Assembly: GCF_026571515.1 (NCBI RefSeq)
Contig: NW_026852123.1
Location: 372,001-436,000, forward strand
Source of the DNA: Ruditapes philippinarum
Lineage: Eukaryota
Direction of reading: 5' to 3'
DNA length: 64,000 nt
Positions within the stretch are counted from its first letter, which is position 1. The number at the start of each line of letters is the position of its first letter. Made by a program: the position numbers and the translations under genes. Below the pieces are notes generated by a model. That model made no database searches and was not told where the DNA came from. It saw only the letters and a list, made by a program, of their open reading frames with translations. Positions 1-64,000 of this stretch are shown in pieces.

Positions 1-537
1 AATAAGCATTTGCTTGTCTAAACATAAGTGTCGCTGTTTTTATTAATTGTATAGACAAACAGTTTCATATGAAAGAAATATTCAGTAGTTATTTTAATGG
101 TTTACATTTGATTTCACTTAATCGGCAATTTTACAAATATTATTCTTTCAATGTAAGAACTGTGGTATGATTTTCAATCAAGATACAAATAAACATTTGA
201 ATTATTACAGAAAATCCACTATAGCTGTATAATCTCGTTAATAGCTGTTTATCCAATGTTAAATACTTGTTTGTATAAGAACAAAATAAAACCATTTCAG
301 CGACTTCAAAATCTTTATCATTTGGTGTTAGAAGATAATTAGATAGGTAAATAGATTTAGCGACTCACTCCTTTCTAAGAGTATAGATCAATTATTTTCA
401 TACATTTAGAAATATAATTATATCATTAAATTCAAGACAATGAAGAGTTAGCATGAATTAGAGAGTGTTAAGGAACTATATGAAGCAACAAGTGCAATTC
501 CTCGCTTTAACGGTACAGACGTTGCATGTAACATAAA

Positions 538-760
538 TCATGATTGACAATAAAATCCTTTTTACGGAGATTCTCACTGTACTTATTATTTGGCCTGTAC
601 AGAAGTAATATCAAATCCTTGCGAATGTGAAGGCACTAGTACTAGTAAAATGCTTGCCAGTCGGCTCTGGAACGATGCGCTGGCTGAACTGTGCTCTGGT
701 AGGTAAGGAATTGGCTTACGGCCGTTATTCGGAAGTTTAACCACAAAAAACACCACTACT
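538..760 (+). mobile_element. Degenerate SINE body, same family as the element at 29994
   Basis: Shares TTGCGAAWGTGAAGGCA and GGAACGATGCGSTGGCTGAACTRTGCTCTGGT with 30160-30220. Confidence 0.6.
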
Positions 761-3046
761 GCTTGCTTTAACAAAGTTTATTTTAAAGCGTATCAATTTA
801 TTGGTACACAGCAGGTAGAGGTGGATAACTTGTTGTGGATTTTAGTCAATATTAAATCTGTCATTTATAATTAAAAGTTGCAAAATTTATCGCATTTGAT
901 GTTTTTATTTAATTATACGGCTAAGATATATCGGCTCAGAGCCGTATTTCCTGACAATTTAGTAATGATCCCTTTAAAATTCCTTGAAAAAGTATATAAC
1001 GATGAATAAACATTTAGATTAAAGATGAATACATGTCTTTTATAAACATTTGTTTGATTGCCCACTAATACTGATATTGATATTAAAGAATTACGTCTTC
1101 TAAATCTTGAATTACGAAAGTCTGACCATGATTTTTAATACTGTGAATTATGTCTATTTATTTTAAACGTCGCCATATGACCTAAACTGTGTCTGTGCGA
1201 CGTAAAATCCCAATCAAACAATCAAATAATTTTATGATCCAAAGTAGAGGTAAGTATTGTGATAATATACAAACATCTAACAAACAATCCAAGATTTTTT
1301 TTGTTCTTACAAAGGCCTACTTCGTATATTAAAAGGATTTTGTATGCATTCTAAGTTACAATTACTGTGTTCGTTAGAAGAGAATAAAAAGTGCAATATC
1401 TTTAACAAGCATCTGCAATGAAATATGAAATCTCATATCCTACCTAAAAATACTTATTTAGAATTACGATGAAACAAAAATATATTTGTTAGTCTTGTTA
1501 GTCCGTATCACTTTTAAAACTCAACCTTAAACAAGTAAACAACTTTAAAGGGGTTCAACTGAGATTTTTTCTGACATGACGGGACTGGATTGTGATCTAA
1601 AGATAAATGCTCCATTTGATGTAAGTCTTGACCAATAACTTGTGTCATATCATTTGCTCACTCCGTTTTTTTCCAGAATAAATATTTTAATCACTAAAAA
1701 TGACCCAAAACTGAAAAGCGTTGCAACACTTTTCACTTAAATCGTGCTAAGAATACATAGAAATATCATTTTCAATTTATTTCAAAGTATATTTCTTAAT
1801 TATACTTTTGCATATATGTCTGCTTTAATTGCAGCAGGTGATCTTTGTAAGAAATTAAAAGGCTTGACCTCAGTGGAGTTACTCTTTAATAATATATATT
1901 TAGCATACCAAAATATAGAGAAGATGAGCTGTATGTGTTGCATCCCTTGTCGTACATTATGAACAGTACAAGTTTCAGATATGCATATTTATATTCATGA
2001 AAAGTGTAGGCTTTTATGCTTCCTTTTTCTATTTTAAACATCCGTCTTCTTTCAAATTAATTGTACATCGTTATTCAGCACGGCTTGATTAAATTAATTC
2101 ACATTTAACCGTTTAGTAGTGCAATACCACATGATAAAGTACTAATATTTAACACATTTACTTGCCATACATTCATAATAAAGGTATCTAAATTTACATA
2201 ATACCTTCTTAGATATATGTCGTTGCTTATATTATTACAATAGTAATTGATTCATTTCTATGAAATGTTTGTAGCGAGCATAAGACATATTTGAACTGAT
2301 CTCGCCCCCGAGTCCACTTTCTGGCACTAAAATGTACTAATGTCATATGAGGTAATATGGCATGATCGTTTGGGCTCGAACTTATAATCCCTTTGATCAG
2401 CGGCATACTCCTTAACTCCTCATTTTATAGACAATAAGTTCACTTATAAACAACGATGAATATTCTCATTCAAGTGGTCAGAACATTTTATATGATTCTT
2501 AATTATCAGTAAATTTTAATATTACTTTGCCCAAATTCGTTCTCGTTGAGTTGAATTACTTTCTTATATTATACCAAAAATTTCTAATATTTAAGGCTAT
2601 TTATGAACTATTATATATCCTGACCAAAATGTCCATTTTTCTTTGAGTGTAAGTTGTGAAAGCTATTTCACAGTTAAAGCGGCTTAACCGATTTTCTTGA
2701 CATCAACTAACATCTTATCTTACCTTTAAAGATTCTTTCGGGGGATGAGCCAAGGTGATACAAACATTAAGAGTAAATATCAATAAAGTCATGTCTTTAT
2801 GATGAAACAAACTGTCTTAATTTTAAATGTAAATTTACTTTTCTAAAATTGAACTTGATAGCATGTATGAAATGAAAATTACATAAAGACAAATATACCT
2901 ATGTATACATTGTACCTATATAACAAGTTATATTTCTTTTGTCTTTGTACGATGAGCAAACATACTTAGCTTTAAATTTTGGCAATTATCTTCGCAGTGT
3001 CATTTAGCAAATTGTCTTTGGTGCTGTCGGATCGTATAACTCCAAA

Positions 3047-4078
3047 ATGGGTGAAGTCGATCTAGTGAACCGAGATCCAAATAATATCAACAATCATTTA
3101 ACAGTAAGTTTTCGTCTTATAAAACTGTTAAATATGCTTCTTTTGATTATTTATAACAATACCATTATTTCTTTCTTTCTTGTTTAAAGCAAATTAGAAG
3201 GTTAAACATGACATTAACTTAAACGATTACATTTACTGATAATCAAAGACATAGATTTCAACTAACATAATATTGCCTTTAGTCTTTCAACTTTTACATC
3301 AGTTTCAACAATTTTGATATCATTGCAAGTATCACAATCCTTTGAATATTTATTGTTCATTGTTTTTTGTTTTTTTAAAAAGCATTTTAACTATGTTTTA
3401 TTTTTTAATTTTCTCATCTCGTTATTTTAAGATCTTTTTATTGGTTCAAATATTTTAACAAGAACTGTATGCCATATCTCGACTTCTTATGATAAGCACA
3501 TTATTAATATTACAAGCAAACTTGTATGTTTTTTATATTGTTAAAAATTTGTTTTATCAAATGCCGTCATAAGATAAAGAAAAGTATCTTTAGCTAACCA
3601 TTCTTTCTTTGTTTCTTATAAAGTATCTGCCTTCATGTTTGTATTTTGTTATGTGTTTTATAAATATTATTATTGTTGTTGTTGCCTTTTTGTTCTATTT
3701 CATTTTATTGATTTATTTACTCTTGATATACGACATACTTTTTTTTAACAGTGCCAGTTTGAAGATGTATTGGCCGAGCCTGATGGCACACACAGTATTG
3801 ACTGTGTTTGGAAACTCTCCTACAGCTGTTTCAACCTGTGGAAGAAGATATGCTATATAGTCTTTACCACGTTGTGCGGGATCTGTATTGCTGCTGAGTG
3901 GGGATGCGAATTTGCGGCAGTCTCTTTCTGGCACATCTGGGCATTCACACCTCTCTTCAAGATGTTTGACCTCAACTGTAGTTGTTTGAAGAAACTATGG
4001 GCACAATGTGTCAACTGCTGCGTTGAACCGTGCTGCATGGCTTGCGGAACCGTGTTCCATATGTTCAAGAAAGCTTAA
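3047..4078 (+). CDS. cav: Caveolin-like protein copy 1, 127 aa; exons 3047-3103 and 3752-4078
   Basis: Exon 1 MGEVDLVNRDPNNINNHLT then GTAAGT donor. Acceptor ttttttaacag. Exon 2 CQFEDVLAEPDGTHSIDCVW...CCVEPCCMACGTVFHMFKKA*. Matches the CAV1 DLVNRDP segment and FEDVIAEP signature. An alternative in-frame acceptor lies 6 nt downstream. Confidence 0.93.
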
Positions 4079-7055
4079 TTTCTGACAAATTGTAAAAAAA
4101 CTTTTGAATTTTGTTAATGTCAGTATTGTTGGCAACTTATGATGCGACTATGACTTTTTGTCAGTTTGCAGATATTTCTAGGAGAATGATATTATACTTT
4201 GACGACATATTTTGGTTTAATTCGTTTGATTCAATTTGAAGTTTTCAAAAAGGATTCATACTGGATGGGAATGAAATGTGTCGGCTTTATCTTAATATCT
4301 TTGTTGTTCTCTGTTATCTTTCATTAAATTTGGTTAAAAGTGTTTGTTATCTTTAATTAAATTTGGTTAAAATTCTTTGTTTATGTTATTATTTCTTTTA
4401 AAAGGTAATTTTGGGTGAGCTTCGGTTTGGCCGGAAGATAAGTGCTTGCTGTTTTTGTTAACACATGTGCAATGGAAAAAATACAATTCTTCGACAGACT
4501 ACTGTTAATTCTTTATGGGAACAAAGAACATTATAAAATAATTATTTCGTTTATCGTGCATAAACAATTAGTCATTATTTCAGTCATAATCATTTTAGCC
4601 CGATACTTGTAGGATAAACATCCTGAATAAGATATCATCATAACATTAGCTCTGACACTTCTTCTTCGGTCAGGTGAGAATTGATTGTCCTAAATATGCA
4701 ACAGTTTGTCGTTGTAAATCGTATTGTTAACCATCTGCCTTTGAACAGTTACCTTATTGTAAAGCATGAGCGTATAGTGCAAAATATGATAAACACGATC
4801 AACAAGGAAAGGCGGACTAAGTTCAATGAACGCAACCCCCACACGACCCAGCAACAAGGACCAGCGTCAATTAGCTCAAGAGGACCCCAAACAAAACAGG
4901 ATTACTTAAGCAGTCATGTACATTATTCAGCAGCTTATATAAACTAAGACGGAAAACATAAACGACACAGTGCATATTACATAACACTTCTTCTATCAGT
5001 GATATATGAAAAGGCATAGATACCGCACACATATGTCGACTTTCAAGTGAACCAAATGTGGTATTTCAATATCGTTAACATAAAACAATTTAATAGTTAG
5101 TGTCTTTTCAACTTTTCAATACTGTCGAGTAGAATAAGAACATTTCATCATTTTGAATCACCTGATAAGGTGCCATATTATCTTTTTTATCCTTTAAAGC
5201 CAATTTAGTGAATGACCGTTAAGACTGTACTATCCTTTAATAAGCAAAAAACAAGAAACAATGAAATGATTTTTTTTTCAAGAATTTTATTTTTTCTCAA
5301 ACGATAGATATATAAAAACATGAACATAAAACGTGAATATAAAATGAAAGAAAACAAAAAAGTAATAATGTTTTCTAGATAAACATCATATTTTGTATAC
5401 TTTTAAATATAATACTTATATTACAAATATCAATTTTGAAAACAAAGTGATTTCTATTAACAAAGCGTCATTTGTTATCCTCAAAGTGATATTGAATCTA
5501 ATGTTCTTTTCAGACTACTACGAATACCATCTCATACAATTAAGAAACATTTAAAAACTTTATACCAAGAAAAGAATTACCATGCGTAGAGACACACTCT
5601 CAATCAAACAGATAACCAAAATAGTCACTAACAGCCCGTTACAGCGCTTGTTTCTCCATTTTATTTTTATATACTAAAATGCAAGAATATATCTTTCTAA
5701 TTCGTATCAAAAATACAATTGTTCTTTTAATATCAGATATTTATTTTAGTGACAAACTTTGTTTTGCATGAGAAGAGCAGACAAAAAAATCAGATAATAT
5801 CCTATATGAACAAAAAACGAAAAAAACACAGTGCATAGTTAGTCAAATTTCTTTCGATTCTGTTTATCATGAGATGTTTGAAAATGCAGCAATAGAAAAG
5901 GCACAATTTGTGTCGAGCTTAAAGTGAGTTATAAAAATTCTGATGTATTTGTAAAAACAGTGAGCTTTATATTATGTTTTCCAAATGTGAGTTAAAAATT
6001 TGATAGCTGATATTGAAAATATATTATGACACAGTGTCTCGGTTCATTACTTTGAAAATCAATATAACATTAAACATAACTTCTGCAGACAATTTCAAAA
6101 ATGCTGTGCTGAATACAACTATAATCTAGCTTTAATTTGTAAGATATTTATCAAAAACAATGTGTAAAAGATAATTTAAAAAACATTATCTCAAAAGAAA
6201 GATATATAAAATAAATGATATAATTTATGTAAATACGTTTCTGGACGGATATATGACAGATCACTAAATGTGAATATCACAGAATCGCTTTTTTCAAACA
6301 TGTTCATTTTTTACCGTTCTTATTGCATTTTATTAAGAACTTAAGATACGCAACAGTGAACTTATCTTACCAATCTCGTTATTATCTTATGTATAGTCAG
6401 TAAGTTAACATATCCATTGCATAATATCATAACACGCTTTACTGCTCATAAGTGATTACCACACATTCGATATCAACATGTTTCCTTTATCATTTATAAT
6501 CATTAACAAGAAGAAAAAAAACATTAACGAGGTTTAAAAATTTATTACTGTATTTATTAAATATCACTAAATTTTGTAAAATATCAATACAACACATTGT
6601 CCTTTATTCCACTTAATGTGTCAAACATCAAATAAGACCATTTCTTATCAAAGATTTCTGTAAAACACAAAGTTGACTTTTATTACACACATGTACAAAT
6701 AAACACCGCATTAAAAATGTTCACAATTTGAAAAAAAAAGTCAATGGCACATGTCTAACTTCAACAGTTCATGGTCATCTTTATATCGGTATATTCAATG
6801 CTATTCCGAGATATTCCAGGTATTAACAAGGAAAGCACTATTTAAATCATGCAACTGAAATAATAATGACTTTGTCGTTTTGCTATCAGGTTTTTTTTTT
6901 AATATTCCAGTATAACAAATCCTTGATCTTCGAATGTCATTGAGCTTAAGTAGAATAAAGATATTCCTCCTTTAAAAGAGAAGAGGTGATATTTTCTGTC
7001 CAAAGAAAATAAGAATGGTGAAGGAGGTTTTAAGGAAGTTCTAATACTCTTTAAC

Positions 7056-8747
7056 TTACTGCTTCTTAAAAGCATTGAATACTTGTCCACAGGCTTCACA
7101 ACATGGTTCGATGCAACATCCACAAATGGTTTCGTGTATTCTCTTCAATATACTGCAATTAAGCTCGAGCATGCGCAAACACGGAGTGACGGCCCATACA
7201 TGATTAAAGGCTACACCTGCAAACTCACAACCCCAGCTGGCGGCTATACAAATACCGCAGCAGAGAGTGCTGAGCTTGTAACACAAACTCAACCAAAGGG
7301 TAAAGCATTTGTGCGAGAGCTTCCACACGCAATCCATACTATGAACACCTTCTGGTTCTGCGAGCACATCTTCGAAACAGACCTGAAAACAAATTTATAG
7401 ATAGAATGTTTTATCAGTTTAACCATGTTGAACCAACTTAAAATATTTTTGTTTAGATATTGAAGGACATGAGTGATAATATGGAAGGCCAAATTATATT
7501 TTGTGCTACCAATCATGCTCTTTTTGGTTGGTTTAGTAAAGAAAATATACTGTCATGTTCTTTTGTTGTTCATTTTTTTTAATTTAGATAGAATGACTTT
7601 GTCATTTCATACAAATAAAATGTGTCAATTAAATAACATCAATGATGAAAATGGTTTCCTCAGCACATAAACCTAACGATATATTTTCACCTATTTTATT
7701 ACTTTCTGAAATACATAAAATAAGGTTTATTGTTAATTTATTATCTATCGTACTTGCTCTTTTTCAAAGACAACACAAAAGTGCTTTTTTAAAGCTGGGT
7801 ACTATAAGCATGAAAGATAATGATTGAAATACATATATTTTAGAAACAAACGACTCAAATGTTTTAACTTTAGTGTATTCTATTCTATCGGCAACTGATG
7901 ATGTCAGCATATGCGACCAGTAGAGTCTAAGATAATATCTGGGAAATCCGTGCCGACTGATCATGCCCTGAACATTTCGCTATTCAGTAGTTCGTACTGT
8001 AAAATTTCCTCTAAAAGTTTTGAAAAGTTGGGCAAGTCAAATTAATATATTTAGCGTGGAAAGGGTTTAAGTACTTGACGAAAACGTTTGTGAATAACAA
8101 ATGTACTTTTAGTTTAGTGTATAATATTTTATTTTAGTTCGATTGTGTTGGAAGCTATAAGCTTGTTGAAACACTCTCTCTCTCGAATCCGTTCCTGGGC
8201 CCAACCAGAACTTAGCAACGAGTGTAAGGTTATTTGCTAATGAAAACCATGGCTTTTCCCTGACAACGGTTTGAACCCTCTGTGCCAGCAGTCCTTAGAT
8301 AATTAGTCCGACGAAATAGTCACTTGGCCACACCGCCACTCGTAAATGTAGTTTTTAGCAACGTTGTCGTTTATTTTTAATATTTTAATTTAAATAAAAT
8401 ATAAAATAAAAATAAAATATTTTCACATTCAGATCTAGAAATATATTTTTCGTATCGTTTTTAAAATAGGTTTTAACAAACTGTTTGACCCGTTATTCGC
8501 ATAGCGCATAGATCATGAATATTGATATTAAAATTAAAATTTAATTTAATTTTTTGATTTTTATTTTGAAGAAATGCTTGATTTACAAACGACCATGTAA
8601 GAAGACAAGCAATTTACAATCTATGACACTGTTTATAATTTAATTTAAATGCAATTCTATAAAAAATGAAAATTCTTATAAATATATTACCTTTATATGG
8701 TCGTTAATGTTATTAGGGTCTCTGTTAATCAAGTCTACGTCACCCAT
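7056..8747 (-). CDS. cav: Caveolin-like protein copy 2, 127 aa; exons 8747-8691 and 7382-7056
   Basis: Exon 1 MGDVDLINRDPNNINDHIK|GTAAT. Acceptor ttttcag. Exon 2 VCFEDVLAEPEGVHSMDCVW...GQVFNAFKKQ*. Confidence 0.93.
8108..8340 (-). mobile_element. tRNA-derived SINE (family A) in the intron of copy 2
   Basis: Reverse-complement copy of 16372-16590, including the GGTTCAAACC B box, GGAACGGATTCGAGAG and AGCTTCCAACACAATCGAAC. Confidence 0.7.
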
Positions 8748-8896
8748 CGTGTCAATTTTATTACTCTCTTACTAAAATTCAAGCGTTAATCTTTAATAAA
8801 CACAGAGTAAGCAACACCATTGGAATCGCGCGGAGCACTGACGTTCGTTTATTGAAACGTAAAATATAAATACGGCAGAGACGGAATGAATAGGCG

Positions 8897-8925
8897 GTTA
8901 CCAACGAAACATGTACATTATTGAT
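8897..8925. promoter_or_regulatory. 29-bp X-box-like + ATTGAT element upstream of copy 2
   Basis: GTTACCAACGAAACATGTACATTATTGAT, 150 bp from the ATG. Same layout upstream of copies 3-6. Confidence 0.6.
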
Positions 8926-9392
8926 GACGGTGTTGAACTTGTTGGTAGGACCAGATTCTTTTGTCTTCGATACAGACTTGGTGATTTTTCCAATGGCCAT
9001 GAAAACGATAACTTGGCGCTCGCTTAATTGTTATAATATTCAATAGTTTAAGTTTCATATTCATGATAGAATGCCAATATACTTTTTTCTTTCATTATGG
9101 ATAGAGCTTTATTTCCTTGAAGCGGATATTTTTTTCGTTATTTATGTTCATTTTCAGCGTCACCGATACGGCTTCCAATTATTCTGAAATTGTTAGCTTA
9201 TCCCTTTTTATGAGATTTGTTTATCTCTAAAAGCTCGAGCATGCGCAAACAAACACATACATATTCTGGTTAATATTCCTCTGAATTAATAGCTCGGGAC
9301 GGGTAATGTTGATTTTTTAAAATTGTGTTTTTATCTGTATGCAAACAACTTAAACTTTAGCCATAATATATCCACTCTATCAACTATCAAAT

Positions 9393-9470
9393 ACTACAGT
9401 CGAACTGAATTCCCTCGAGGTCGGGTAGCTCGAATACCAGGTTTCGGTCGAACTAAATGTCAGATCCCGT
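9393..9470 (+). mobile_element. Truncated Tc1/pogo-type MITE end
   Basis: TA-CAGTCGAAC terminus followed by CTCGAR-rich subterminal sequence. No partner end found. Confidence 0.35.
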
Positions 9471-11277
9471 ATTATCTCCTTCTTTATATCCTATGTATAA
9501 ATAATATACTTGGAAACAACATACCATTGAAGGAAGTTTTCAGTAAGTTATTTAGACTTAAGGGGCATGGAATGGAGTTATTATATGTTGTTGTATTTTG
9601 TTGTTGTCTTTGTTGTTGGTTTTTTACAAAATTGAGCAAGATAAAGAATAAGAACACTTAACAAGAACAATCATTTATTTCAAGTCCAGTACATGTATTG
9701 TTAGTTATGTTTGAAAATATAATACATGTATATAATGATACAATTCTTTTTTATATACAATGTCCTCTTTTTGAATAATAGATTAATTCACATTGGCAAA
9801 TATTTTGGTATCTATTTAAAAATGATTTCTTTCTTATTGTTATGCAAATAACTGATATATTAAAGAATACAAATTTTCTTTTAAAAAAGTATTTACAGCA
9901 ATGTCGGTTAAAAATATTAAACACAAATGAAATCAAAGTTTTGTAAACAATTGTAAGCTAAATCGATTCTTTATACAGAATGCCTGTAATCAAATTTCTG
10001 CTCAGAAATCAATAAATTTTCATTTAAATTGTTACGTTACGCTTAAATCAAGACAAACATATAGTCAATCAATGCCATAAAATAAGAACGCCAAATCTGA
10101 CAACACACGGCAAAATAGAAATTGCTTAAGTACAAAAATTGAATATATTGACCGTGAAAGACAAAATATTTGCTATGCTTAGATCTCATTTCCTAACATT
10201 TACGTCATTTGTTGTCATTAGAATTACATACTCTAGTTACCTGCCGTGAAATTAATGTTTTTGATCCCATCGATTTCAGAGAAATTTCCGTAAAAAAGTA
10301 ATCATAAAAGCCAAATAATAACAATATAAAGAACTGTGTGACGATAATTATGTATATAAAAATAGAATCTAAAAATAAGAAACCAAAAAGATCGGAAACA
10401 ACCATCGTATCACAGTATTGCTCTATAAAGATTCACACTTAAAGTTTTCATTTATTCACTTCTGAATTTGAAGTTTACAACCTGTACAGTTTTGAAAAGG
10501 TTTAACATATCTCAATGACGGCATTTTTTAAGGCGTCATTTAATATTAGCACTCGACACAAAACAGTACATTTATCACAAAAAAGAGAAAGCCAAAACAT
10601 ACATTGCCACATAGTTTTGCTCGATAAACATTCGCACTTCAGATTTGATTTTATTCGCCTCTAAGCTGGGTATCTTACTGTACATAACTACAAATGTGCC
10701 TAGGTCCCTACATGGACCTTATCTGTCTTATTTGAATTATTAGTTTACCAATTAAATTTACGATTTTTTTCCGGATGAAAATATCTAATTTGTATTTTAA
10801 TTCATTTTTTCCATGAAGAAGATCTTGATTGTGATTAATTGTTTGTGAAAAGGCGGCTGCTTAATTGATTATGAATCTTGTCTTTCTTCAGCTCAGAAAA
10901 TATTTTACAGTTATCACAAATATATACACAAATATATACTTATATATATACACAAATATGTACACAAATATGTACACAAATAGGTACAAAATATTATAAA
11001 AAGGCAACAGCTTTTGTTACTTGTTTAAATATTGCTAAAACATGTTAGAAAAGAAATCTGTTATGGACCAGGTTATCTTTTAAACTGACATACAAGCTTT
11101 TCATTCGTGGTTTTTAAGTGAATTAAAAATCTTTGACAAATAAAAGCATACTGGCTGAGTTTAAACTAAACATTGCACTTGTCATTATTTTCATTGAATG
11201 TATGATATATCCATCAATAAAAATTGATTTCATTAAATGTAAAGGAAAAATTCAACAGTTTCGCTGTAATGGATATT

Positions 11278-12168
11278 CTACTTCTTTTCAAACATATGGA
11301 AAATTTTCCCGCAGGCAAAACAGCATGGTTCGATGCAACATTGGCATATGGTCTCGTGCAATCTCTTGAAAACGCTGCAGTTGATCTGGAACATGTGCAA
11401 ACAAGGTGTGATAAACCATACATGGTAGAAAGCAACCTCTGCAAACTCACATCCCCAACTTGCGGCTATACAAATACCACAACACAGTGTGCTGAGCTTG
11501 TAACATAAACCGAGCCAGCAGTTGAAGCACGTGTATGACAGCTTCCAAACGCAGTCGAAACTGTGAGCATTTTCGGGTTCTCCGAGAACGTCTTCAAAAG
11601 AAACCTGAGATATAAAAATTATAAATATGTAATGTATAGTAAAAATGGCGAAGTAAAAAGATGTTCACAAGTGCCTAAAAGCCATAAATGCTTATGACAT
11701 GACTTTCATGCCCCCACTTGCGAGTATATTTTAGCCCTTGTCCACCCCTCAGTCCCGCTGCTGTGCTGTCCCGCCGTCCGGTTGTCCAACTGTCAGACTG
11801 TCCGTCTATAGACTGACAATACAGTGAATGTTTCGGTCACCCGTGTCCGATGAACACATTTCTAAGTCAATATAAAATTGTACTGTGACAAAACAAACGT
11901 TTACATTGCGGACAGTAAACTGTAGGTAAGGAAGTGCGAAATAAGACATTGTGCAAAATTTATTATTTGAAATGATATATATATAAAATACAATTAATTC
12001 AGGAATCATTGTGATCTGTAGGTCATTCTTTTAAATTAACTGAATGTCTACACTGATAACCCAGGAGTATTTTTTAAACCGCAAAAGGGAAATAAAAAAT
12101 GTTTCACTCACATTATGAGAATGCAAAATGAAACTTGTTGTTTGTTTGTTTGTTTTGTTTTTTTTTTT

Positions 12169-12209
<41 letters not shown>

Positions 12210-13208
12210 GGGGGGGTGTTTCGTTTTTATTGTATTCCATATATTCATTCCATTTTGTCTGTAAGTATATTAAAACTTTAATGTTCTGAACACCGAAGCT
12301 TTAACAGTATAGTAAAGTATTACAATATCAATACCAGTGATAAAACATTACATTGCAATTTCAATAGCACAATGTAACAATCACTTTTATTTGCTATCTG
12401 TTGATGTAAATTGATTTTAGAATCAATACACTATTCCGGATAAATAATTAAGTCATTTATATTAAAGCACATGGATTTAAAACAGTTACGCTTTGGTATG
12501 TTGAAAATTGAGAAGTTAAATCTTTCAACAAAATATTGTGAAAATAAAATGTTCAACAAAAAAACGTGATTAATATCTTCAAAATATTTTTACAATTTGT
12601 GGAGAGATCTATTTATACGTAATGCTCAGTCTAACATTGAAAACATTTGGTCTTATAAAAAATTCTGGAAACAAAGTGATCCCTCGGAAGCATTAATGAC
12701 AACAAAATAACATAAGAATTGCAGACTCGGTTTGATTGAGTCTGTACATGAGAGATAACGAATAAGTGCAACATCCCTTTCGCCCCCTAGCACCGGCTTG
12801 AGCGGTACTCAATTCTCAACGCTTAATAGTGTTGACATCAAAGGTTATTTGAAAAAAATTTAAATAAAAAAAGACAAATAAATTCAATAAAAAATCTTAT
12901 ATAAAGAAAAAAAAATTTTGTTCTTGTTTTGATTTTTCTGTCGGGATGTCAATTCCCTAGTGTGTCAAATTATTTCTACAAATGTTTTGTAAAAGCTAAT
13001 TATTCAAGACGTAACACCGCTTTTCTATGACACAAAACTGCAAAACCTGTTGTAGCGGTTGATAATTTTTAGGACACTATTTATAATGTTTCTGATAAAA
13101 TGTAACAAAGACTTCAATCAAATAATAAAAAACATATATTCAAAAGCATTTTACCTTAAGTGACCCATTAATGTCGTTTGGATCTCGGTTTACTAAATCC
13201 ACTGTCAT
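11278..13208 (-). CDS. cav: Caveolin-like protein copy 3, 126 aa; exons 13208-13155 and 11604-11278
   Basis: Exon 1 MTVDLVNRDPNDINGSLK|GTAAA. Exon 2 translated by hand (absent from the ORF track): VSFEDVLGEPENAHSFDCVWKLSYTCFNCWLGLCYKLSTLCCGICIAASWGCEFAEVAFYHVWFITPCLHMFQINCSVFKRLHETICQCCIEPCCFACGKIFHMFEKK*. Confidence 0.93.
12137..12217. repeat. (TTTG)n / poly-T tract followed by a G run
   Basis: Directly visible; lies in the intron of copy 3. Confidence 0.9.
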
Positions 13209-13326
13209 TTCAGTCGTTCAATTCTTTACTTTCTTATTGCGAATGAACCACTTTCAAAAAGGCAACCTCTGGCGTCAGCAACACTTTAAAAATGATGTTG
13301 ATCAGCGTAATGCATAACAAACACCT

Positions 13327-13355
13327 GTTACCAAAGTGATAGGTAAATTATTGAT
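13327..13355. promoter_or_regulatory. 29-bp X-box-like + ATTGAT element upstream of copy 3
   Basis: GTTACCAAAGTGATAGGTAAATTATTGAT, 119 bp from the ATG. Confidence 0.55.
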
Positions 13356-15099
13356 GGAGATGGCTTATAAGAGATTCTAGCGTGACTAGTGTCTAAGTGT
13401 GAACAGCACTAACAGCGTTCATGCTTGCTTGGTCATTCAAATAGATATTGCCTATATTCTTATTTCGTTACAAGCCCTTTAAAGTTGATTTAATTGCGTA
13501 ATTGATTACTTTGAAAATCCATTACAAAGATCATCAAGAGCATATTTTAAACGAATATGTTACGTGTCGACTGCAAATCACAGATAGATAAACCTTTCTT
13601 TATCTGCACACCGTCACAGCTATTACTTTTGATATAGGTATTACATTAAATCATTATCTGAGCAATTACACATTTATATGCCTGAATATATTAAAGAATG
13701 AACCAAAATTTCGAATTCGGTTTCTCACACACCCCTCTGAATTCGATTCCTTAAGAACATTTTCAAGACAGCTTAAGCAGATGTACGTTTTTAAATCAAA
13801 CTGGTAATTTTTGCATAAGACTAGATGTAATCATAATTGTTAAATAATAACTGGTTAAAGTATTTATCCCCTTAAATACATGAAGACTTCATCCTTTCAT
13901 ATTCTCTTTAATATCCCCTCCCTTTTTAATTCAACTCTGCCTTTAATTGCATCTTTCAGTGTTCACGTGTAAATTTTATATTGTGGTTTCAATATGTTTG
14001 CTGCCGTAGCTAGTATCACCTTACCTGCTTATTGCTTTGCTCGTCTTTCTCGTTTATTGCTTTATTTCTGTTTGGTGCACTACCTTGTGCTTTTCCGTGG
14101 TCGTTTGGGCATAGATGCTGTAAGTGGCGGGGATCTGCATTCCATGATAGTCTTTGTTCGTTCTTGATCTTTGTCTTTATAAGTTTGACAAACCGCAATG
14201 TTTAATACTACCTTCGTTTAGTGACTGTCATTTAGTTAGTATAATTTTATGAGAAATTTGTTTATCCACTTTTTGTTAGGCCGACTTTTAGTTGTTATTA
14301 AGGAGATTTAGATACAAAATAAAAAGAGAATATACCTATGATATCTTCTTTCAATATCATTTAAGGTAATTATTAATATAAAGAATATATAAAAAAAGAA
14401 GTGATTTAAAAACTTAAATGAAATTGTTTGAAATCTTACTTTTCGTCTATCATTTTATCGAATAACTGTTTATTGTATAACAGTCTGTTTATGTCAAATC
14501 ATCGAAAAATATATAAAAAATGAAATTTATTGTGATATTATGTTCTTTTTCACGCTTAACATAAAATGTTCATAACATGCTGCTATATCTTGCTAACAGT
14601 GAAAGTTTCAATCAAATCACTTGATTGATCAAAATTGATCAAAATCAAAACACATCAACTCTCAATGCTACACGAATTATCTTGATTATATAACATAATC
14701 TTGTATACAGATGTTTTGTATCATAGTACGGATTGGATAAAACTATTGCGTTTCTTGAATTCGTCAATATCTATTGAATCTTCATACCATTTTATAAGAA
14801 TGATACATATCAATTTAAGATATTTCCGAAGGGGTCAACTGACAACAACAATTGTTTAAATGTTATGTACCACTTGTTAAAGTGGCTGATTGAATATAGA
14901 TTGCAAGGGAGTTACATTGAATGTCAGAAGTTCGGCATTATGCCACATCAAAATGAGTTTGCAATTTTCACATTAATATTTTCGTTTACATTTCACTATA
15001 TCCCCTTTTCCGAAGTTTGTTTGTATTTGTTAATTATGCTTATCATAATTACTCAAATTATAAAACTTAACAAAAACTTTCGAAAACGAAGATGATTAA

Positions 15100-15260
15100 T
15101 GTCAGATTGCTGCATGACAACGCGTCATCGCACTTGGCGTCTGTAGTGCAAAACTTCCTGATACAGAAAAAGATGTTGTGCTGCCCCGTCCTTCGTATTC
15201 ACCTGACCTTGTCTTTTGGGAATTCCTTTTTGTTTTCAAAGCTAAAAAATACCTTTCAGA
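15100..15260 (+). pseudogene. Mariner (DD34D) transposase remnant, frameshifted
   Basis: LLHDNASSH in one frame, VVLPRPSYSPDL in a shifted frame, then FLFSKLK. These are the mariner HDNA..H, YSPDL and FLF..LK motifs in the expected order. Confidence 0.8.
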
Positions 15261-16371
15261 CTAAACTTTTGTTCAGCGCAAATAGTTCGGGTCACGTGGG
15301 TAGATTTTACAGTCGCCAGCAGACTAACGGTTATTCTTTCAAAAAACCTATATCAGTGGACGGGGTAGATAGGAAAACATTTACTTGGTCTTGAAACTAG
15401 AAATAGTACTAACATTTCGGCCAATAAGTAAGAAAACCGTAGGACACTTTATTGCAAATATCTCCTTATAAACATTCTCGGAATCTGATGAAAGAACGAT
15501 CGACGAGCTTCTCTAAATAAATGGAGTAGATTCATTTTTGGAAATTTTGGGTACAAATATTTGTAACAAATTATGTCAAATAATATCAAATTGAGAAGAA
15601 TACTATAAATGTTATGTAAGTTTCTTTTCAAAGTCGTATTTCAAAACAGTTTACCCTTAAATGAGCATTGCTTTCGGTAGTGTTTTTGTGTTTACCCTCC
15701 AAATACATTATTTTGTTTTCAAAATGTTTCTTACTAGTCTCTTAACAAGAATAAATTAAGAAGTTGGCGTAGGAAACAAAAGAAACATATCTTATTTATA
15801 TCCGTATTTTAGAGCTTTCCGCGAGAAGTTTGCAAATAGTGTGCAAAAATTTGTAAAACAATCACTTTAATCTAAAATCATACAATACGTTACGTTGCTT
15901 TTCATTTTATCAACAATGTTAAAATTGTACTTACACAATACAATCGCAAAAGGTTAGTAAATGAGAATTTGTTGCAAACACATAAAAGCTTGGAAAAGCT
16001 TAATAATGCCTGTTTCAAATAGATATCACCTTCAAGCCGAGACTGCACAACGTTTGGTGTGTTTTTAAGGATTCCGTTTTACTTTATTTATATCTTTGTA
16101 ACGTTGTGTTGTTTTAGCCGACTTTTTTGTACAGTGTTATTTGGAAATAAGAAGGGACAATAATTGGCACTGCAAAAACTGTTGGCCAACCCATTTTCTT
16201 GTCTTTGCTATATTGTCCTTTATACATATATGTTTTGCAATAAAGTTTGTTACTTTAATCAGCTGCTGTATGATGGTACATCTCGACAATTGTATCTGTA
16301 TTGACAATAAAAGTATTTGCATCTTTATCGAATTATATTCTTTGGACACATTGCCAGAGGTTGTCAATGTA

Positions 16372-16590
16372 AAACGTGGCCGGGTGGTTAACGCGCCGGA
16401 CTAGTATACTAATGATTGCAAGCTGCATGGGTTCAAACTCCTTCAGGGGCAAGGCGTTTATTTTTTTAGCGAATACCTTTACACTCGTTGCTCTGCACTG
16501 GTTGGTTCCATGAACGGATTCGAAAGTGTGTCTATTAGCTTATAGCTTCCAACACAATCGAATTGAAATAAATATTTATAACCAAAACGT
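16372..16590 (+). mobile_element. tRNA-derived SINE (family A; central domain possibly Meta-type)
   Basis: A box TGGCCGGGTGG, B box GGTTCAAACTCC, body ACTGGTTGGTTCCATGAACGGATTCGA, A-rich tail. Four copies in the window. The domain assignment is from memory and unverified. Confidence 0.72.
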
Positions 16591-17058
16591 GAACGAAATG
16601 AGAATATCTATTTATTTGACTTCAGGAATTTGAAAATGTAGAATATATTTTGCAAAAATACAACGTTTAAAAAAAAATACAAACGTTTTGATAGAAAGTG
16701 CTCTCTTTTTTACAAAAACGCAAACAACAAGAGCATCTATACCTGCAAAAATGTAAATGATCAAAGCTTTCTATTGATATATCATAAATGATTTGGAATA
16801 AATATAGTACTGTATAGTTTTTCTTGAGCAATCATATCAATGGATTACCTAAACGTTTAAAAATTAAGCTTGAAGTTTCGTCAAACAAAATTAAGCATGA
16901 GTAGTGCTATACTATTGAAGCCATTCTTGTCGCTAAATAAAATATTTACAATTTTATGGTTTAATGGTTAAATATTTGTATTGAAAAAAATGCAAATAAA
17001 AGGGGTGAGGTTAATAAAAGAAATAAATATTGGACGGATAAGATAGGTTGTTGTTTAA

Positions 17059-17372
17059 AGCAACGCGCCTTCAGATGATGTTTTTATATTTGAATTTTTA
17101 ACAAAGAAATATCATTACATGTAAAAGATAGTCTTTATACAATTTATCATAACAGCCATTATCTTTTTAAAAATGCTTTCACCGCGATACAAACACACAT
17201 TTATTTAGCTATTTTGCATATTTCAACATAAATTACGTAACTGATGTACTTTGCTGGTGCCTGATGCTAGTTGAAAATACCCTTTGGTTAACTGGGTAAA
17301 ATAATTTTAGTGTTATTTTCATGCACTTTCTAAATGTTTATGAAACTAATTTCAATCTAGAGGCGTGCTACT
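17059..17372. mobile_element. Kolobok-like MITE with TTAA TSD
   Basis: TTAA|AGCAACGCGCCTTCAGAT ... ATCTAGAGGCGTGCTACT|TTAA, imperfect TIRs. Related ends near 27310, 45224 and 51990. Confidence 0.55.
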
Positions 17373-18229
17373 TTAAACTCTATCACAGTTTTGCTTATTG
17401 CTCCTACAAAACTCTCTCAACTGACATAACAAATGGTTTGTATGAATCAACCGTCTTCATTGATATTACATAGCGTCATATACCATCTTGATCTAGCATT
17501 ACCTAGTGTCAAACAAGGTGACGATTGTCATCGCTCAAATAATGTCTTGCATGACCGAGTTGTTTACTTATATGTGTGCTTACATCGAAATCTCCCAATG
17601 ATGTCACAATGTGGATAAATCCTTCCTTGTCAGATGGAACAATGTTCTTGTTGTAACAAATAATCACTCTCAACTTGCATAATTAAAATTTTTTTGTAAT
17701 CTTTTGACAACCCTAATAGTTTTCACCATTCATTTTCGATAATGATATTAGTTCTCACGCAAATTTCTCAATTAATGAAAATACACATTTAATGCCACCA
17801 AATTTACACAATGTTGATTCGTTTCTTAACATAACTTCAAAGGCGTTGATAGTTTTGTCCACATTTATATGTAGTATTTGTCCAGCATTCTATACAATCC
17901 ATATGTGCATGTACATGTATTTACAAATGCTAAGAATATGTACAAAGAGACGTAACAAATATACAGTCTGTGAAAGAAACACCCGATTTTAAATTGTTCA
18001 TTAGTGATATGAATAGAAACAGTCGTCTTTTAGATGAATTGTTTAGAAGGAGGTCGTGTTATACTAGTAGTTGCCCTCATTAGAGTATGAAATGTAAAGT
18101 TGTTGGGCAATCTGTATTACTGTGCACTATTATGTTTTTGCAAATCGTGCACACATTTCAGAAGAAAATAGTTTGAATACGCATCATAGAAAAGAGAAAG
18201 AATTTGACACTTCAAGTGTCATGAATTCT

Positions 18230-20104
18230 TTACTTCTTTTCAAACATATGGAAAATTTTCCCGCAGGCGAAACAGCATGGTTCTATGCAACATTGGCATA
18301 TGGTCTCGTGCAATCTCTTGAAAACACTGCAGTTGATCTGGAACATGTGCAAACAAGGTGTGATAAACCATACATGGTAGAAAGCGACCTCTGCGAACTC
18401 ACATCCCCAACTTGCTGCTATACAAATACCACAGCACAGTGTGCTAAGCTTGTAACATAAACCGAGCCAAAGGTTGAAGCACGTGTATGACAGCTTCCAT
18501 ACGCAATCAATACTGTGAGCATTTTCGGGTTCTCCTATAACATCTTCAAAACAGACCTGGAATAAATCAGACGTATTAGTGAAAAATATTCATTTTATTG
18601 CAATGATGCAATGGCATGTTTTGGAACCACAATAACAATTTGATAATTTTAATTTTGCGCAGCCGATAACATAAAGAATAACGTTTTCTGCATTGGACTG
18701 ATGATTTTGTGTAATGTATTTGTCCTCTTTGAATTTGGAACAGTACTTTCAAAGTAAGAGGATTTTAATAGCAAAATGCAAAACCAAAGTTTTAAACAGA
18801 ATCGTGTATGGTCAGATTGCGCGGATGCACTGACTTGCCTTGCCATTGGTGACAAAACTAATCACTTTTGGTTGATAGGTTAAGAGTTATTTACTTCGAC
18901 TGTTGAATGTGTCGCCCTTCGATTCATAAAAACACATCTGTCTGAATATGAACATCAAAATATAATGCTAGTGTTGATGTCTTATGCATGTTCATGTATC
19001 ACTAAAACTAGTCGCGATATCACTAATATCTTGAATCTTAAGAATAGTAACTTACTAATTTATTGTTTCTTTCTTAGAAGATATTTACGTCATCTAATAA
19101 TTTTAGAGTGCGCAATATAAAACATGTATCCATTTTTAAAAAACATTTAGGAACCATATAAACATTTGTTGACCATGTTTCATTAGTTTCAGTAATTCAT
19201 TTGCTTATTTTGAATTGACTTATTGCGCATTTTACTTCCAGAAATTAGAGTTATCACGTTAGAAATATAGTCTTTATGCGGATATTTCCGTGAGCTTTCG
19301 GCAATATAGATATATTCTTTTGATTGAGCTTTATGAAGAAAGTTGTTCATTCAAGATATATTTACATTAAAAAGAGATTTGTTTTATGTCTTGAATGCTT
19401 AATGTAAATGTACCTTTTTGTAACATTTACATCTGTTCTGCAGAATATAAAATCCAAGCCTGCAGAACGAGGAATTCAATACATTCCGAGGATTTCTGCA
19501 GATATAAATTCAAGGGGAAAGGTGCATTAGTGCTATTCTTGCATAAACATATTTTCTTCGTTTATGTACAAACTTGCATGCGAATTTTCATGAAAGATTA
19601 AAATTTTTTTAGTTTGTAACAATTAGAATATAACAAACAAAATCATTCAAAGAAAATTTTGTCGCAATTGTTTATATGACAAGTGTGTGTGCGTTGTGAT
19701 AACTTTTGAACATTTATTTTTGTTGCTGTGGTAACAAAATTTTATTTTTTGAATTTTAAAAATTAAAAAAAAAAAAAAAATCTAAATCTTGTTTGCTTTT
19801 GCTTGTTTCGGCATTATTTGATTATGAAGATTGAATGTTCATAAGGTTTTTTATGTTTAAAAAAGCGAATTATTTCTTTTATTTATTCATTCATATTTTA
19901 ATTATATATATTTATCTTGATTATTTTAATTTAAACATTATTTTATTTAGATATTTATGAACGCATCTTTGTTACCTTTACTTAGGAGATTTGATTGTTC
20001 TGGAAAAAAACTCAAGAGATATCATTCCTTAATTAAAAAAAAGTGTTAACCTTTAATCCTGCATTAAGATCATTGGGATCTCTCTGTTCTAAATCCACTG
20101 CCAT
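18230..20104 (-). CDS. cav: Caveolin-like protein copy 4, 126 aa; exons 20104-20051 and 18556-18230
   Basis: Exon 1 MAVDLEQRDPNDLNAGLK|GTTAAC. Exon 2 VCFEDVIGEPENAHSIDCVWKLSYTCFNLW...GKIFHMFEKK*, open, 327 nt. Confidence 0.92.
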
Positions 20105-20253
20105 TTCTGTTAGTGCCTCAAATTAAATTCCAAACAATTTTTATCACAGGGAAAAAAAGAACGGACCCAACCGTCGGTGTTGAGTGTACTTCAGAAACTG
20201 ATGCCGAGAATGTTGTTTAGTAAACAGTAACAGTAGTTCTAGGTAAATAACCA

Positions 20254-20282
20254 GTTTCCAAAGATACAGTTTAATTATTGAT
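20254..20282. promoter_or_regulatory. 29-bp X-box-like + ATTGAT element upstream of copy 4
   Basis: GTTTCCAAAGATACAGTTTAATTATTGAT, 150 bp from the ATG. Confidence 0.6.
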
Positions 20283-20459
20283 GACTAGAGATTCTAGCGT
20301 GACAAGTTCTAATGTGTGAACAACGTTCATGCTTGTTTGGTCATACAGGTAGATAAAATACAAGTAGTTATTGCCTAGTTTATTGCCGCGACATTTTAAA
20401 ATTTACAATTATTTGAGCTATTGATCTGTATGGGAACGACTTAATATGATTGATATCGA

Positions 20460-20830
20460 TTAACATCATCATGATAATCGTTTCCATCATTTGTTTTTTA
20501 CTTTTATTTACCATTTACATCATTTTCACAACATTAACTTCTACATTATTATCAGAGTCATCATTATCATCGTCGTCATCTTTTACATCGATATGATATT
20601 ATCATCGTCGTCATCCTCTACATCGATATTATCATCATCATCGTCGTCGTCGTCGTAGTAGTAGTCACTACCATGAGCAACACCAGAATCATTATCATAA
20701 TTCCTACCATCACCATCATCATCATCATCACTTTAACATCCATCTGTATCATTATCAGAAACTTCTCCTTATTCATCATCGTTGCCATCGTAAAGGTTGC
20801 CGTCGTCATCGTCATCAAGATAACAATCAA
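20460..20830. repeat. Degenerate (ATC/GTC)n trinucleotide region
   Basis: Runs of CATCAT/CGTCGT; explains the spurious Met-rich ORF. Confidence 0.85.
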
Positions 20831-22090
20831 CAGAAGTCGCCTGTTTTATTAATATTCTTCCACAATGTTATGTGTTGTTGTTATTCTTTTTGCACATATC
20901 TAGCTGTGTTTTATGAAGAAAATATCATTTTTAATGTCAAGGTACAAAACAAATATTGAAGACTTGCGATATAAAAACCATTTGGGTGTATATATGACTC
21001 CAGTGTAGCATTTTAGCCAAATTCGTTAATTTCCGTAATATAACTAATTTACAACCCTTTGAGTGGATCAGAGTCAAAGCGACGCATAAAACATTTTTGT
21101 ATAATCGAAACAGCGATAAAATATTTCGAATTATAACGAACTTAAAACAGAATCGAGCGTGGACTTAATATTGTACATATTTTCATTGGTTACAATAGAA
21201 ATAACACGTAAAACACCAAAAACAAACAACTCTCAAACTAATTTATTATCTATATAAACGTTCAATCTGATACACATAATAGAATTAATCATAAAAAAGA
21301 AAAAAGAAAACCAAAATGCAAATTTGGAACATCTGCGTACATCAATAGATACCAATAAAGATGAAAAAGTCAAATAAACAAACATTTTATACTGAACAGT
21401 GAAACGATCAAGATGTGTTCGTTATATCCGAGTTTGCCTAACTATTATAATCAGTAGTATGTTATAGTATACAAGTTGTCTTTGTTTTGTGTAGTAAATC
21501 GATATGTACGATTAATCCAGGATTCGACACATCCGTGTCATTTTATTGCGATCATCGTGTTATAATAATATTTATCAGAATCATATTTCTCGCAATAAAC
21601 ACTTAATATTGTACATGTTCAATTTAAAAAGTTCTATAAAAAAAAATAGAGAATTGATGATATCAAAATTTACCAAATAAATACTGGTATCCAAAAAAAA
21701 AAACAATAAGTAATAACATGTTACGCGTACTGTCTAACTAAAAGAACAAGAGGCTATGAATTTGAGTAAATTCAAATACATGTACATGTATGTTGCATGT
21801 AAATATGGACGGATAGGATAAGAGTCAATGTGTATATAATATCACAGTACTGGCCTATTTATTTATAGACTATAATAATCTTAAACATATATTTTAAACA
21901 TTCATTTAACATAGTTGTTATTAATACATAATATTATATCAAACAATAAGTAACATTCACAACATTTGGACTAACTCTTTTCACATATAAAACGAAAAAA
22001 AAATCTAAGGTGAGTTGGTATTAAAACACGACCTTGTAACAAATGATCAGTTCGTAAAAAGATTAAGAAATCTGCATTCATTGCTACTGC

Positions 22091-25000
22091 TCAATTTTTC
22101 CCCAAATGCTTGAAAACGGTTCCGAACGCTTCACAGCATGGCTCAAGACAACATCCACAGATGGTTTCATGAATTTTCTTCAGTACGGAACAGTTGATCT
22201 CTAGCATGCGGAGAAATGGGGTTATGAACCAAATATGGTAAAACGCTGTCTCGGCAAACTCACACGCCCACTCGGCAGCGATACAGATGCCAAAGCAAAG
22301 GGTACTGATTTTGTATGTGAGGCCCAGCCAGCACGTAAAGCACGTGTATGATAATTTCCAGACACAGTCTAAACTATGAACGCCGTCAGGTTCTGCTAAA
22401 ACATCCTCAAAAGCAACCTGAAAATAAAAAAAAAGTTATACTTTATAGTGTTTCAATAAAAAATCTATGCAGCCAAAAGTTTTCGACACCATTATCATTA
22501 TCATAATGATTAACAACAACATCATTATTATCAACATTATTATTCCTTATGATGAATACAATATTCCATGCAGTCAATGATTAGCACTTTTCATCATCAT
22601 CATTATCATCATTAACATCATCGTCATTATCAACAACAATAATAATTATCAACAGCAATAATAATATAATCATCAACAACATTTTATATTTTCATAATGA
22701 ATAAAATGTTCCATACAATCAATAGAATGTAGTTTTTATCATCATCGTCATCATTAGCATCATCATCATCAACATAAATAACATTATCATCATCAACAAC
22801 AACATCATCATCTCCATCATCAACAACAACAACATTATCATCATCAATAACAACAACAACATTGTCATTCTTTATAATTATTTAAATGTTGCGTGCAGTC
22901 ATAGTAACCAGTTTTCATCATCATTATTATCATCATAATCATCAGCAGGAGCATCATCATTATCATCAACATCATCATCATCGTATTCATCAAAAACAAC
23001 AACAACATAATTATTGCTACTAAGACTAACATCGTTATTGAAGCATATCTGAATATATACATTGCTGAAGCCAATTATATTTATAGAGTTTGACATATAT
23101 CAACAAAATGATTCAGCATTAATATGTGTTCATGCATTCAATAATTCTTCGTTTATCTAATATATAATTATCTAATTCTGTCATATTAATGATAGTATAT
23201 TGTTAAAACACCGACCTCTTTTAAGGTCAATAATAACTTATGCAAGCAGCTTAAGTGAAAACCAATAACTTATAGGAAAACATGTATTACTATCGTCGCA
23301 CGGGACGATTCGTGCTTATCTTAATTGCCTATCTCTGTGAATGTACGTGAAACTCGTGCAATATTAATGAGGTTTTTCCTCTTTACCTAGCTACATTGTA
23401 AACAAAGGTAAACATTGTAAACAATGCGTCCCCAGAGCCTGGTAAAATTCAATACGCGTTACTTTTACAACTTTCTCTCGTTTTACATAGCCTATTTGGG
23501 AAAAGAGTATTACTTTTTAAGTTCAACTGAACATTTCCGACCATGTTTTAATGACCATGTAGTAAAAGTTGCTAGTAAATGGCAGATATTGATTTAGTCT
23601 GTAATGAACTAAATTTAAGAAAACGATAAGTTCTGTCTCTTTTTGCAAATGATACAGTATATCATGAAAAAGTTTTCATTATACCCCTTAGATTATGCGG
23701 CATGGCAGTGTAATATAATATGATTACGAATTAAATAAGGTAAAAATCAAACTCGTAATGTTTTTATCTTAAAAAGCAATAATGGCAAAAGCTATCATAT
23801 CTATTTTATTTGAGATTAATCCTTTACATTTCTTGTAGAATGGCAAGAACTATCCTTTACATTTTATTTTTCGAATGACCAATGAAATTCCCAGATTTCA
23901 ATTTGTAATTTAAAATGACAAATGAAACTTCTTCTTAAAAAATGATTTTAGATGGCCTACGGCTAAAAAAATCCTTCATACAAATTGCATTTATAAAAAT
24001 ATGAATATTCAGAATAAATGGCAAACAATATCATACTTAAGTCCGATGAATTATTGATCTATCGATCCTATCAAACTTTTATATATAGTTAATGATGGTA
24101 TATTGTCAATAGCTCAAAATATTTTATATCTTGGAAATTGCGATACCAAACATGCGTTCTGGTTAGGTTTCGATGTTAAAGTATCATGTTACAATCGATG
24201 ACATGGCACAGTTTTGTTTTCAACTATACCAGATAGATTGGAGAATCAATAATTTGTTAGCAGAACGCGTGTTTACTTGATGACGCTTATCATTAACGGT
24301 TAGTTCTAATAAAAAAACCTTTATAATTTAAAAAACGTTATATTTAATTGCGTAAAATGGTTATTTTCGATTAAATGTCCATTATGCCCCAGAATGCTTT
24401 CATTTTCATTTCTCGTAAGCTTTTTATTTTTGTGCCAATGTTATAGTTATTATATTTGCCCTTTTCTAAAGGGTGAAAAAAAATCAATTCTAAGGCATAA
24501 TGTTCCTTTTTTGGATACCAAAAGGTACGGAAGAGTATACTGACCCCCCTTATATATTTTATATGCCTGTTTAAAATACGACGATACATGATAACAACAT
24601 TGTTCGTCATGGTTTTTTAAAAGTTATATATATATAGTTCATATTGATCTTTTCTGTTTTTTGGCTACTATACTGTTAAAAAAACGTATTATAAACTTAA
24701 GTCTTTCTTAAGACCTTACTTTTATTTATAATAAATATGTTTTTTCTTCTTTTCATTGAAATTCTACCTCAAGAAGCAGACGTTTTCTTCGAGTAAACGC
24801 TTTTATTTATTTGAAAACAGTATGTTTTCGAGGCATTATTTGTTTGACAGATATAGAGATGATATAATCATATATAATATATATATTCTTAACCTGAGTT
24901 TTTAGCTTAGATGATGTTTTATATGTTTCGTAAAATAAGTTGATCGTTATGATAACACGCTTGCGGTACACGAGTATTATATAAAAGATTATAATTTGTC

Positions 25001-26327
25001 TGATATATATTATAATTATATAAATGGTATTAAAACTTTGAGTAACTTATACTATAAATATTTCTTACACCTTTTTCAATAATTATACATGTTGTTTTTA
25101 TATCAAAACGAGAAAAGGGCCATTTAATATTACAATAATAGATGATACCAAGAGAATCTAATTTAATTTATAAATTCATACATCTTTTTTCATGAGAATT
25201 ATATGATAAAGGCTAAATTGTACAACTTCTGTATGTTAAGAAGAACGTTCTGTTCTCTTAAATTTCCAAATATCATCGAAGAAACAATGCATATTTGTGA
25301 TTTATGGTGTATAATAACAGATAAAACTCTGCAAGATCTACTTTAGATATCATATAACTTGTCATTTTTTAAAGATATGTATTATACAAAGGTTTTTTTT
25401 CTTGAAGGCATAAAAAATATATAAGGGGGTCAGTATACTCTTCCGTAAAAAGATATTTCGAACAATCATTAAGACTATGTTATCTTCACCTTATTGCTCT
25501 TTTAGTTTTAATGTTTCTAAAATAAGCAAGTTAATTCAAATTATCCACAGTCTTCATAATAATGAAACTGTCTGCCTTGTGTTTTAAGGTAAATCCAAAG
25601 ATAAATTTACTATTTTGGAGGTACATTAACGTTTAGAAATGAATATATTGTTTTCTTCTTTAGAAAGTGCAAATATGCGTTTTATACTCTTTTGATAATT
25701 TATTTAGATAATTTTGGCGGGTAAGAAGCGCTGAATGTACAACAATTCGTCATAAAAGTAGTCATATGTAAATAAGTATTATTTTGACTTCCATACAAAA
25801 AAAAACAAAATTACGATATCTTTACTAAAATTCAAAAATGAAAAAAAAAACAAAAGATGGTTCGGCTATATGATCAATAGGTAACATTTTTGGAAAGTGT
25901 TAAGGACACCAAAAATAAGAAGAAAGTTATTGTGAAATAACTGCAATGTCATATTTTTGGCTTTGAAAACTTTGTTTTTCAATATAAGATAGAAAATTTT
26001 CTTTTTTCTTCTCAAAACGAGTAGTGTATCTATTCATTATAATTTCTAAATAAGTACATTTTTCTAAAATATATATATAACAGAAAAATATATAATTCAA
26101 TAATGTATTCTTCCTTACGACTAAAAATTGAAATGTTTCTTAAATTCTAACACATTCTATGATATTTTTTGAAAAACTATAATATAAAAGTGTAATGACT
26201 GCTGCTTTTTTTCAATGATAATGATAAAAATTGTACATGCATGTCGAAATTAAAAAACTGCAGGATTTACCTTTAAATGATCGTTAATGTTGTTTGGATC
26301 CCTGTTAACAACGTCCACTGTGTCCAT
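22091..26327 (-). CDS. cav: Caveolin-like protein copy 5, 127 aa; exons 26327-26271 and 22417-22091
   Basis: Exon 1 MDTVDVVNRDPNNINDHLK|GTAAAT. Exon 2 VAFEDVLAEPDGVHSLDCVWKLSYTCFTCWLGLTYKISTLCFGICIAAEWACEFAETAFYHIWFITPFLRMLEINCSVLKKIHETICGCCLEPCCEAFGTVFKHLGKN*. Intron 3853 nt. Confidence 0.92.
22490..23010. repeat. Degenerate (ATC/AAC)n trinucleotide region in the intron of copy 5
   Basis: Runs of CATCAT/CAACAA. Confidence 0.85.
23785..23960. repeat. Short ~33-bp degenerate tandem repeat, related to 34480-34645
   Basis: ACTATCCTTTACATTTTATTT...AATG[AG]C units at both loci. Confidence 0.6.
24526..25447. mobile_element. Non-autonomous TIR element, 922 bp, TAC..GTA ends (IS3EU-like)
   Basis: TIR TACGGAAGAGTATACTGACCCCCTTATATATTTT at both ends. 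Flanks AAAAGG/AAAAGA (5 of 6 TSD match). Confidence 0.75.
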
Positions 26328-26449
26328 TTTGGTTAACTTAACAAAACTGACCAAGTACTACAGAAAAAGTGGAACCTTTGGGAGTGACCGGATAAATGCC
26401 GTACTTCATATGTAACGGCTGATATTAATTCGGAAGTTGTTATTACCCG

Positions 26450-26478
26450 GTTACCAAAGAAACGGTTGAATAATTGAT
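26450..26478. promoter_or_regulatory. 29-bp X-box-like + ATTGAT element upstream of copy 5
   Basis: GTTACCAAAGAAACGGTTGAATAATTGAT, 123 bp from the ATG. Confidence 0.6.
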
Positions 26479-26784
26479 ATGCTGCCGATCTGGCGGTCAT
26501 TCAGGATGGACATTGTCATTGTTTTCATTGTAAGAAACTGGGATACTGACCAATCAGGATATCGATATTCATTATGTAACACTGAAATATGTCCTCATGT
26601 TTACAGACTTTCGTTACCTTGCAACGATAAATCTGTAATTGGTAATTTTATTAGAAATGTACTTTTCCACAAGTGACAAAAACGTATATACATGTAATTT
26701 TATGTGTTAGTTAGTCCTTTCAGCTCATAAACAGACCACCTTAGTCTATTGTACGAAATAGTATTTGGGAAAAATTGATGTTTT

Positions 26785-26919
26785 NNNNNNNNNNNNNNNN
26801 NNNNNNNNNNNNNNNNNNNNNNNNNNNNNNNNNNNNNNNNNNNNNNNNNNNNNNNNNNNNNNNNNNNNNNNNNNNNNNNNNNNNNNNNNNNNNNNNNNNN
26901 NNNNNNNNNNNNNNNNNNN
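26785..26919. other. Assembly gap (135 N)
   Basis: Run of n. Confidence 0.99.
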
Positions 26920-27744
26920 AAGCTTATAAACGGACCGCCTTATTCAGTATTTATTTATGGTACAGAATAGTATTTGGGAATTATTGGTGGTTTTTGTTTC
27001 CAGATGAGCCAAAATATTTAAAGAAAATCAATATTGAGAAAAATGTACTAAAATTTTAAGAAAGGTAAAAATCATTCAAGATCCAAGTTATGTTTTACAT
27101 GTTATGTGCGATTTACGACTTATTTTGCAGTATTTTATCACCATATTTCTACTGCGTTACTAACGCAGTAAGGGCTGTTTTTGCATATGTTGACCACGTT
27201 TTAGTAATTTTCTTGTATTGTAAGTGCCGATTAATTATTTTATTTCTTCATCTCACAATATATTACTTTTAAATCAATTTCTAAAATTTTCATGGAAATT
27301 AACATGAATATGGAGACGTGCTGCTTTAAACATAGATGTATTTATTTTGTTATTTTCACCATGACCGTTTAATGATCGTTTCCCTTGTTACAAGTATTGA
27401 TTATAGCATAGAAACAAAAGATAAACAATCCTGGGACATGAGAAAACAATTGCAGCGTTAGATGACATCACGTGATAACAGATTGTACTTATATTCCTGT
27501 ATTGGCAGCTTTTCGAACAATATACAAGGCATGAATATTTAACTTGAAGGCGGTTTAATTTACAACACCTGAATTATCTGGTTATTTCCGCCTCGCTCGG
27601 CGCCTGAATTCATTCGCTTCTTAGTTAACATCGCGCATGAATTAAATAAAATGAAAATGTTTACTTTTTTATGTTCTCTTTTGTTAAAGTTTTGTCACGT
27701 TGTACATTGTATCAATAAATATTTATTAAAAGAAAACAATGTGT

Positions 27745-28000
27745 GATGATATAACCAGATAGTTAACGCGTCGTACTGATAATCTAAAGATTGCTGGTCG
27801 CGTATGTTCAAACCCCGTAAGGGGCAAGCCGTCGTTTCCGTGAGCTAGAAACCTTACACTGATTGCTTAGTACTGGTTGGTTTCAGTATCGGATTCGAGA
27901 GTGTTTTAACAAGAAACTGTTTCATTGAACTGTGTTTCAATAATAACTATTTTAAGAAATAGCTTCCAACAATGTAAAATAAATAAGTATAAACTAAAAG
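27745..28000 (+). mobile_element. tRNA-derived SINE (family A)
   Basis: GTTAACGCG..., GTTCAAACCCC, TTGCTTAGTACTGGTTGGTTTCAG..CGGATTCGAGAGTG, AGCTTCCAACA. Confidence 0.7.
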
Positions 28001-28039
28001 AAAACAATCGACTAGAGTATAATTATTTCTTAAAAGGAC

Positions 28040-28140
28040 CGGTGGTTGCTCACTGCTGTGGGTTCGAGTTCCTTAGGGGACTTTGGATTATTTTTATGTA
28101 AGAATGCTTTCCACCAAGATCGTGGAAACTCGGTGATCCT
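28040..28140 (+). mobile_element. Fragment of a different tRNA-derived SINE head
   Basis: CTGTGGGTTCGAGTTCC B box followed by GGGACTTTGGATT. Confidence 0.4.
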
Positions 28141-28523
28141 TAACAAAGTTAATGAAAATTGATATACTGCAATTTCTTTAAAAAAGGACCAACTTTACTT
28201 TACCCGAAGTAGGGATTGCAGATTCCCATACATAGTTTATTTATTCTTTTATTACAATTAGACATATTCAGTAATAATTTCAAAAATTTCTATAAATTTT
28301 TCTGCCATTAAAATATTTTACTCAAGGATGAGCAAAGTACATGCATCTTTAAACAAATCCGTCAAAAAGGTTATATTTGAAACGCCACCAATATGTCTAT
28401 AAACATTACATATATATTTACAAAGAAAGTCTTTGGTTCAAAGAATGTCCATAAAAACATTGATTTAAAGGTAGAAAAACGTGCGTGGTTTCCTAGCAAC
28501 AGCGCATGTCCCTTGACAAAGTT

Positions 28524-31205
28524 CTAACGCTTCTCGAACGCTGAAAATATTTTCCCACATGCTAAACAGCACGGCTCCAGACAGCAGGCACATATCGTCT
28601 GATGACACTTCTTGAAAACCTCGCAGTTGATTTCCATCAACCGCAATGAAGGTGTTATAAACCAGATATGGTAGAAGGCAACTTCGGCGAACTCGCACGC
28701 CCATTCGGCGGCCAAGCAAATACCACAGCACAGTGTGCTGAGCTTGTAACACACGCCAAGCCAGAAGTTGAAGCACGAGAACGACAGCTTCCACACGCAG
28801 TCAATACTACGAACACCGTCAGGTTCCGCGAGAATATCTTCAAAGGCAACCTGTAAATGAAAGAGACCTTCTCTATTATATGTATTATCATAACACTTAA
28901 GTTGTTAAAGACAAGACATACAATTACAAAAAAAAAAACAAGTTGAACTCAGGATTTGCCCCTTTAACTTATTTTTTTTTTCGCACTTTATAAAATGTTT
29001 TCCAAATACTGCGTTTGCAGCGTTTGTTCCAATAGAATTTTTTTTAATTCCCTTGTAACAAAACATCGAAAACAAAGTGTGCTCTAGCTAGCTTGTTTTT
29101 TTTTTTTTCGACACCGTTAAAAATCCAAATCAAATCCATATTGTATCCCATCAAGCCTCGTTTTCGTTCTCCGGGTCTAAAAGATCCTTATAAAATCTAT
29201 ATAGTTCTCAAAGAACTAAAGTTCTGTGAAAATGTTAAAAATTGGTGGTGTGAAATGATGAAAACATTATACTAGTACATTGTTTAATACAAAACTGTTT
29301 CTATTGGACTCGTACACAGGTGCTAAAAATCTATATTGGACGTCGTACTTTAAAGGTTTGACGGCTGTTTTCTCGTCCAATTGAATTAAGTATTGAACTC
29401 AACAATGTATATTCATTTCACAATATTACAAATGTCGAATTAAATCGTATGTAGGTTGTTTATGGAAATAAAATGTATCTGTGTTCAACATCTTTTCCTT
29501 GTGTGTACATTGGTCAATATATTTTTAATGACATACAAAATATTCTTTATACACGTTGAATATTTTTAACTCAACTTTTTATCGTAATTGACTTCTTTGA
29601 AAGAGGCTGTTTTTATATTCGTTTTTTTTTCCTTTTTTATTAATAATTGTCCTGGATTCATACAAATAGACGGGTACACTAATCGATTAAAAACTCATCA
29701 TTGGTAAAAAGGTAAGAGAATTTCTACAAAGAGCGTATCCTAGTTATGTTTAAGTACAACATCCTGGAAATGTCGTCTGCATGAACAACGCTGAATATGT
29801 ATTGGAAAATCATTAACGAAAGAAAAAAATAAAGGCAAAAGATAATTAGTAGATGGGATGGGCAGTTATCCTTAGAATTGAACTTCCTGCAGTGGTAACT
29901 TCCCTTGTTCAGTACAAAACAGCTTCAAACTTTGCTTGATTAGCTTAGAAAGATATACTATTTCAATTTCATTGTATAGCAAGCTTCATTTAGGCACCGT
30001 TCGATTATCTCAATAGGTAGAGCGTTTGACTGTGAATCGGGCGATCCGGGTTCGATTCCCGGACGGTGCAGGTCACTTTCGTTGTGATTGATCATGAAAT
30101 CCTTTCTACGGTCATTCGCAATGTATATCTGCTCTGGCATGTAAAGAAGTTATCAGTTCTTTGCGAAAGTGAAGGCAACTAGTTCAGGAACGATGCGGTG
30201 GCTGAACTATGCTCTGGTTAATTCAATGTGTCTTTCTGCCACGATCGATCCGGAGTGAAAACTACCAACACCACCGCCAAGTACTTCATTCACAACTTAA
30301 TCGCAGTTGGGCTAGATTCTTGTGCCTGCTATAGGCTCAGTCGTGGCGAGTGTTCAACATAAATGAGAATTTGAATAGAAATGAATATACAAAATAGAAT
30401 ATGGATATTTAAATAAAAAACACAGAATTTGCTTTGTATGTATAAATAAATAGACAAGGAAAGCTAATAAACATGTACAAATGATAAAACAAGCACAGAA
30501 ATATGTATGTATGATAATCTAGACAAAACAAATTTAAAAATATGTATGTTTAATTGACTAGACTAAGCAAAGAGATATGAATATATCAGTGACTTGACGA
30601 GACAAACAAAGAAATGTGTATGTATAAATGACTTGATGGAACATGCACAGAAATATGTATGTATAAATGACTTGACGGGACAAGCACGTATGTATAAATG
30701 ACTTGACAAGACAAGCATAGAGATTTGTATGTATAAATGACTAGGCAAAACAAGCATAGAGATTTGTATTTATAAATGACTGGACAAAACAAGCATATAG
30801 ATTTGTATGTATAAATGACAAAAACAAGCATAGAGATTTGTATGTATAAATGACAAAAACAAGCATAGAGATTTGTATGTATAAATGACTAGACAAAACA
30901 AGCATAGATATTTGTACATGTATGTTTAAATGACAAGAACAAGCATAGAGATTTGTATGTATAAATGACTACACAAAACAAGCATAGAGATGTGTATGTA
31001 TAAATGACTAGACAAAACAAGCATAGAAATTTGTATGTATAAATGACTAGACAAAACAAGCATAGAGATTTATACATGACTTGAGAGAACAAACATAGAA
31101 ATATGTACATACATGTATATGTATAAATGACACAGGTAATATACAAACCTTTAAGTGGTCGTTCAGATTATTCGGATCTCTGTTCATTAAGTCAAGATCC
31201 GACAT
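28524..31205 (-). CDS. cav: Caveolin-like protein copy 6, 127 aa; exons 31205-31149 and 28850-28524
   Basis: Exon 1 MSDLDLMNRDPNNLNDHLK|GTTTGT. Acceptor tttacag. Exon 2 VAFEDILAEPDGVRSIDCVW...GKIFSAFEKR*. Confidence 0.92.
29994..30278 (+). mobile_element. tRNA-derived SINE (family B) with a tRNA-His(GTG)-like head, in the intron of copy 6
   Basis: Cloverleaf-like 29994-30070: GCACCGT/ACGGTGC stem, CTGTGAA loop, CCGGG-TTCGATT-CCCGG arm. Followed by a body shared with 538-760. Confidence 0.7.
30425..31132. repeat. 39-bp minisatellite abutting the exon-1 donor of copy 6
   Basis: Unit ATGACTAGACAAAACAAGCATAGAGATTTGTATGTATAA, roughly 18 copies, more degenerate toward the left. Confidence 0.9.
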
Positions 31206-31346
31206 TGTTGATTATAATCAAGTCCAACTATGAAATGAAATAAATACCAGAATTTTAACAAATCGTGAAAATCACTAATAAAAGCAGACGTACGTTGGCG
31301 ATATGAAGTTGACAATAAAATATAATATTTTTTGTGTTTGTACCCG

Positions 31347-31375
31347 GTTTCCACCGAGACTCGTAAATAATTGAT
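31347..31375. promoter_or_regulatory. 29-bp X-box-like + ATTGAT element upstream of copy 6
   Basis: GTTTCCACCGAGACTCGTAAATAATTGAT, 142 bp from the ATG. Confidence 0.6.
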
Positions 31376-32984
31376 CATTTTTATCGGATTCTCACAGGAC
31401 TTTAGATATTTCTAGAGGCATTGTCTTAACTATGCTAGATAATTAGTCTCTTATTCCCGATGGAATAGCAGACGACACTTTGAGGTGAAACTATATTTTT
31501 CGTAAAGTAAAAGAATTTGTACTTTCAGGTATGAATGAAAAATAAAGAAAATCAGAAATTTGTTTCATTTTTTTTTAATTAGAATACAACACTAAAAAGC
31601 AGTCAAGTTTGTTTGTGAATACACCTTATTTAAGCCTTTTTTCAAATTTGGTATACAATTGCTCATTACTTAATCATTTAATATTGATAGGAATTAGAGC
31701 TAACAGTACTTTCACAAGTTGGAATATAAGCGAAAGGTGCACATTTAAAAAATTTAAAAAAAAGTTCAAAGTTAAAAACCTATTTCAAAATTGCAAAACC
31801 ATTTTGTACTAGTAAAATTGGTTTATTTCAAATAGTGTTTTTTTGTGTGGTCTTTCTTTATATACGAAAGTAAAGTAGTATCCCACTTGTAAACATTTGT
31901 GCGTTTAAAGAAATTCTCGGTAATGTTTGATGTGATAGAAGAAGAAGATGGGGCAAACCATAATTATATCTAGTCATTGTTCATGTATATTGTATATTTA
32001 ATTATGTCATTAGTCATTTTAAGAAAGTCGTTGCCGTAAAATTTAGTAGTAGCTTACTCAAAACTAATTATATAGAATAAAATAGTTTAGAGTTGGAATT
32101 TACATGTAAAGTTCAAGAGTACAGTTTTTATTTTATTCTAGACAGCTTTTATATTTTATCCTAAACATTTTCAACTGTTGACCATAGCATGTCACTACGG
32201 GCACAGGTCAATCAAAAACGTAGAGCAATAAATTCATACTTTCTTTAAAAACGAAAATAGCCCTATATAAAAGATTTCCCAACGTGGTTGTTTTATTTAA
32301 TTCACTTTATTATTGGTGCACTTAACGACACATCACTTTTCATTGTAACATCGCAATGGATTATAAATTTGTCAAAATTTGTATAGAATTATTTCAAATC
32401 TATAGCATTTTCTTTTACTTTTGCACGTATTAGTTTTTCAATAAGATTGGCCTTAATTTTGAGCCGTAATTGAATGTAAAGGTGGTGCTGTTTGTGTGTT
32501 TATTTCTTGTACATAAATTAATACTAAACATTTTAAAGAATATATTCTCTAAACCTTAGGAACCAGTACATAAATTATAACTCTATGTTTAAAATATAGT
32601 CTCTAAACTACAAGAAACATTGAAAACCACTACGGAAGCAGTCATATGCATACGTTTACAATGTGGGCTTCATGAAAATGGCATCCATCCGATCAATGAA
32701 TAAATATGACTGGTCCTTCATGATTAAGCTGATGGTTTCACGTGCATCTTTTTGTATACCGTTCTTGAAACTCGTGAAACACGTGAAAATCGTGCAGTAT
32801 GAACATAAAATGAAGTACAAGTGAACTTCACACTCCTTCATTTTCCAACATTGTTGTCCTTTTATATGTACTCGCTCATAATTTAAACATTCATTTTTCA
32901 CATTTGTGGCATATTACCAAGTTTATCTAAATATGATTTGTCTTATAGTATATGATTGAACTTAAAAGTATTAATAATTGTTTG

Positions 32985-33066
32985 TACAGTCAAACCTGTA
33001 TAACAACGCCATTCAATTAAGATATCGAACATGGTCATAATAGACAAGTGGTCTTTATTTGGAGTT
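32985..33066 (+). mobile_element. Truncated Tc1/mariner-type MITE end
   Basis: TA-CAGTCAAACCTGTAT ... TAGACAAGTGGTCTTTAT. Confidence 0.35.
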
Positions 33067-35216
33067 ACCCTGGGGTAAGTATCTCACAGCTATCGTTATA
33101 TTTGCGTTTACGAACGTGCTAACGATTGACGGAGAGACGAGCGCGGGTATCTCGAAAGCGATATTTAAGCAATCGTTCGTTCCTTACTCGTTAGTTATTT
33201 CCAGTTCGTGAATAAATTATGTAATCATTTGAATGATTAAATTATGTAATCATTTGAATACCGCGAACAGTGTGTTGAAGAAGGCAGAAATGGCCATATA
33301 ACGAAACTAAACCAAGACGAATTGGAAATGCAGAAAGTTCCTATAAAACTGACGTGATTACTTTTGAAAGGGAAAAACTTAAAATAGAAACTGCAAAACT
33401 AGTAACAGTAGAAAAACGACTGTATATTGAACAGCAGAGACTGACGATTGTGCAGCAAAGGTTGCAAGTGGAAATCAGATATTTTAAACACTTTACTCAG
33501 TCAAAGCTAATATTCTTCTCAATACCCTCCCTCATTTTTTCAGGCTACAGCAACGTGTTGGTATACTTTCAAGATTCATACTTGAAAATGTTACTTTCAT
33601 GGACGAAATATTGAAATTGCAAATATCTAAATGAATGTAAATATCGAGCATTCAATCGTCATAGTAGTCTGTTTATTAAAACACATATAAGGACTCAAGT
33701 TAGTTCATAACTTTGCTTACAATGTAAACGCTTAATAAATGGATTATGTACTCGTGCATGTATATGCAAATGGTCTCACCATAAATAATCTAGAATTCTT
33801 TTTTCTAATGTAAGTTTTAAAAAAACGATCGTGATATACCAGTGACAATGATTACATGTATTACTATCATGATAATGATGATGATATGACGACGACAGCG
33901 ACAATGGGTTTAGTTTTAAAGATATATTAAGAAAATGTTTTTCGATTGAGGGAAATATGGACTATTTTCACGAAACATGATAAAATTCGATATATTTTCA
34001 CGAGCTGGAAATCTTACTTTTACTCTTTAAAAAGGAAGTTCCAAGCTTTATAAATTCGTTATAAATATTCCTGACAAGTTAATTGGTTGTAAATAAACGG
34101 TTTTATGCAATATAACCCTCGCCTGGCGGCTGAGTGATATTTACAAACAACCGTTTAAATAAGGCCGTGCAACCTGTCTTATATAAAACAAGAAGTATCT
34201 TGAAAAAAGATACTCGGCCGAAGTAAAACTGGTTAACATGCAAAATTATGTTATTTCTAAGTTTTTTAAACAAAAAGAAATACTTGCACAACAATGACAT
34301 AATAGTTATTTCTTGTAGTTTATGGAAATACCCATTTTGTAAGTATTGAAATTAAATTATAGCATATTTATATTGATAATTTTTCAAAGTAGGACAACTT
34401 CTATTTTAGGTGTCCCTTTAACTTGTTTTATGCTAGACTTTATGAATTTTGAAATCATTGACAATTTAACCAAAACGTTAAGAACTATCCTCATTCCTAT
34501 ACACTTTATTTTAGAACTATCCTTTACATTTTATTTCATAGTGGCAAAACTATCTCTTACATTTTATTTTAGAGCTATCCTTAAAATTTTATTTTAGAAT
34601 GGTTACATCTATCCTTTACGTTTTATTTAAAAATGACTAATGAGAATATGCCGATTTCAGTTTGTAGCAAGCTCGAAGAGCTGGCCCGAAAGGCCTGCTA
34701 GCAATGCGAGCTTTTCGGTAACGCGAGTACCAAGTGATGGTTTTGAAAACTTTCGTCCGAAGTACTGAATTGACAGATCGCAACTTTTCGAGTTACAAGA
34801 TAGCGATAAAAGCCGAGGTATTCTGATTAAAAACGGAAGCGTAGACTGGTGTCCTGTACACTCATATAGAACCATAATAGGACAGGGAATCAGAATAAAC
34901 GGAAGCAGTGTATAAAATACCGAATGACAATTTTAAAACGGAAAATGTAAAATAAAAATGAACGATACTATTAAAATATTATTTTATGGTAAAAGTTAAT
35001 CGAGCTCGCTTTGAGGCTATGCCTTTTTCATATTTACTCTAAACTGACCAATAATAATTCTTTTCATATTCAGTCCTTCCCTGTTTATTTTACAGGAAGT
35101 CAAACTAATAACAGACGGATTTCGTCCATTTTTTTAATGGCACTATGATGAATATGTGTATAGAACTTTAAACAGGACATATCTACTTTGTATCAAGTCA
35201 AAACAAATATTGACTT

Positions 35217-36533
35217 GAGTGACCTCCCCTGACAACATTGCAATTGGCATATGGGTTCAAAAAGGAGGTTACTGTTGCACTAAAAAAGAGTCAGTTAGAT
35301 TGACCTCCCCTGAAAGCATTGCAAATGGCGTAAGGGTTCAAAGGGAGGTTACTGTTGGGCTCCGAAAAGAGTCGCTTAGATTGACCTCCCTGAAAACATT
35401 GCAAATGGCGTAAGGGTTCAAAGGGAGGTAACTGTTGCGCTCCAAATAAAAAGAGTCGGTTAGAGTGACCTCCCCTGAAAACATTGCAAATGGCGTAAGG
35501 GTTCAAAAGGGAGGTAACTGTTGCGCTCAAAAAAGAGTCGGTTAGAGTGACCTCCCCTGAAAACATTGCAAATGGCGTAAAGGTTCAAAAGGGAGGTTAC
35601 TGTTGCGCTAAAAAAAGAGTCGGTTAGAGTGACCTCCCCTGAAAACATTGCAAATGGCGTAAGGGTTCAAAGGGAGGTAACTGTTGCGCTCCAAAAAAAG
35701 AGTTTGTTAGAGTGACCTCCCCTGAAAACATTGCAAATGGCGTAAAGGTTCTAAAGGGAGGTAACAGTTGCGATCAAAAAAGAGCAGTTAGGGTGACCTC
35801 CCCTGACAACATTGCTAATGGCGTAAGGGTTCAAAGGGAGCTAACTGTTGCGTTCCAAAAAAAAGACAGTTAGGGTGACCTCCCCTGACAACATTGCAAA
35901 TGGCGTAAGGGTTCAAAGGGAGGTAACTGTTGCGATCAAAAAAAAGCAGTTAGGGTGACCTCCCCTGATAACATTGCTAATGGCGTAAGGGTTCACAGGG
36001 AGGTAACTGTTGTGTTCCAAAAAAGAGACGCTTAGAGTGACCTCCTCTGAAAACATTGCAAATGGCGTAAGGGTTCAAAGGGAGGTAACTGTTGCGCTCC
36101 AAAAAAGAGTCCCTTAGAGTGCCCACCCTGAAAACATTGCAAATGACGTTAAGGTTCTAAAGGGTGGTAACTGTTGCACTAAAAAAATGTTGATTAGAGT
36201 GACTTCCCCTGAAACATTGCCAATTGCGTAAGGGTTCAAAGGGAGGTAACTGTTGCGCTAAAAAAAATATTGATTAGAGTAACCTCTCCTGATAACATTG
36301 CAAATGGCGTAAGAGTTCAAAGGGAGGTAAATGTTGGGCTCCAAAAAAAGTCGCTTATAGTGACCTCCCCTGAAAACATTGCAAATGGCGTAAAGGTTCT
36401 AAAGGGAGGTAACAGTTGCGCTCAAAAAAGAGTCAGTTAGAATGACCTCCCTTGAAAACATTGCAAATGTTTTCAGGGTTGAAAGGGAGGTTACTGTTGC
36501 GCTAAAAATAGTTGATTATAGAGTGACCTCCCT
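35217..36533. repeat. ~82-bp tandem satellite, about 16 copies
   Basis: Unit GAGTGACCTCCCCTGAAAACATTGCAAATGGCGTAAGGGTTCAAAGGGAGGTAACTGTTGCGCTC(A)nGAGTCGGTTA. Confidence 0.95.
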
Positions 36534-36689
36534 GATTAAATTGGAAATGGCGTTAGTGATTTTCGACCATGCGACCACATACACGCATCACAAGATTCCC
36601 CTTCTCTTACGAGAAAGGGACAAAGAGTTGTCCGCCCTTTTATTAAAGGGCAGACTTTAAAAATGCCTTTGCCTTATGTTATTGATAAG

Positions 36690-36990
36690 GAGGCTAATTT
36701 TCACAGATATGTCTTGAATTGGTTTATATACAACATTAGTAACGCAAACCAAGCGGGTTATCAGTTTACGTCTTTTTAAGTCCGCTATGAAATTTTAAAA
36801 AGATCATATATAACTTCTTGGAAAATTTTGAGTTTAAAGTTTTTTCTACTTCTCATTTTATGTATATAGCAGAATTATTATAATTTTGCAAAACATGAAC
36901 GTTTCAAAAACGTTTTATATGCGTTAAATATTGGAGATATATTTCACACTGTTTTCACATATTAACCTGGGGGCATTTTTGCCGAAGTAC
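36690..36990 (+). repeat. Dispersed repeat; inverted copy at about 63435-63675
   Basis: ACAGATATGTCT..TTGGTTTATATA..TAGTAACGCAAACCAA and ATTAACCTGGGG.CATTTTTG match the reverse complement of the distal locus. Confidence 0.7.
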
Positions 36991-39364
36991 TGTCCAAGGA
37001 CAATAACTTGAGCCTATGTTTACATAAAAATTAATAATAGGTAAAGCAGACTGAAGCCTAATAAATGAAACATAAAGTAAAACGTCATATTTCATGTGCC
37101 TTGATAGCGCAGTAGGCAGAGCGTCCTTGTCAGTGTTGTTTCGTGCATTTAGATTCTCGTATCATAGTTTGGTACCATTACATTTGAGTGTTTTATGCAT
37201 CTTTTTCTTATTTGACCAGTTTTGTTTCAAATAGTTACAAATGCATGAGATAAAATATTTTTGTACACAGGTTGATATGCAGTTGTGTTCTTAAAATGTT
37301 AAATAAAAATTTTAAAAAATCACTTGAAATGTAGTAAGTTTCTTAAGAGTGGAACAAATATGAAATAAAAATGAAACATATACAAAAATGTAATAGAAGA
37401 ACCAAATGCATGCATATTCAAATGATCATACAAAAGACAGACAAAGTGAAAAAGGGAGAAAAACAATACCAACAACAACATCATCATAGTAACATGGCAG
37501 ACCGATGGGTTCAAACATATAAGTGCAAATCATTAAAAGTTACTGTGAAATTTTCTATACGACGGTACACATTTTTTTAGAATTAAACTATATATAGTTG
37601 TTGATACTTTTAATCTCAAATAATATGCAGACTTACCCTTTATTTGAATTTTCCAAGACCAAATTATCATCACAGGACAATTAATATGGACAATACACAT
37701 TTAATTTCTATATTCGACTTATTCTACTTGAAAAAGAAAAGGTAATGTGATGGGCTGCAAGAAGAAAAAGAGATTAAACTTGAGCAGCACGCAAATATGA
37801 GGTAAGACTACATATTTTTGTTTGCATGTCTTATCATACCTGCTGAATTTGATCGTTACAAAAGTATGAAGTAGGATCATGAAGTCACGCAAACCTTCAT
37901 CCGTGTGACGTGAATTAACGATCTTCTCGGGAAAATTCCTTATCAAAAGAGATACCTTATTTTCAGCTACATCTACCCTTCATATCGTAACCTAACGCAA
38001 AACATATACAATTTATGACAGAGCTTTATTAGACACCGCGTGCACGTCTAGTAGATATGCATTCGTTCAGTCAGCAATGGGGAAAATTTAAGTCTTGTTT
38101 TTGTTTATTTATTTTTTGTTCTAACAAAATTACACAGTTTTCAGATTTCGGATAAAAATAGCTTTTCTGATGATCAACATGTCCCCGAGGGTCATGGAAT
38201 TAAATAAACGTTAAACAAAAGTGACACTTCCATGGTTAAATATCACATTCTTTTTATTTTTATATATTTTTTTTATAATTTACCAATAAAATAACATGCC
38301 AATGAGCCAGTCTATATTCTAAAGCAGGAAATTATCGAGCGGAATATCCTCGGCTATTGTCAATATCAACAGAAAGGGCCGAAAAGTTGCGGTTGAAGAA
38401 ATAAGGTATAATCAGCGTATTCCTTCAATTACCGTAATGCATTTTCAATCTTTATTTAGTGGTCATTGTATCGACGATATATAGAATATGTTTTAGAACA
38501 AACACGAATATATATACATTTTGAAAATAATAAAAAGTGGTTGAATTGAAAATCTTAAATTTAGTATACAATCATTTAATTATGCCTCCGTCTATGGAAA
38601 GCCATGCGTGTGCAGGCTGATCTGGATCTGCATTGGTCGCATATGCGTTAAAACACATATTCATGGGGTAAAGGGTTAAAGTATGGAAAACCATGGCTGT
38701 CTGATATTGTTCTTTTTCAATTTATTTAACCATTTGGATAGTACCTTCTTATTTAACAGGAATCCATTATAATATTAATCCACAGTTACAATATATGAAA
38801 CCATACTGTCAGTGTTTGAAACCGAGTTAGCAATATATAAATTGATTTTCTCAATATACGATTCCAATTCTTCAATATATTCTACCACTAGATATCCTTT
38901 ATATATCAATATATTAAATCATTTTTACAATATATGAAACCATTTTATCAATGCATTTAACTAAGGTAGCAATGTATGGAACCAGGTGTCCTTATATGAA
39001 ACCAAATTATCAATATACTAATTCATTTTTGCAATATATGAAACGATTTCATTCATGTATTGAACCAAAGTGGAAAATTCAACAGCGATCTCATAATGAG
39101 GAAATATACTTATAAGGCTAACTAATAAACAACTTGGCAATTCTTAATAAGTTGAGGCAGTCGTGTACAGGACACAGTCCAAAAGGATGCCTTTCTAAAC
39201 ATTGTTTGCGATATTCGTGTTGTGACATTAAAATGGAACACATTTTATCTGAAACGTTATATATCTAGCATCATTTCAACTCTTAAAACCCTGGAAAACA
39301 AAGAGATTGGCCTTTTCCATCAGTAATGTTGTAAACCAGTTTATTACAAGCTTTTCGGTAGTTT

Positions 39365-39784
39365 ATAGAAATATATCAGTGAAATAAAACAAACTGTTAT
39401 TTCACTGTTTGAAACAGTGAAATTATCAATTTGATAATTTTCACTGTGTTGAATTTAAGCCCGTTAAGTTGTTTCAGTGAAATACCAGCGTGTACAGTAT
39501 TATAGACCAACTTTCTGACGTCCCGTTGTAAATGACGTCACGTTGTATTATTATTTGGCGCGCTTTTCATAAAGTATTAGGGTAAATGTCTTTTTAAACG
39601 TTTCTTTGCATATGATAAAAAGAAAATTTGTTTAGTTCAGTGTAAGATTGAAATGTATTTCACCGAGCGAACACCAAAAGTTCATATTTCACGAGTGGCG
39701 CAGCCACTCGTGAAATATACCTTTTGGTGCTCACTCGGTGAAATATATTCCGAACTTACACTGAACTAAACAAATATCCTCTAT
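39365..39784. mobile_element. Palindrome-rich non-autonomous element with a 150-bp hairpin (39626-39775)
   Basis: Centre ATATTTCACGAGTGGC-GCA-GCCACTCGTGAAATAT, plus two CAGTGAAA..TTTCACTG hairpins at 39377-39446. Confidence 0.65.
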
Positions 39785-40485
39785 AGCTTTCGTATTTTAA
39801 TGCTGAAATCCCTAAACTTCAATTGGACCATTCCAACTTCAGAACTGGGCAAATCCATTTCACAAGTTCAAGTTGCGAAAGTTTGGAATCGGACAAACAG
39901 GAAATGACGTTATAAGTGTAGAACTGAATCATTGAATATGAGTTTAGTTATTCATTGCATCAAATCGGTGTAAACAATATATTCATATAAAGGAACTTAA
40001 ATATGGCGGGTATCACAAAACAAGTTTGGCTATTTTTTTCCTAGAGTGTAAAAGGGAAGAGGACACATTTTATCAATAGATATCTAAAACTTTTATACAA
40101 CAAACTAAAATATTTCTTAGGTATGTTTTTTTATTAAAACTAAATAAAAATGTAACAAAATATATGAGAAATTTGTTTCCAAGTAATAAATAAATCACAG
40201 GTTATTTTGTATAAATTATTCCATTATATAAATATATCTATCACAATTCTGCAATGTTAAAAAGATATTTCAAGATATCCCACACTCGAAAATTCGCAAA
40301 GTCCAACAATGCTTTTAAATCCGTCCGACAAACACTGGGCAGTCATTCAGCATTGTTTCTATTCAATGCCATTGAAAAATTTTGAATTACATTTAAACAT
40401 GATATTGTCAATGAAAGCAAAATGACATCGCGAATTTGAAGAACTTATTTCTGGCAGTAAAAATGAACTTGGCACCTCAGACTGT

Positions 40486-42012
40486 CTATTTCTTGAAATG
40501 GACAAAGAGGGCACCGCAAGCTTCACAACATGGCTCCAAGCAGCAGCTCATACAGGTCTTGGTAACCTTGGTGAACACAGCACAGTTGATCTCGCACATT
40601 CTCAAGATTGGTGTGATGTACCAAATATGATAGAAAGCAATCGAAGCAAATTCGCAACCCCACTCGGCGGCAATACAGATTCCGTAGAAGAGGGTCAAAA
40701 GTTTGTAGCAAACACCGAGCCAAAGATTGAAGCAGGTGTAAGACAGCTTCCAGACGCAGTCGATACTGTGAGCACCCTCGGGTTCAGCCAAGACATCTTC
40801 AAATTGGACCTGAAAAATAAGACGGAATGCTTGAATAAGAAGAAAAAGTAAATGTGAGGTAATCACAGGAAGGTTTTTTTTACCGCATTCTATACAGGGA
40901 TAAAATTTAAGATGTGTATTTGAATATTCATGGGTCGACGCAACAGATAAAGTGTGTCTAAACAGGAAAACATGAACATGTATATCAATCTTAGAAAATG
41001 TCTCGAGTTCACAAAACGCTCTTGTATTTTTATGTCCTAGCTAATACCGTGGGAAATGTAGATAAATATTTGAAGAAGAACCCGGGGAATAAAATGAACT
41101 GCTAGAATTTTGAAACTTTGCATTTTTTACATTATAATCAAAAATTCTAAAAAAGTAAAAGATGCTAATTTAGTGTTTGTACACGAATGGAAAAAGAAGA
41201 ATTTTAAAAGCATTGGTTAGGAATCCTGTTTTTATTATCTTAACTTATTTTTTACAAAGTAATGGAGTGCATACTTTAAACGCACGTTTGTGACAGTTTG
41301 AAAGAAAAAAAAATTATCATTTTTTAGAAACTTTTCGTAATTCTGAATTTAACTTTGAAAGAATCAATGCAGGCATTGATTGAGCTCAAAATCTGATCAG
41401 TTGAAGAACAAGCATGGAGGACTTGTTTATCTAATATACATGTCTAGAGTAAATATTATTACTTATATTCTAAAACATTTATTTCTAAAAACCGTCGTCC
41501 TGGTTTCTCCCGGATTTTTCTCTTAAGGTGTGACAATTTATCGAAAATACTAATACAAATATTGTGATCAACATAATATTAAAAAAATAAAAAGACATAT
41601 AATATAGTCTTTTGCAGTATTTTTCAACAATCCACTGCTTGTTTGTAAACTTGTATTTTAACACGTGCATTTCGTGCAGTAATGTAAGATTAACTATATT
41701 TTCATGAGAAAAAATGGAATTTGGGAATAAACCGGTTTTTTTTTAAACATTGCTTTGTCTGATTCAAGTTAAATTTGAATTTAGAAAAATAACTTAGGAA
41801 ACAATCTGTACTAGATACAAATCATTGCATTATTTAAAATTTTGCTTTATGATAAATTACATTTCAATTAATTTTGCAATTTTAATTCATTATCTATTTA
41901 TTTTTCTATTTTATTTTCGCAGAAAATGTATTTATATAAGAATATGTAGACATCTTACCTTGATATGTTGATTAAGACCGTTGGGATCTCTGTTGACAAG
42001 ATCTACTTCCAT
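40486..42012 (-). CDS. cav: Caveolin-like protein copy 7, 125 aa; exons 42012-41959 and 40809-40486
   Basis: Exon 1 MEVDLVNRDPNGLNQHIK|GTAAGA, with an in-frame TAA 9 nt upstream of the ATG. Exon 2 VQFEDVLAEPEGAHSIDCVW...GALFVHFKK*. Confidence 0.94.
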
Positions 42013-42131
42013 GATTAATTAGTTAAAGCTGAGGAAAGACTCCAGATAGAAGTGTAAGGACCAAAGTCTGGAAGAGGTTTGATTCGGACTCGTTGTTGGT
42101 CAGTTATTTATTGCCTGTCCATTCTTAATGC

Positions 42132-42145
42132 GTAACCACGGACAC
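42132..42145. promoter_or_regulatory. X-box-like 14-mer upstream of copy 7
   Basis: GTAACCACGGACAC, 120 bp from the ATG. Confidence 0.45.
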
Positions 42146-44787
42146 TGTATAGGTAGAAACCTGTTATAAATACATAATTCGCTCCAATGAATAGGGCAAT
42201 CAAACTGGACAATGACTTAACAACAAATTAAAAGACACTCCGTGTTTGTATTATCTGATTAAAATTCGACGGAGATAATTGAATATTTTCCACGCTCGAT
42301 TTCGTGTCGGGTCGTGTTATTTCTTTAATTTTGAATTAAAAACATAACAAATCTTTTGTTTCATTAAAATTAATCATTTTAAGTACTAAATTGTAAAATA
42401 ATTTTGTTTGAAAGTCCAGGAAAAAACATATTGCAATATTAGCAAAGGATATCCGAAATAATATTGACTGATTTATAATTATTTCATAAGATAATTTTTC
42501 TTTTTTATGTAATTTGTTTCTATTTTCTTTTATTATTTTGTTTGAATCTATATGGGTTTTGTGTTGTGATTTGGTTGGGGGTATATAAAAACGGAGAAAA
42601 AGCAAAGTTACAATAAATATTCATAATTCTCTCGGCAATATACAATCATTTTAAAAGCTAAAGTAAAGCTTTTTAATCCTCAGAAAAAAATTAATATTTA
42701 CATATTTAGGAAGGGAAAACATTATTTTTATAACATTTTTTAAACGGTGATTTTAGAGAAACGTAAGATGCGTGATATTTAGTCATTTTTCTAAACTATT
42801 TAAGCGCAATTTTGTCAATTAGTTCAACCACAAATGATGAATTAGTCCTTAACAAATATATAGTCATACTTCCTATTTCAAGATTTAACTGTTCGTGAAG
42901 CCAAAAGTAATGCTGTCCTTTTTATTCTTGACAAGTTTTTTTTAAGGTTTCTGTTACCGTTTCCAGAAGGTATTCATTGGCCGATTGATCATATTACTGC
43001 ATAATCTTAGTGGGAAGTCAAAATACCATTTGTCTTACCTTTTGCTACGTTTAAGACAAAATTAGCCTTAGTTTTTTTCGTGTATAATATTGATTCATTT
43101 AAACTATAGAAACCACTTAAATTGATTCTGTAAGATATTCAAGAATTATTTATTATTTCTTAAAATTCATTTCTAATAATTTTGGACTTTAAAGGCCCAT
43201 TATGCTCTAGAAATACTATACAAAAAGTTACCCATTGGCAAATTACCTGAACCATCTTTTATTAGTACAGATATAGTGATTTAGAATCTTGTACGGAAGT
43301 CAAAATACTAATTTTTCATTACATTTTGCTACCTTTATGACAAACATGTTTACATTAATTAAGCGCTACTTTTTCAGGTAGCAATCATCTAACAATTTCT
43401 TAAACCATTTTCTTAATGTAACAAAATTCATGTTTGCCCTTTCGAAAGAATAATTAAATGTACAACATGTATTGTTTTAAGGCATATAGTGCCTTTAACT
43501 GTATGAACGTATATTTGAATGACCGAGTTACCATTTCGGGAAATGGAACATTGCTTAAAGGGCTTTTTTTAATACCTTTTTATTATTAACTTATTGTTAA
43601 TTATCCGGAAAGAACAAAATTCTATTTAAAGACTTATATCTGTGTATAACATCTTGTTAACAATAAACTCAGTCGGTGAAATACAACAAATCATTCTTTA
43701 AATATAGATTTTCAAAGTTTATACTAGAAGACAAACTTTGTGAAAAAAAGAATCAAATAAATGGTGTAAAGTGTCAAGGGTTGCGTTTCGTAATGATACA
43801 TGTAGAGGTCCTTTGAAATATTTTTATAATTTAACATATCAGTTTAATTTCGCGTTGAGAGTAGATCTAATAATATGAATATATAGATGGTCTTACATAA
43901 TAATACTTTTTAAGATACTTAATTCGTAGGCATTATACTTTTATTATTATCATACATGTATAATACATGTATTTGCATTGTATTGCTATATTGTCATGTT
44001 TCTAAAGATCAATTTTATACAATATAAGTACAAAATTGATTCGATGAATGTTACGCATTGAATGATATAGAATACACGAAGTACGGACTTGTTTCTAACC
44101 TGATTGTTGTTGCAAAGATTGGGGGAACTACTTTAATTAAAAATAGAATAATGTTGTGCAATAATCGCCGATAAGTCTAATTCTTTTTTGAAACACTTAT
44201 AGCAATATTCGGTAATGTAACAACAGTGTAACAAACAACAATGGACAATAATAGACATTGGGGATACCGTTATAACACCACTTTCTGATTGAAGATTATT
44301 GTATTGACAAAACATGTAAACAATTTTTAAAATGCTATTTTACTTTTATTTATTATGTCATGATATAAAACATAGTATAATCGCCTCCAACCCACCCATA
44401 AAAGTGTATAGTGTAATACGTAAATTTCAAAATAAATACAAAATGTTATTTTGTTTAACGATGAAATTATTTGAAAAGATAAGAAATGGCCATCCATGAA
44501 ATCATCAAGGCAAAGTTATAATTTTATATATCGCATATATAGAAAATAAATGAATAAATGTTCAGATTGATTTTTTGATTGGTGCCTGCATGCGCATTCT
44601 TCTACGCAACGTTTTATATATGTCCCATAACAGTGTATTGAGTTCAACATTAATTCTGAAAAGTTTAGGAAATTTTATATTAAAGCGAAACCGAATATTC
44701 GTAAAAAAATGTTCGTTGTTTCCGCCATTATCTTACTTTCTCTGATATTCTATTGTCAAAAATATTTAACAATATGCGTACATTTAG

Positions 44788-44890
44788 TTTATACAATTTT
44801 TTTTTAGTTCGATTATTTTGGAAGCTACGAGTATAAGTTTATTGAAACACCGTCGAATCTGTTCCTGGAACCAACCAGCATTAAGCAAAA
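44788..44890 (-). mobile_element. 5'-truncated SINE (family A)
   Basis: TAGTTCGATT..TTGGAAGCTA..GAAACAC..TCGAATCTGTTCCTGGAACCAAACCAG. Confidence 0.6.
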
Positions 44891-45223
44891 TACATTGTTT
44901 TGTATCATTTAATGGCACTGTTCTTATTATATAATGTAAATGAAACACGTGATATTTAATTTTATTTGAACGTAAGTATTATGTGACAATGTATATTTTG
45001 TACTTACATTTTTACTGTGTACTGACATTTTGTACATTTACGTAGTGTAACCAAAGCAGTAAAAGGAATGGAACATTTCCACGATGGGGATCATTCCCTT
45101 TACGATAAAAATAAGTTAAAATATCTTTTTCTATCTATCGTTACATATAAAATGAATAAAAATAATTCCATTGAATATATTATTAAATGGTTTTTTTTCA
45201 TGTCACAAACACTTTACCTTTAA

Positions 45224-45569
45224 AGCAGCACGCCTGCAGATTTTCGCTAATTTTCATGATAAAATTGAAAATGTATTATATTGTAGAATATTGTCCACTT
45301 AATAGAAACTGTACTTTACATATTGTAAACGGCATTCTCGTACCATGTTAGTTATCAAAAATATGTCGAAATATGCAAAAATAGCCCTTAATGCGTTAGG
45401 TAATCAATGGAAACATAGTGATCAATATTGCAAAATCAGTCATTAATCACATATAACATGTTAATCATAACTTGAATTGTAAATATTTTTACTTTTCTTA
45501 AACTTTTACTACATTTATCTCTAAGTTGATTTGCATGATTTTTTTTATCTCATCTGGATGCATGCAATT
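45224..45569. mobile_element. Kolobok-like MITE with TTAA TSD
   Basis: TTAA|AGCAGCACGCCTGCAGAT ... ATCTGGATGCATGCAATT|TTAA. Its right part is duplicated at 51781-52005. Confidence 0.55.
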
Positions 45570-46229
45570 TTAACTTGTTAAATTTCTTTTAAGTTATAGT
45601 TTAGAACTTTCTATTATCAAATTTTGGAATATTAAAATGACAGTGTAAAGATACTTAGCCAACAGTATAGTGCCTGGGCAGTCTGAAGTAGACCACAAAA
45701 CCTGTAGTATTCACTAATTTGTACATGCAGTATTCAACCTTTGTGGCATACTTTGCATGCTGAATATTGCAAATAAAATAATGGATTGAATTGATAAATC
45801 AACCCATAAAAGTAGTTATGAAAACAGATTCCAAAATAAAAGTCATGACCAACAGTTTTAAAAAAGAACTATGCTTTCTCCCCTGGGATGATTTTGTCGA
45901 GTTTTGTTCTTAAAGTGGTCATGTTTACTCCTATTTTTTCCTAATTATATTTTCCCCTTTTTTAACTTTTTTTTCAATAAAATTAAACTTAGATTATATA
46001 TATTTTTTGTTAATAATTTATTTCTGTAAAAAATATTCCGGTTATTTACAGAATTCATAACGCGATGTGACATGTACCGAGTGTGAAAAATATCCATTAA
46101 TCTTTGGCGATTTTAAATCAGACATGTCGGTTACGCCATGCCTTTTAATGTATTGTTAAATCATTGTCCACTTAGATTGTCCATTGATTGAAATTGAATT
46201 ACTATTTATGACAAGTTTCTACCTATTCG

Positions 46230-46243
46230 GTGTCCGTGGATAC
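46230..46243. promoter_or_regulatory. X-box-like 14-mer upstream of copy 8
   Basis: GTGTCCGTGGATAC (reverse complement GTATCCACGGACAC), 121 bp from the ATG. Confidence 0.45.
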
Positions 46244-46363
46244 CTATCTGAAAAACATTGGCAATAAAAAGCCGTCCAAGGCCATGCTAAAATCAAACCA
46301 CTTCCAGGCTTCGGTCCTTGCACTTCTATCTGGATTGTTTCGTTCAGCAATAACTAATTAATA

Positions 46364-47777
46364 ATGGAAGTAGATCTTGTCAACAGGGATCCCAACGGTC
46401 TTAATGACCATATTAAGGTAAGATATTTTGATATATTTCGATAATTAACTAAAGTTTATTTTATTATTTTGAAATATTTTGAAAATTATGCCTGGGTTCC
46501 GAATGAAAACATTTGATTTGATTATAAGGTACATGAAGTTTTACAGATTTAAAACAATATTGACATAAAGTTAAATCCGCACGCTTCCAGATGAGCAAAA
46601 TGTATCTTCAAAAAACAAACTTAAGAAAAAGGGGAAAAAAGTTTTAGAAATGTATAAATATTCACCATTCACGCAAACTCTTGAATGTACTATAAAAAAT
46701 ATGCCAGAATATACTTTTTTCACTAAGTTTCTATCCTGGTCTAACGGAGTTAGATAACTTTCCACAAATATATGTATTTCTACAAATTATAACTAATTTC
46801 TGTGGATAATAAGCTGCAAAGACTATGAAGACATTTTCTTTATAGATATGCATTTATTGAAATCTAGGAAATTCTTACTTAATTTATCTAATTTGAATAA
46901 AAGGACGCACAAACTATGTTGGGAAACCTGCATTCCCTATTACTGGTCAAGTTAACTTAGTATTTTCTTTAAAAATGCCAGTTTTTTATTGACACTATGT
47001 AGTCATTCTGTTTGCAGTGTTTGAAACATTACATATTTTTTCTGTGTTTACTTGAAAGTTAATTACATTTTACATTTAAAAAGAGTCTCTACAACAATTT
47101 TAAAGTTAAAGCGAATAGTAATTTGTATAAAGTACAGTCAAATTATAAATAAAAAAGTATACATGTATTTCAATAAACTTATCTCTTTATTACAAAGAAA
47201 TTTGACAAAAATGTTGTCGATCTGTATTTTAAACTTTGACAAAATTGATCTTTGTTATGTGAACTGGCGTGTCGCCTTTTGTACATTTATGTCGTGTAAC
47301 CAAAATTGTAAAAGAATAGAACATTTCTATGACAGTATACACGTCATTTATGACACAATTTTATTAAAATTTTGCTTTCAAACATTCTATTATTTGTCAT
47401 AAATATCAAACATTTAAACCTGTTTTTCAATATTATCTTTTTACTTATTTCAGGTCCAATTCGAAGATGTATTGGCTGAACCCGAGGGAGCCCGTAGTAT
47501 CGACTGCGTCTGGAAGCTGTCTTACACCTGTTTCAATCTTTGGCTCGGTATTTGCTACAAACTTTTGACCCTCTGCTACGGAATCTGTATTGCCGCCGAG
47601 TGGGGTTGCGAATTCGCTTCCATCGCTTTCTACCATGTCTGGTACATCACACCAATCTTGAGAATGTGCGAGATCAACTGTGCTGTGTTCACCAAGGTTA
47701 CCAAGACCTGCATGAGCTGTTGTTTGGAGCCATGTTGTGAAGCTTGTGGTGCTCTCTTTGTTCATTTCAAGAAATAG
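46364..47777 (+). CDS. cav: Caveolin-like protein copy 8, 125 aa; exons 46364-46417 and 47454-47777
   Basis: Exon 1 MEVDLVNRDPNGLNDHIK|GTAAGA. Exon 2 VQFEDVLAEPEGARSIDCVW...GALFVHFKK*. AATAAA at 48069. Confidence 0.94.
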
Positions 47778-49246
47778 AAAATTTAGAAATACAATGTATC
47801 GTCTGCTACTCTACCATGAAAATTGTTTTGATAACCTAAAATAAAAGCAATGTTGAATGACTGACCAGTAAACTTGTGAAGGATAAAACTGCGTTGCTAG
47901 ACTTTCGAACTTTCGCCAGAACATATCTAAACAATTGGATATCATTTTTGTTTAAACTGCATTTTTGTCATAAATATTTGTATTTAAAATAATTTATTGC
48001 AAATAAGCCAACTGTGATTTAATAGATATATGTAACAAGTAACCTTGTAACATATTTTGTTGAGTTTTAATAAAATAAATGTCAAAATATATCTAAGTCT
48101 TTTGTATTTTCTGTGTTAAAGTTTAAGTTAGATGCAACACCCTATCCACATAATATGGACAATGAAAAAAATAGACACATAACCACGATCAAGGTACATT
48201 TTGAAAAGTCTTTTTGAATATTCTTTTATAGCGTTCAGTTATTACCGTGATAATAACACTTTCTAATAGAAAATTTATTTTTCTAAAACTACATCTTGTG
48301 AAGTATATATTTGATATTTTCACTGCGGTAAAAATATCATGATATATACTTCATGATTTTTGTCTAGAACTACTTGTAATAAAGTCCCCCCTTGAGTGTC
48401 TCAAATATTTTTAAGACTCAATTCCTTTTATTCTATAGAGAGAATTATTTGCCGCCTTATAAACATTCCAACCGCTGTGAAAGTCCTGTCCTTAACACTT
48501 AACTCGGAACAGAAATTGATTAGCCACCGCCTACCAGTATAGAGCCAGACCAGCCTGTCCATCCATGCAGTTTGACAAGGCTCTTTATTGTTGATAGCTC
48601 AACTTAATGCCCTGATATTGAAATTCTTTAAACATTGGACGAACTGTTCCAAATACAATGCAGAGCATCAGATAGTCGGTATGAAGTTAGTTGTGTGGCC
48701 ACCTGGTCATTATGTTATAGTGTAAAAAGTTATTTGCTTTCTGTGAAACACTGATTTCTTATAGAAATAAATAACAGCTCGGAAACCTCAGTCACTATTA
48801 AAATGATAGAGAAATGATCATTTTTCATCAAATAATGACATTATAGGCATATTTGATCAACACCCTCCGAGAAACCTGTAAAATACTAAGCCCTAGTCAT
48901 AATTCAACAAGAAAAATTATCACTTACACAGTTTCCCAGTTTGAGTAAATACATATTGAGAACCATACGTGAAATTTTGACACCTCTCTCAGCTAAATAT
49001 AATGAATAGACATTTAACTTCATATTTGTTTCTACTATTTTCACATTAGAAGTTAATTTTATGAATGACATGTAGGAAAAAAATGGTATCTCTTTCACTG
49101 TCATAATTTAACAAGTCTTGGCAACCCGAATGAGAAAAAAAATTGATAAAAGATAATTACACTAAAAGCTGCAAGTTTCATATTTGATATAATGAAGTAG
49201 CATAATGAAAAATTGATAGGTCAGAATATTGTAGTCAATGTGGCGC

Positions 49247-49452
49247 TGTTAAATGTCGCAACGACGTTAAATGTCGCAACGACGCTAAATGTCACACTTG
49301 CCTCTTATTGTCGCACCTTTGCCTCTAAATGTCGCAACCGCCGCTAATTGTCTCAAAATATTTTGCCGTTAAATGTCGCAATGATGACGTTAAATGTCGC
49401 ACAATTTTCCCCTTCAGTAAAATGTCACAAACCTACCGTTAAATGTCGCAAT
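49247..49452. repeat. Short repeats of (GT)TAAATGTCGCA, probably a MITE subterminal array
   Basis: About ten copies of AAATGTCGCA and variants. Confidence 0.75.
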
Positions 49453-49751
49453 ACAACAACTGGTTTAGTGTTATGTGGATGATCTGGCGACTAGCTATTT
49501 ATAAACTAGGAAAAGATTTGTAGTGATATACAAAGTTATTGGTTGAAATTAAAGTCATTTTAGTCGGTATTTATTCATGCCAAAGAGGCCGTTATTGATA
49601 GAACACATTTGTATATGTTTTTCTTAACAACCCAGATGTCGTGATTTCGAGCTACAATATTATTTTTATTCGTATTATAGCTTTGTCCACCATTGAGGCT
49701 TTATTACGGTGTTCCGTTTGGACAATCGTGATTTTTATTTAGTCTGTTCCC

Positions 49752-51701
49752 ACGATGCACGATGGAACGATGGTGAAAACGCGATGGCACGATGGTACGA
49801 TGGTGAAAACACGATGGTACGATGATGAAAACGCAATGTTACGATGGCGATATCACGATGGCGCGATGGCACGATGATGAAACCTTGATGTTACATCGCG
49901 TTTTCACCATCGTATCATCGCGATTTCACCATCGTACAATCGGGTTTTCATCATCGTGCCATCGCGTTTTCACCATCGTACCATCGCGCTTCACCATCGT
50001 GTCATCGCGTTTTCACCATCGCTCCATCGTGTTTTCACTATCGCAATATCGCGTTTTCACCATCGTGCCATCGCCTTTTTCAACATCTTACCATGGCGTT
50101 TTTACCATCGTACCATCGCGTTTTCACCATCGTACCATCGTGCTTTCATCATCGTACCATCGGGTTTTCATCATCGTGCCATCGCGTTTTCACCATCGTA
50201 CCATCGCGCTTCACCATCGTGTCATCGCGTTTTCATCACCGTGCCATCGTGTTTTCACTATCGCAATATCGCGTTTTCACCATCGTGCCATCGCCTTTTT
50301 CAACATCTTACCATGGCGTTTTTACCATCGTGCCATCGCGCTTCACCATCGTGTCATCGCGTTTTCACCATCGCACCATCGTGTTTTCACTATCGCAATA
50401 TCGCGTTTTCACCATCGTGCCATCGCCTTTTTCAACATCTTACCATGGCGTTTTTACCATCGTACCATCGCGTTTTCACCATCGTACCATCGCGCTTTCA
50501 TCATCGTACCATCGCGTTTTCATCATCGTGCCATCGCGTTTTCACCATCGTACCATCGCGTTTTCACCATCGTGCCATCGCGTTTTCATCATCGTGCCAT
50601 CGCGCTTTCACCATCGTACCATCGCGCTTTCACCATCGTGCCATCGCGTTTTCACCATTGTGCCATCGCATTTTCACCATCGTGTCATCGCGTTTTCACC
50701 ATCGTAATATCGTCTTCCGATGGTCATGTGCTATGATACATTTTTATCAACAGTATATGCCGTCTCATTTTTTAACCCCGCACCCTTTTCATTTGCGTAT
50801 ATTTAAGAGCATTTAAAACATGAAAAATAACAAAAGGCAATCGCTCAAAAATTTATAAATACAATGTATTTAAGTTGTCATCCTTGCGCGTTGTACATAT
50901 AAAGTTTCAAGTTGATATCTTAAATACAGCAAATGTAAACATGCAAACATTTATTAAGCATATAAAGGAATATTTTAAATAGTCTTTGATCTATATACAG
51001 TATATTAAAATGGAAAAGTTAATGAAAAGATAACAGGTTTTATTATTTATAACTCAAATGAATTAATTAAGTATTCTAAATCGCGATGGCACGATGGTGA
51101 AATCACGATGGCACGATGATGAAAGTCGATGGTACGATGATGAAAACGCGATGGTAAGATGGTGAAAACGCGATGGCACGATGGTGAAAACAAAATGGCA
51201 CAATGGTGAAAACGCGATGGTACGATGGTGAAATCACAATGGCACAATGATGAAAGTCGATTGTACGATGGTGAAAACGCGATGGTAAGATGGTGAAAAC
51301 GCGATGGCACGATGGTGAAAACGCGATGGCACAATGGTGAAAACGCGATGGTACGATGGTGAAAATACGATGGCACGATGATGAAAGTCGATAGTACGAT
51401 GGTGAAAACGCGATGGTACGATGGTGAAAACGCGATGGCACAATGGTGATAATGCGATGGTACGATGGTGAAATTACGATGGCACGATGATGAAAGTCAA
51501 TAGTACGATGGTGAAAACGCGATGGTACGATGGTGAAAGCGCGATGGCACAATGGTGAAAACACGATGACACGATGGTGAAAACGCGATGGTACGATGGT
51601 GAAAACGAGATATAACATCGCGTTTTCACCATCGTACTATCGCGACATCGCGATTTCACTCTCTCACTCTCGTACCATTTTGTTTTCACCATCGTACCAT
51701 C
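49752..51701. mobile_element. Foldback-like element built from a 22-bp tandem unit in alternating orientations
   Basis: Unit CCATCGCGTTTTCACCATCGTA. Arrays 49752-50710 and 51080-51701 are mutually inverted around an AT-rich spacer. Confidence 0.85.
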
Positions 51702-52890
51702 CTTTGTTAAATTGCTAAATATTGTGCAATCAAAAAAATGTATTGAGCTTATTATAAACGGCACTTTAGGTCCAGGTAAATTATCAAAAATATGTCAAAA
51801 TATGCAAAATTAGCCCTTAATGCGTTAGTCACGCAGTAGAAATTTGGTGATAAATATTGCCAAATCAGTCATTAACCAAATATAACATGTAAATCATTAC
51901 TTGAATTGTGAACATTTTTACTTTTCTCAAACTTTCACTACATTTTTCTCTAAGTTGATTTTAATGATTATTTTTATCTCATATGGAGGAGGCATGCAGC
52001 TTTAACATGTTGAACTTCTACTAATATGTAATATTTCAGTTCCCATTTATGCAACTGTCCATTATCAAATTTTGGAATATCAAAGATAGTAAGTCAACAA
52101 TATACAACCTGGGCAGACTGCACCGCACTATCAGTAGGTTATGCAATTTTACGAAAAATGCTGTCTCGGTTGAGCCACGTGATTGGGTTATCTATCGACT
52201 GTGATATGGCATTCAAAAATCAAATTTTAAGATAAAGTTTTGTAAAATCAATCAAAAAATTACTTAAAACTAACTCTGACTACATTATATTATCAGTTTT
52301 TACTTTAAATAGATTTGCAATGAAATTAGAAATTTTTCGTTCCCAGTGTCAAGGTAAAAATCTACTGCTCATATTTGAAAATAGGTCCGAGTTTCAAGAT
52401 CTTTTTTACATTCGTGCATTGTTCAATGACAAAATAAAAATTGATTTTACAGAGAAAAGATGTTATTAAATCATATCATGTAAAAATATTATAATATTTC
52501 ACGATGTTATTTGCAAATATTTGATGTTTAATTTGGTGCATTTTCAAAATTGTGCTGATTATCGGCAAATATTATGAACAAACAATCTATTTTTTTAAAC
52601 AAAAATGGCTTTAAAAAACATAATTTCCTGAAAAAAAATATCCTTTTTTCTAAAGTTTAAAGATTTTTAAATAACATCATGTCGTTAAAAATTTTCATTT
52701 TTGCTCTTGTATTTAATATTGGCCCTTTTCTTGAACATTTACATGATTTGCATATACCGATTTATACCGAGACATGTTTAATTGTAGCGAGATGGGTTTA
52801 CATAGTGTGCTTCCAGACCATTCTATTTGAAAGACCCTGATGCAGTATACAACTTTGTAGCTGAATATTGCAAATAGAATAATGCATTAA

Positions 52891-55635
52891 CACACTGGCC
52901 ATAGCTTTCGCAGAAGCGGTGGGTCTACCGCAGCGACGGTGGAGTATTCGTCGCAGAAGCGGTGGATAAAATATGGCCGTTTGTTGTTGTCGGTAAGTAT
53001 ATGACTGAATTTTGTTTTATGTTTTACTGGAAACACTCAGTGAGACTGGAGCCCACATATGTACTCTTTCAACCTATTACACGCACACGGTGCAATTCAT
53101 TGCCGTTTATGCAAACACTTCTGTACAGTTTGATGAGGGGACGCCACTTTTGCCTAATTTTGGTTAAAACACATACAAATATGTGCAAAACGTCCCCATA
53201 ACACATCGGCATCACATCGAATTAATGATACTTTCACAAATTAATCATAATTTAGAAATTGGGAAATTATTATTGCCTGTTTATAAAATAAATGACAAAA
53301 ATGTTTTCGTCGCAGACGGCGGCGGATTCGATTGCAACGCAGTGCGGTGGGCCCGATACCATTTTTGTATATTTTAAGAATTTAACTTGACGTAAAGGAC
53401 TTTCAATTGAGTACAGCCCTTTTCTTACTTTGACATCTGAGAAACGTGTTTATTTGATGTTTAAAACGATATTAATTATTATATATACGCTGGTACAAAT
53501 ATATGTCCGAGGCCCGCTTTCATTTTCTTTCCATTGAAAATTACTTCAGCCATAAATATCATGGAAAAATCCACGTTCAAACTTGGACTTAAAAAGACCG
53601 TAAGTTCATTTTTGTCATACAGACATACATGTATCAGAGATACTCGTAAAGATAAACAGAACAAGCTTCTTGAATACGAAAAATTTAATGTCACTGTGTT
53701 ATATTACCATATATAGTGAGAACACCAATATAAATAAATTTTATGTTTACAGCGTAAGAGTTATTTCAGGAAAAGTTTTTCTCTATTACTTTTTAGTAAA
53801 GACCTACGCGTTTAATAGCTTTAGTTTATCTTCTTTTTCTTAAATTGTGACATTTATAAAAAAATGGTTTCAAATATGGTATATATGTTTAAAGAATTTT
53901 TAGTATGAAAAGAAATAAAAAAAAGTTAATAGAAGTATTTTATGGAATTAAGTCTTTCTCTAATAATGTACACAAATATAGTAAAGAACGTAATAAGCGG
54001 GAGAAAAAGTTTTTTCAGACTTACATTTAAGTTATATGACCTTGAAATAACCACAATTAAGGAAAAAATCAAATTCACGTACAGGAAATGAGATCGGTGA
54101 ACTCTAAGTTTTTTTCCGCTCTAAATGTTTATGTTATCATATTCTGGCATCATGCTTAATTTAAGGAATATAATTTTATTGAACCTCCTTAATTTTGCGT
54201 GTATGTGTTTATATTACTGCACGTTTGTTGGACAATCGTGACGTTTATATACATGCAATGTACTTTTTAAATACATGGCTGCCGTCGATTTATGAAATTA
54301 TCTCATTTTTTTCTAACAAAAAATGCTTGATGTATTATGAGTTCGTTATAAATAAATCCAACAGGTTATATGGTCTATATAAACGGTTGTTCGCAATATT
54401 AATAGCTATCGAAATTCTTTATTATACTTGTACATGTGTGTAAAAATCAGAAAATAAAGTTACAAATAAACCAAAAAGCTCTATAATTAAATAAACGTCT
54501 CGATTTTTCAATAAAAAAATACGTTACAAACATGCAGTATTATAAAGTTTTTATATTTATATACACGACTGCTGTTTATTTAATAAGAAATTGTATGTTT
54601 ATGTACAACCGTTTATATACGGCCATATTGTATAGCCTTTCATATCTTTATAACTAATACAATACTCTCGAAAATGCCATGAATATGTGTTAACTTTAAG
54701 TTTTTATAACTCATATGCCGTAATGCAAAAATATATGCTTATATATATATATATAATTTTAATTAGTCAGAAATCGGCATTGGTTATAAGGTATAACACG
54801 TGATCACGTGTAACATGTAAATGTCTGACACGTGATATTTTGGCTGGATTCATCACATTTGTGGAATTTCCTGCACATCGCTAAATTTCCTTTCGGTGGT
54901 GCATCAAGGTCAAATATTATGACGCTTAGTTTTCGCCGTTTCCTCTACGGTCCAGGTTGTCAAATGCATGATCCCTAATATGAACTTGGTAATACAAATA
55001 TGATAAAGGGCACTATATATGTTATTACTTTCCTGCGCTTTTCAACTGGAATGGTGCATTCACACTCAAAAATACTTGATACTTAATAATAACCCGCAAT
55101 TAATAGTTGAACGTGGATTATTCTATGATAATTATGGCTGAAGTAATTTTCAATGGAAGGAAAATGAAAGCGGGCCTCGGACATATATTTCCAGCGTATA
55201 TATAATAATTTCGTTTTAATTTCGTTTTAAACATCAAATAAACACGTTTCTCAGATGTCAAAGTAAGAAAAGGGCTGTACTCAATTGAAAAATGCTTTAC
55301 GTCAAGTTAAATTCTTAAAATATACAAAAATGGTATCGGGCCCACCGCACTGCGTTGCAATCGAATCCACCGCCGTCTGCGACGAAAACATTTTTTGTCA
55401 TTTATTTTATAAACAGGCAATAATAATTTCCCAATTTTCCAAATTATGGTTAATTTGTGAAAGTATCATTAATTCGATGTGATGCCGATGTATTATGGGG
55501 TCGTTTTGCACACATTTGTATGTGTTTTAACCAAAATTAGGCAAAAGTGGCGTCCCCTCATCAAACTGTACAGAAGTGTTTGCATAAACGGCAATGAATT
55601 GCACCGTGCCCGTGTAATAGGTTGAAAGGGTACAT
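52891..55635. mobile_element. Long-TIR (about 520 bp arms) non-autonomous foldback element
   Basis: 53059-53581 is the reverse complement of 55106-55635 at high identity. Absent from duplication unit 1. Confidence 0.85.
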
Positions 55636-56036
55636 CGTCCTGAAAACAGATTATGACCAACCGTTTAAGGAACTATTCTTTCTCCCCTGGAATGAGTTTG
55701 TTTCGTTGTTGTTCTTATTGAGGTCGTGTTTACTTCTGTGTTTTGTCATTACTATAATTACACATTTTCATTTTTTTTTTCAATGGCATTAAGCTGAGAT
55801 TATATATATATTTTTTTATTAATAATTTATTTCTATAAAAAATCCCAGTTATTTGTAGAATTCATAACGCAAAGTGACATGAACCAAGTGTGAAAAATAT
55901 TCTTTAATCTTTGGCGATTTTAAATCAGACATGTCGGTTTCGCCATGCTCTTTAATGTATTGTTAAATCATTGTCCACTCAGATTGTCCATTGATTGAAA
56001 TCGAATTACAATTTATGACAAGTTTCTACCTATTCG

Positions 56037-56050
56037 GTGTCCGTGGATAC
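56037..56050. promoter_or_regulatory. X-box-like 14-mer upstream of copy 9
   Basis: GTGTCCGTGGATAC, 121 bp from the ATG. Confidence 0.45.
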
Positions 56051-56170
56051 CTATCTGAAAAACATTGGCAATAAAAAGCCGTCCAAGGCCATGCTAGAAT
56101 CAAACCACTTCCAGGCTTCGGTCCTTGCACTTCTATCTGGATTGTTACCTTCAGCAATAACTAATTAATC

Positions 56171-57592
56171 ATGGAAGTAGATCTTGTCAACAGGGATCCC
56201 AACGGTCTTAATGACCATATTAAGGTTAGATATTTTGATATATTTAGATAATTTGTAATGTTTTAGATTATTTTGTAATAGCTGAAAATGTAAAAAAATA
56301 CAAAGGTTCCGAATGAAAGCATAATCAAAGATCGGTTATTAAGTACATGCATTTTACAGATTGAAAATATTTGATATTTGGTTAAAGCAGCAATACATTA
56401 AAATGTATCTTAAAAAAAAACTTAAGAAGAAGAAAAAAAGTTTTGAAAATGAATAAATATTCACTATTCAGGTGAAATTTTAAATGTATTATGCAAAATA
56501 TGTCAGAAATTACATTTTTTTAAAATAAAAATCTACTTTGGATAACTTTCTACATACATGTATTTCAACAAATTGTAACTAATTTCTGTGGATAATAAGT
56601 TGCGAAGGCTAATCTATACACTTGAAGACATTTGCCCAATAAATATGCTCATTTTTGGGGTAAAAAACTTTTATTGCACACATTTATTGAAATTTAGGAA
56701 ATTTTTACAGATTTTTTCTAATTTGAATTAATGAACGCACAAACTATATTTGGTGAGCCATTATCTATTACTGGTCAAGTTAACTTAGTCTTTTTGTTAA
56801 AAATGCCAGCTATTTAATGACACTATGTAGTGATTCTGTGTTTACATATAGTGTGCAGAGTTTGAAAACATAACATATATTTTTTTCTGTGTTTGCTAAA
56901 AAGATGATTGCATTTTACATTTAAAAATAGACTTTGAATCAATTTTGCAAAAAATAAGTTAAAGTGATTTAGTAATTTGTTTAAGTCAGTCAAAATACCA
57001 CTGTGTTTTATGTTTGGCTGCATTTATGTCGATCTATATTTCAAATTTTGATAAAATTGATCTATGTCATGTGCATTGGCGTGTCGCCTTTTGTTTATTT
57101 ATGATGTAGTTTAACCAAAACTGTAAAAGAATGGAATATTTCTATGATGATATACACGTCATTTATGACACAATTTTATTAAAAAATTGCTTTCAAACAT
57201 TCAGTTATTTTTCATAAATATCAAACATTTAAACCTTTTTTTCAATATTACCTTTTTACTTATTTCAGGTCCAGTTCGAAGATGTCTTGGCTGAACCCGA
57301 GGGAGCCCGTAGTATCGACTGCGTCTGGAAGCTGTCTTACACCTGTTTCAATCTTTGGCTCGGTGTTTGCTACAAACTTTTGACCCTCTTCTACGGAATC
57401 TGTATTGCCGCCGAGTGGGGTTGCGAATTCGCCTCCATTGCTTTCTACCATATTTGGTACATCACTCCGATACTGAGAGTTTGCGAGATCAATTGTGCTG
57501 TGTTCACCAAGGTTACCAAGACCTGCATGAGCTGTTGTTTGGAGCCATGTTGTGAAGCGTGCGGTTCCCTGTTTATCCATTTCAAGAAATAA
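56171..57592 (+). CDS. cav: Caveolin-like protein copy 9, 125 aa; exons 56171-56224 and 57269-57592
   Basis: Exon 1 MEVDLVNRDPNGLNDHIK|GTTAGA. Exon 2 VQFEDVLAEPEGARSIDCVW...GSLFIHFKK*. AATAAA at 57882. Confidence 0.94.
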
Positions 57593-59286
57593 ACAGTTTA
57601 GAAATACAATTTATCGTCTGCTTCTCTACCATGAAAATTGTTTTGATAACCAAAAATAAAAGCAATGTTGAATGACTGACCAGTAAACTTGTGATGGATA
57701 AAATTGCGTTGCTAGACTTTCGTTTTTTCGCGGGAACATATCTAAACAATTGGATATCATTTTTTTAAACTGCATTTTTGTCATAAATATTAGTATTTAA
57801 AGTAATTTATTGCAAATAAACCAAATGTGATTTTATAGATATATGTAACAAGTAACCTTGTAACATATTTTGTTGAGTTTTAATAAAATAAATTTCAAAA
57901 TATATCTGTGTCTTTTGTATTTTCTGTATTTAAGTTTAAGTTATAATGTAGATAACACCCTATCCTCATTTATAGACAATGAAAATAATAGACACGTGAA
58001 CAAGGTACATTTTGAAAAGTCTTTCTGCAAAGTTCAGTATAGTGTCCATTTATTACCGTGATAATAACACTTTCCAATAGAAAATTTATTTTTCTAAACC
58101 TAATCTTGTGAAGAATATATTTGATATTTTCACTGCGGTAAAAATATCATGATATATACTTCATGATTTTTGTCTAGAACTACTTGTAATAAAGTCCTCA
58201 TTGAGTGTATCAAATATTGTTAAGATTCAATTCCTTTTATCCTAGAGAGCGAATTATTTGCTCCTTATAAACATACCAACCGCTGTGAATGCCCTGCCCT
58301 CTAACACTTAACCCGGAACAGAAATTGATAAGCCACCGCCCACCAGTATAGAGCCAGGCCAGCCTGCCCATCCATGCAGTTTGACAAGGCTCTTTTATAT
58401 TGTTGATAGCTCAACTTAATGCCCTGATATTGAATTTTATTAAACATTGAACGAACTGTTCCAAATACAAAGCAGAGCACAGTCCTGACAAAAAAACTTC
58501 CGGTTAGGATTAAATGTCAAATCATTCCTGGCATGCGTGGACGAGCAGTTCTCTACGTGCACTAAAATTGATGATTTAACGCATGTGCAACCCAAGCATT
58601 TACTAATTTATTCTAAATAAAGTACATGAGATAGTCAATTTACCGGTTTGGTATGAAGTTAGTAGTGTGACAGCCTGGTCATTATGTTATAGTGTAAAAA
58701 GTGATTTGCTTTCTGAGACTCACTGATTCATAATGGAAATAAATGATCGCACGGAAATCCTGTAAAACATTTACCTCAGTTACTATTCAAATGATAGAGA
58801 AATGATCCTTTTTCATCAAATAATGACACTAGACATATTAGATCAACACCCTCTAAGAAACCTGGAACATTATTTTTATTGGCGACGCCGGTGAGCGGCG
58901 TCGTCTATTATGGAATGCTTTTTATTTTTGCCTATGGAAGGAGCTGTTATTATTAGCAGTTAATTCTATGTTGTGTTAATTAGTTTTATTTTGATTCGTA
59001 AAAATCAAGTAAACAAATGTGTTGTTATATTTGTATTTAATAACTTTATGTAAAAAGCATGTGCATTGTGATATTATTTTCACGAAATTGCAGGTTAAGT
59101 TTAACAGCTTGTCCCTTAGTTTTAATGACAATACTAAAACCCGGATTTCGAATATCGTTGTGGTCTAGATTGAGGCCGTATCAGTTCATTCATTCATTTA
59201 TACATTTTCAAAATTTTCCAACAAGAAGAAAGTTCACCTGCAATTGAGTATAAGGATAGGTAATGGAACTGTTGTAAACAGTTATC

Positions 59287-60493
59287 TACGGAGCCCCTAA
59301 GGTGACATTTTCGACACTTTTTCCCCGGCATTTAATTCGTTTTTACGAAATATTATTTCGTAATTACGAAATATTAATTCGTTTTTACGAAATATTATTT
59401 CGTAATTACGAAATATTAATTCGTAATTACGAAATAATAATTCGTTTTTACGAAATATTATTTCGTAATAACGAAATATTAATTCGTAAAAACGAAATGT
59501 TATTTCGTAATTACGAAATAATAATTCGTTTTTACGAAATATTAATTCGTTTTTACGAAATATTAATTCGTGATTACGAAATATTAAGTCGTTTTTACGA
59601 AATATTAATTCGTAAAAACGAAATGTTATTTCGTAATTACGAAATAATAATTCGTTTTTACGAAATATGTACTCTTTTTCCCCATTGTGAAATACATGTT
59701 CCCATCAGCAATGTTTTAATTTTTGAGGTTATCAATCTTTTCTGACATGTTTCTTTAAAAAGAAACATGCTATATTATTACTTTCTTTTATCATATACAT
59801 TAGTTAAACTAAAAGGGGGGCTCCAGATTTTCACTCATCTAATCAATTTAAAAAAGTATATTTCTTTACAAGTTATGTGATCATAAAAAAGCATAATATT
59901 TGATTTCAAAACTCATCGACAGAACGATGGATTTGAAGCACAGGACCCCCATTTTAACAAAATTTTCCTAGCGCTGTACAACCACGGCTGTGGCGGCAAC
60001 GCTATTGACAGCCGATTATTTTAATTTAAGTGTACATAAGTGTTAAGTTGTAAAACTTGGAGAGAGAAAAAAGCACTATTTATATTTCTTTAACATGCCT
60101 TCTATTTAGTCAGGAACTTAGTGTTAAGTCCTTCTTTATAAATATTACCAAAACTCTTTTACACCCTAGAAAAAAAAATCGTTTTTACGAATTATTATTT
60201 CGTATTTACGAATTATTATTTCGTAATTACGAAATAATATTTCGTTTTTACGAATTAATATTTCGTAATTACGAAATAATATTTCGTAAAAACGAATTAA
60301 TAATTCGTAAAAACGAATTGATATTTCGTTTTTACGAAATAATATTTCGTAATTACGAATTAATATTTCGTAAAAACGAATTAATATTTCGTAAAAACGA
60401 ATTAATATTTCGTAATTACGAATTATCATTTCGTAAAAACGAATTAAGTTCCGGGGAAAAAAGTGTGGAAAATGTCACCTTAGGGGCTCCGTA
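59287..60493. mobile_element. Non-autonomous TIR element, 1207 bp, 6-bp TSD GTTATC (IS3EU-like), with 21-bp subterminal arrays
   Basis: GTTATC|TACGGAGCCCCTAAGGTGACATTTTC ... GAAAATGTCACCTTAGGGGCTCCGTA|GTTATC. 21-bp unit GAAATATTAATTCGTTTTTAC at 59330-59666 and 60178-60447. Confidence 0.9.
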
Positions 60494-61651
60494 GTTATCC
60501 TATTGATTTTATCCTTATTACATTTATTTGTTGCGCAGAATGGTTGTTTTAACAAAGTGTACCAGTATCCGGATGTTTAAAGCTATCCGATTTTCTGCAA
60601 TTACTGCTGACACATGGCCATCTTTTTTTTTATGAATACTTTACCATTAATTTGCATGGCTTGATAAAACTGAACCTGCAGCATTTCATAATTTTGCTGT
60701 TTAGGGTGTTCTTTTGGGTTTCAGGTTTTCTTTATTGTAAGGGCAAGTAACTTATGTTTACTAAATTATTTGTTCTTTTCTGTCTATCTTAGGTATTACT
60801 TATAATACTATTTTTGTTGTATATAATTCACCAGTTGTAAGGTCATCAAAAGCATGTTAATGTTAGGATTTCATATTTATTTAATATAAACTGGGAATTA
60901 TTAATGTTATGTGCATACATGTATATCTTAGACAGTAGTATATTGATATGTTGAGACTTATAATTTTTCTGCATTTAAAGAGATACAGTTATGTCATTAT
61001 TATTAAAGGGATGAGACTTTCATTTAAAGTTATAAATGATAAAACATGTATTGATTGAAAATGTCCTTAAACTTGGATCAAGCAATATAATTAATAAAGT
61101 CTCAAAAAAATCATATTCTGAATAGTTATTCTATTTTTTTTCTAACATGTGCATAGTTTGAAAAGGACAGCTTCTGTCTTATCTATTTGTAATGAAGGGA
61201 CACCGGTCTCAACCTCCAGGTCTCCTGAGTCAACCCGACAACAAGCTGTACATAGAGTAGATTGTTACTTGCCCTTGAATAAATGTGTGCACTAAATTTA
61301 TAGTGGGTGATTTGTGCCACATGAAAACCAACATAGTACAAAAAGTAACTGGGGCGCCAGATGAAAACATGAAAATACAATCTACCACACAAAGTGGTTT
61401 GTTTGTTGCATTTTCATGTTTTTGCCCGGTGCCCTTGATGCAAAATACAAATCAGCCTTCATAAAATTCTTATGTTGGTCACAGGTTTGAGTTCTGGTCA
61501 AGCTCAACGTTTTTCTCATCCTGTGACTGCATATAAGCATGAGTTCAATTTCCTATGCTCTGTAACATAAGAAATTCACGAACACAAATCGATATAGTGG
61601 GGAAATATGTTGTGGTTTAGAACTGTTTCATTATTAAAGAGAAAATGTGTA

Positions 61652-61710
61652 GCAGGCCGGATAGCTCAGTTGGTCTTCTGAAAGTCATGGGTTCGAGTCA
61701 TGGTCAGGCA
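61652..61710 (+). pseudogene. Deleted tRNA-like / SINE-head fragment
   Basis: GCCGGATAGCTCAGTTGGT A box and GGGTTCGAGTC B box; anticodon arm largely missing. Confidence 0.4.
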
Positions 61711-62088
61711 GTTTCAGTCAGGGTTTGGAAGTGGTTTTTCAATTGACACATGTTTGATTCATTTAACAGATTGCATTATTTGAAATGGACAAAGGCAGTA
61801 TTGTATGATACTTTTAGATCTACAAAGGGCATTTGATACAGTTGAACACACTATACTGCACATGAAGAAGTTGTTTTTCTTCTTCTTCATGAAACTTCAA
61901 GCATCTGCCATATATAATGACATTCTTACATGGTTTAAGTCTTATCTCTGATAGTAGCTGGTTGATGTGGCTGGTACTCATTCTACTACTGCTCTGAATA
62001 CCTATGCTGTCCCCCTGATGTTCATTTTAGGTCCTCTTTTATGTCTAATATATGTCAATTACATGTCTTCAACCCTAAGCAGTAAGCT

Positions 62089-62375
62089 TTTATTATAATG
62101 CACAGGCACGAGTATCGGACCTGGGAAGAAAAAATATGACCAGATGACCAGATTGATAAAAAAAACTGTGTTTATAAAAACAAAAACAAAAAAAAATGTA
62201 AATAATGATCCCCTTTAGAAATATACTATCAACTTGAAGTATATTTTTAAAGGGGGTCATTATTTACATTTTATTTTGGTTGTTGACACTTTTAAGATGG
62301 ACACAGGTTTTTTTATCAATCTGGCCATATTTTTTCTTCCAAGGTCTGATACTCGTGCCTGTGCATTATAATAAA
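62089..62375. mobile_element. ~290-bp almost fully palindromic MITE
   Basis: TTTATTATAATGCACAGGCACGAGTATC.GACCT.GGAAGAAAAAATATG at both ends, inverted. Inner arms TAAATAATGA.CCCCTTTA also pair. Confidence 0.8.
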
Positions 62376-63694
62376 GGAATCCTTGTGTCTCATAAAATAA
62401 ATCTGAAGAAATTCTTTCTTATAGCATGAGTCTTATAAGATTGCTTAATTGACTATAAATTGTCTTTGCATCTTGGCAAGACGGAGTCTATTCTTTTTTG
62501 GTTTAAGTTTCAACTTAAACTGGCCCTAGCCTCCAGGTCACATGTAATGGTACTGCTATAAAGTACACATCTTTTGTTAAGTATTTAGGTGCAAATCTGG
62601 ATCAAATTCTTTTGGCGTCGCCCTTTGATGCTTTGCATCAATGATTTTCTTGTTCGTATTATAGCTTTATCCACCATTGAGGCTTTAAACTATCTTTTCT
62701 TTTCTCATAACAGAAAAAATGTTAATGTGAAAGGTGCATCGAAAAAGCTTTTTTGTTGACACGCATTTAGAGGACAACACAAGATTCACTTCGATCAAAT
62801 TTTCCTATGTATGTAAATAATCTGTTATGTCACTCACTCTTGAGTTCATAGACGTATGGTCATTCGTTATATTTTCATGCAATGTGCTATGGTATTAAAT
62901 TGATGGACTCCTGTGTCATTTGAAATAACGTTTACTGTGTGTCATTAAAAATGTTTTTTCGATGCACCTATCGCATTGATAGCTTTTCCAACCTGAGCAA
63001 ATATAACAAATGAACGTTTTAACAAAAATGCTACAGTTACAAAGACATAAAGGCAGATTGAAAACTGTATAATAGAATTTGTTTTAGCTGTGAATGAGCT
63101 TAGATGAATAGTAATTGTGTACATATGACTATTGTTAACAACAACACTGCACCTTGATACCGCTGGAACCGAAATAATTTTACCAATATAGAGGTACATG
63201 TTTGCCAGGCTACACATCTGTGCAGACGGAACCGGCTCTGTACTTATGGCTGTCTCACTTTAGAAATGTCTGTCCTTAATTCCCAGATTGATAGATGTAT
63301 GATAAGACTTGCAAATATGTACAGTCTTACCAATGTCAAAAGTGTCGGCTGCTCAAGCTTAATCTATTTTTTCTTGCAACCCACCACATTATCTTTTTTA
63401 TTACAGAAGTCGAATATAGAAATTAAATGCGTATTTTGACAAAAATGTCCCCAGGTTAATCTGTGAAATATATAATATTTAATTAAAACGTTTATGTGTT
63501 GCAAAATTAAAACAATTCCGTAAAATGCATAAATGAAAAGTAGATAAAAACTAGACTCAAATTTTTCGAAGAAATTTTTGTTTTTAATTTTATAACAGAT
63601 TAATGATACCTAAATTGGTTTGCGTTACTATTGTTATATATAAACCAATGCGAGACATATCTGTTAAAATAAGCCTTGTTAGGCCACATGTGTC

Positions 63695-63866
63695 ACAAAT
63701 CACATTCGTCACAAGTTTTTATGAATTTGTGACGAATGTGATCACATTCGTCACAAATGACTTTTGTGACGAATGTGATTGACCAAAATCGGGTAAAAAT
63801 GCCAATCACAAACGTCACAAGCAAAATTGAGAATTTTTAAACAGGCGAATCACAAATGTCACAAGT
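63695..63866. repeat. Alternating direct/inverted ATCACATTCGTCACAA repeats
   Basis: CACATTCGTCACAA / TTGTGACGAATGTG repeated about six times. Confidence 0.7.
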
Positions 63867-64000
63867 TTATTTTTCAATATGTGATACACGGAATATCATA
63901 AGGACAATCGTGGTTATATCAGTGCGATAGTACAAGGGCGACAATGCAATAAATCGATATTGTGATGTCGACATCACGATACCAATATCTTTTCACCACC

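What the first reader, a model, noticed from the sequence alone, without database searches (positions are those of the whole stretch)
3047..57592. Tandem array of nine intact, minimal caveolin genes
Seen: nine two-exon genes in 55 kb, all with open frames, GT-AG phase-0 introns at the same codon and a purine at -3 of the ATG; none looks pseudogenised. Known: mammals have three caveolins, and the intron sits where CAV1/CAV3 have theirs (..K|xDFEDV). Inference: a lineage-specific expansion under purifying selection, giving a diversified set of membrane-scaffold subunits that could hetero-oligomerise. The tiny first exons make the locus easy to mis-annotate. I cannot tell from the sequence whether such a cluster has already been described.
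Basis: partly seen in the sequence, partly recalled or inferred. Interest (0 to 1): 0.85.

Follow-up and report, generated by a model that had tools for sequence, protein, structure and literature searches.

The report
Clam caveolin gene array, already annotated
The window really holds nine intact two-exon caveolin genes, but they are the middle third of a 31-copy caveolin array in the Manila clam that RefSeq already annotates, and other bivalves carry similar arrays.

Summary
The window holds nine two-exon caveolin genes (PF01146, E 1e-22 to 1e-26) encoding 125-127 aa. All have GT..AG phase-0 introns at the same codon and a purine at -3. The N gap lies between genes, 458 bp upstream of the fifth gene's ATG.

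The nine are part of something larger and already annotated.
- The window is positions 372001-436000 of an 802,382-bp Ruditapes philippinarum scaffold.
- That scaffold carries 31 caveolin core exons (29 intact) over about 150 kb.
- RefSeq proteins named caveolin-1-like or caveolin-3-like match my models exactly for six of the nine genes, and for 21 of the 31 loci.
- Unionid mussels have annotated arrays of similar size: at least 22 genes in Sinanodonta and at least 14 in Potamilus.

Purifying selection is supported: dN/dS is 0.04-0.09 in the young pairs, and exons are 93-100% identical against 80% for the intron.

"Lineage-specific" is only partly right. The three subfamilies in the window are shared with Dreissena, Mya, Mactra, Mercenaria and unionids.

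The intron matches the CAV1 codon 65/66 boundary.

Read-level RNA evidence and hetero-oligomerisation could not be tested.

This scan had already noted the left part of the same array in the neighbouring window (s1-812921).

The parts
3047..3103 (+). c1 exon 1 (19 codons, ATG to donor GTAAGT)
   Evidence: Exact prefix of RefSeq XP_060595836.1 (P0238).
3752..4078 (+). c1 exon 2 with stop (caveolin core, subfamily A)
   Evidence: PF01146 E 1.4e-26. Exact suffix of P0238.
8691..8747 (-). c2 exon 1
   Evidence: Exact prefix of XP_060595850.1 (P0025).
7056..7382 (-). c2 exon 2 with stop (subfamily B)
   Evidence: PF01146 E 1.3e-25. Exact suffix of P0025. The full protein aligns to human CAV1 residues 48-168, E 4.7e-29.
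13155..13208 (-). c3 exon 1
   Evidence: No exact database protein retrieved.
11278..11604 (-). c3 exon 2 with stop (subfamily B)
   Evidence: PF01146 E 2.7e-24. 94% nt identity to c4 exon 2 while the flanks are at random level.
20051..20104 (-). c4 exon 1 (weak donor GTTAAC; Q replaces N in the NRDP motif)
18230..18556 (-). c4 exon 2 with stop (subfamily B)
   Evidence: PF01146 E 4.1e-24.
26271..26327 (-). c5 exon 1
   Evidence: Exact prefix of XP_060595579.1 (P0018).
22091..22417 (-). c5 exon 2 with stop (subfamily B; 3853-nt intron)
   Evidence: PF01146 E 5.7e-23. Exact suffix of P0018.
26785..26919 (.). Assembly gap (135 N) in the c5-c6 intergenic spacer, 458 bp upstream of the c5 ATG
   Evidence: The flanks share a motif of about 60 nt. 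The gap was not filled or looked up.
31149..31205 (-). c6 exon 1 (donor GTTTGT)
   Evidence: Exact prefix of XP_060595592.1 (P0021).
28524..28850 (-). c6 exon 2 with stop (subfamily B)
   Evidence: PF01146 E 1.5e-22. Exact suffix of P0021.
41959..42012 (-). c7 exon 1
   Evidence: Exact prefix of XP_060595608.1 (P0217).
40486..40809 (-). c7 exon 2 with stop (subfamily C)
   Evidence: PF01146 E 2.8e-25. Aligns to CAV1 residues 66-169. Exact suffix of P0217.
46364..46417 (+). c8 exon 1
   Evidence: Identical in nucleotides to c9 exon 1.
47454..47777 (+). c8 exon 2 with stop (subfamily C)
   Evidence: PF01146 E 1.5e-23. Lies in a 2.9-kb duplicated unit, 45845-48667 against 55653-58479, 83% identical.
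56171..56224 (+). c9 exon 1 (donor GTTAGA)
   Evidence: Exact prefix of XP_060595628.1 (P0214).
57269..57592 (+). c9 exon 2 with stop (subfamily C)
   Evidence: PF01146 E 9e-24. Exact suffix of P0214. A 98.3% identical haplotig copy sits on contig C159.

Best explanation
The nine genes are loci 19-27 of a 31-locus caveolin array. Twenty-nine of its core exons are intact and two are broken. The array spans about 154 kb (about 303.9-457.5 kb) of one 802,382-bp scaffold of the Manila clam Ruditapes philippinarum. It also contains one cysteine-poor, CAV1-like canonical caveolin.

Each window gene encodes a 125-127-aa caveolin. It starts at the position of human CAV1 residue 48 (pin motif) and ends at about residue 172-173. 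[quoted passage not shown] Its core exon holds 12-16 cysteines.

The array grew by local segmental duplication in both orientations. Three old subfamilies, shared with other heteroconch bivalves, were each re-duplicated later. At least some exon 2 copies may have been homogenised by gene conversion. The copies are kept by purifying selection.

By homology the products are monotopic proteins of the cytoplasmic membrane leaflet that assemble into caveolin-type oligomeric discs. That step is inferred, not shown.
For: Gene models and family:
- Gene models.
- Pfam PF01146 matches all nine core exons.

Location and array size:
- The window is G000:C610:372001-436000, with 31 core-exon loci on C610.
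- RefSeq proteins equal exon 1 plus exon 2 of c1, c2, c5, c6, c7 and c9, and of 21 of the 31 loci.

Selection and duplication:
- dN/dS is 0.04-0.09 with dS about 0.3 for the young pairs.
- c8 and c9 lie in a 2.9-kb duplicated unit that is 83% identical. Their intron is 80% identical against 93-100% for the exons.
- An allelic haplotig is 98.3% identical, so 83% identity means paralogy.
- Trees place the three subfamilies with Dreissena, Mya, Mactra, Mercenaria and unionid sisters.

Homology to CAV1:
- c2 aligns to 7SC0 residues 48-168, E 4.7e-29.
- Exon 2 starts at CAV1 residue 66.
- CAV1 coding exons are 30+165+342 bp (PMC5896723).
- The AF2 protomer model is two long helices with no strand.
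Against: - No read-level RNA evidence.
- For c3, c4 and c8, no matching database protein was retrieved. The cluster lists were truncated, so this is not evidence that they are absent.
- c4 and c9 have T at donor position +3, and c4 exon 1 has diverged (72% nt identity to c3).
- Disc assembly and membrane behaviour are inferred only.
- The gap at 26785-26919 means that linkage of the two halves of the window rests on scaffolding.
Confidence: 0.9

Rival explanations
1. The copies are assembly artefacts, that is, uncollapsed haplotypes or falsely duplicated segments placed side by side.
For: The assembly does contain haplotigs. Contig C159 is 98.3% identical over 3.3 kb to the c9 region, and RefSeq lists two accessions for the identical protein. 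There is also a scaffold gap inside the cluster.
Against: - The closest pair in the window (c8/c9) is only 83% identical over 2.9 kb, and 80% in the intron. That is far below the 98.3% allelic level.
- All other pairs have saturated dS or unalignable flanks.
- Every copy has its own distinct exon 1 and intron length.
Confidence: 0.02
2. The apparent young, species-specific duplicates are older paralogues whose core exon was homogenised by gene conversion (concerted evolution). If so, the expansion is older than it looks.
For: - c3 and c4 are 94% identical across exon 2. The similarity stops within a few bases of the exon ends (343-bp hit).
- Their exon 1 is only 72% identical. Their intron and flanks are at the shuffled-control level, 46-50% against 48%.
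- c7 against c8/c9 shows the same pattern: exons 92-94% identical, intron 47-49%.
- In the trees each species' subfamily C copies tend to group together, on very short branches.
Against: - dS of 0.3-0.4 within exon 2 is not zero.
- About 370 bp around exon 1 of c7 and c8 still align at 76%, as expected for plain divergence with indel or transposon turnover in the introns.
- c8 and c9 are a straightforward segmental duplicate.
- No formal conversion test was run.
Confidence: 0.3
3. Some of the nine, most plausibly c4 and c9, are silent or decaying copies despite their open frames.
For: - Weak donors with T at +3: c4 GTTAAC and c9 GTTAGA.
- c4 exon 1 has 6 of 18 residues changed relative to c3, including the N of NRDP.
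- Two loci elsewhere in the array are clearly broken: g02 by a stop and g16 by a frameshift.
- No transcript evidence could be obtained.
Against: - dN/dS is 0.04-0.09 for exactly these pairs.
- c6 has a GTT donor too, and a RefSeq model uses it.
- c9 has an exact RefSeq protein.
Confidence: 0.15
4. This is a purely lineage-specific (Ruditapes or venerid) burst from a single ancestral gene.
For: c2-c6 form one clade with a single Mactra sister. The seven subfamily C copies are very close to one another.
Against: - Subfamily A (c1) groups with Dreissena, Mya and unionid proteins (97/85* and 96*).
- Subfamily C contains Mactra, Dreissena, Mya and Mercenaria proteins (99/96*).
- Left-hand array members pair one-to-one with Mercenaria, Dreissena and Mya proteins.
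- Unionids carry annotated arrays of at least 22 and at least 14 genes.
Confidence: 0.05

Closest known systems
Human caveolin-1 (PDB 7SC0) and the vertebrate CAV1/CAV3 genes
   Same: - PF01146 domain and FEDV.AEP signature.
- The sequence aligns from the pin motif through the spoke region: CAV1 48-168 for c2 at E 4.7e-29, and 66-169 for c7.
- The same phase-0 intron lies before residue 66.
- CAV3 is also a two-exon gene.
   Different: - No N-terminal residues 1-47.
- The protein ends at about residue 172-173, so most of the beta-barrel strand is missing.
- 12-16 cysteines in the core exon, against 7 in the clam's own canonical copy.
- 31 loci against three genes.
RefSeq 'caveolin-1-like' and 'caveolin-3-like' proteins of Ruditapes philippinarum (XP_060595579.1, XP_060595592.1, XP_060595608.1, XP_060595628.1, XP_060595836.1, XP_060595850.1)
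   Same: They are identical, residue for residue, to my two-exon models of c5, c6, c7, c9, c1 and c2. They sit on a contig of the same length, 802,382 bp.
   Different: Nothing differs for these six. For c3, c4 and c8 no record was retrieved, but the member lists were truncated.
Annotated caveolin arrays of unionid mussels (Sinanodonta woodiana ACJMK2_016417-016445; Potamilus streckersoni CHS0354_038405-038428)
   Same: They encode short caveolins of 126-131 aa from runs of neighbouring locus tags on one chromosome or scaffold. At least 22 proteins were retrieved for Sinanodonta and at least 14 for Potamilus. They fall in the same subfamilies in the tree.
   Different: They belong to a different bivalve subclass. 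I could not inspect their gene order, spacing or exon structure. They are deposited as 'hypothetical protein'.
Small caveolin paralogue sets in other invertebrates (Ciona Cav-a/Cav-b/CavY; Aplysia '8 caveolins')
   Same: Several paralogues, some on one chromosome, with two- or three-exon genes (PMC7383883; PMC9334734).
   Different: The clam array is several times larger and is dominated by the cysteine-rich minimal form.

Membership tests
Caveolin (Pfam PF01146) | Match to the family HMM above the gathering score | tested here: met
   All nine core exons score 80.5-93.5 bits against a cut-off of 25, covering profile positions 29/30-127/129 of 133.
Caveolin (Pfam PF01146) | Caveolin signature motif FEDVIAEP | tested here: met
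   FEDV(L/I)(A/G)EP stands at the start of exon 2 in all nine genes. The motif is named in PMC7383883.
Caveolin (Pfam PF01146) | Homology through the hook, scaffolding and spoke regions of human CAV1 | tested here: met
   phmmer against 7SC0: c2 aligns to residues 48-168 (E 4.7e-29) and c7 exon 2 to residues 66-169 (E 2.5e-20), without gaps after residue 66.
Type II caveolins (Han et al. 2025, PMC12330381) | Pin motif N-terminal to the hook, found only in Type II-CAV | tested here: met
   Exon 1 (..DL.NRDPN..N..) aligns to CAV1 residues 48-65. This is met by sequence only. The AF2 protomer has low confidence in this stretch.
Type II caveolins (Han et al. 2025, PMC12330381) | C-terminal beta-strand that builds the central barrel of the disc | tested here: not met
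   The proteins end 3-5 residues after the position of CAV1 S168. The AF2 model shows helices 35-93 and 95-121 and no strand. The paper notes that strands are absent in some clades, so this does not exclude family membership.
CAV1/CAV3-type gene structure | Phase-0 intron immediately before the residue equivalent to CAV1 I66 | tested here: met
   Exon 2 residue 1 aligns to CAV1 residue 66. CAV1 coding exons of 30+165+342 bp put the boundary after codon 65. All nine clam introns are phase 0. The CAV3 boundary after codon 38 is from my own knowledge and was not tested.
Caveolin (functional definition) | Assembly into oligomeric membrane discs, or formation of caveolae | not testable with these tools
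   This needs expression and electron microscopy. No computational result obtained here bears on it.
Expressed protein-coding gene | Spliced transcripts across the predicted junction | not tested
The only indirect support is that six RefSeq gene models are identical to mine.

The most novel reading that the evidence does not exclude
Bivalves may have evolved a functionally distinct class of caveolin. It is minimal (CAV1 48-172 equivalent), has a truncated beta-strand and is hyper-rich in cysteine. It has been amplified to about 30 genes in a single array next to the canonical gene. The paralogues might build combinatorial or heavily S-acylated membrane discs, for example for uptake of particles, pathogens or symbionts. 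The genes are annotated, but I found no paper in the searched library that describes this class or these arrays.
Probability: 0.3. Interest if true: 0.6.

Novelty: already known. Interest (0 to 1): 0.33.

Why it matters
With about 31 loci in the array, plus at least three more intact caveolin-like loci elsewhere in the genome, this is a much larger caveolin repertoire than the three mammalian genes or the eight reported for Aplysia. The proteins are natural minimal caveolins. They could help define which structural elements a caveolin disc really needs, such as the pin motif without the N-terminus, or a nearly absent barrel strand.

That value belongs to the bivalve family as a whole. It does not belong to this window as a discovery, because the genes are already in RefSeq and comparable arrays are annotated in other bivalves. 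What seems to be missing is a published description, not the data.

Tried and rejected
I therefore could not view the public annotation in its genomic context.
It then returned no verdict, score 0.00, and the controls were not run. This is no evidence either way.
- Foldseek of the AF2 protomer (pLDDT 77.5, pTM 0.34) against the PDB found nothing. An isolated, extended helical protomer is a poor query, and the sequence match to 7SC0 settles the homology.
- Kirkham et al. 2008 is not held in the library.
- Early on I inferred that c1 and c7-c9 were missing from RefSeq because no representative at 90% identity or more appeared. That was wrong. The clusters are looser than 90%, and opening them showed exact matches.
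- Pfam found nothing in three other long ORFs of the window.
- No joined (spliced) sequence was handed to any search tool. Exons were searched one by one by reference, and full-length comparisons used database protein ids or separate prefix and suffix checks. For the same reason I could not look up c3, c4 and c8 as exact spliced proteins.
- The gap was not filled or looked up.
Full report
**Observation.**
- A tblastn search of the window with its own core-exon peptides finds nine copies and no more.
- All nine match Pfam Caveolin PF01146 at 80-94 bits, with E values from 1e-22 to 1e-26.
- Upstream of each conserved FEDV..EP motif there is a pyrimidine tract and a CAG or TAG-type acceptor.
- A six-frame motif search finds a matching short first exon for each copy on the same strand.
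- The final models each have two coding exons, of 54-57 nt and 324-327 nt.
- Introns are 648-3853 nt, always GT..AG, always phase 0, and always at the same codon.
- Position -3 of every ATG is A or G. The products are 125-127 aa.
- Orientation is mixed: c1 is +, c2-c7 are -, c8-c9 are +.
- Three donors have T at +3 (c4, c6, c9).

**The gap.**
- The 135 N at 26785-26919 lie in the spacer between c5 exon 1 (26271-26327, minus strand) and the c6 stop (28524). That is 458 bp upstream of the c5 ATG.
- No exon or intron is interrupted, so no reading frame depends on the gap.
- The two flanks share a motif of about 60 nt. A local repeat is a plausible cause of the assembly break.
- Continuity, true length and the c5 promoter remain unknown.

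**Whose genome, and is the cluster annotated?**
- The best protein hits are RefSeq 'caveolin-1-like' and 'caveolin-3-like' proteins of Ruditapes philippinarum, all on one contig of 802,382 bp.
- The window is G000:C610:372001-436000, and C610 is 802,382 bp long.
- In scripts I compared exon 1 peptides as prefixes and exon 2 peptides as suffixes, without joining them.
- By that check, database proteins equal my models exactly for six genes:
  - c1: XP_060595836.1
  - c2: XP_060595850.1
  - c5: XP_060595579.1
  - c6: XP_060595592.1
  - c7: XP_060595608.1
  - c9: XP_060595628.1, and also XP_060579628.1 on a haplotig
- This independently confirms the splice sites, including the c1 acceptor and the GTT donors of c6 and c9.
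- c3, c4 and c8 were not retrieved, but one relevant cluster list showed only 15 of its 24 members.

**The nine are a slice of a larger array.**
- A six-frame PF01146 search of the whole assembly gives 37 matches. Of these, 32 lie on C610 (two fall in the broken locus g16), giving 31 loci between 309.7 and 456.2 kb.
- I fetched C610:286001-476000 and rebuilt the models.
- This gives 31 core-exon loci. Twenty-nine are intact. Locus g02 has a premature stop and g16 has a frameshift.
- First exons run from about 303.9 kb to about 457.5 kb.
- The window's genes are g19-g27.
- One member, g14, is cysteine-poor and is the closest to human CAV1: E 7e-35 for its core exon alone, against 2.5e-20 for c7.
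- Twenty-one of the 31 loci have an exact RefSeq protein.
- The scan had already noted '18 core-exon copies' in the window to the left (s1-812921). My count for that stretch agrees.

**Real paralogues, not assembly copies.**
- Contig C159 is 98.3% identical over 3.3 kb to the c9 region and is evidently the other haplotype.
- The closest pair inside the window, c8/c9, is 83% identical over a 2.9-kb unit.
- Broken down, that pair is 100% identical in exon 1, 93% in exon 2, 80% in the intron and 67% upstream.
- Nei-Gojobori estimates on exon 2 give dN/dS of 0.06 for c3/c4 and 0.04-0.09 among c7, c8 and c9, with dS about 0.3-0.4. All other pairs have saturated dS.
- Purifying selection is therefore well supported.

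**History.**
- I built a careful tree (65 rows) and a wider quick tree (97 rows). Both rest on only 127 alignment columns.
- They place the window's genes in three subfamilies:
  - Subfamily A is c1 with g15, g17 and g18. It groups with Dreissena, Mya and unionid proteins (97/85*, 96*).
  - Subfamily B is c2-c6. Its sister is a Mactra protein (98/91*).
  - Subfamily C is c7-c9 with g28-g31. It includes Mactra, Dreissena, Mya and Mercenaria proteins (99/96*, 97*).
- Array members to the left pair one-to-one with Mercenaria, Dreissena or Mya proteins.
- The subfamilies therefore predate the divergence of these bivalve orders. Only the within-subfamily copies are young.
- There is a caveat. c3 and c4 are 94% identical in exon 2 but 72% in exon 1, and their intron and flanks are at the shuffled-control level. 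This pattern suggests gene conversion limited to exon 2. If so, it would make copies look younger than they are. This is an inference and was not tested formally.

**Other bivalves.**
- Opening protein clusters shows at least 22 caveolins of Sinanodonta woodiana within locus tags ACJMK2_016417-016445.
- It also shows at least 14 caveolins of Potamilus streckersoni within CHS0354_038405-038428.
- Many Dreissena, Mercenaria, Mactra and Mya proteins sit on single chromosomes.
- A paper counts '8 caveolins' in Aplysia (PMC9334734).
- Several caveolin-1 genes are reported as enriched in mussel bacteriocytes (PMC7750550).
- The recent survey of caveolin evolution mentions multiple paralogues in Parahoxozoa but no mollusc arrays (PMC12330381).
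- Six further full-text searches found no description of a bivalve caveolin array.

**What the proteins are.**
- c2 aligns to human CAV1 (7SC0) residues 48-168, and c7 exon 2 aligns to residues 66-169.
- The proteins thus begin at the pin motif. They keep the signature motif and the hook, scaffolding and spoke regions. They stop about three to five residues after the position of S168.
- The AF2 protomer model (pLDDT 77.5) is two long helices with no strand.
- Core exons hold 12-16 cysteines, against 7 in g14.
- Exon 2 begins exactly at the residue aligned to CAV1 residue 66.
- CAV1 coding exons are 30, 165 and 342 bp (PMC5896723), so the intron position and phase are shared.
- That CAV3 has its single intron after codon 38 is from my own knowledge. 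One search confirms only that CAV3 has two exons.
- Mechanism, by inference from the family: these are monotopic proteins of the cytoplasmic leaflet that pack into oligomeric discs. Whether the truncated strand still allows a closed disc is open. So are mixing of paralogues and S-acylation of the cysteines.

**Limits.**
- No read-level RNA evidence could be obtained.
- The complex prediction gave no verdict.
- Foldseek gave nothing.

**Verdict.** However, the window shows one third of an array that public annotation already covers, of a kind that is annotated in other bivalves too. The residual interest lies in the undescribed biology of this cysteine-rich minimal caveolin class.

Noticed in passing
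G000:C610:355879-356217 (minus strand; locus L001:1492-1827), left of the window: A cysteine-poor, canonical CAV1-like caveolin (g14) sits inside the array of cysteine-rich copies. It has the best Pfam score in the genome (127.6 bits), and its core exon matches 7SC0 at E 7e-35. Its first exon is uncertain.
   Followed up: partly
G000:C610:311027-311092 (g02) and 364109-364324 (g16): These are the only two broken core exons among the 31. g02 has a premature stop after 21 codons. g16 has a frameshift after about 50 codons, and the rest is detectable in another frame.
   Followed up: partly
G000:C610:367319-371040 (just left of the window): One first exon (367319-367378) is followed by two intact core exons (g17 and g18). 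RefSeq calls the g17 product 'caveolin-3-like isoform X1' (P0245).
   Followed up: partly
window 11265-11607 against 18217-18559: The c3 and c4 core exons form an island of 93-94% identity that ends at the exon borders. Exon 1 is 72% identical, and the introns and flanks are at random level. This may be gene conversion limited to exon 2.
   Followed up: partly
contig G000:C159:16516-19839 (L021): This stretch is 98.3% identical over 3.3 kb to window 55777-59085 (the c9 region). It is an uncollapsed haplotig, and RefSeq carries two accessions for the identical protein.
   Followed up: yes
contigs C7258:79641-79964, C2906:113865-114188, C11784:247580-247837, C13541:115841-116053: Further caveolin-like loci lie off the array: one subfamily C paralogue (92% aa identity to c7), two divergent caveolins (44% and 36% to array members) and one broken copy.
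   Followed up: partly
window 35217-36553; 49894-50706 and 51078-51611; 59332-59668 and 60185-60447; 30433-31071: There are large minisatellites between the genes: an 82-nt unit in 16 copies, 22-nt units in two blocks of opposite orientation, and 21-nt units in two blocks of opposite orientation. A 39-nt unit in 15.5 copies lies inside the c6 intron. These repeats explain the long spurious ORFs.
   Followed up: no
window, core exons of c1-c9 (for example 7056-7382): The first four cysteines of the c2 core exon after C2 recur every 8 residues (exon 2 positions 18, 26, 34, 42), followed by 45 and 52. This would put them on one face of the long helix. Only c2, c3 and c4 keep a cysteine at the position of CAV1 C133 (my reading).
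   Followed up: no

Follow-up and report, generated by a model that had tools for sequence, protein, structure and literature searches.

Which proteins would read a 29-bp element that recurs, with fixed internal spacing, in front of neighbouring genes of Ruditapes philippinarum, and in which cells would it act? The window (the whole 64-kb stretch of DNA analysed) encodes an array of nine caveolin paralogs, A to I, all of whose second exons match Pfam PF01146 (81-108 bits, cut-off 25), with gene models built on a GT-AG intron and an open frame. Five of them, all on the minus strand, carry the element: B (7056..8747, coding exons 8747-8691 and 7382-7056, 127 aa), C (11278..13208, exons 13208-13155 and 11604-11278, 126 aa), D (18230..20104, exons 20104-20051 and 18556-18230, 126 aa), E (22091..26327, exons 26327-26271 and 22417-22091, 127 aa) and F (28524..31205, exons 31205-31149 and 28850-28524, 127 aa), of which E and F are the R. 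philippinarum caveolin-1-like proteins P0001 and P0003, respectively. The composite is absent before A (3047..4078, plus strand), G (40486..42012, minus), H (46364..47777, plus) and I (56171..57592, plus), which belong to other clades, so that the five divergent paralogs of an earlier note on this DNA were rightly counted as carriers but are part of a family of nine. B-F form one clade within the array (UFBoot 95, codon tree), placed inside a 97/95 clade with P0002, L001, L002, L003 and L004. Acceptor-like AG sites lie shortly 5' of the ATG in E and F, where an upstream non-coding exon is possible.

A pattern scan of the window confirmed exact matches at 8897, 13327, 20254, 26450 and 31347, as previously noted, with no further match at up to four mismatches on the plus strand and a single four-mismatch match on the minus strand. 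A near-identical pattern, defined post hoc, gave five matches with at most three mismatches against a shuffled mean of 0.66, and none of 100 shuffles reached five. In a non-circular test, in which the matrix was built without one copy and 127,944 positions were then ranked, the held-out copy came first for B, C, E and F and second, behind C, for D, with held-out scores of 27-31 bits and at most 11.7 bits for the next site. The promoters of B, D, E and F align without gaps over a 29-column block, in which 19 columns are invariant; 40 shuffled sets gave 9-12 such columns, and 40 random real sets gave 9-13. C and D arose by a recent duplication (dS 0.38; 126 bp of their promoters can be aligned, at 72%), so the five copies amount to four independent ones. 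Seventeen of the 29 columns are invariant in all five copies, and sets of four independent copies keep 17-19 of 29 element columns, compared to 4-9 of 200 in the flanks. Apart from the C-D pair, synonymous sites among B-F approach or have reached saturation (pS 0.71-0.89 among B, C/D, E and F), suggesting that the element was likely kept by selection. It lies 149, 118, 149, 122 and 141 bases upstream of the ATG of B to F, in agreement with the 119-150 bp reported earlier. The shared orientation was likewise correct, but the motif had been written on the antisense strand, as the genes lie on the minus strand. Read on the gene strand, the order is a 13-bp left site, 2 bp and a 14-bp X-box-like site.

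Twenty seeds were tried on the element, and RFX seeds scored best, at positions 16-29. The X-box-like 14-mers, all on the minus strand, fit the RFX3 seed at 10/12 in B (8897..8910), 8/12 in C (13327..13340), 9/12 in D (20254..20267), 10/12 in E (26450..26463) and 9/12 in F (31347..31360). The degenerate consensus RYYNYY-N1-3-RRNRAC is matched in full by C and E (in E on both strands) and with one mismatch by the other three (in B to the RYYNYY-NN-RRNRAC form); a full match also occurs in 77 of 334 background windows (23%). The sites lie at -132 to -163 relative to the ATG, and lone X-box-like sites found by RFX seed scoring occupy similar places in G (-133; 42132..42145, minus strand, p 0.010-0.012, falling short of the full degenerate consensus), H (-134; 46230..46243, plus) and I (-134; 56037..56050, plus). 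Among 11 caveolin promoters of other animals, the RFX3 seed was found between -250 and -60 in four at p<=0.05 (Fisher p 0.002 versus local DNA), seven having no significant X-box by this seed; against dinucleotide shuffles three of 11 scored (p 0.005), a result that none of 60 scrambled seeds equalled. This promoter set leaves out L009 and L015-L017 (intronless, no promoter), L004, L005 and L014 (first exon not found), L010 (no more than about 110 bp of upstream sequence) and the copy in L013 of an L007 gene, and each combined p omits one of the two L002 promoters. Seed fit and enrichment in independent caveolin promoters support the X-box resemblance pointed out in the earlier note, with the degenerate consensus agreeing in part, and it is likely that RFX binds this half. 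A literature search combining X-box, caveolin and RFX returned nothing relevant; one study warns that the presence of an X-box is by itself no predictor of RFX control (PMC2375033).

The left sites, all on the minus strand and located by seed scoring, lie at 8913..8925 (B), 13343..13355 (C), 20270..20282 (D), 26466..26478 (E) and 31363..31375 (F). Of the Onecut/CUT resemblance suggested earlier for TATTGAT, the Onecut part is not supported. The ONECUT site AAAATCRATAW reaches only 8/11 in all five copies, whose flanks (GTC, TCC, GTC, CAT and ATG) are not A-rich and lack the AAA of the seed, and both the CUX core and POU seeds fit better. The CUX core ATCRAT is the best-scoring left seed, matched 6/6 in every copy, but is not kept in L001 and L002. 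POU consensuses of classes III and IV (TGMATWWWTNA, TNAATWATGCA and ATWATTWAT) were also compared. The POU3F4 seed fits at 9-10/10 (10/10 in E) and the POU4F3 seed at 8-9/10, and the POU-IV core ATWATTWAT has one mismatch, at the same position, in all five. POU seeds account for the invariant A8, T9 and A12, which the CUX core does not, and this counts for POU; the C of ATCAAT, invariant in the clam copies, is not needed by them, and a POU seed alone is significant only in E (p 0.046). A PBX site (ATCAATCA) came into question since pbx belongs to the ciliary-band factors, but it was set aside, position 7 being W in all five copies. The apparent FOX sites close to B, C, D and F, picked out by eye, proved to be at background level. 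In the 11 other-animal promoters, none of the CUX, POU3F4, POU4F3, FOX and GRHL seeds alone was enriched (Fisher p 0.78-1.0). RFX5-OTP and RFX5-HOXA2 composites, and no RFX-POU pair, are among the matches listed (first 30 of 167 composite entries); a POU-RFX query of the table columns, which may not match across columns, gave none, and the literature and table searches together found no such pair.

Related loci speak further to the partner. A POU-like site, ATWCATTATTCAT, followed after 2-3 bp by an X-box was noticed by eye and then modelled at L001 2917-2945, L002 928-957 and L002 2713-2742, with p values of 0.010, 0.006 and 0.021 under a post hoc model using the unaltered POU4F1 seed. In L002 the two sites are 3 bp apart; the L001 site is found at -276. 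The X-boxes match the degenerate consensus in full, for L001 by inspection. Two of nine out-of-clade promoters also score under this model (p 0.008-0.02). The three promoters were assigned to the same caveolin clade, the membership of the first exons L001 3214 and L002 1144 resting on their neighbourhood, and they favour POU, given that they retain POU-type positions rather than ATCAAT. Trained on the five clam copies, a matrix picks up the L002 promoters only (p 0.01), misses L001 (p 0.23) and has its top three matches in related loci at non-promoter sites. Searching 17 related loci with the 29-mer gave one three-mismatch match, in an L002 intron (4084), taken as chance. An ATCAAT/TGGAAAC pair some 960 bp upstream of G and H was rejected, as its spacing differs and I lacks it.

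As judged from these comparisons, the element is a real, inherited RFX-plus-partner promoter module, and it is very probably functional as DNA. For the partner, a POU factor is an even bet, a Cut/CUX protein a lesser candidate and some other class less probable still. The explanation that we favour by a modest degree is a two-site module in which an RFX dimer would occupy the 14-bp X-box and a POU class III/IV homeodomain factor the 13-bp site 2 bp away, together switching on B-F, probably in ciliated cells. The fixed gap would mean that the two proteins touch or are held in a set helical phase, and the element, presumably placed just upstream of the start site, would have been carried by the ancestral gene and copied by tandem duplication. 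The co-regulated battery proposed earlier is better seen as paralogs that likely inherited one promoter, not as a set of unrelated genes.

Whether B-F are active in ciliated cells is a closer call, leaning towards yes by analogy. Other species' caveolins are reported to be expressed in the prototroch or ciliary bands of a bivalve, annelids and a flatworm, and FoxJ and Rfx to be factors of the motile-cilia coregulon in an annelid. The same RFX module might instead act in non-ciliated or non-motile cells (gut or endocrine cells via RFX4/6, sensory neurons or hemocytes), an improbable alternative: in the oyster, RFX6 marks a foxA+ cluster, caveolins mark non-ciliated clusters (Un3, Neu4 and one of hemocytes), pou4 is found specifically in posterior neurons and pou3 is absent in the trochophore, and the tested promoters show no FOX enrichment. 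The published expression of caveolins in other species points both ways.

Pairing of RFX with a Cut/CUX-class protein on the ATCAAT core, which would make the element a relation of the human CUX1-RFX5 composite with wider spacing, is rather unlikely. The perfect core matches and the same-orientation CUX1-RFX5 composites in CAP-SELEX agree with it, but those composites place 9-10 bp before RGYAAC against 17 here, in-clade relatives read ATACAT or ATTCAT, and the CUX core occurs in none of the 11 other-animal promoters at p<=0.05. Much less probable is a right half read mainly by a Grainyhead/CP2-type factor of an epithelial promoter, on AAC(C/A/T)GG(G/T)T overlapping the X-box end (gene-strand positions 27-34). 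G31 is invariant, G32 occurs in four of five copies and CCGGGTA is common to E and F, and the seed that we take to represent such a site, AACCGGTT, gives p 0.013 in E and F and 0.056 in D; it scores poorly in B and C (p 0.25), leaves positions 16-26 unexplained, is absent from the L001/L002 copies and is not enriched in other animals. A Grainyhead/CP2-type site may have been added as a third one. It is very improbable that the element acts as RNA within a long 5' UTR, as a hairpin of ATCAAT with TTGGT: B allows a 6-bp stem, but the folds (-2 to -8 kcal/mol) differ from copy to copy, with 62.5% of cells paired and two-sided change in none of six pairs in a covariation test. Least probable of all is that the element is a neutral leftover, whether of duplication, of gene conversion or of the end of a transposon. 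The C-D duplication is recent and tandem arrays can convert, but synonymous sites are saturated, the element borders are sharp, no further copy lies in the 64 kb and no tandem repeat overlaps it.

To our knowledge, mollusc promoters are barely mapped, and four independent copies in saturated surroundings act as a natural footprint, from which the borders of the sites and their spacing can be read with single-base precision. Should binding be confirmed, caveolins would be under direct RFX control; this would explain why they have repeatedly served as ciliary-band markers in spiralian larvae, and the partner site would show how the paralogs of one array were divided between cell types. With a Cut partner, or with activity in non-ciliated cells, the element would be an ordinary conserved gene-family promoter. 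We further speculate, with considerable reserve, that an RFX-POU-IV composite, its gap kept at 2-3 bp in several bivalve lineages, marks this caveolin subfamily as effectors of ciliated mechanosensory cells, unlike the sister caveolins with lone X-boxes, and that the 29-mer is a 30-bp cell-type code with which to find or label such cells in molluscs.

The MHC class II S-X-Y module holds an RFX site at strict distance from partner sites and is repeated across a paralog family. The clam element, with its likely RFX site, shares both features, without the CCAAT/Y box or CRE and before genes unrelated to MHC class II. Compared to the RFX/DAF-19 promoters of ciliary genes, as described in PMC2375033, it likewise has a 14-bp imperfect palindrome near the ATG, resembling RYYNYY-N1-3-RRNRAC, with its place conserved across related genes. 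Unlike these promoters, it couples the X-box by a fixed 2-bp gap to a 13-bp site, and its targets are caveolins. The CUX1-RFX5 CAP-SELEX composite RATCRAT-N9/10-RGYAAC (PMC12119339) also has ATCRAT upstream of the RFX site in the same orientation; in the clam, the 17 bp to the RGYAAC-type half correspond to 9 bp to the full X-box edge, and the leading R is found in one of five copies. With POU class III/IV sites (SELEX seeds and the Nematostella POU-IV core, PMC8846589), the left site shares a 13-bp near-palindrome with a central W and the conserved T2, A5, T6, A8, T9 and A12, differing in that an invariant G takes a W position of the POU-IV core and the GC of ATGC(A) is mostly absent.

The window carries nine two-exon caveolin genes, A-I, each with a PF01146 domain, GT-AG introns and an open frame of 125-127 aa; E and F are identical to caveolin-1-like records of Ruditapes philippinarum. 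All nine (3047-57592) are intact and belong to three ancient clades (A; B-F; G-I); every clade has counterparts in other bivalves, so that the clade split is older than the species. B-F, on the minus strand, form one group (UFBoot 95) in which synonymous sites are saturated or nearly so (pS 0.71-0.89), with the exception of C/D (dS 0.38); as the C and D promoters are also alignable, the five genes provide four independent copies of the upstream element discussed here. The window also contains paired inverted tandem arrays of 21-bp and 22-bp units (59318-60461 and 49894-51611), which look like foldback-type transposon ends, 208-bp inverted repeats (53059-53266 and 55428-55635, 95% complementary, 2161 bp between), likely a non-autonomous DNA transposon, and a satellite at 35217-36553 (82-bp unit, 16.4 copies, 85% matches).

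The earlier note had placed a 29-bp pattern at 8897, 13327, 20254, 26450 and 31347, and it matches at exactly those places, upstream as claimed, at distances of 149, 118, 149, 122 and 141 bases from the start codons of B-F. Because that pattern was derived from the five copies themselves, non-circular tests were used. With leave-one-out matrices, each held-out copy ranked 1st or 2nd of 127,944 positions, scoring 27-31 bits against at most 11.7 bits for the next site. The four independent promoters have in common one gapless 29-column block with 19 invariant columns, compared to 9-13 in 80 control sets; 17 of the 29 element columns are invariant, compared to 4-9 of 200 in the flanks. The element is real, with the gene-strand consensus ATCAATWATKHA-N3-RT-N2-C-KK-TGGWAAC, and is absent from A, G, H and I. 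It was probably present in the B-F ancestor and copied by tandem duplication, selection presumably keeping both sites and the gap. An RNA hairpin in the element was rejected. Directly upstream of the element, a further conserved block is common to C and D (13356-13440 and 20283-20350), shifted between them by a 10-bp indel, roughly one turn of the helix. In E, a 135-base N gap (26785-26919) begins some 300 bp upstream of the element.

Scoring of 20 SELEX seeds from supplement rows of PMC12119339 gave RFX as the best fit, at gene-strand positions 16-29 (8-10 of 12). The degenerate X-box consensus of PMC2375033 is fully matched in C and E and missed by one base in B, D and F; in that paper, X-box presence alone is described as not predictive, whereas conservation is (70% vs 23%). 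A metagenome scan yielded 17 related loci, from which 12 promoters were cut (11 with the L002 pair counted once). The RFX3 seed reached p<=0.05 in 4/11 (Fisher p 0.002 vs 291 local windows) and in 3/11 against dinucleotide shuffles (p 0.005), where none of 60 scrambled seeds did as well; seven of the 11 had no significant RFX3-seed site, and five further seeds showed no enrichment. Both the seed fit and this enrichment uphold the RFX X-box-like half as a candidate site. TATA-like motifs within 20 bp after the X-box-like site in L006, L007, L008 and L012, and within 25 bp in B, suggest that the X-box would lie just upstream of the start site. A Grainyhead-like octamer overlapping the X-box end in D, E and F may be a third site.

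The left half had been likened to Onecut/CUT sites. The Onecut reading fails on the missing A-rich flank (8/11 to the seed in all five copies). For CUX, the core ATCRAT is matched at 6/6 positions, and the supplement of PMC12119339 lists human CUX1-RFX5 composites, but with 9-10 bp from ATCRAT to RGYAAC, compared to 17 in the clam; invariance moreover extends past ATCAAT to A8, T9 and A12. Over its 13 bp the left half is nearly palindromic around a central W, as are the POU III/IV seeds, and it matches the POU3F4 seed at 9-10/10 and the POU4F3 seed at 8-9/10; every clam copy misses one position of the POU-IV core ATWATTWAT given in PMC8846589. In the protein tree, genes of four loci from other animals (L001-L004) and B-F form one clade (97/95). 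Three promoters assigned to this clade (L001 2917-2945; L002 928-957 and 2713-2742), two of them solely from their neighbourhood, have ATWCATTATTCAT followed after 2-3 bp by an X-box, keeping A1, T2, A5, T6, A8, T9 and A12, and not C3. The unaltered POU4F1 and RFX3 seeds together gave p 0.010, 0.006 and 0.021 for these three (vs 631 windows), and also scored in 2/9 out-of-clade promoters (0.008, 0.021), chiefly via the X-box. These composites would favour POU over Cut, as a lead and not proof, since they were first spotted by eye and scored afterwards, and the clam-trained matrix recovers L002 only. L002 has two caveolin first exons (1120-1177 and 2875-2931) before a single second exon, and their promoters are laid out almost identically (FOX-like, X-box, POU-like, X-box). 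Candidate explanations are a partial duplicate, alternative promoters or a collapse in the assembly.

Most likely, an RFX dimer would occupy the X-box and a POU-class factor the adjoining left site, with 2 bp between them and both upstream of the start site; if cooperative, the pair would act as an AND gate for the B-F clade. G/H/I, whose X-box-like sites stand at -133/-134 (p 0.01-0.02), would rely on a lone X-box within a different promoter. This 290-bp conserved promoter (42013-42312, 46064-46363 and 55871-56170) comprises TCATTGTCCA, GATTGYCC, ACARGTTTCTACCTA, the X-box and GGCAATAAA, the first two Sox-like, and an acceptor-like AG stands 16 nt ahead of the ATG. Acceptor-like AGs ahead of the ATG in E and F make an upstream exon possible there. 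B-F may be active in ciliated cells: PMC9524096, PMC10380512 and PMC12551290 name caveolin of other species among genes of ciliary bands or the prototroch, as does PMC10396302 for the larva of a flatworm, and an annelid preprint defines a motile-cilia coregulon by Rfx1/2/3 and FoxJ. Against this, in oyster, caveolins, orthologous to B-F or not, are top markers of clusters Un3, Neu4 and a hemocyte cluster, RFX6 marks a foxA+ cluster, pou4 is neuronal, and pou3 is absent in the trochophore.

The element is undescribed in the mostly open-access literature searched on RFX/X-box with caveolin, Onecut, POU or cilia, and no RFX-POU pair stands among the 30 of 167 RFX places compared in the composite table. 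An RFX site with a spaced partner is itself an arrangement of a known kind.
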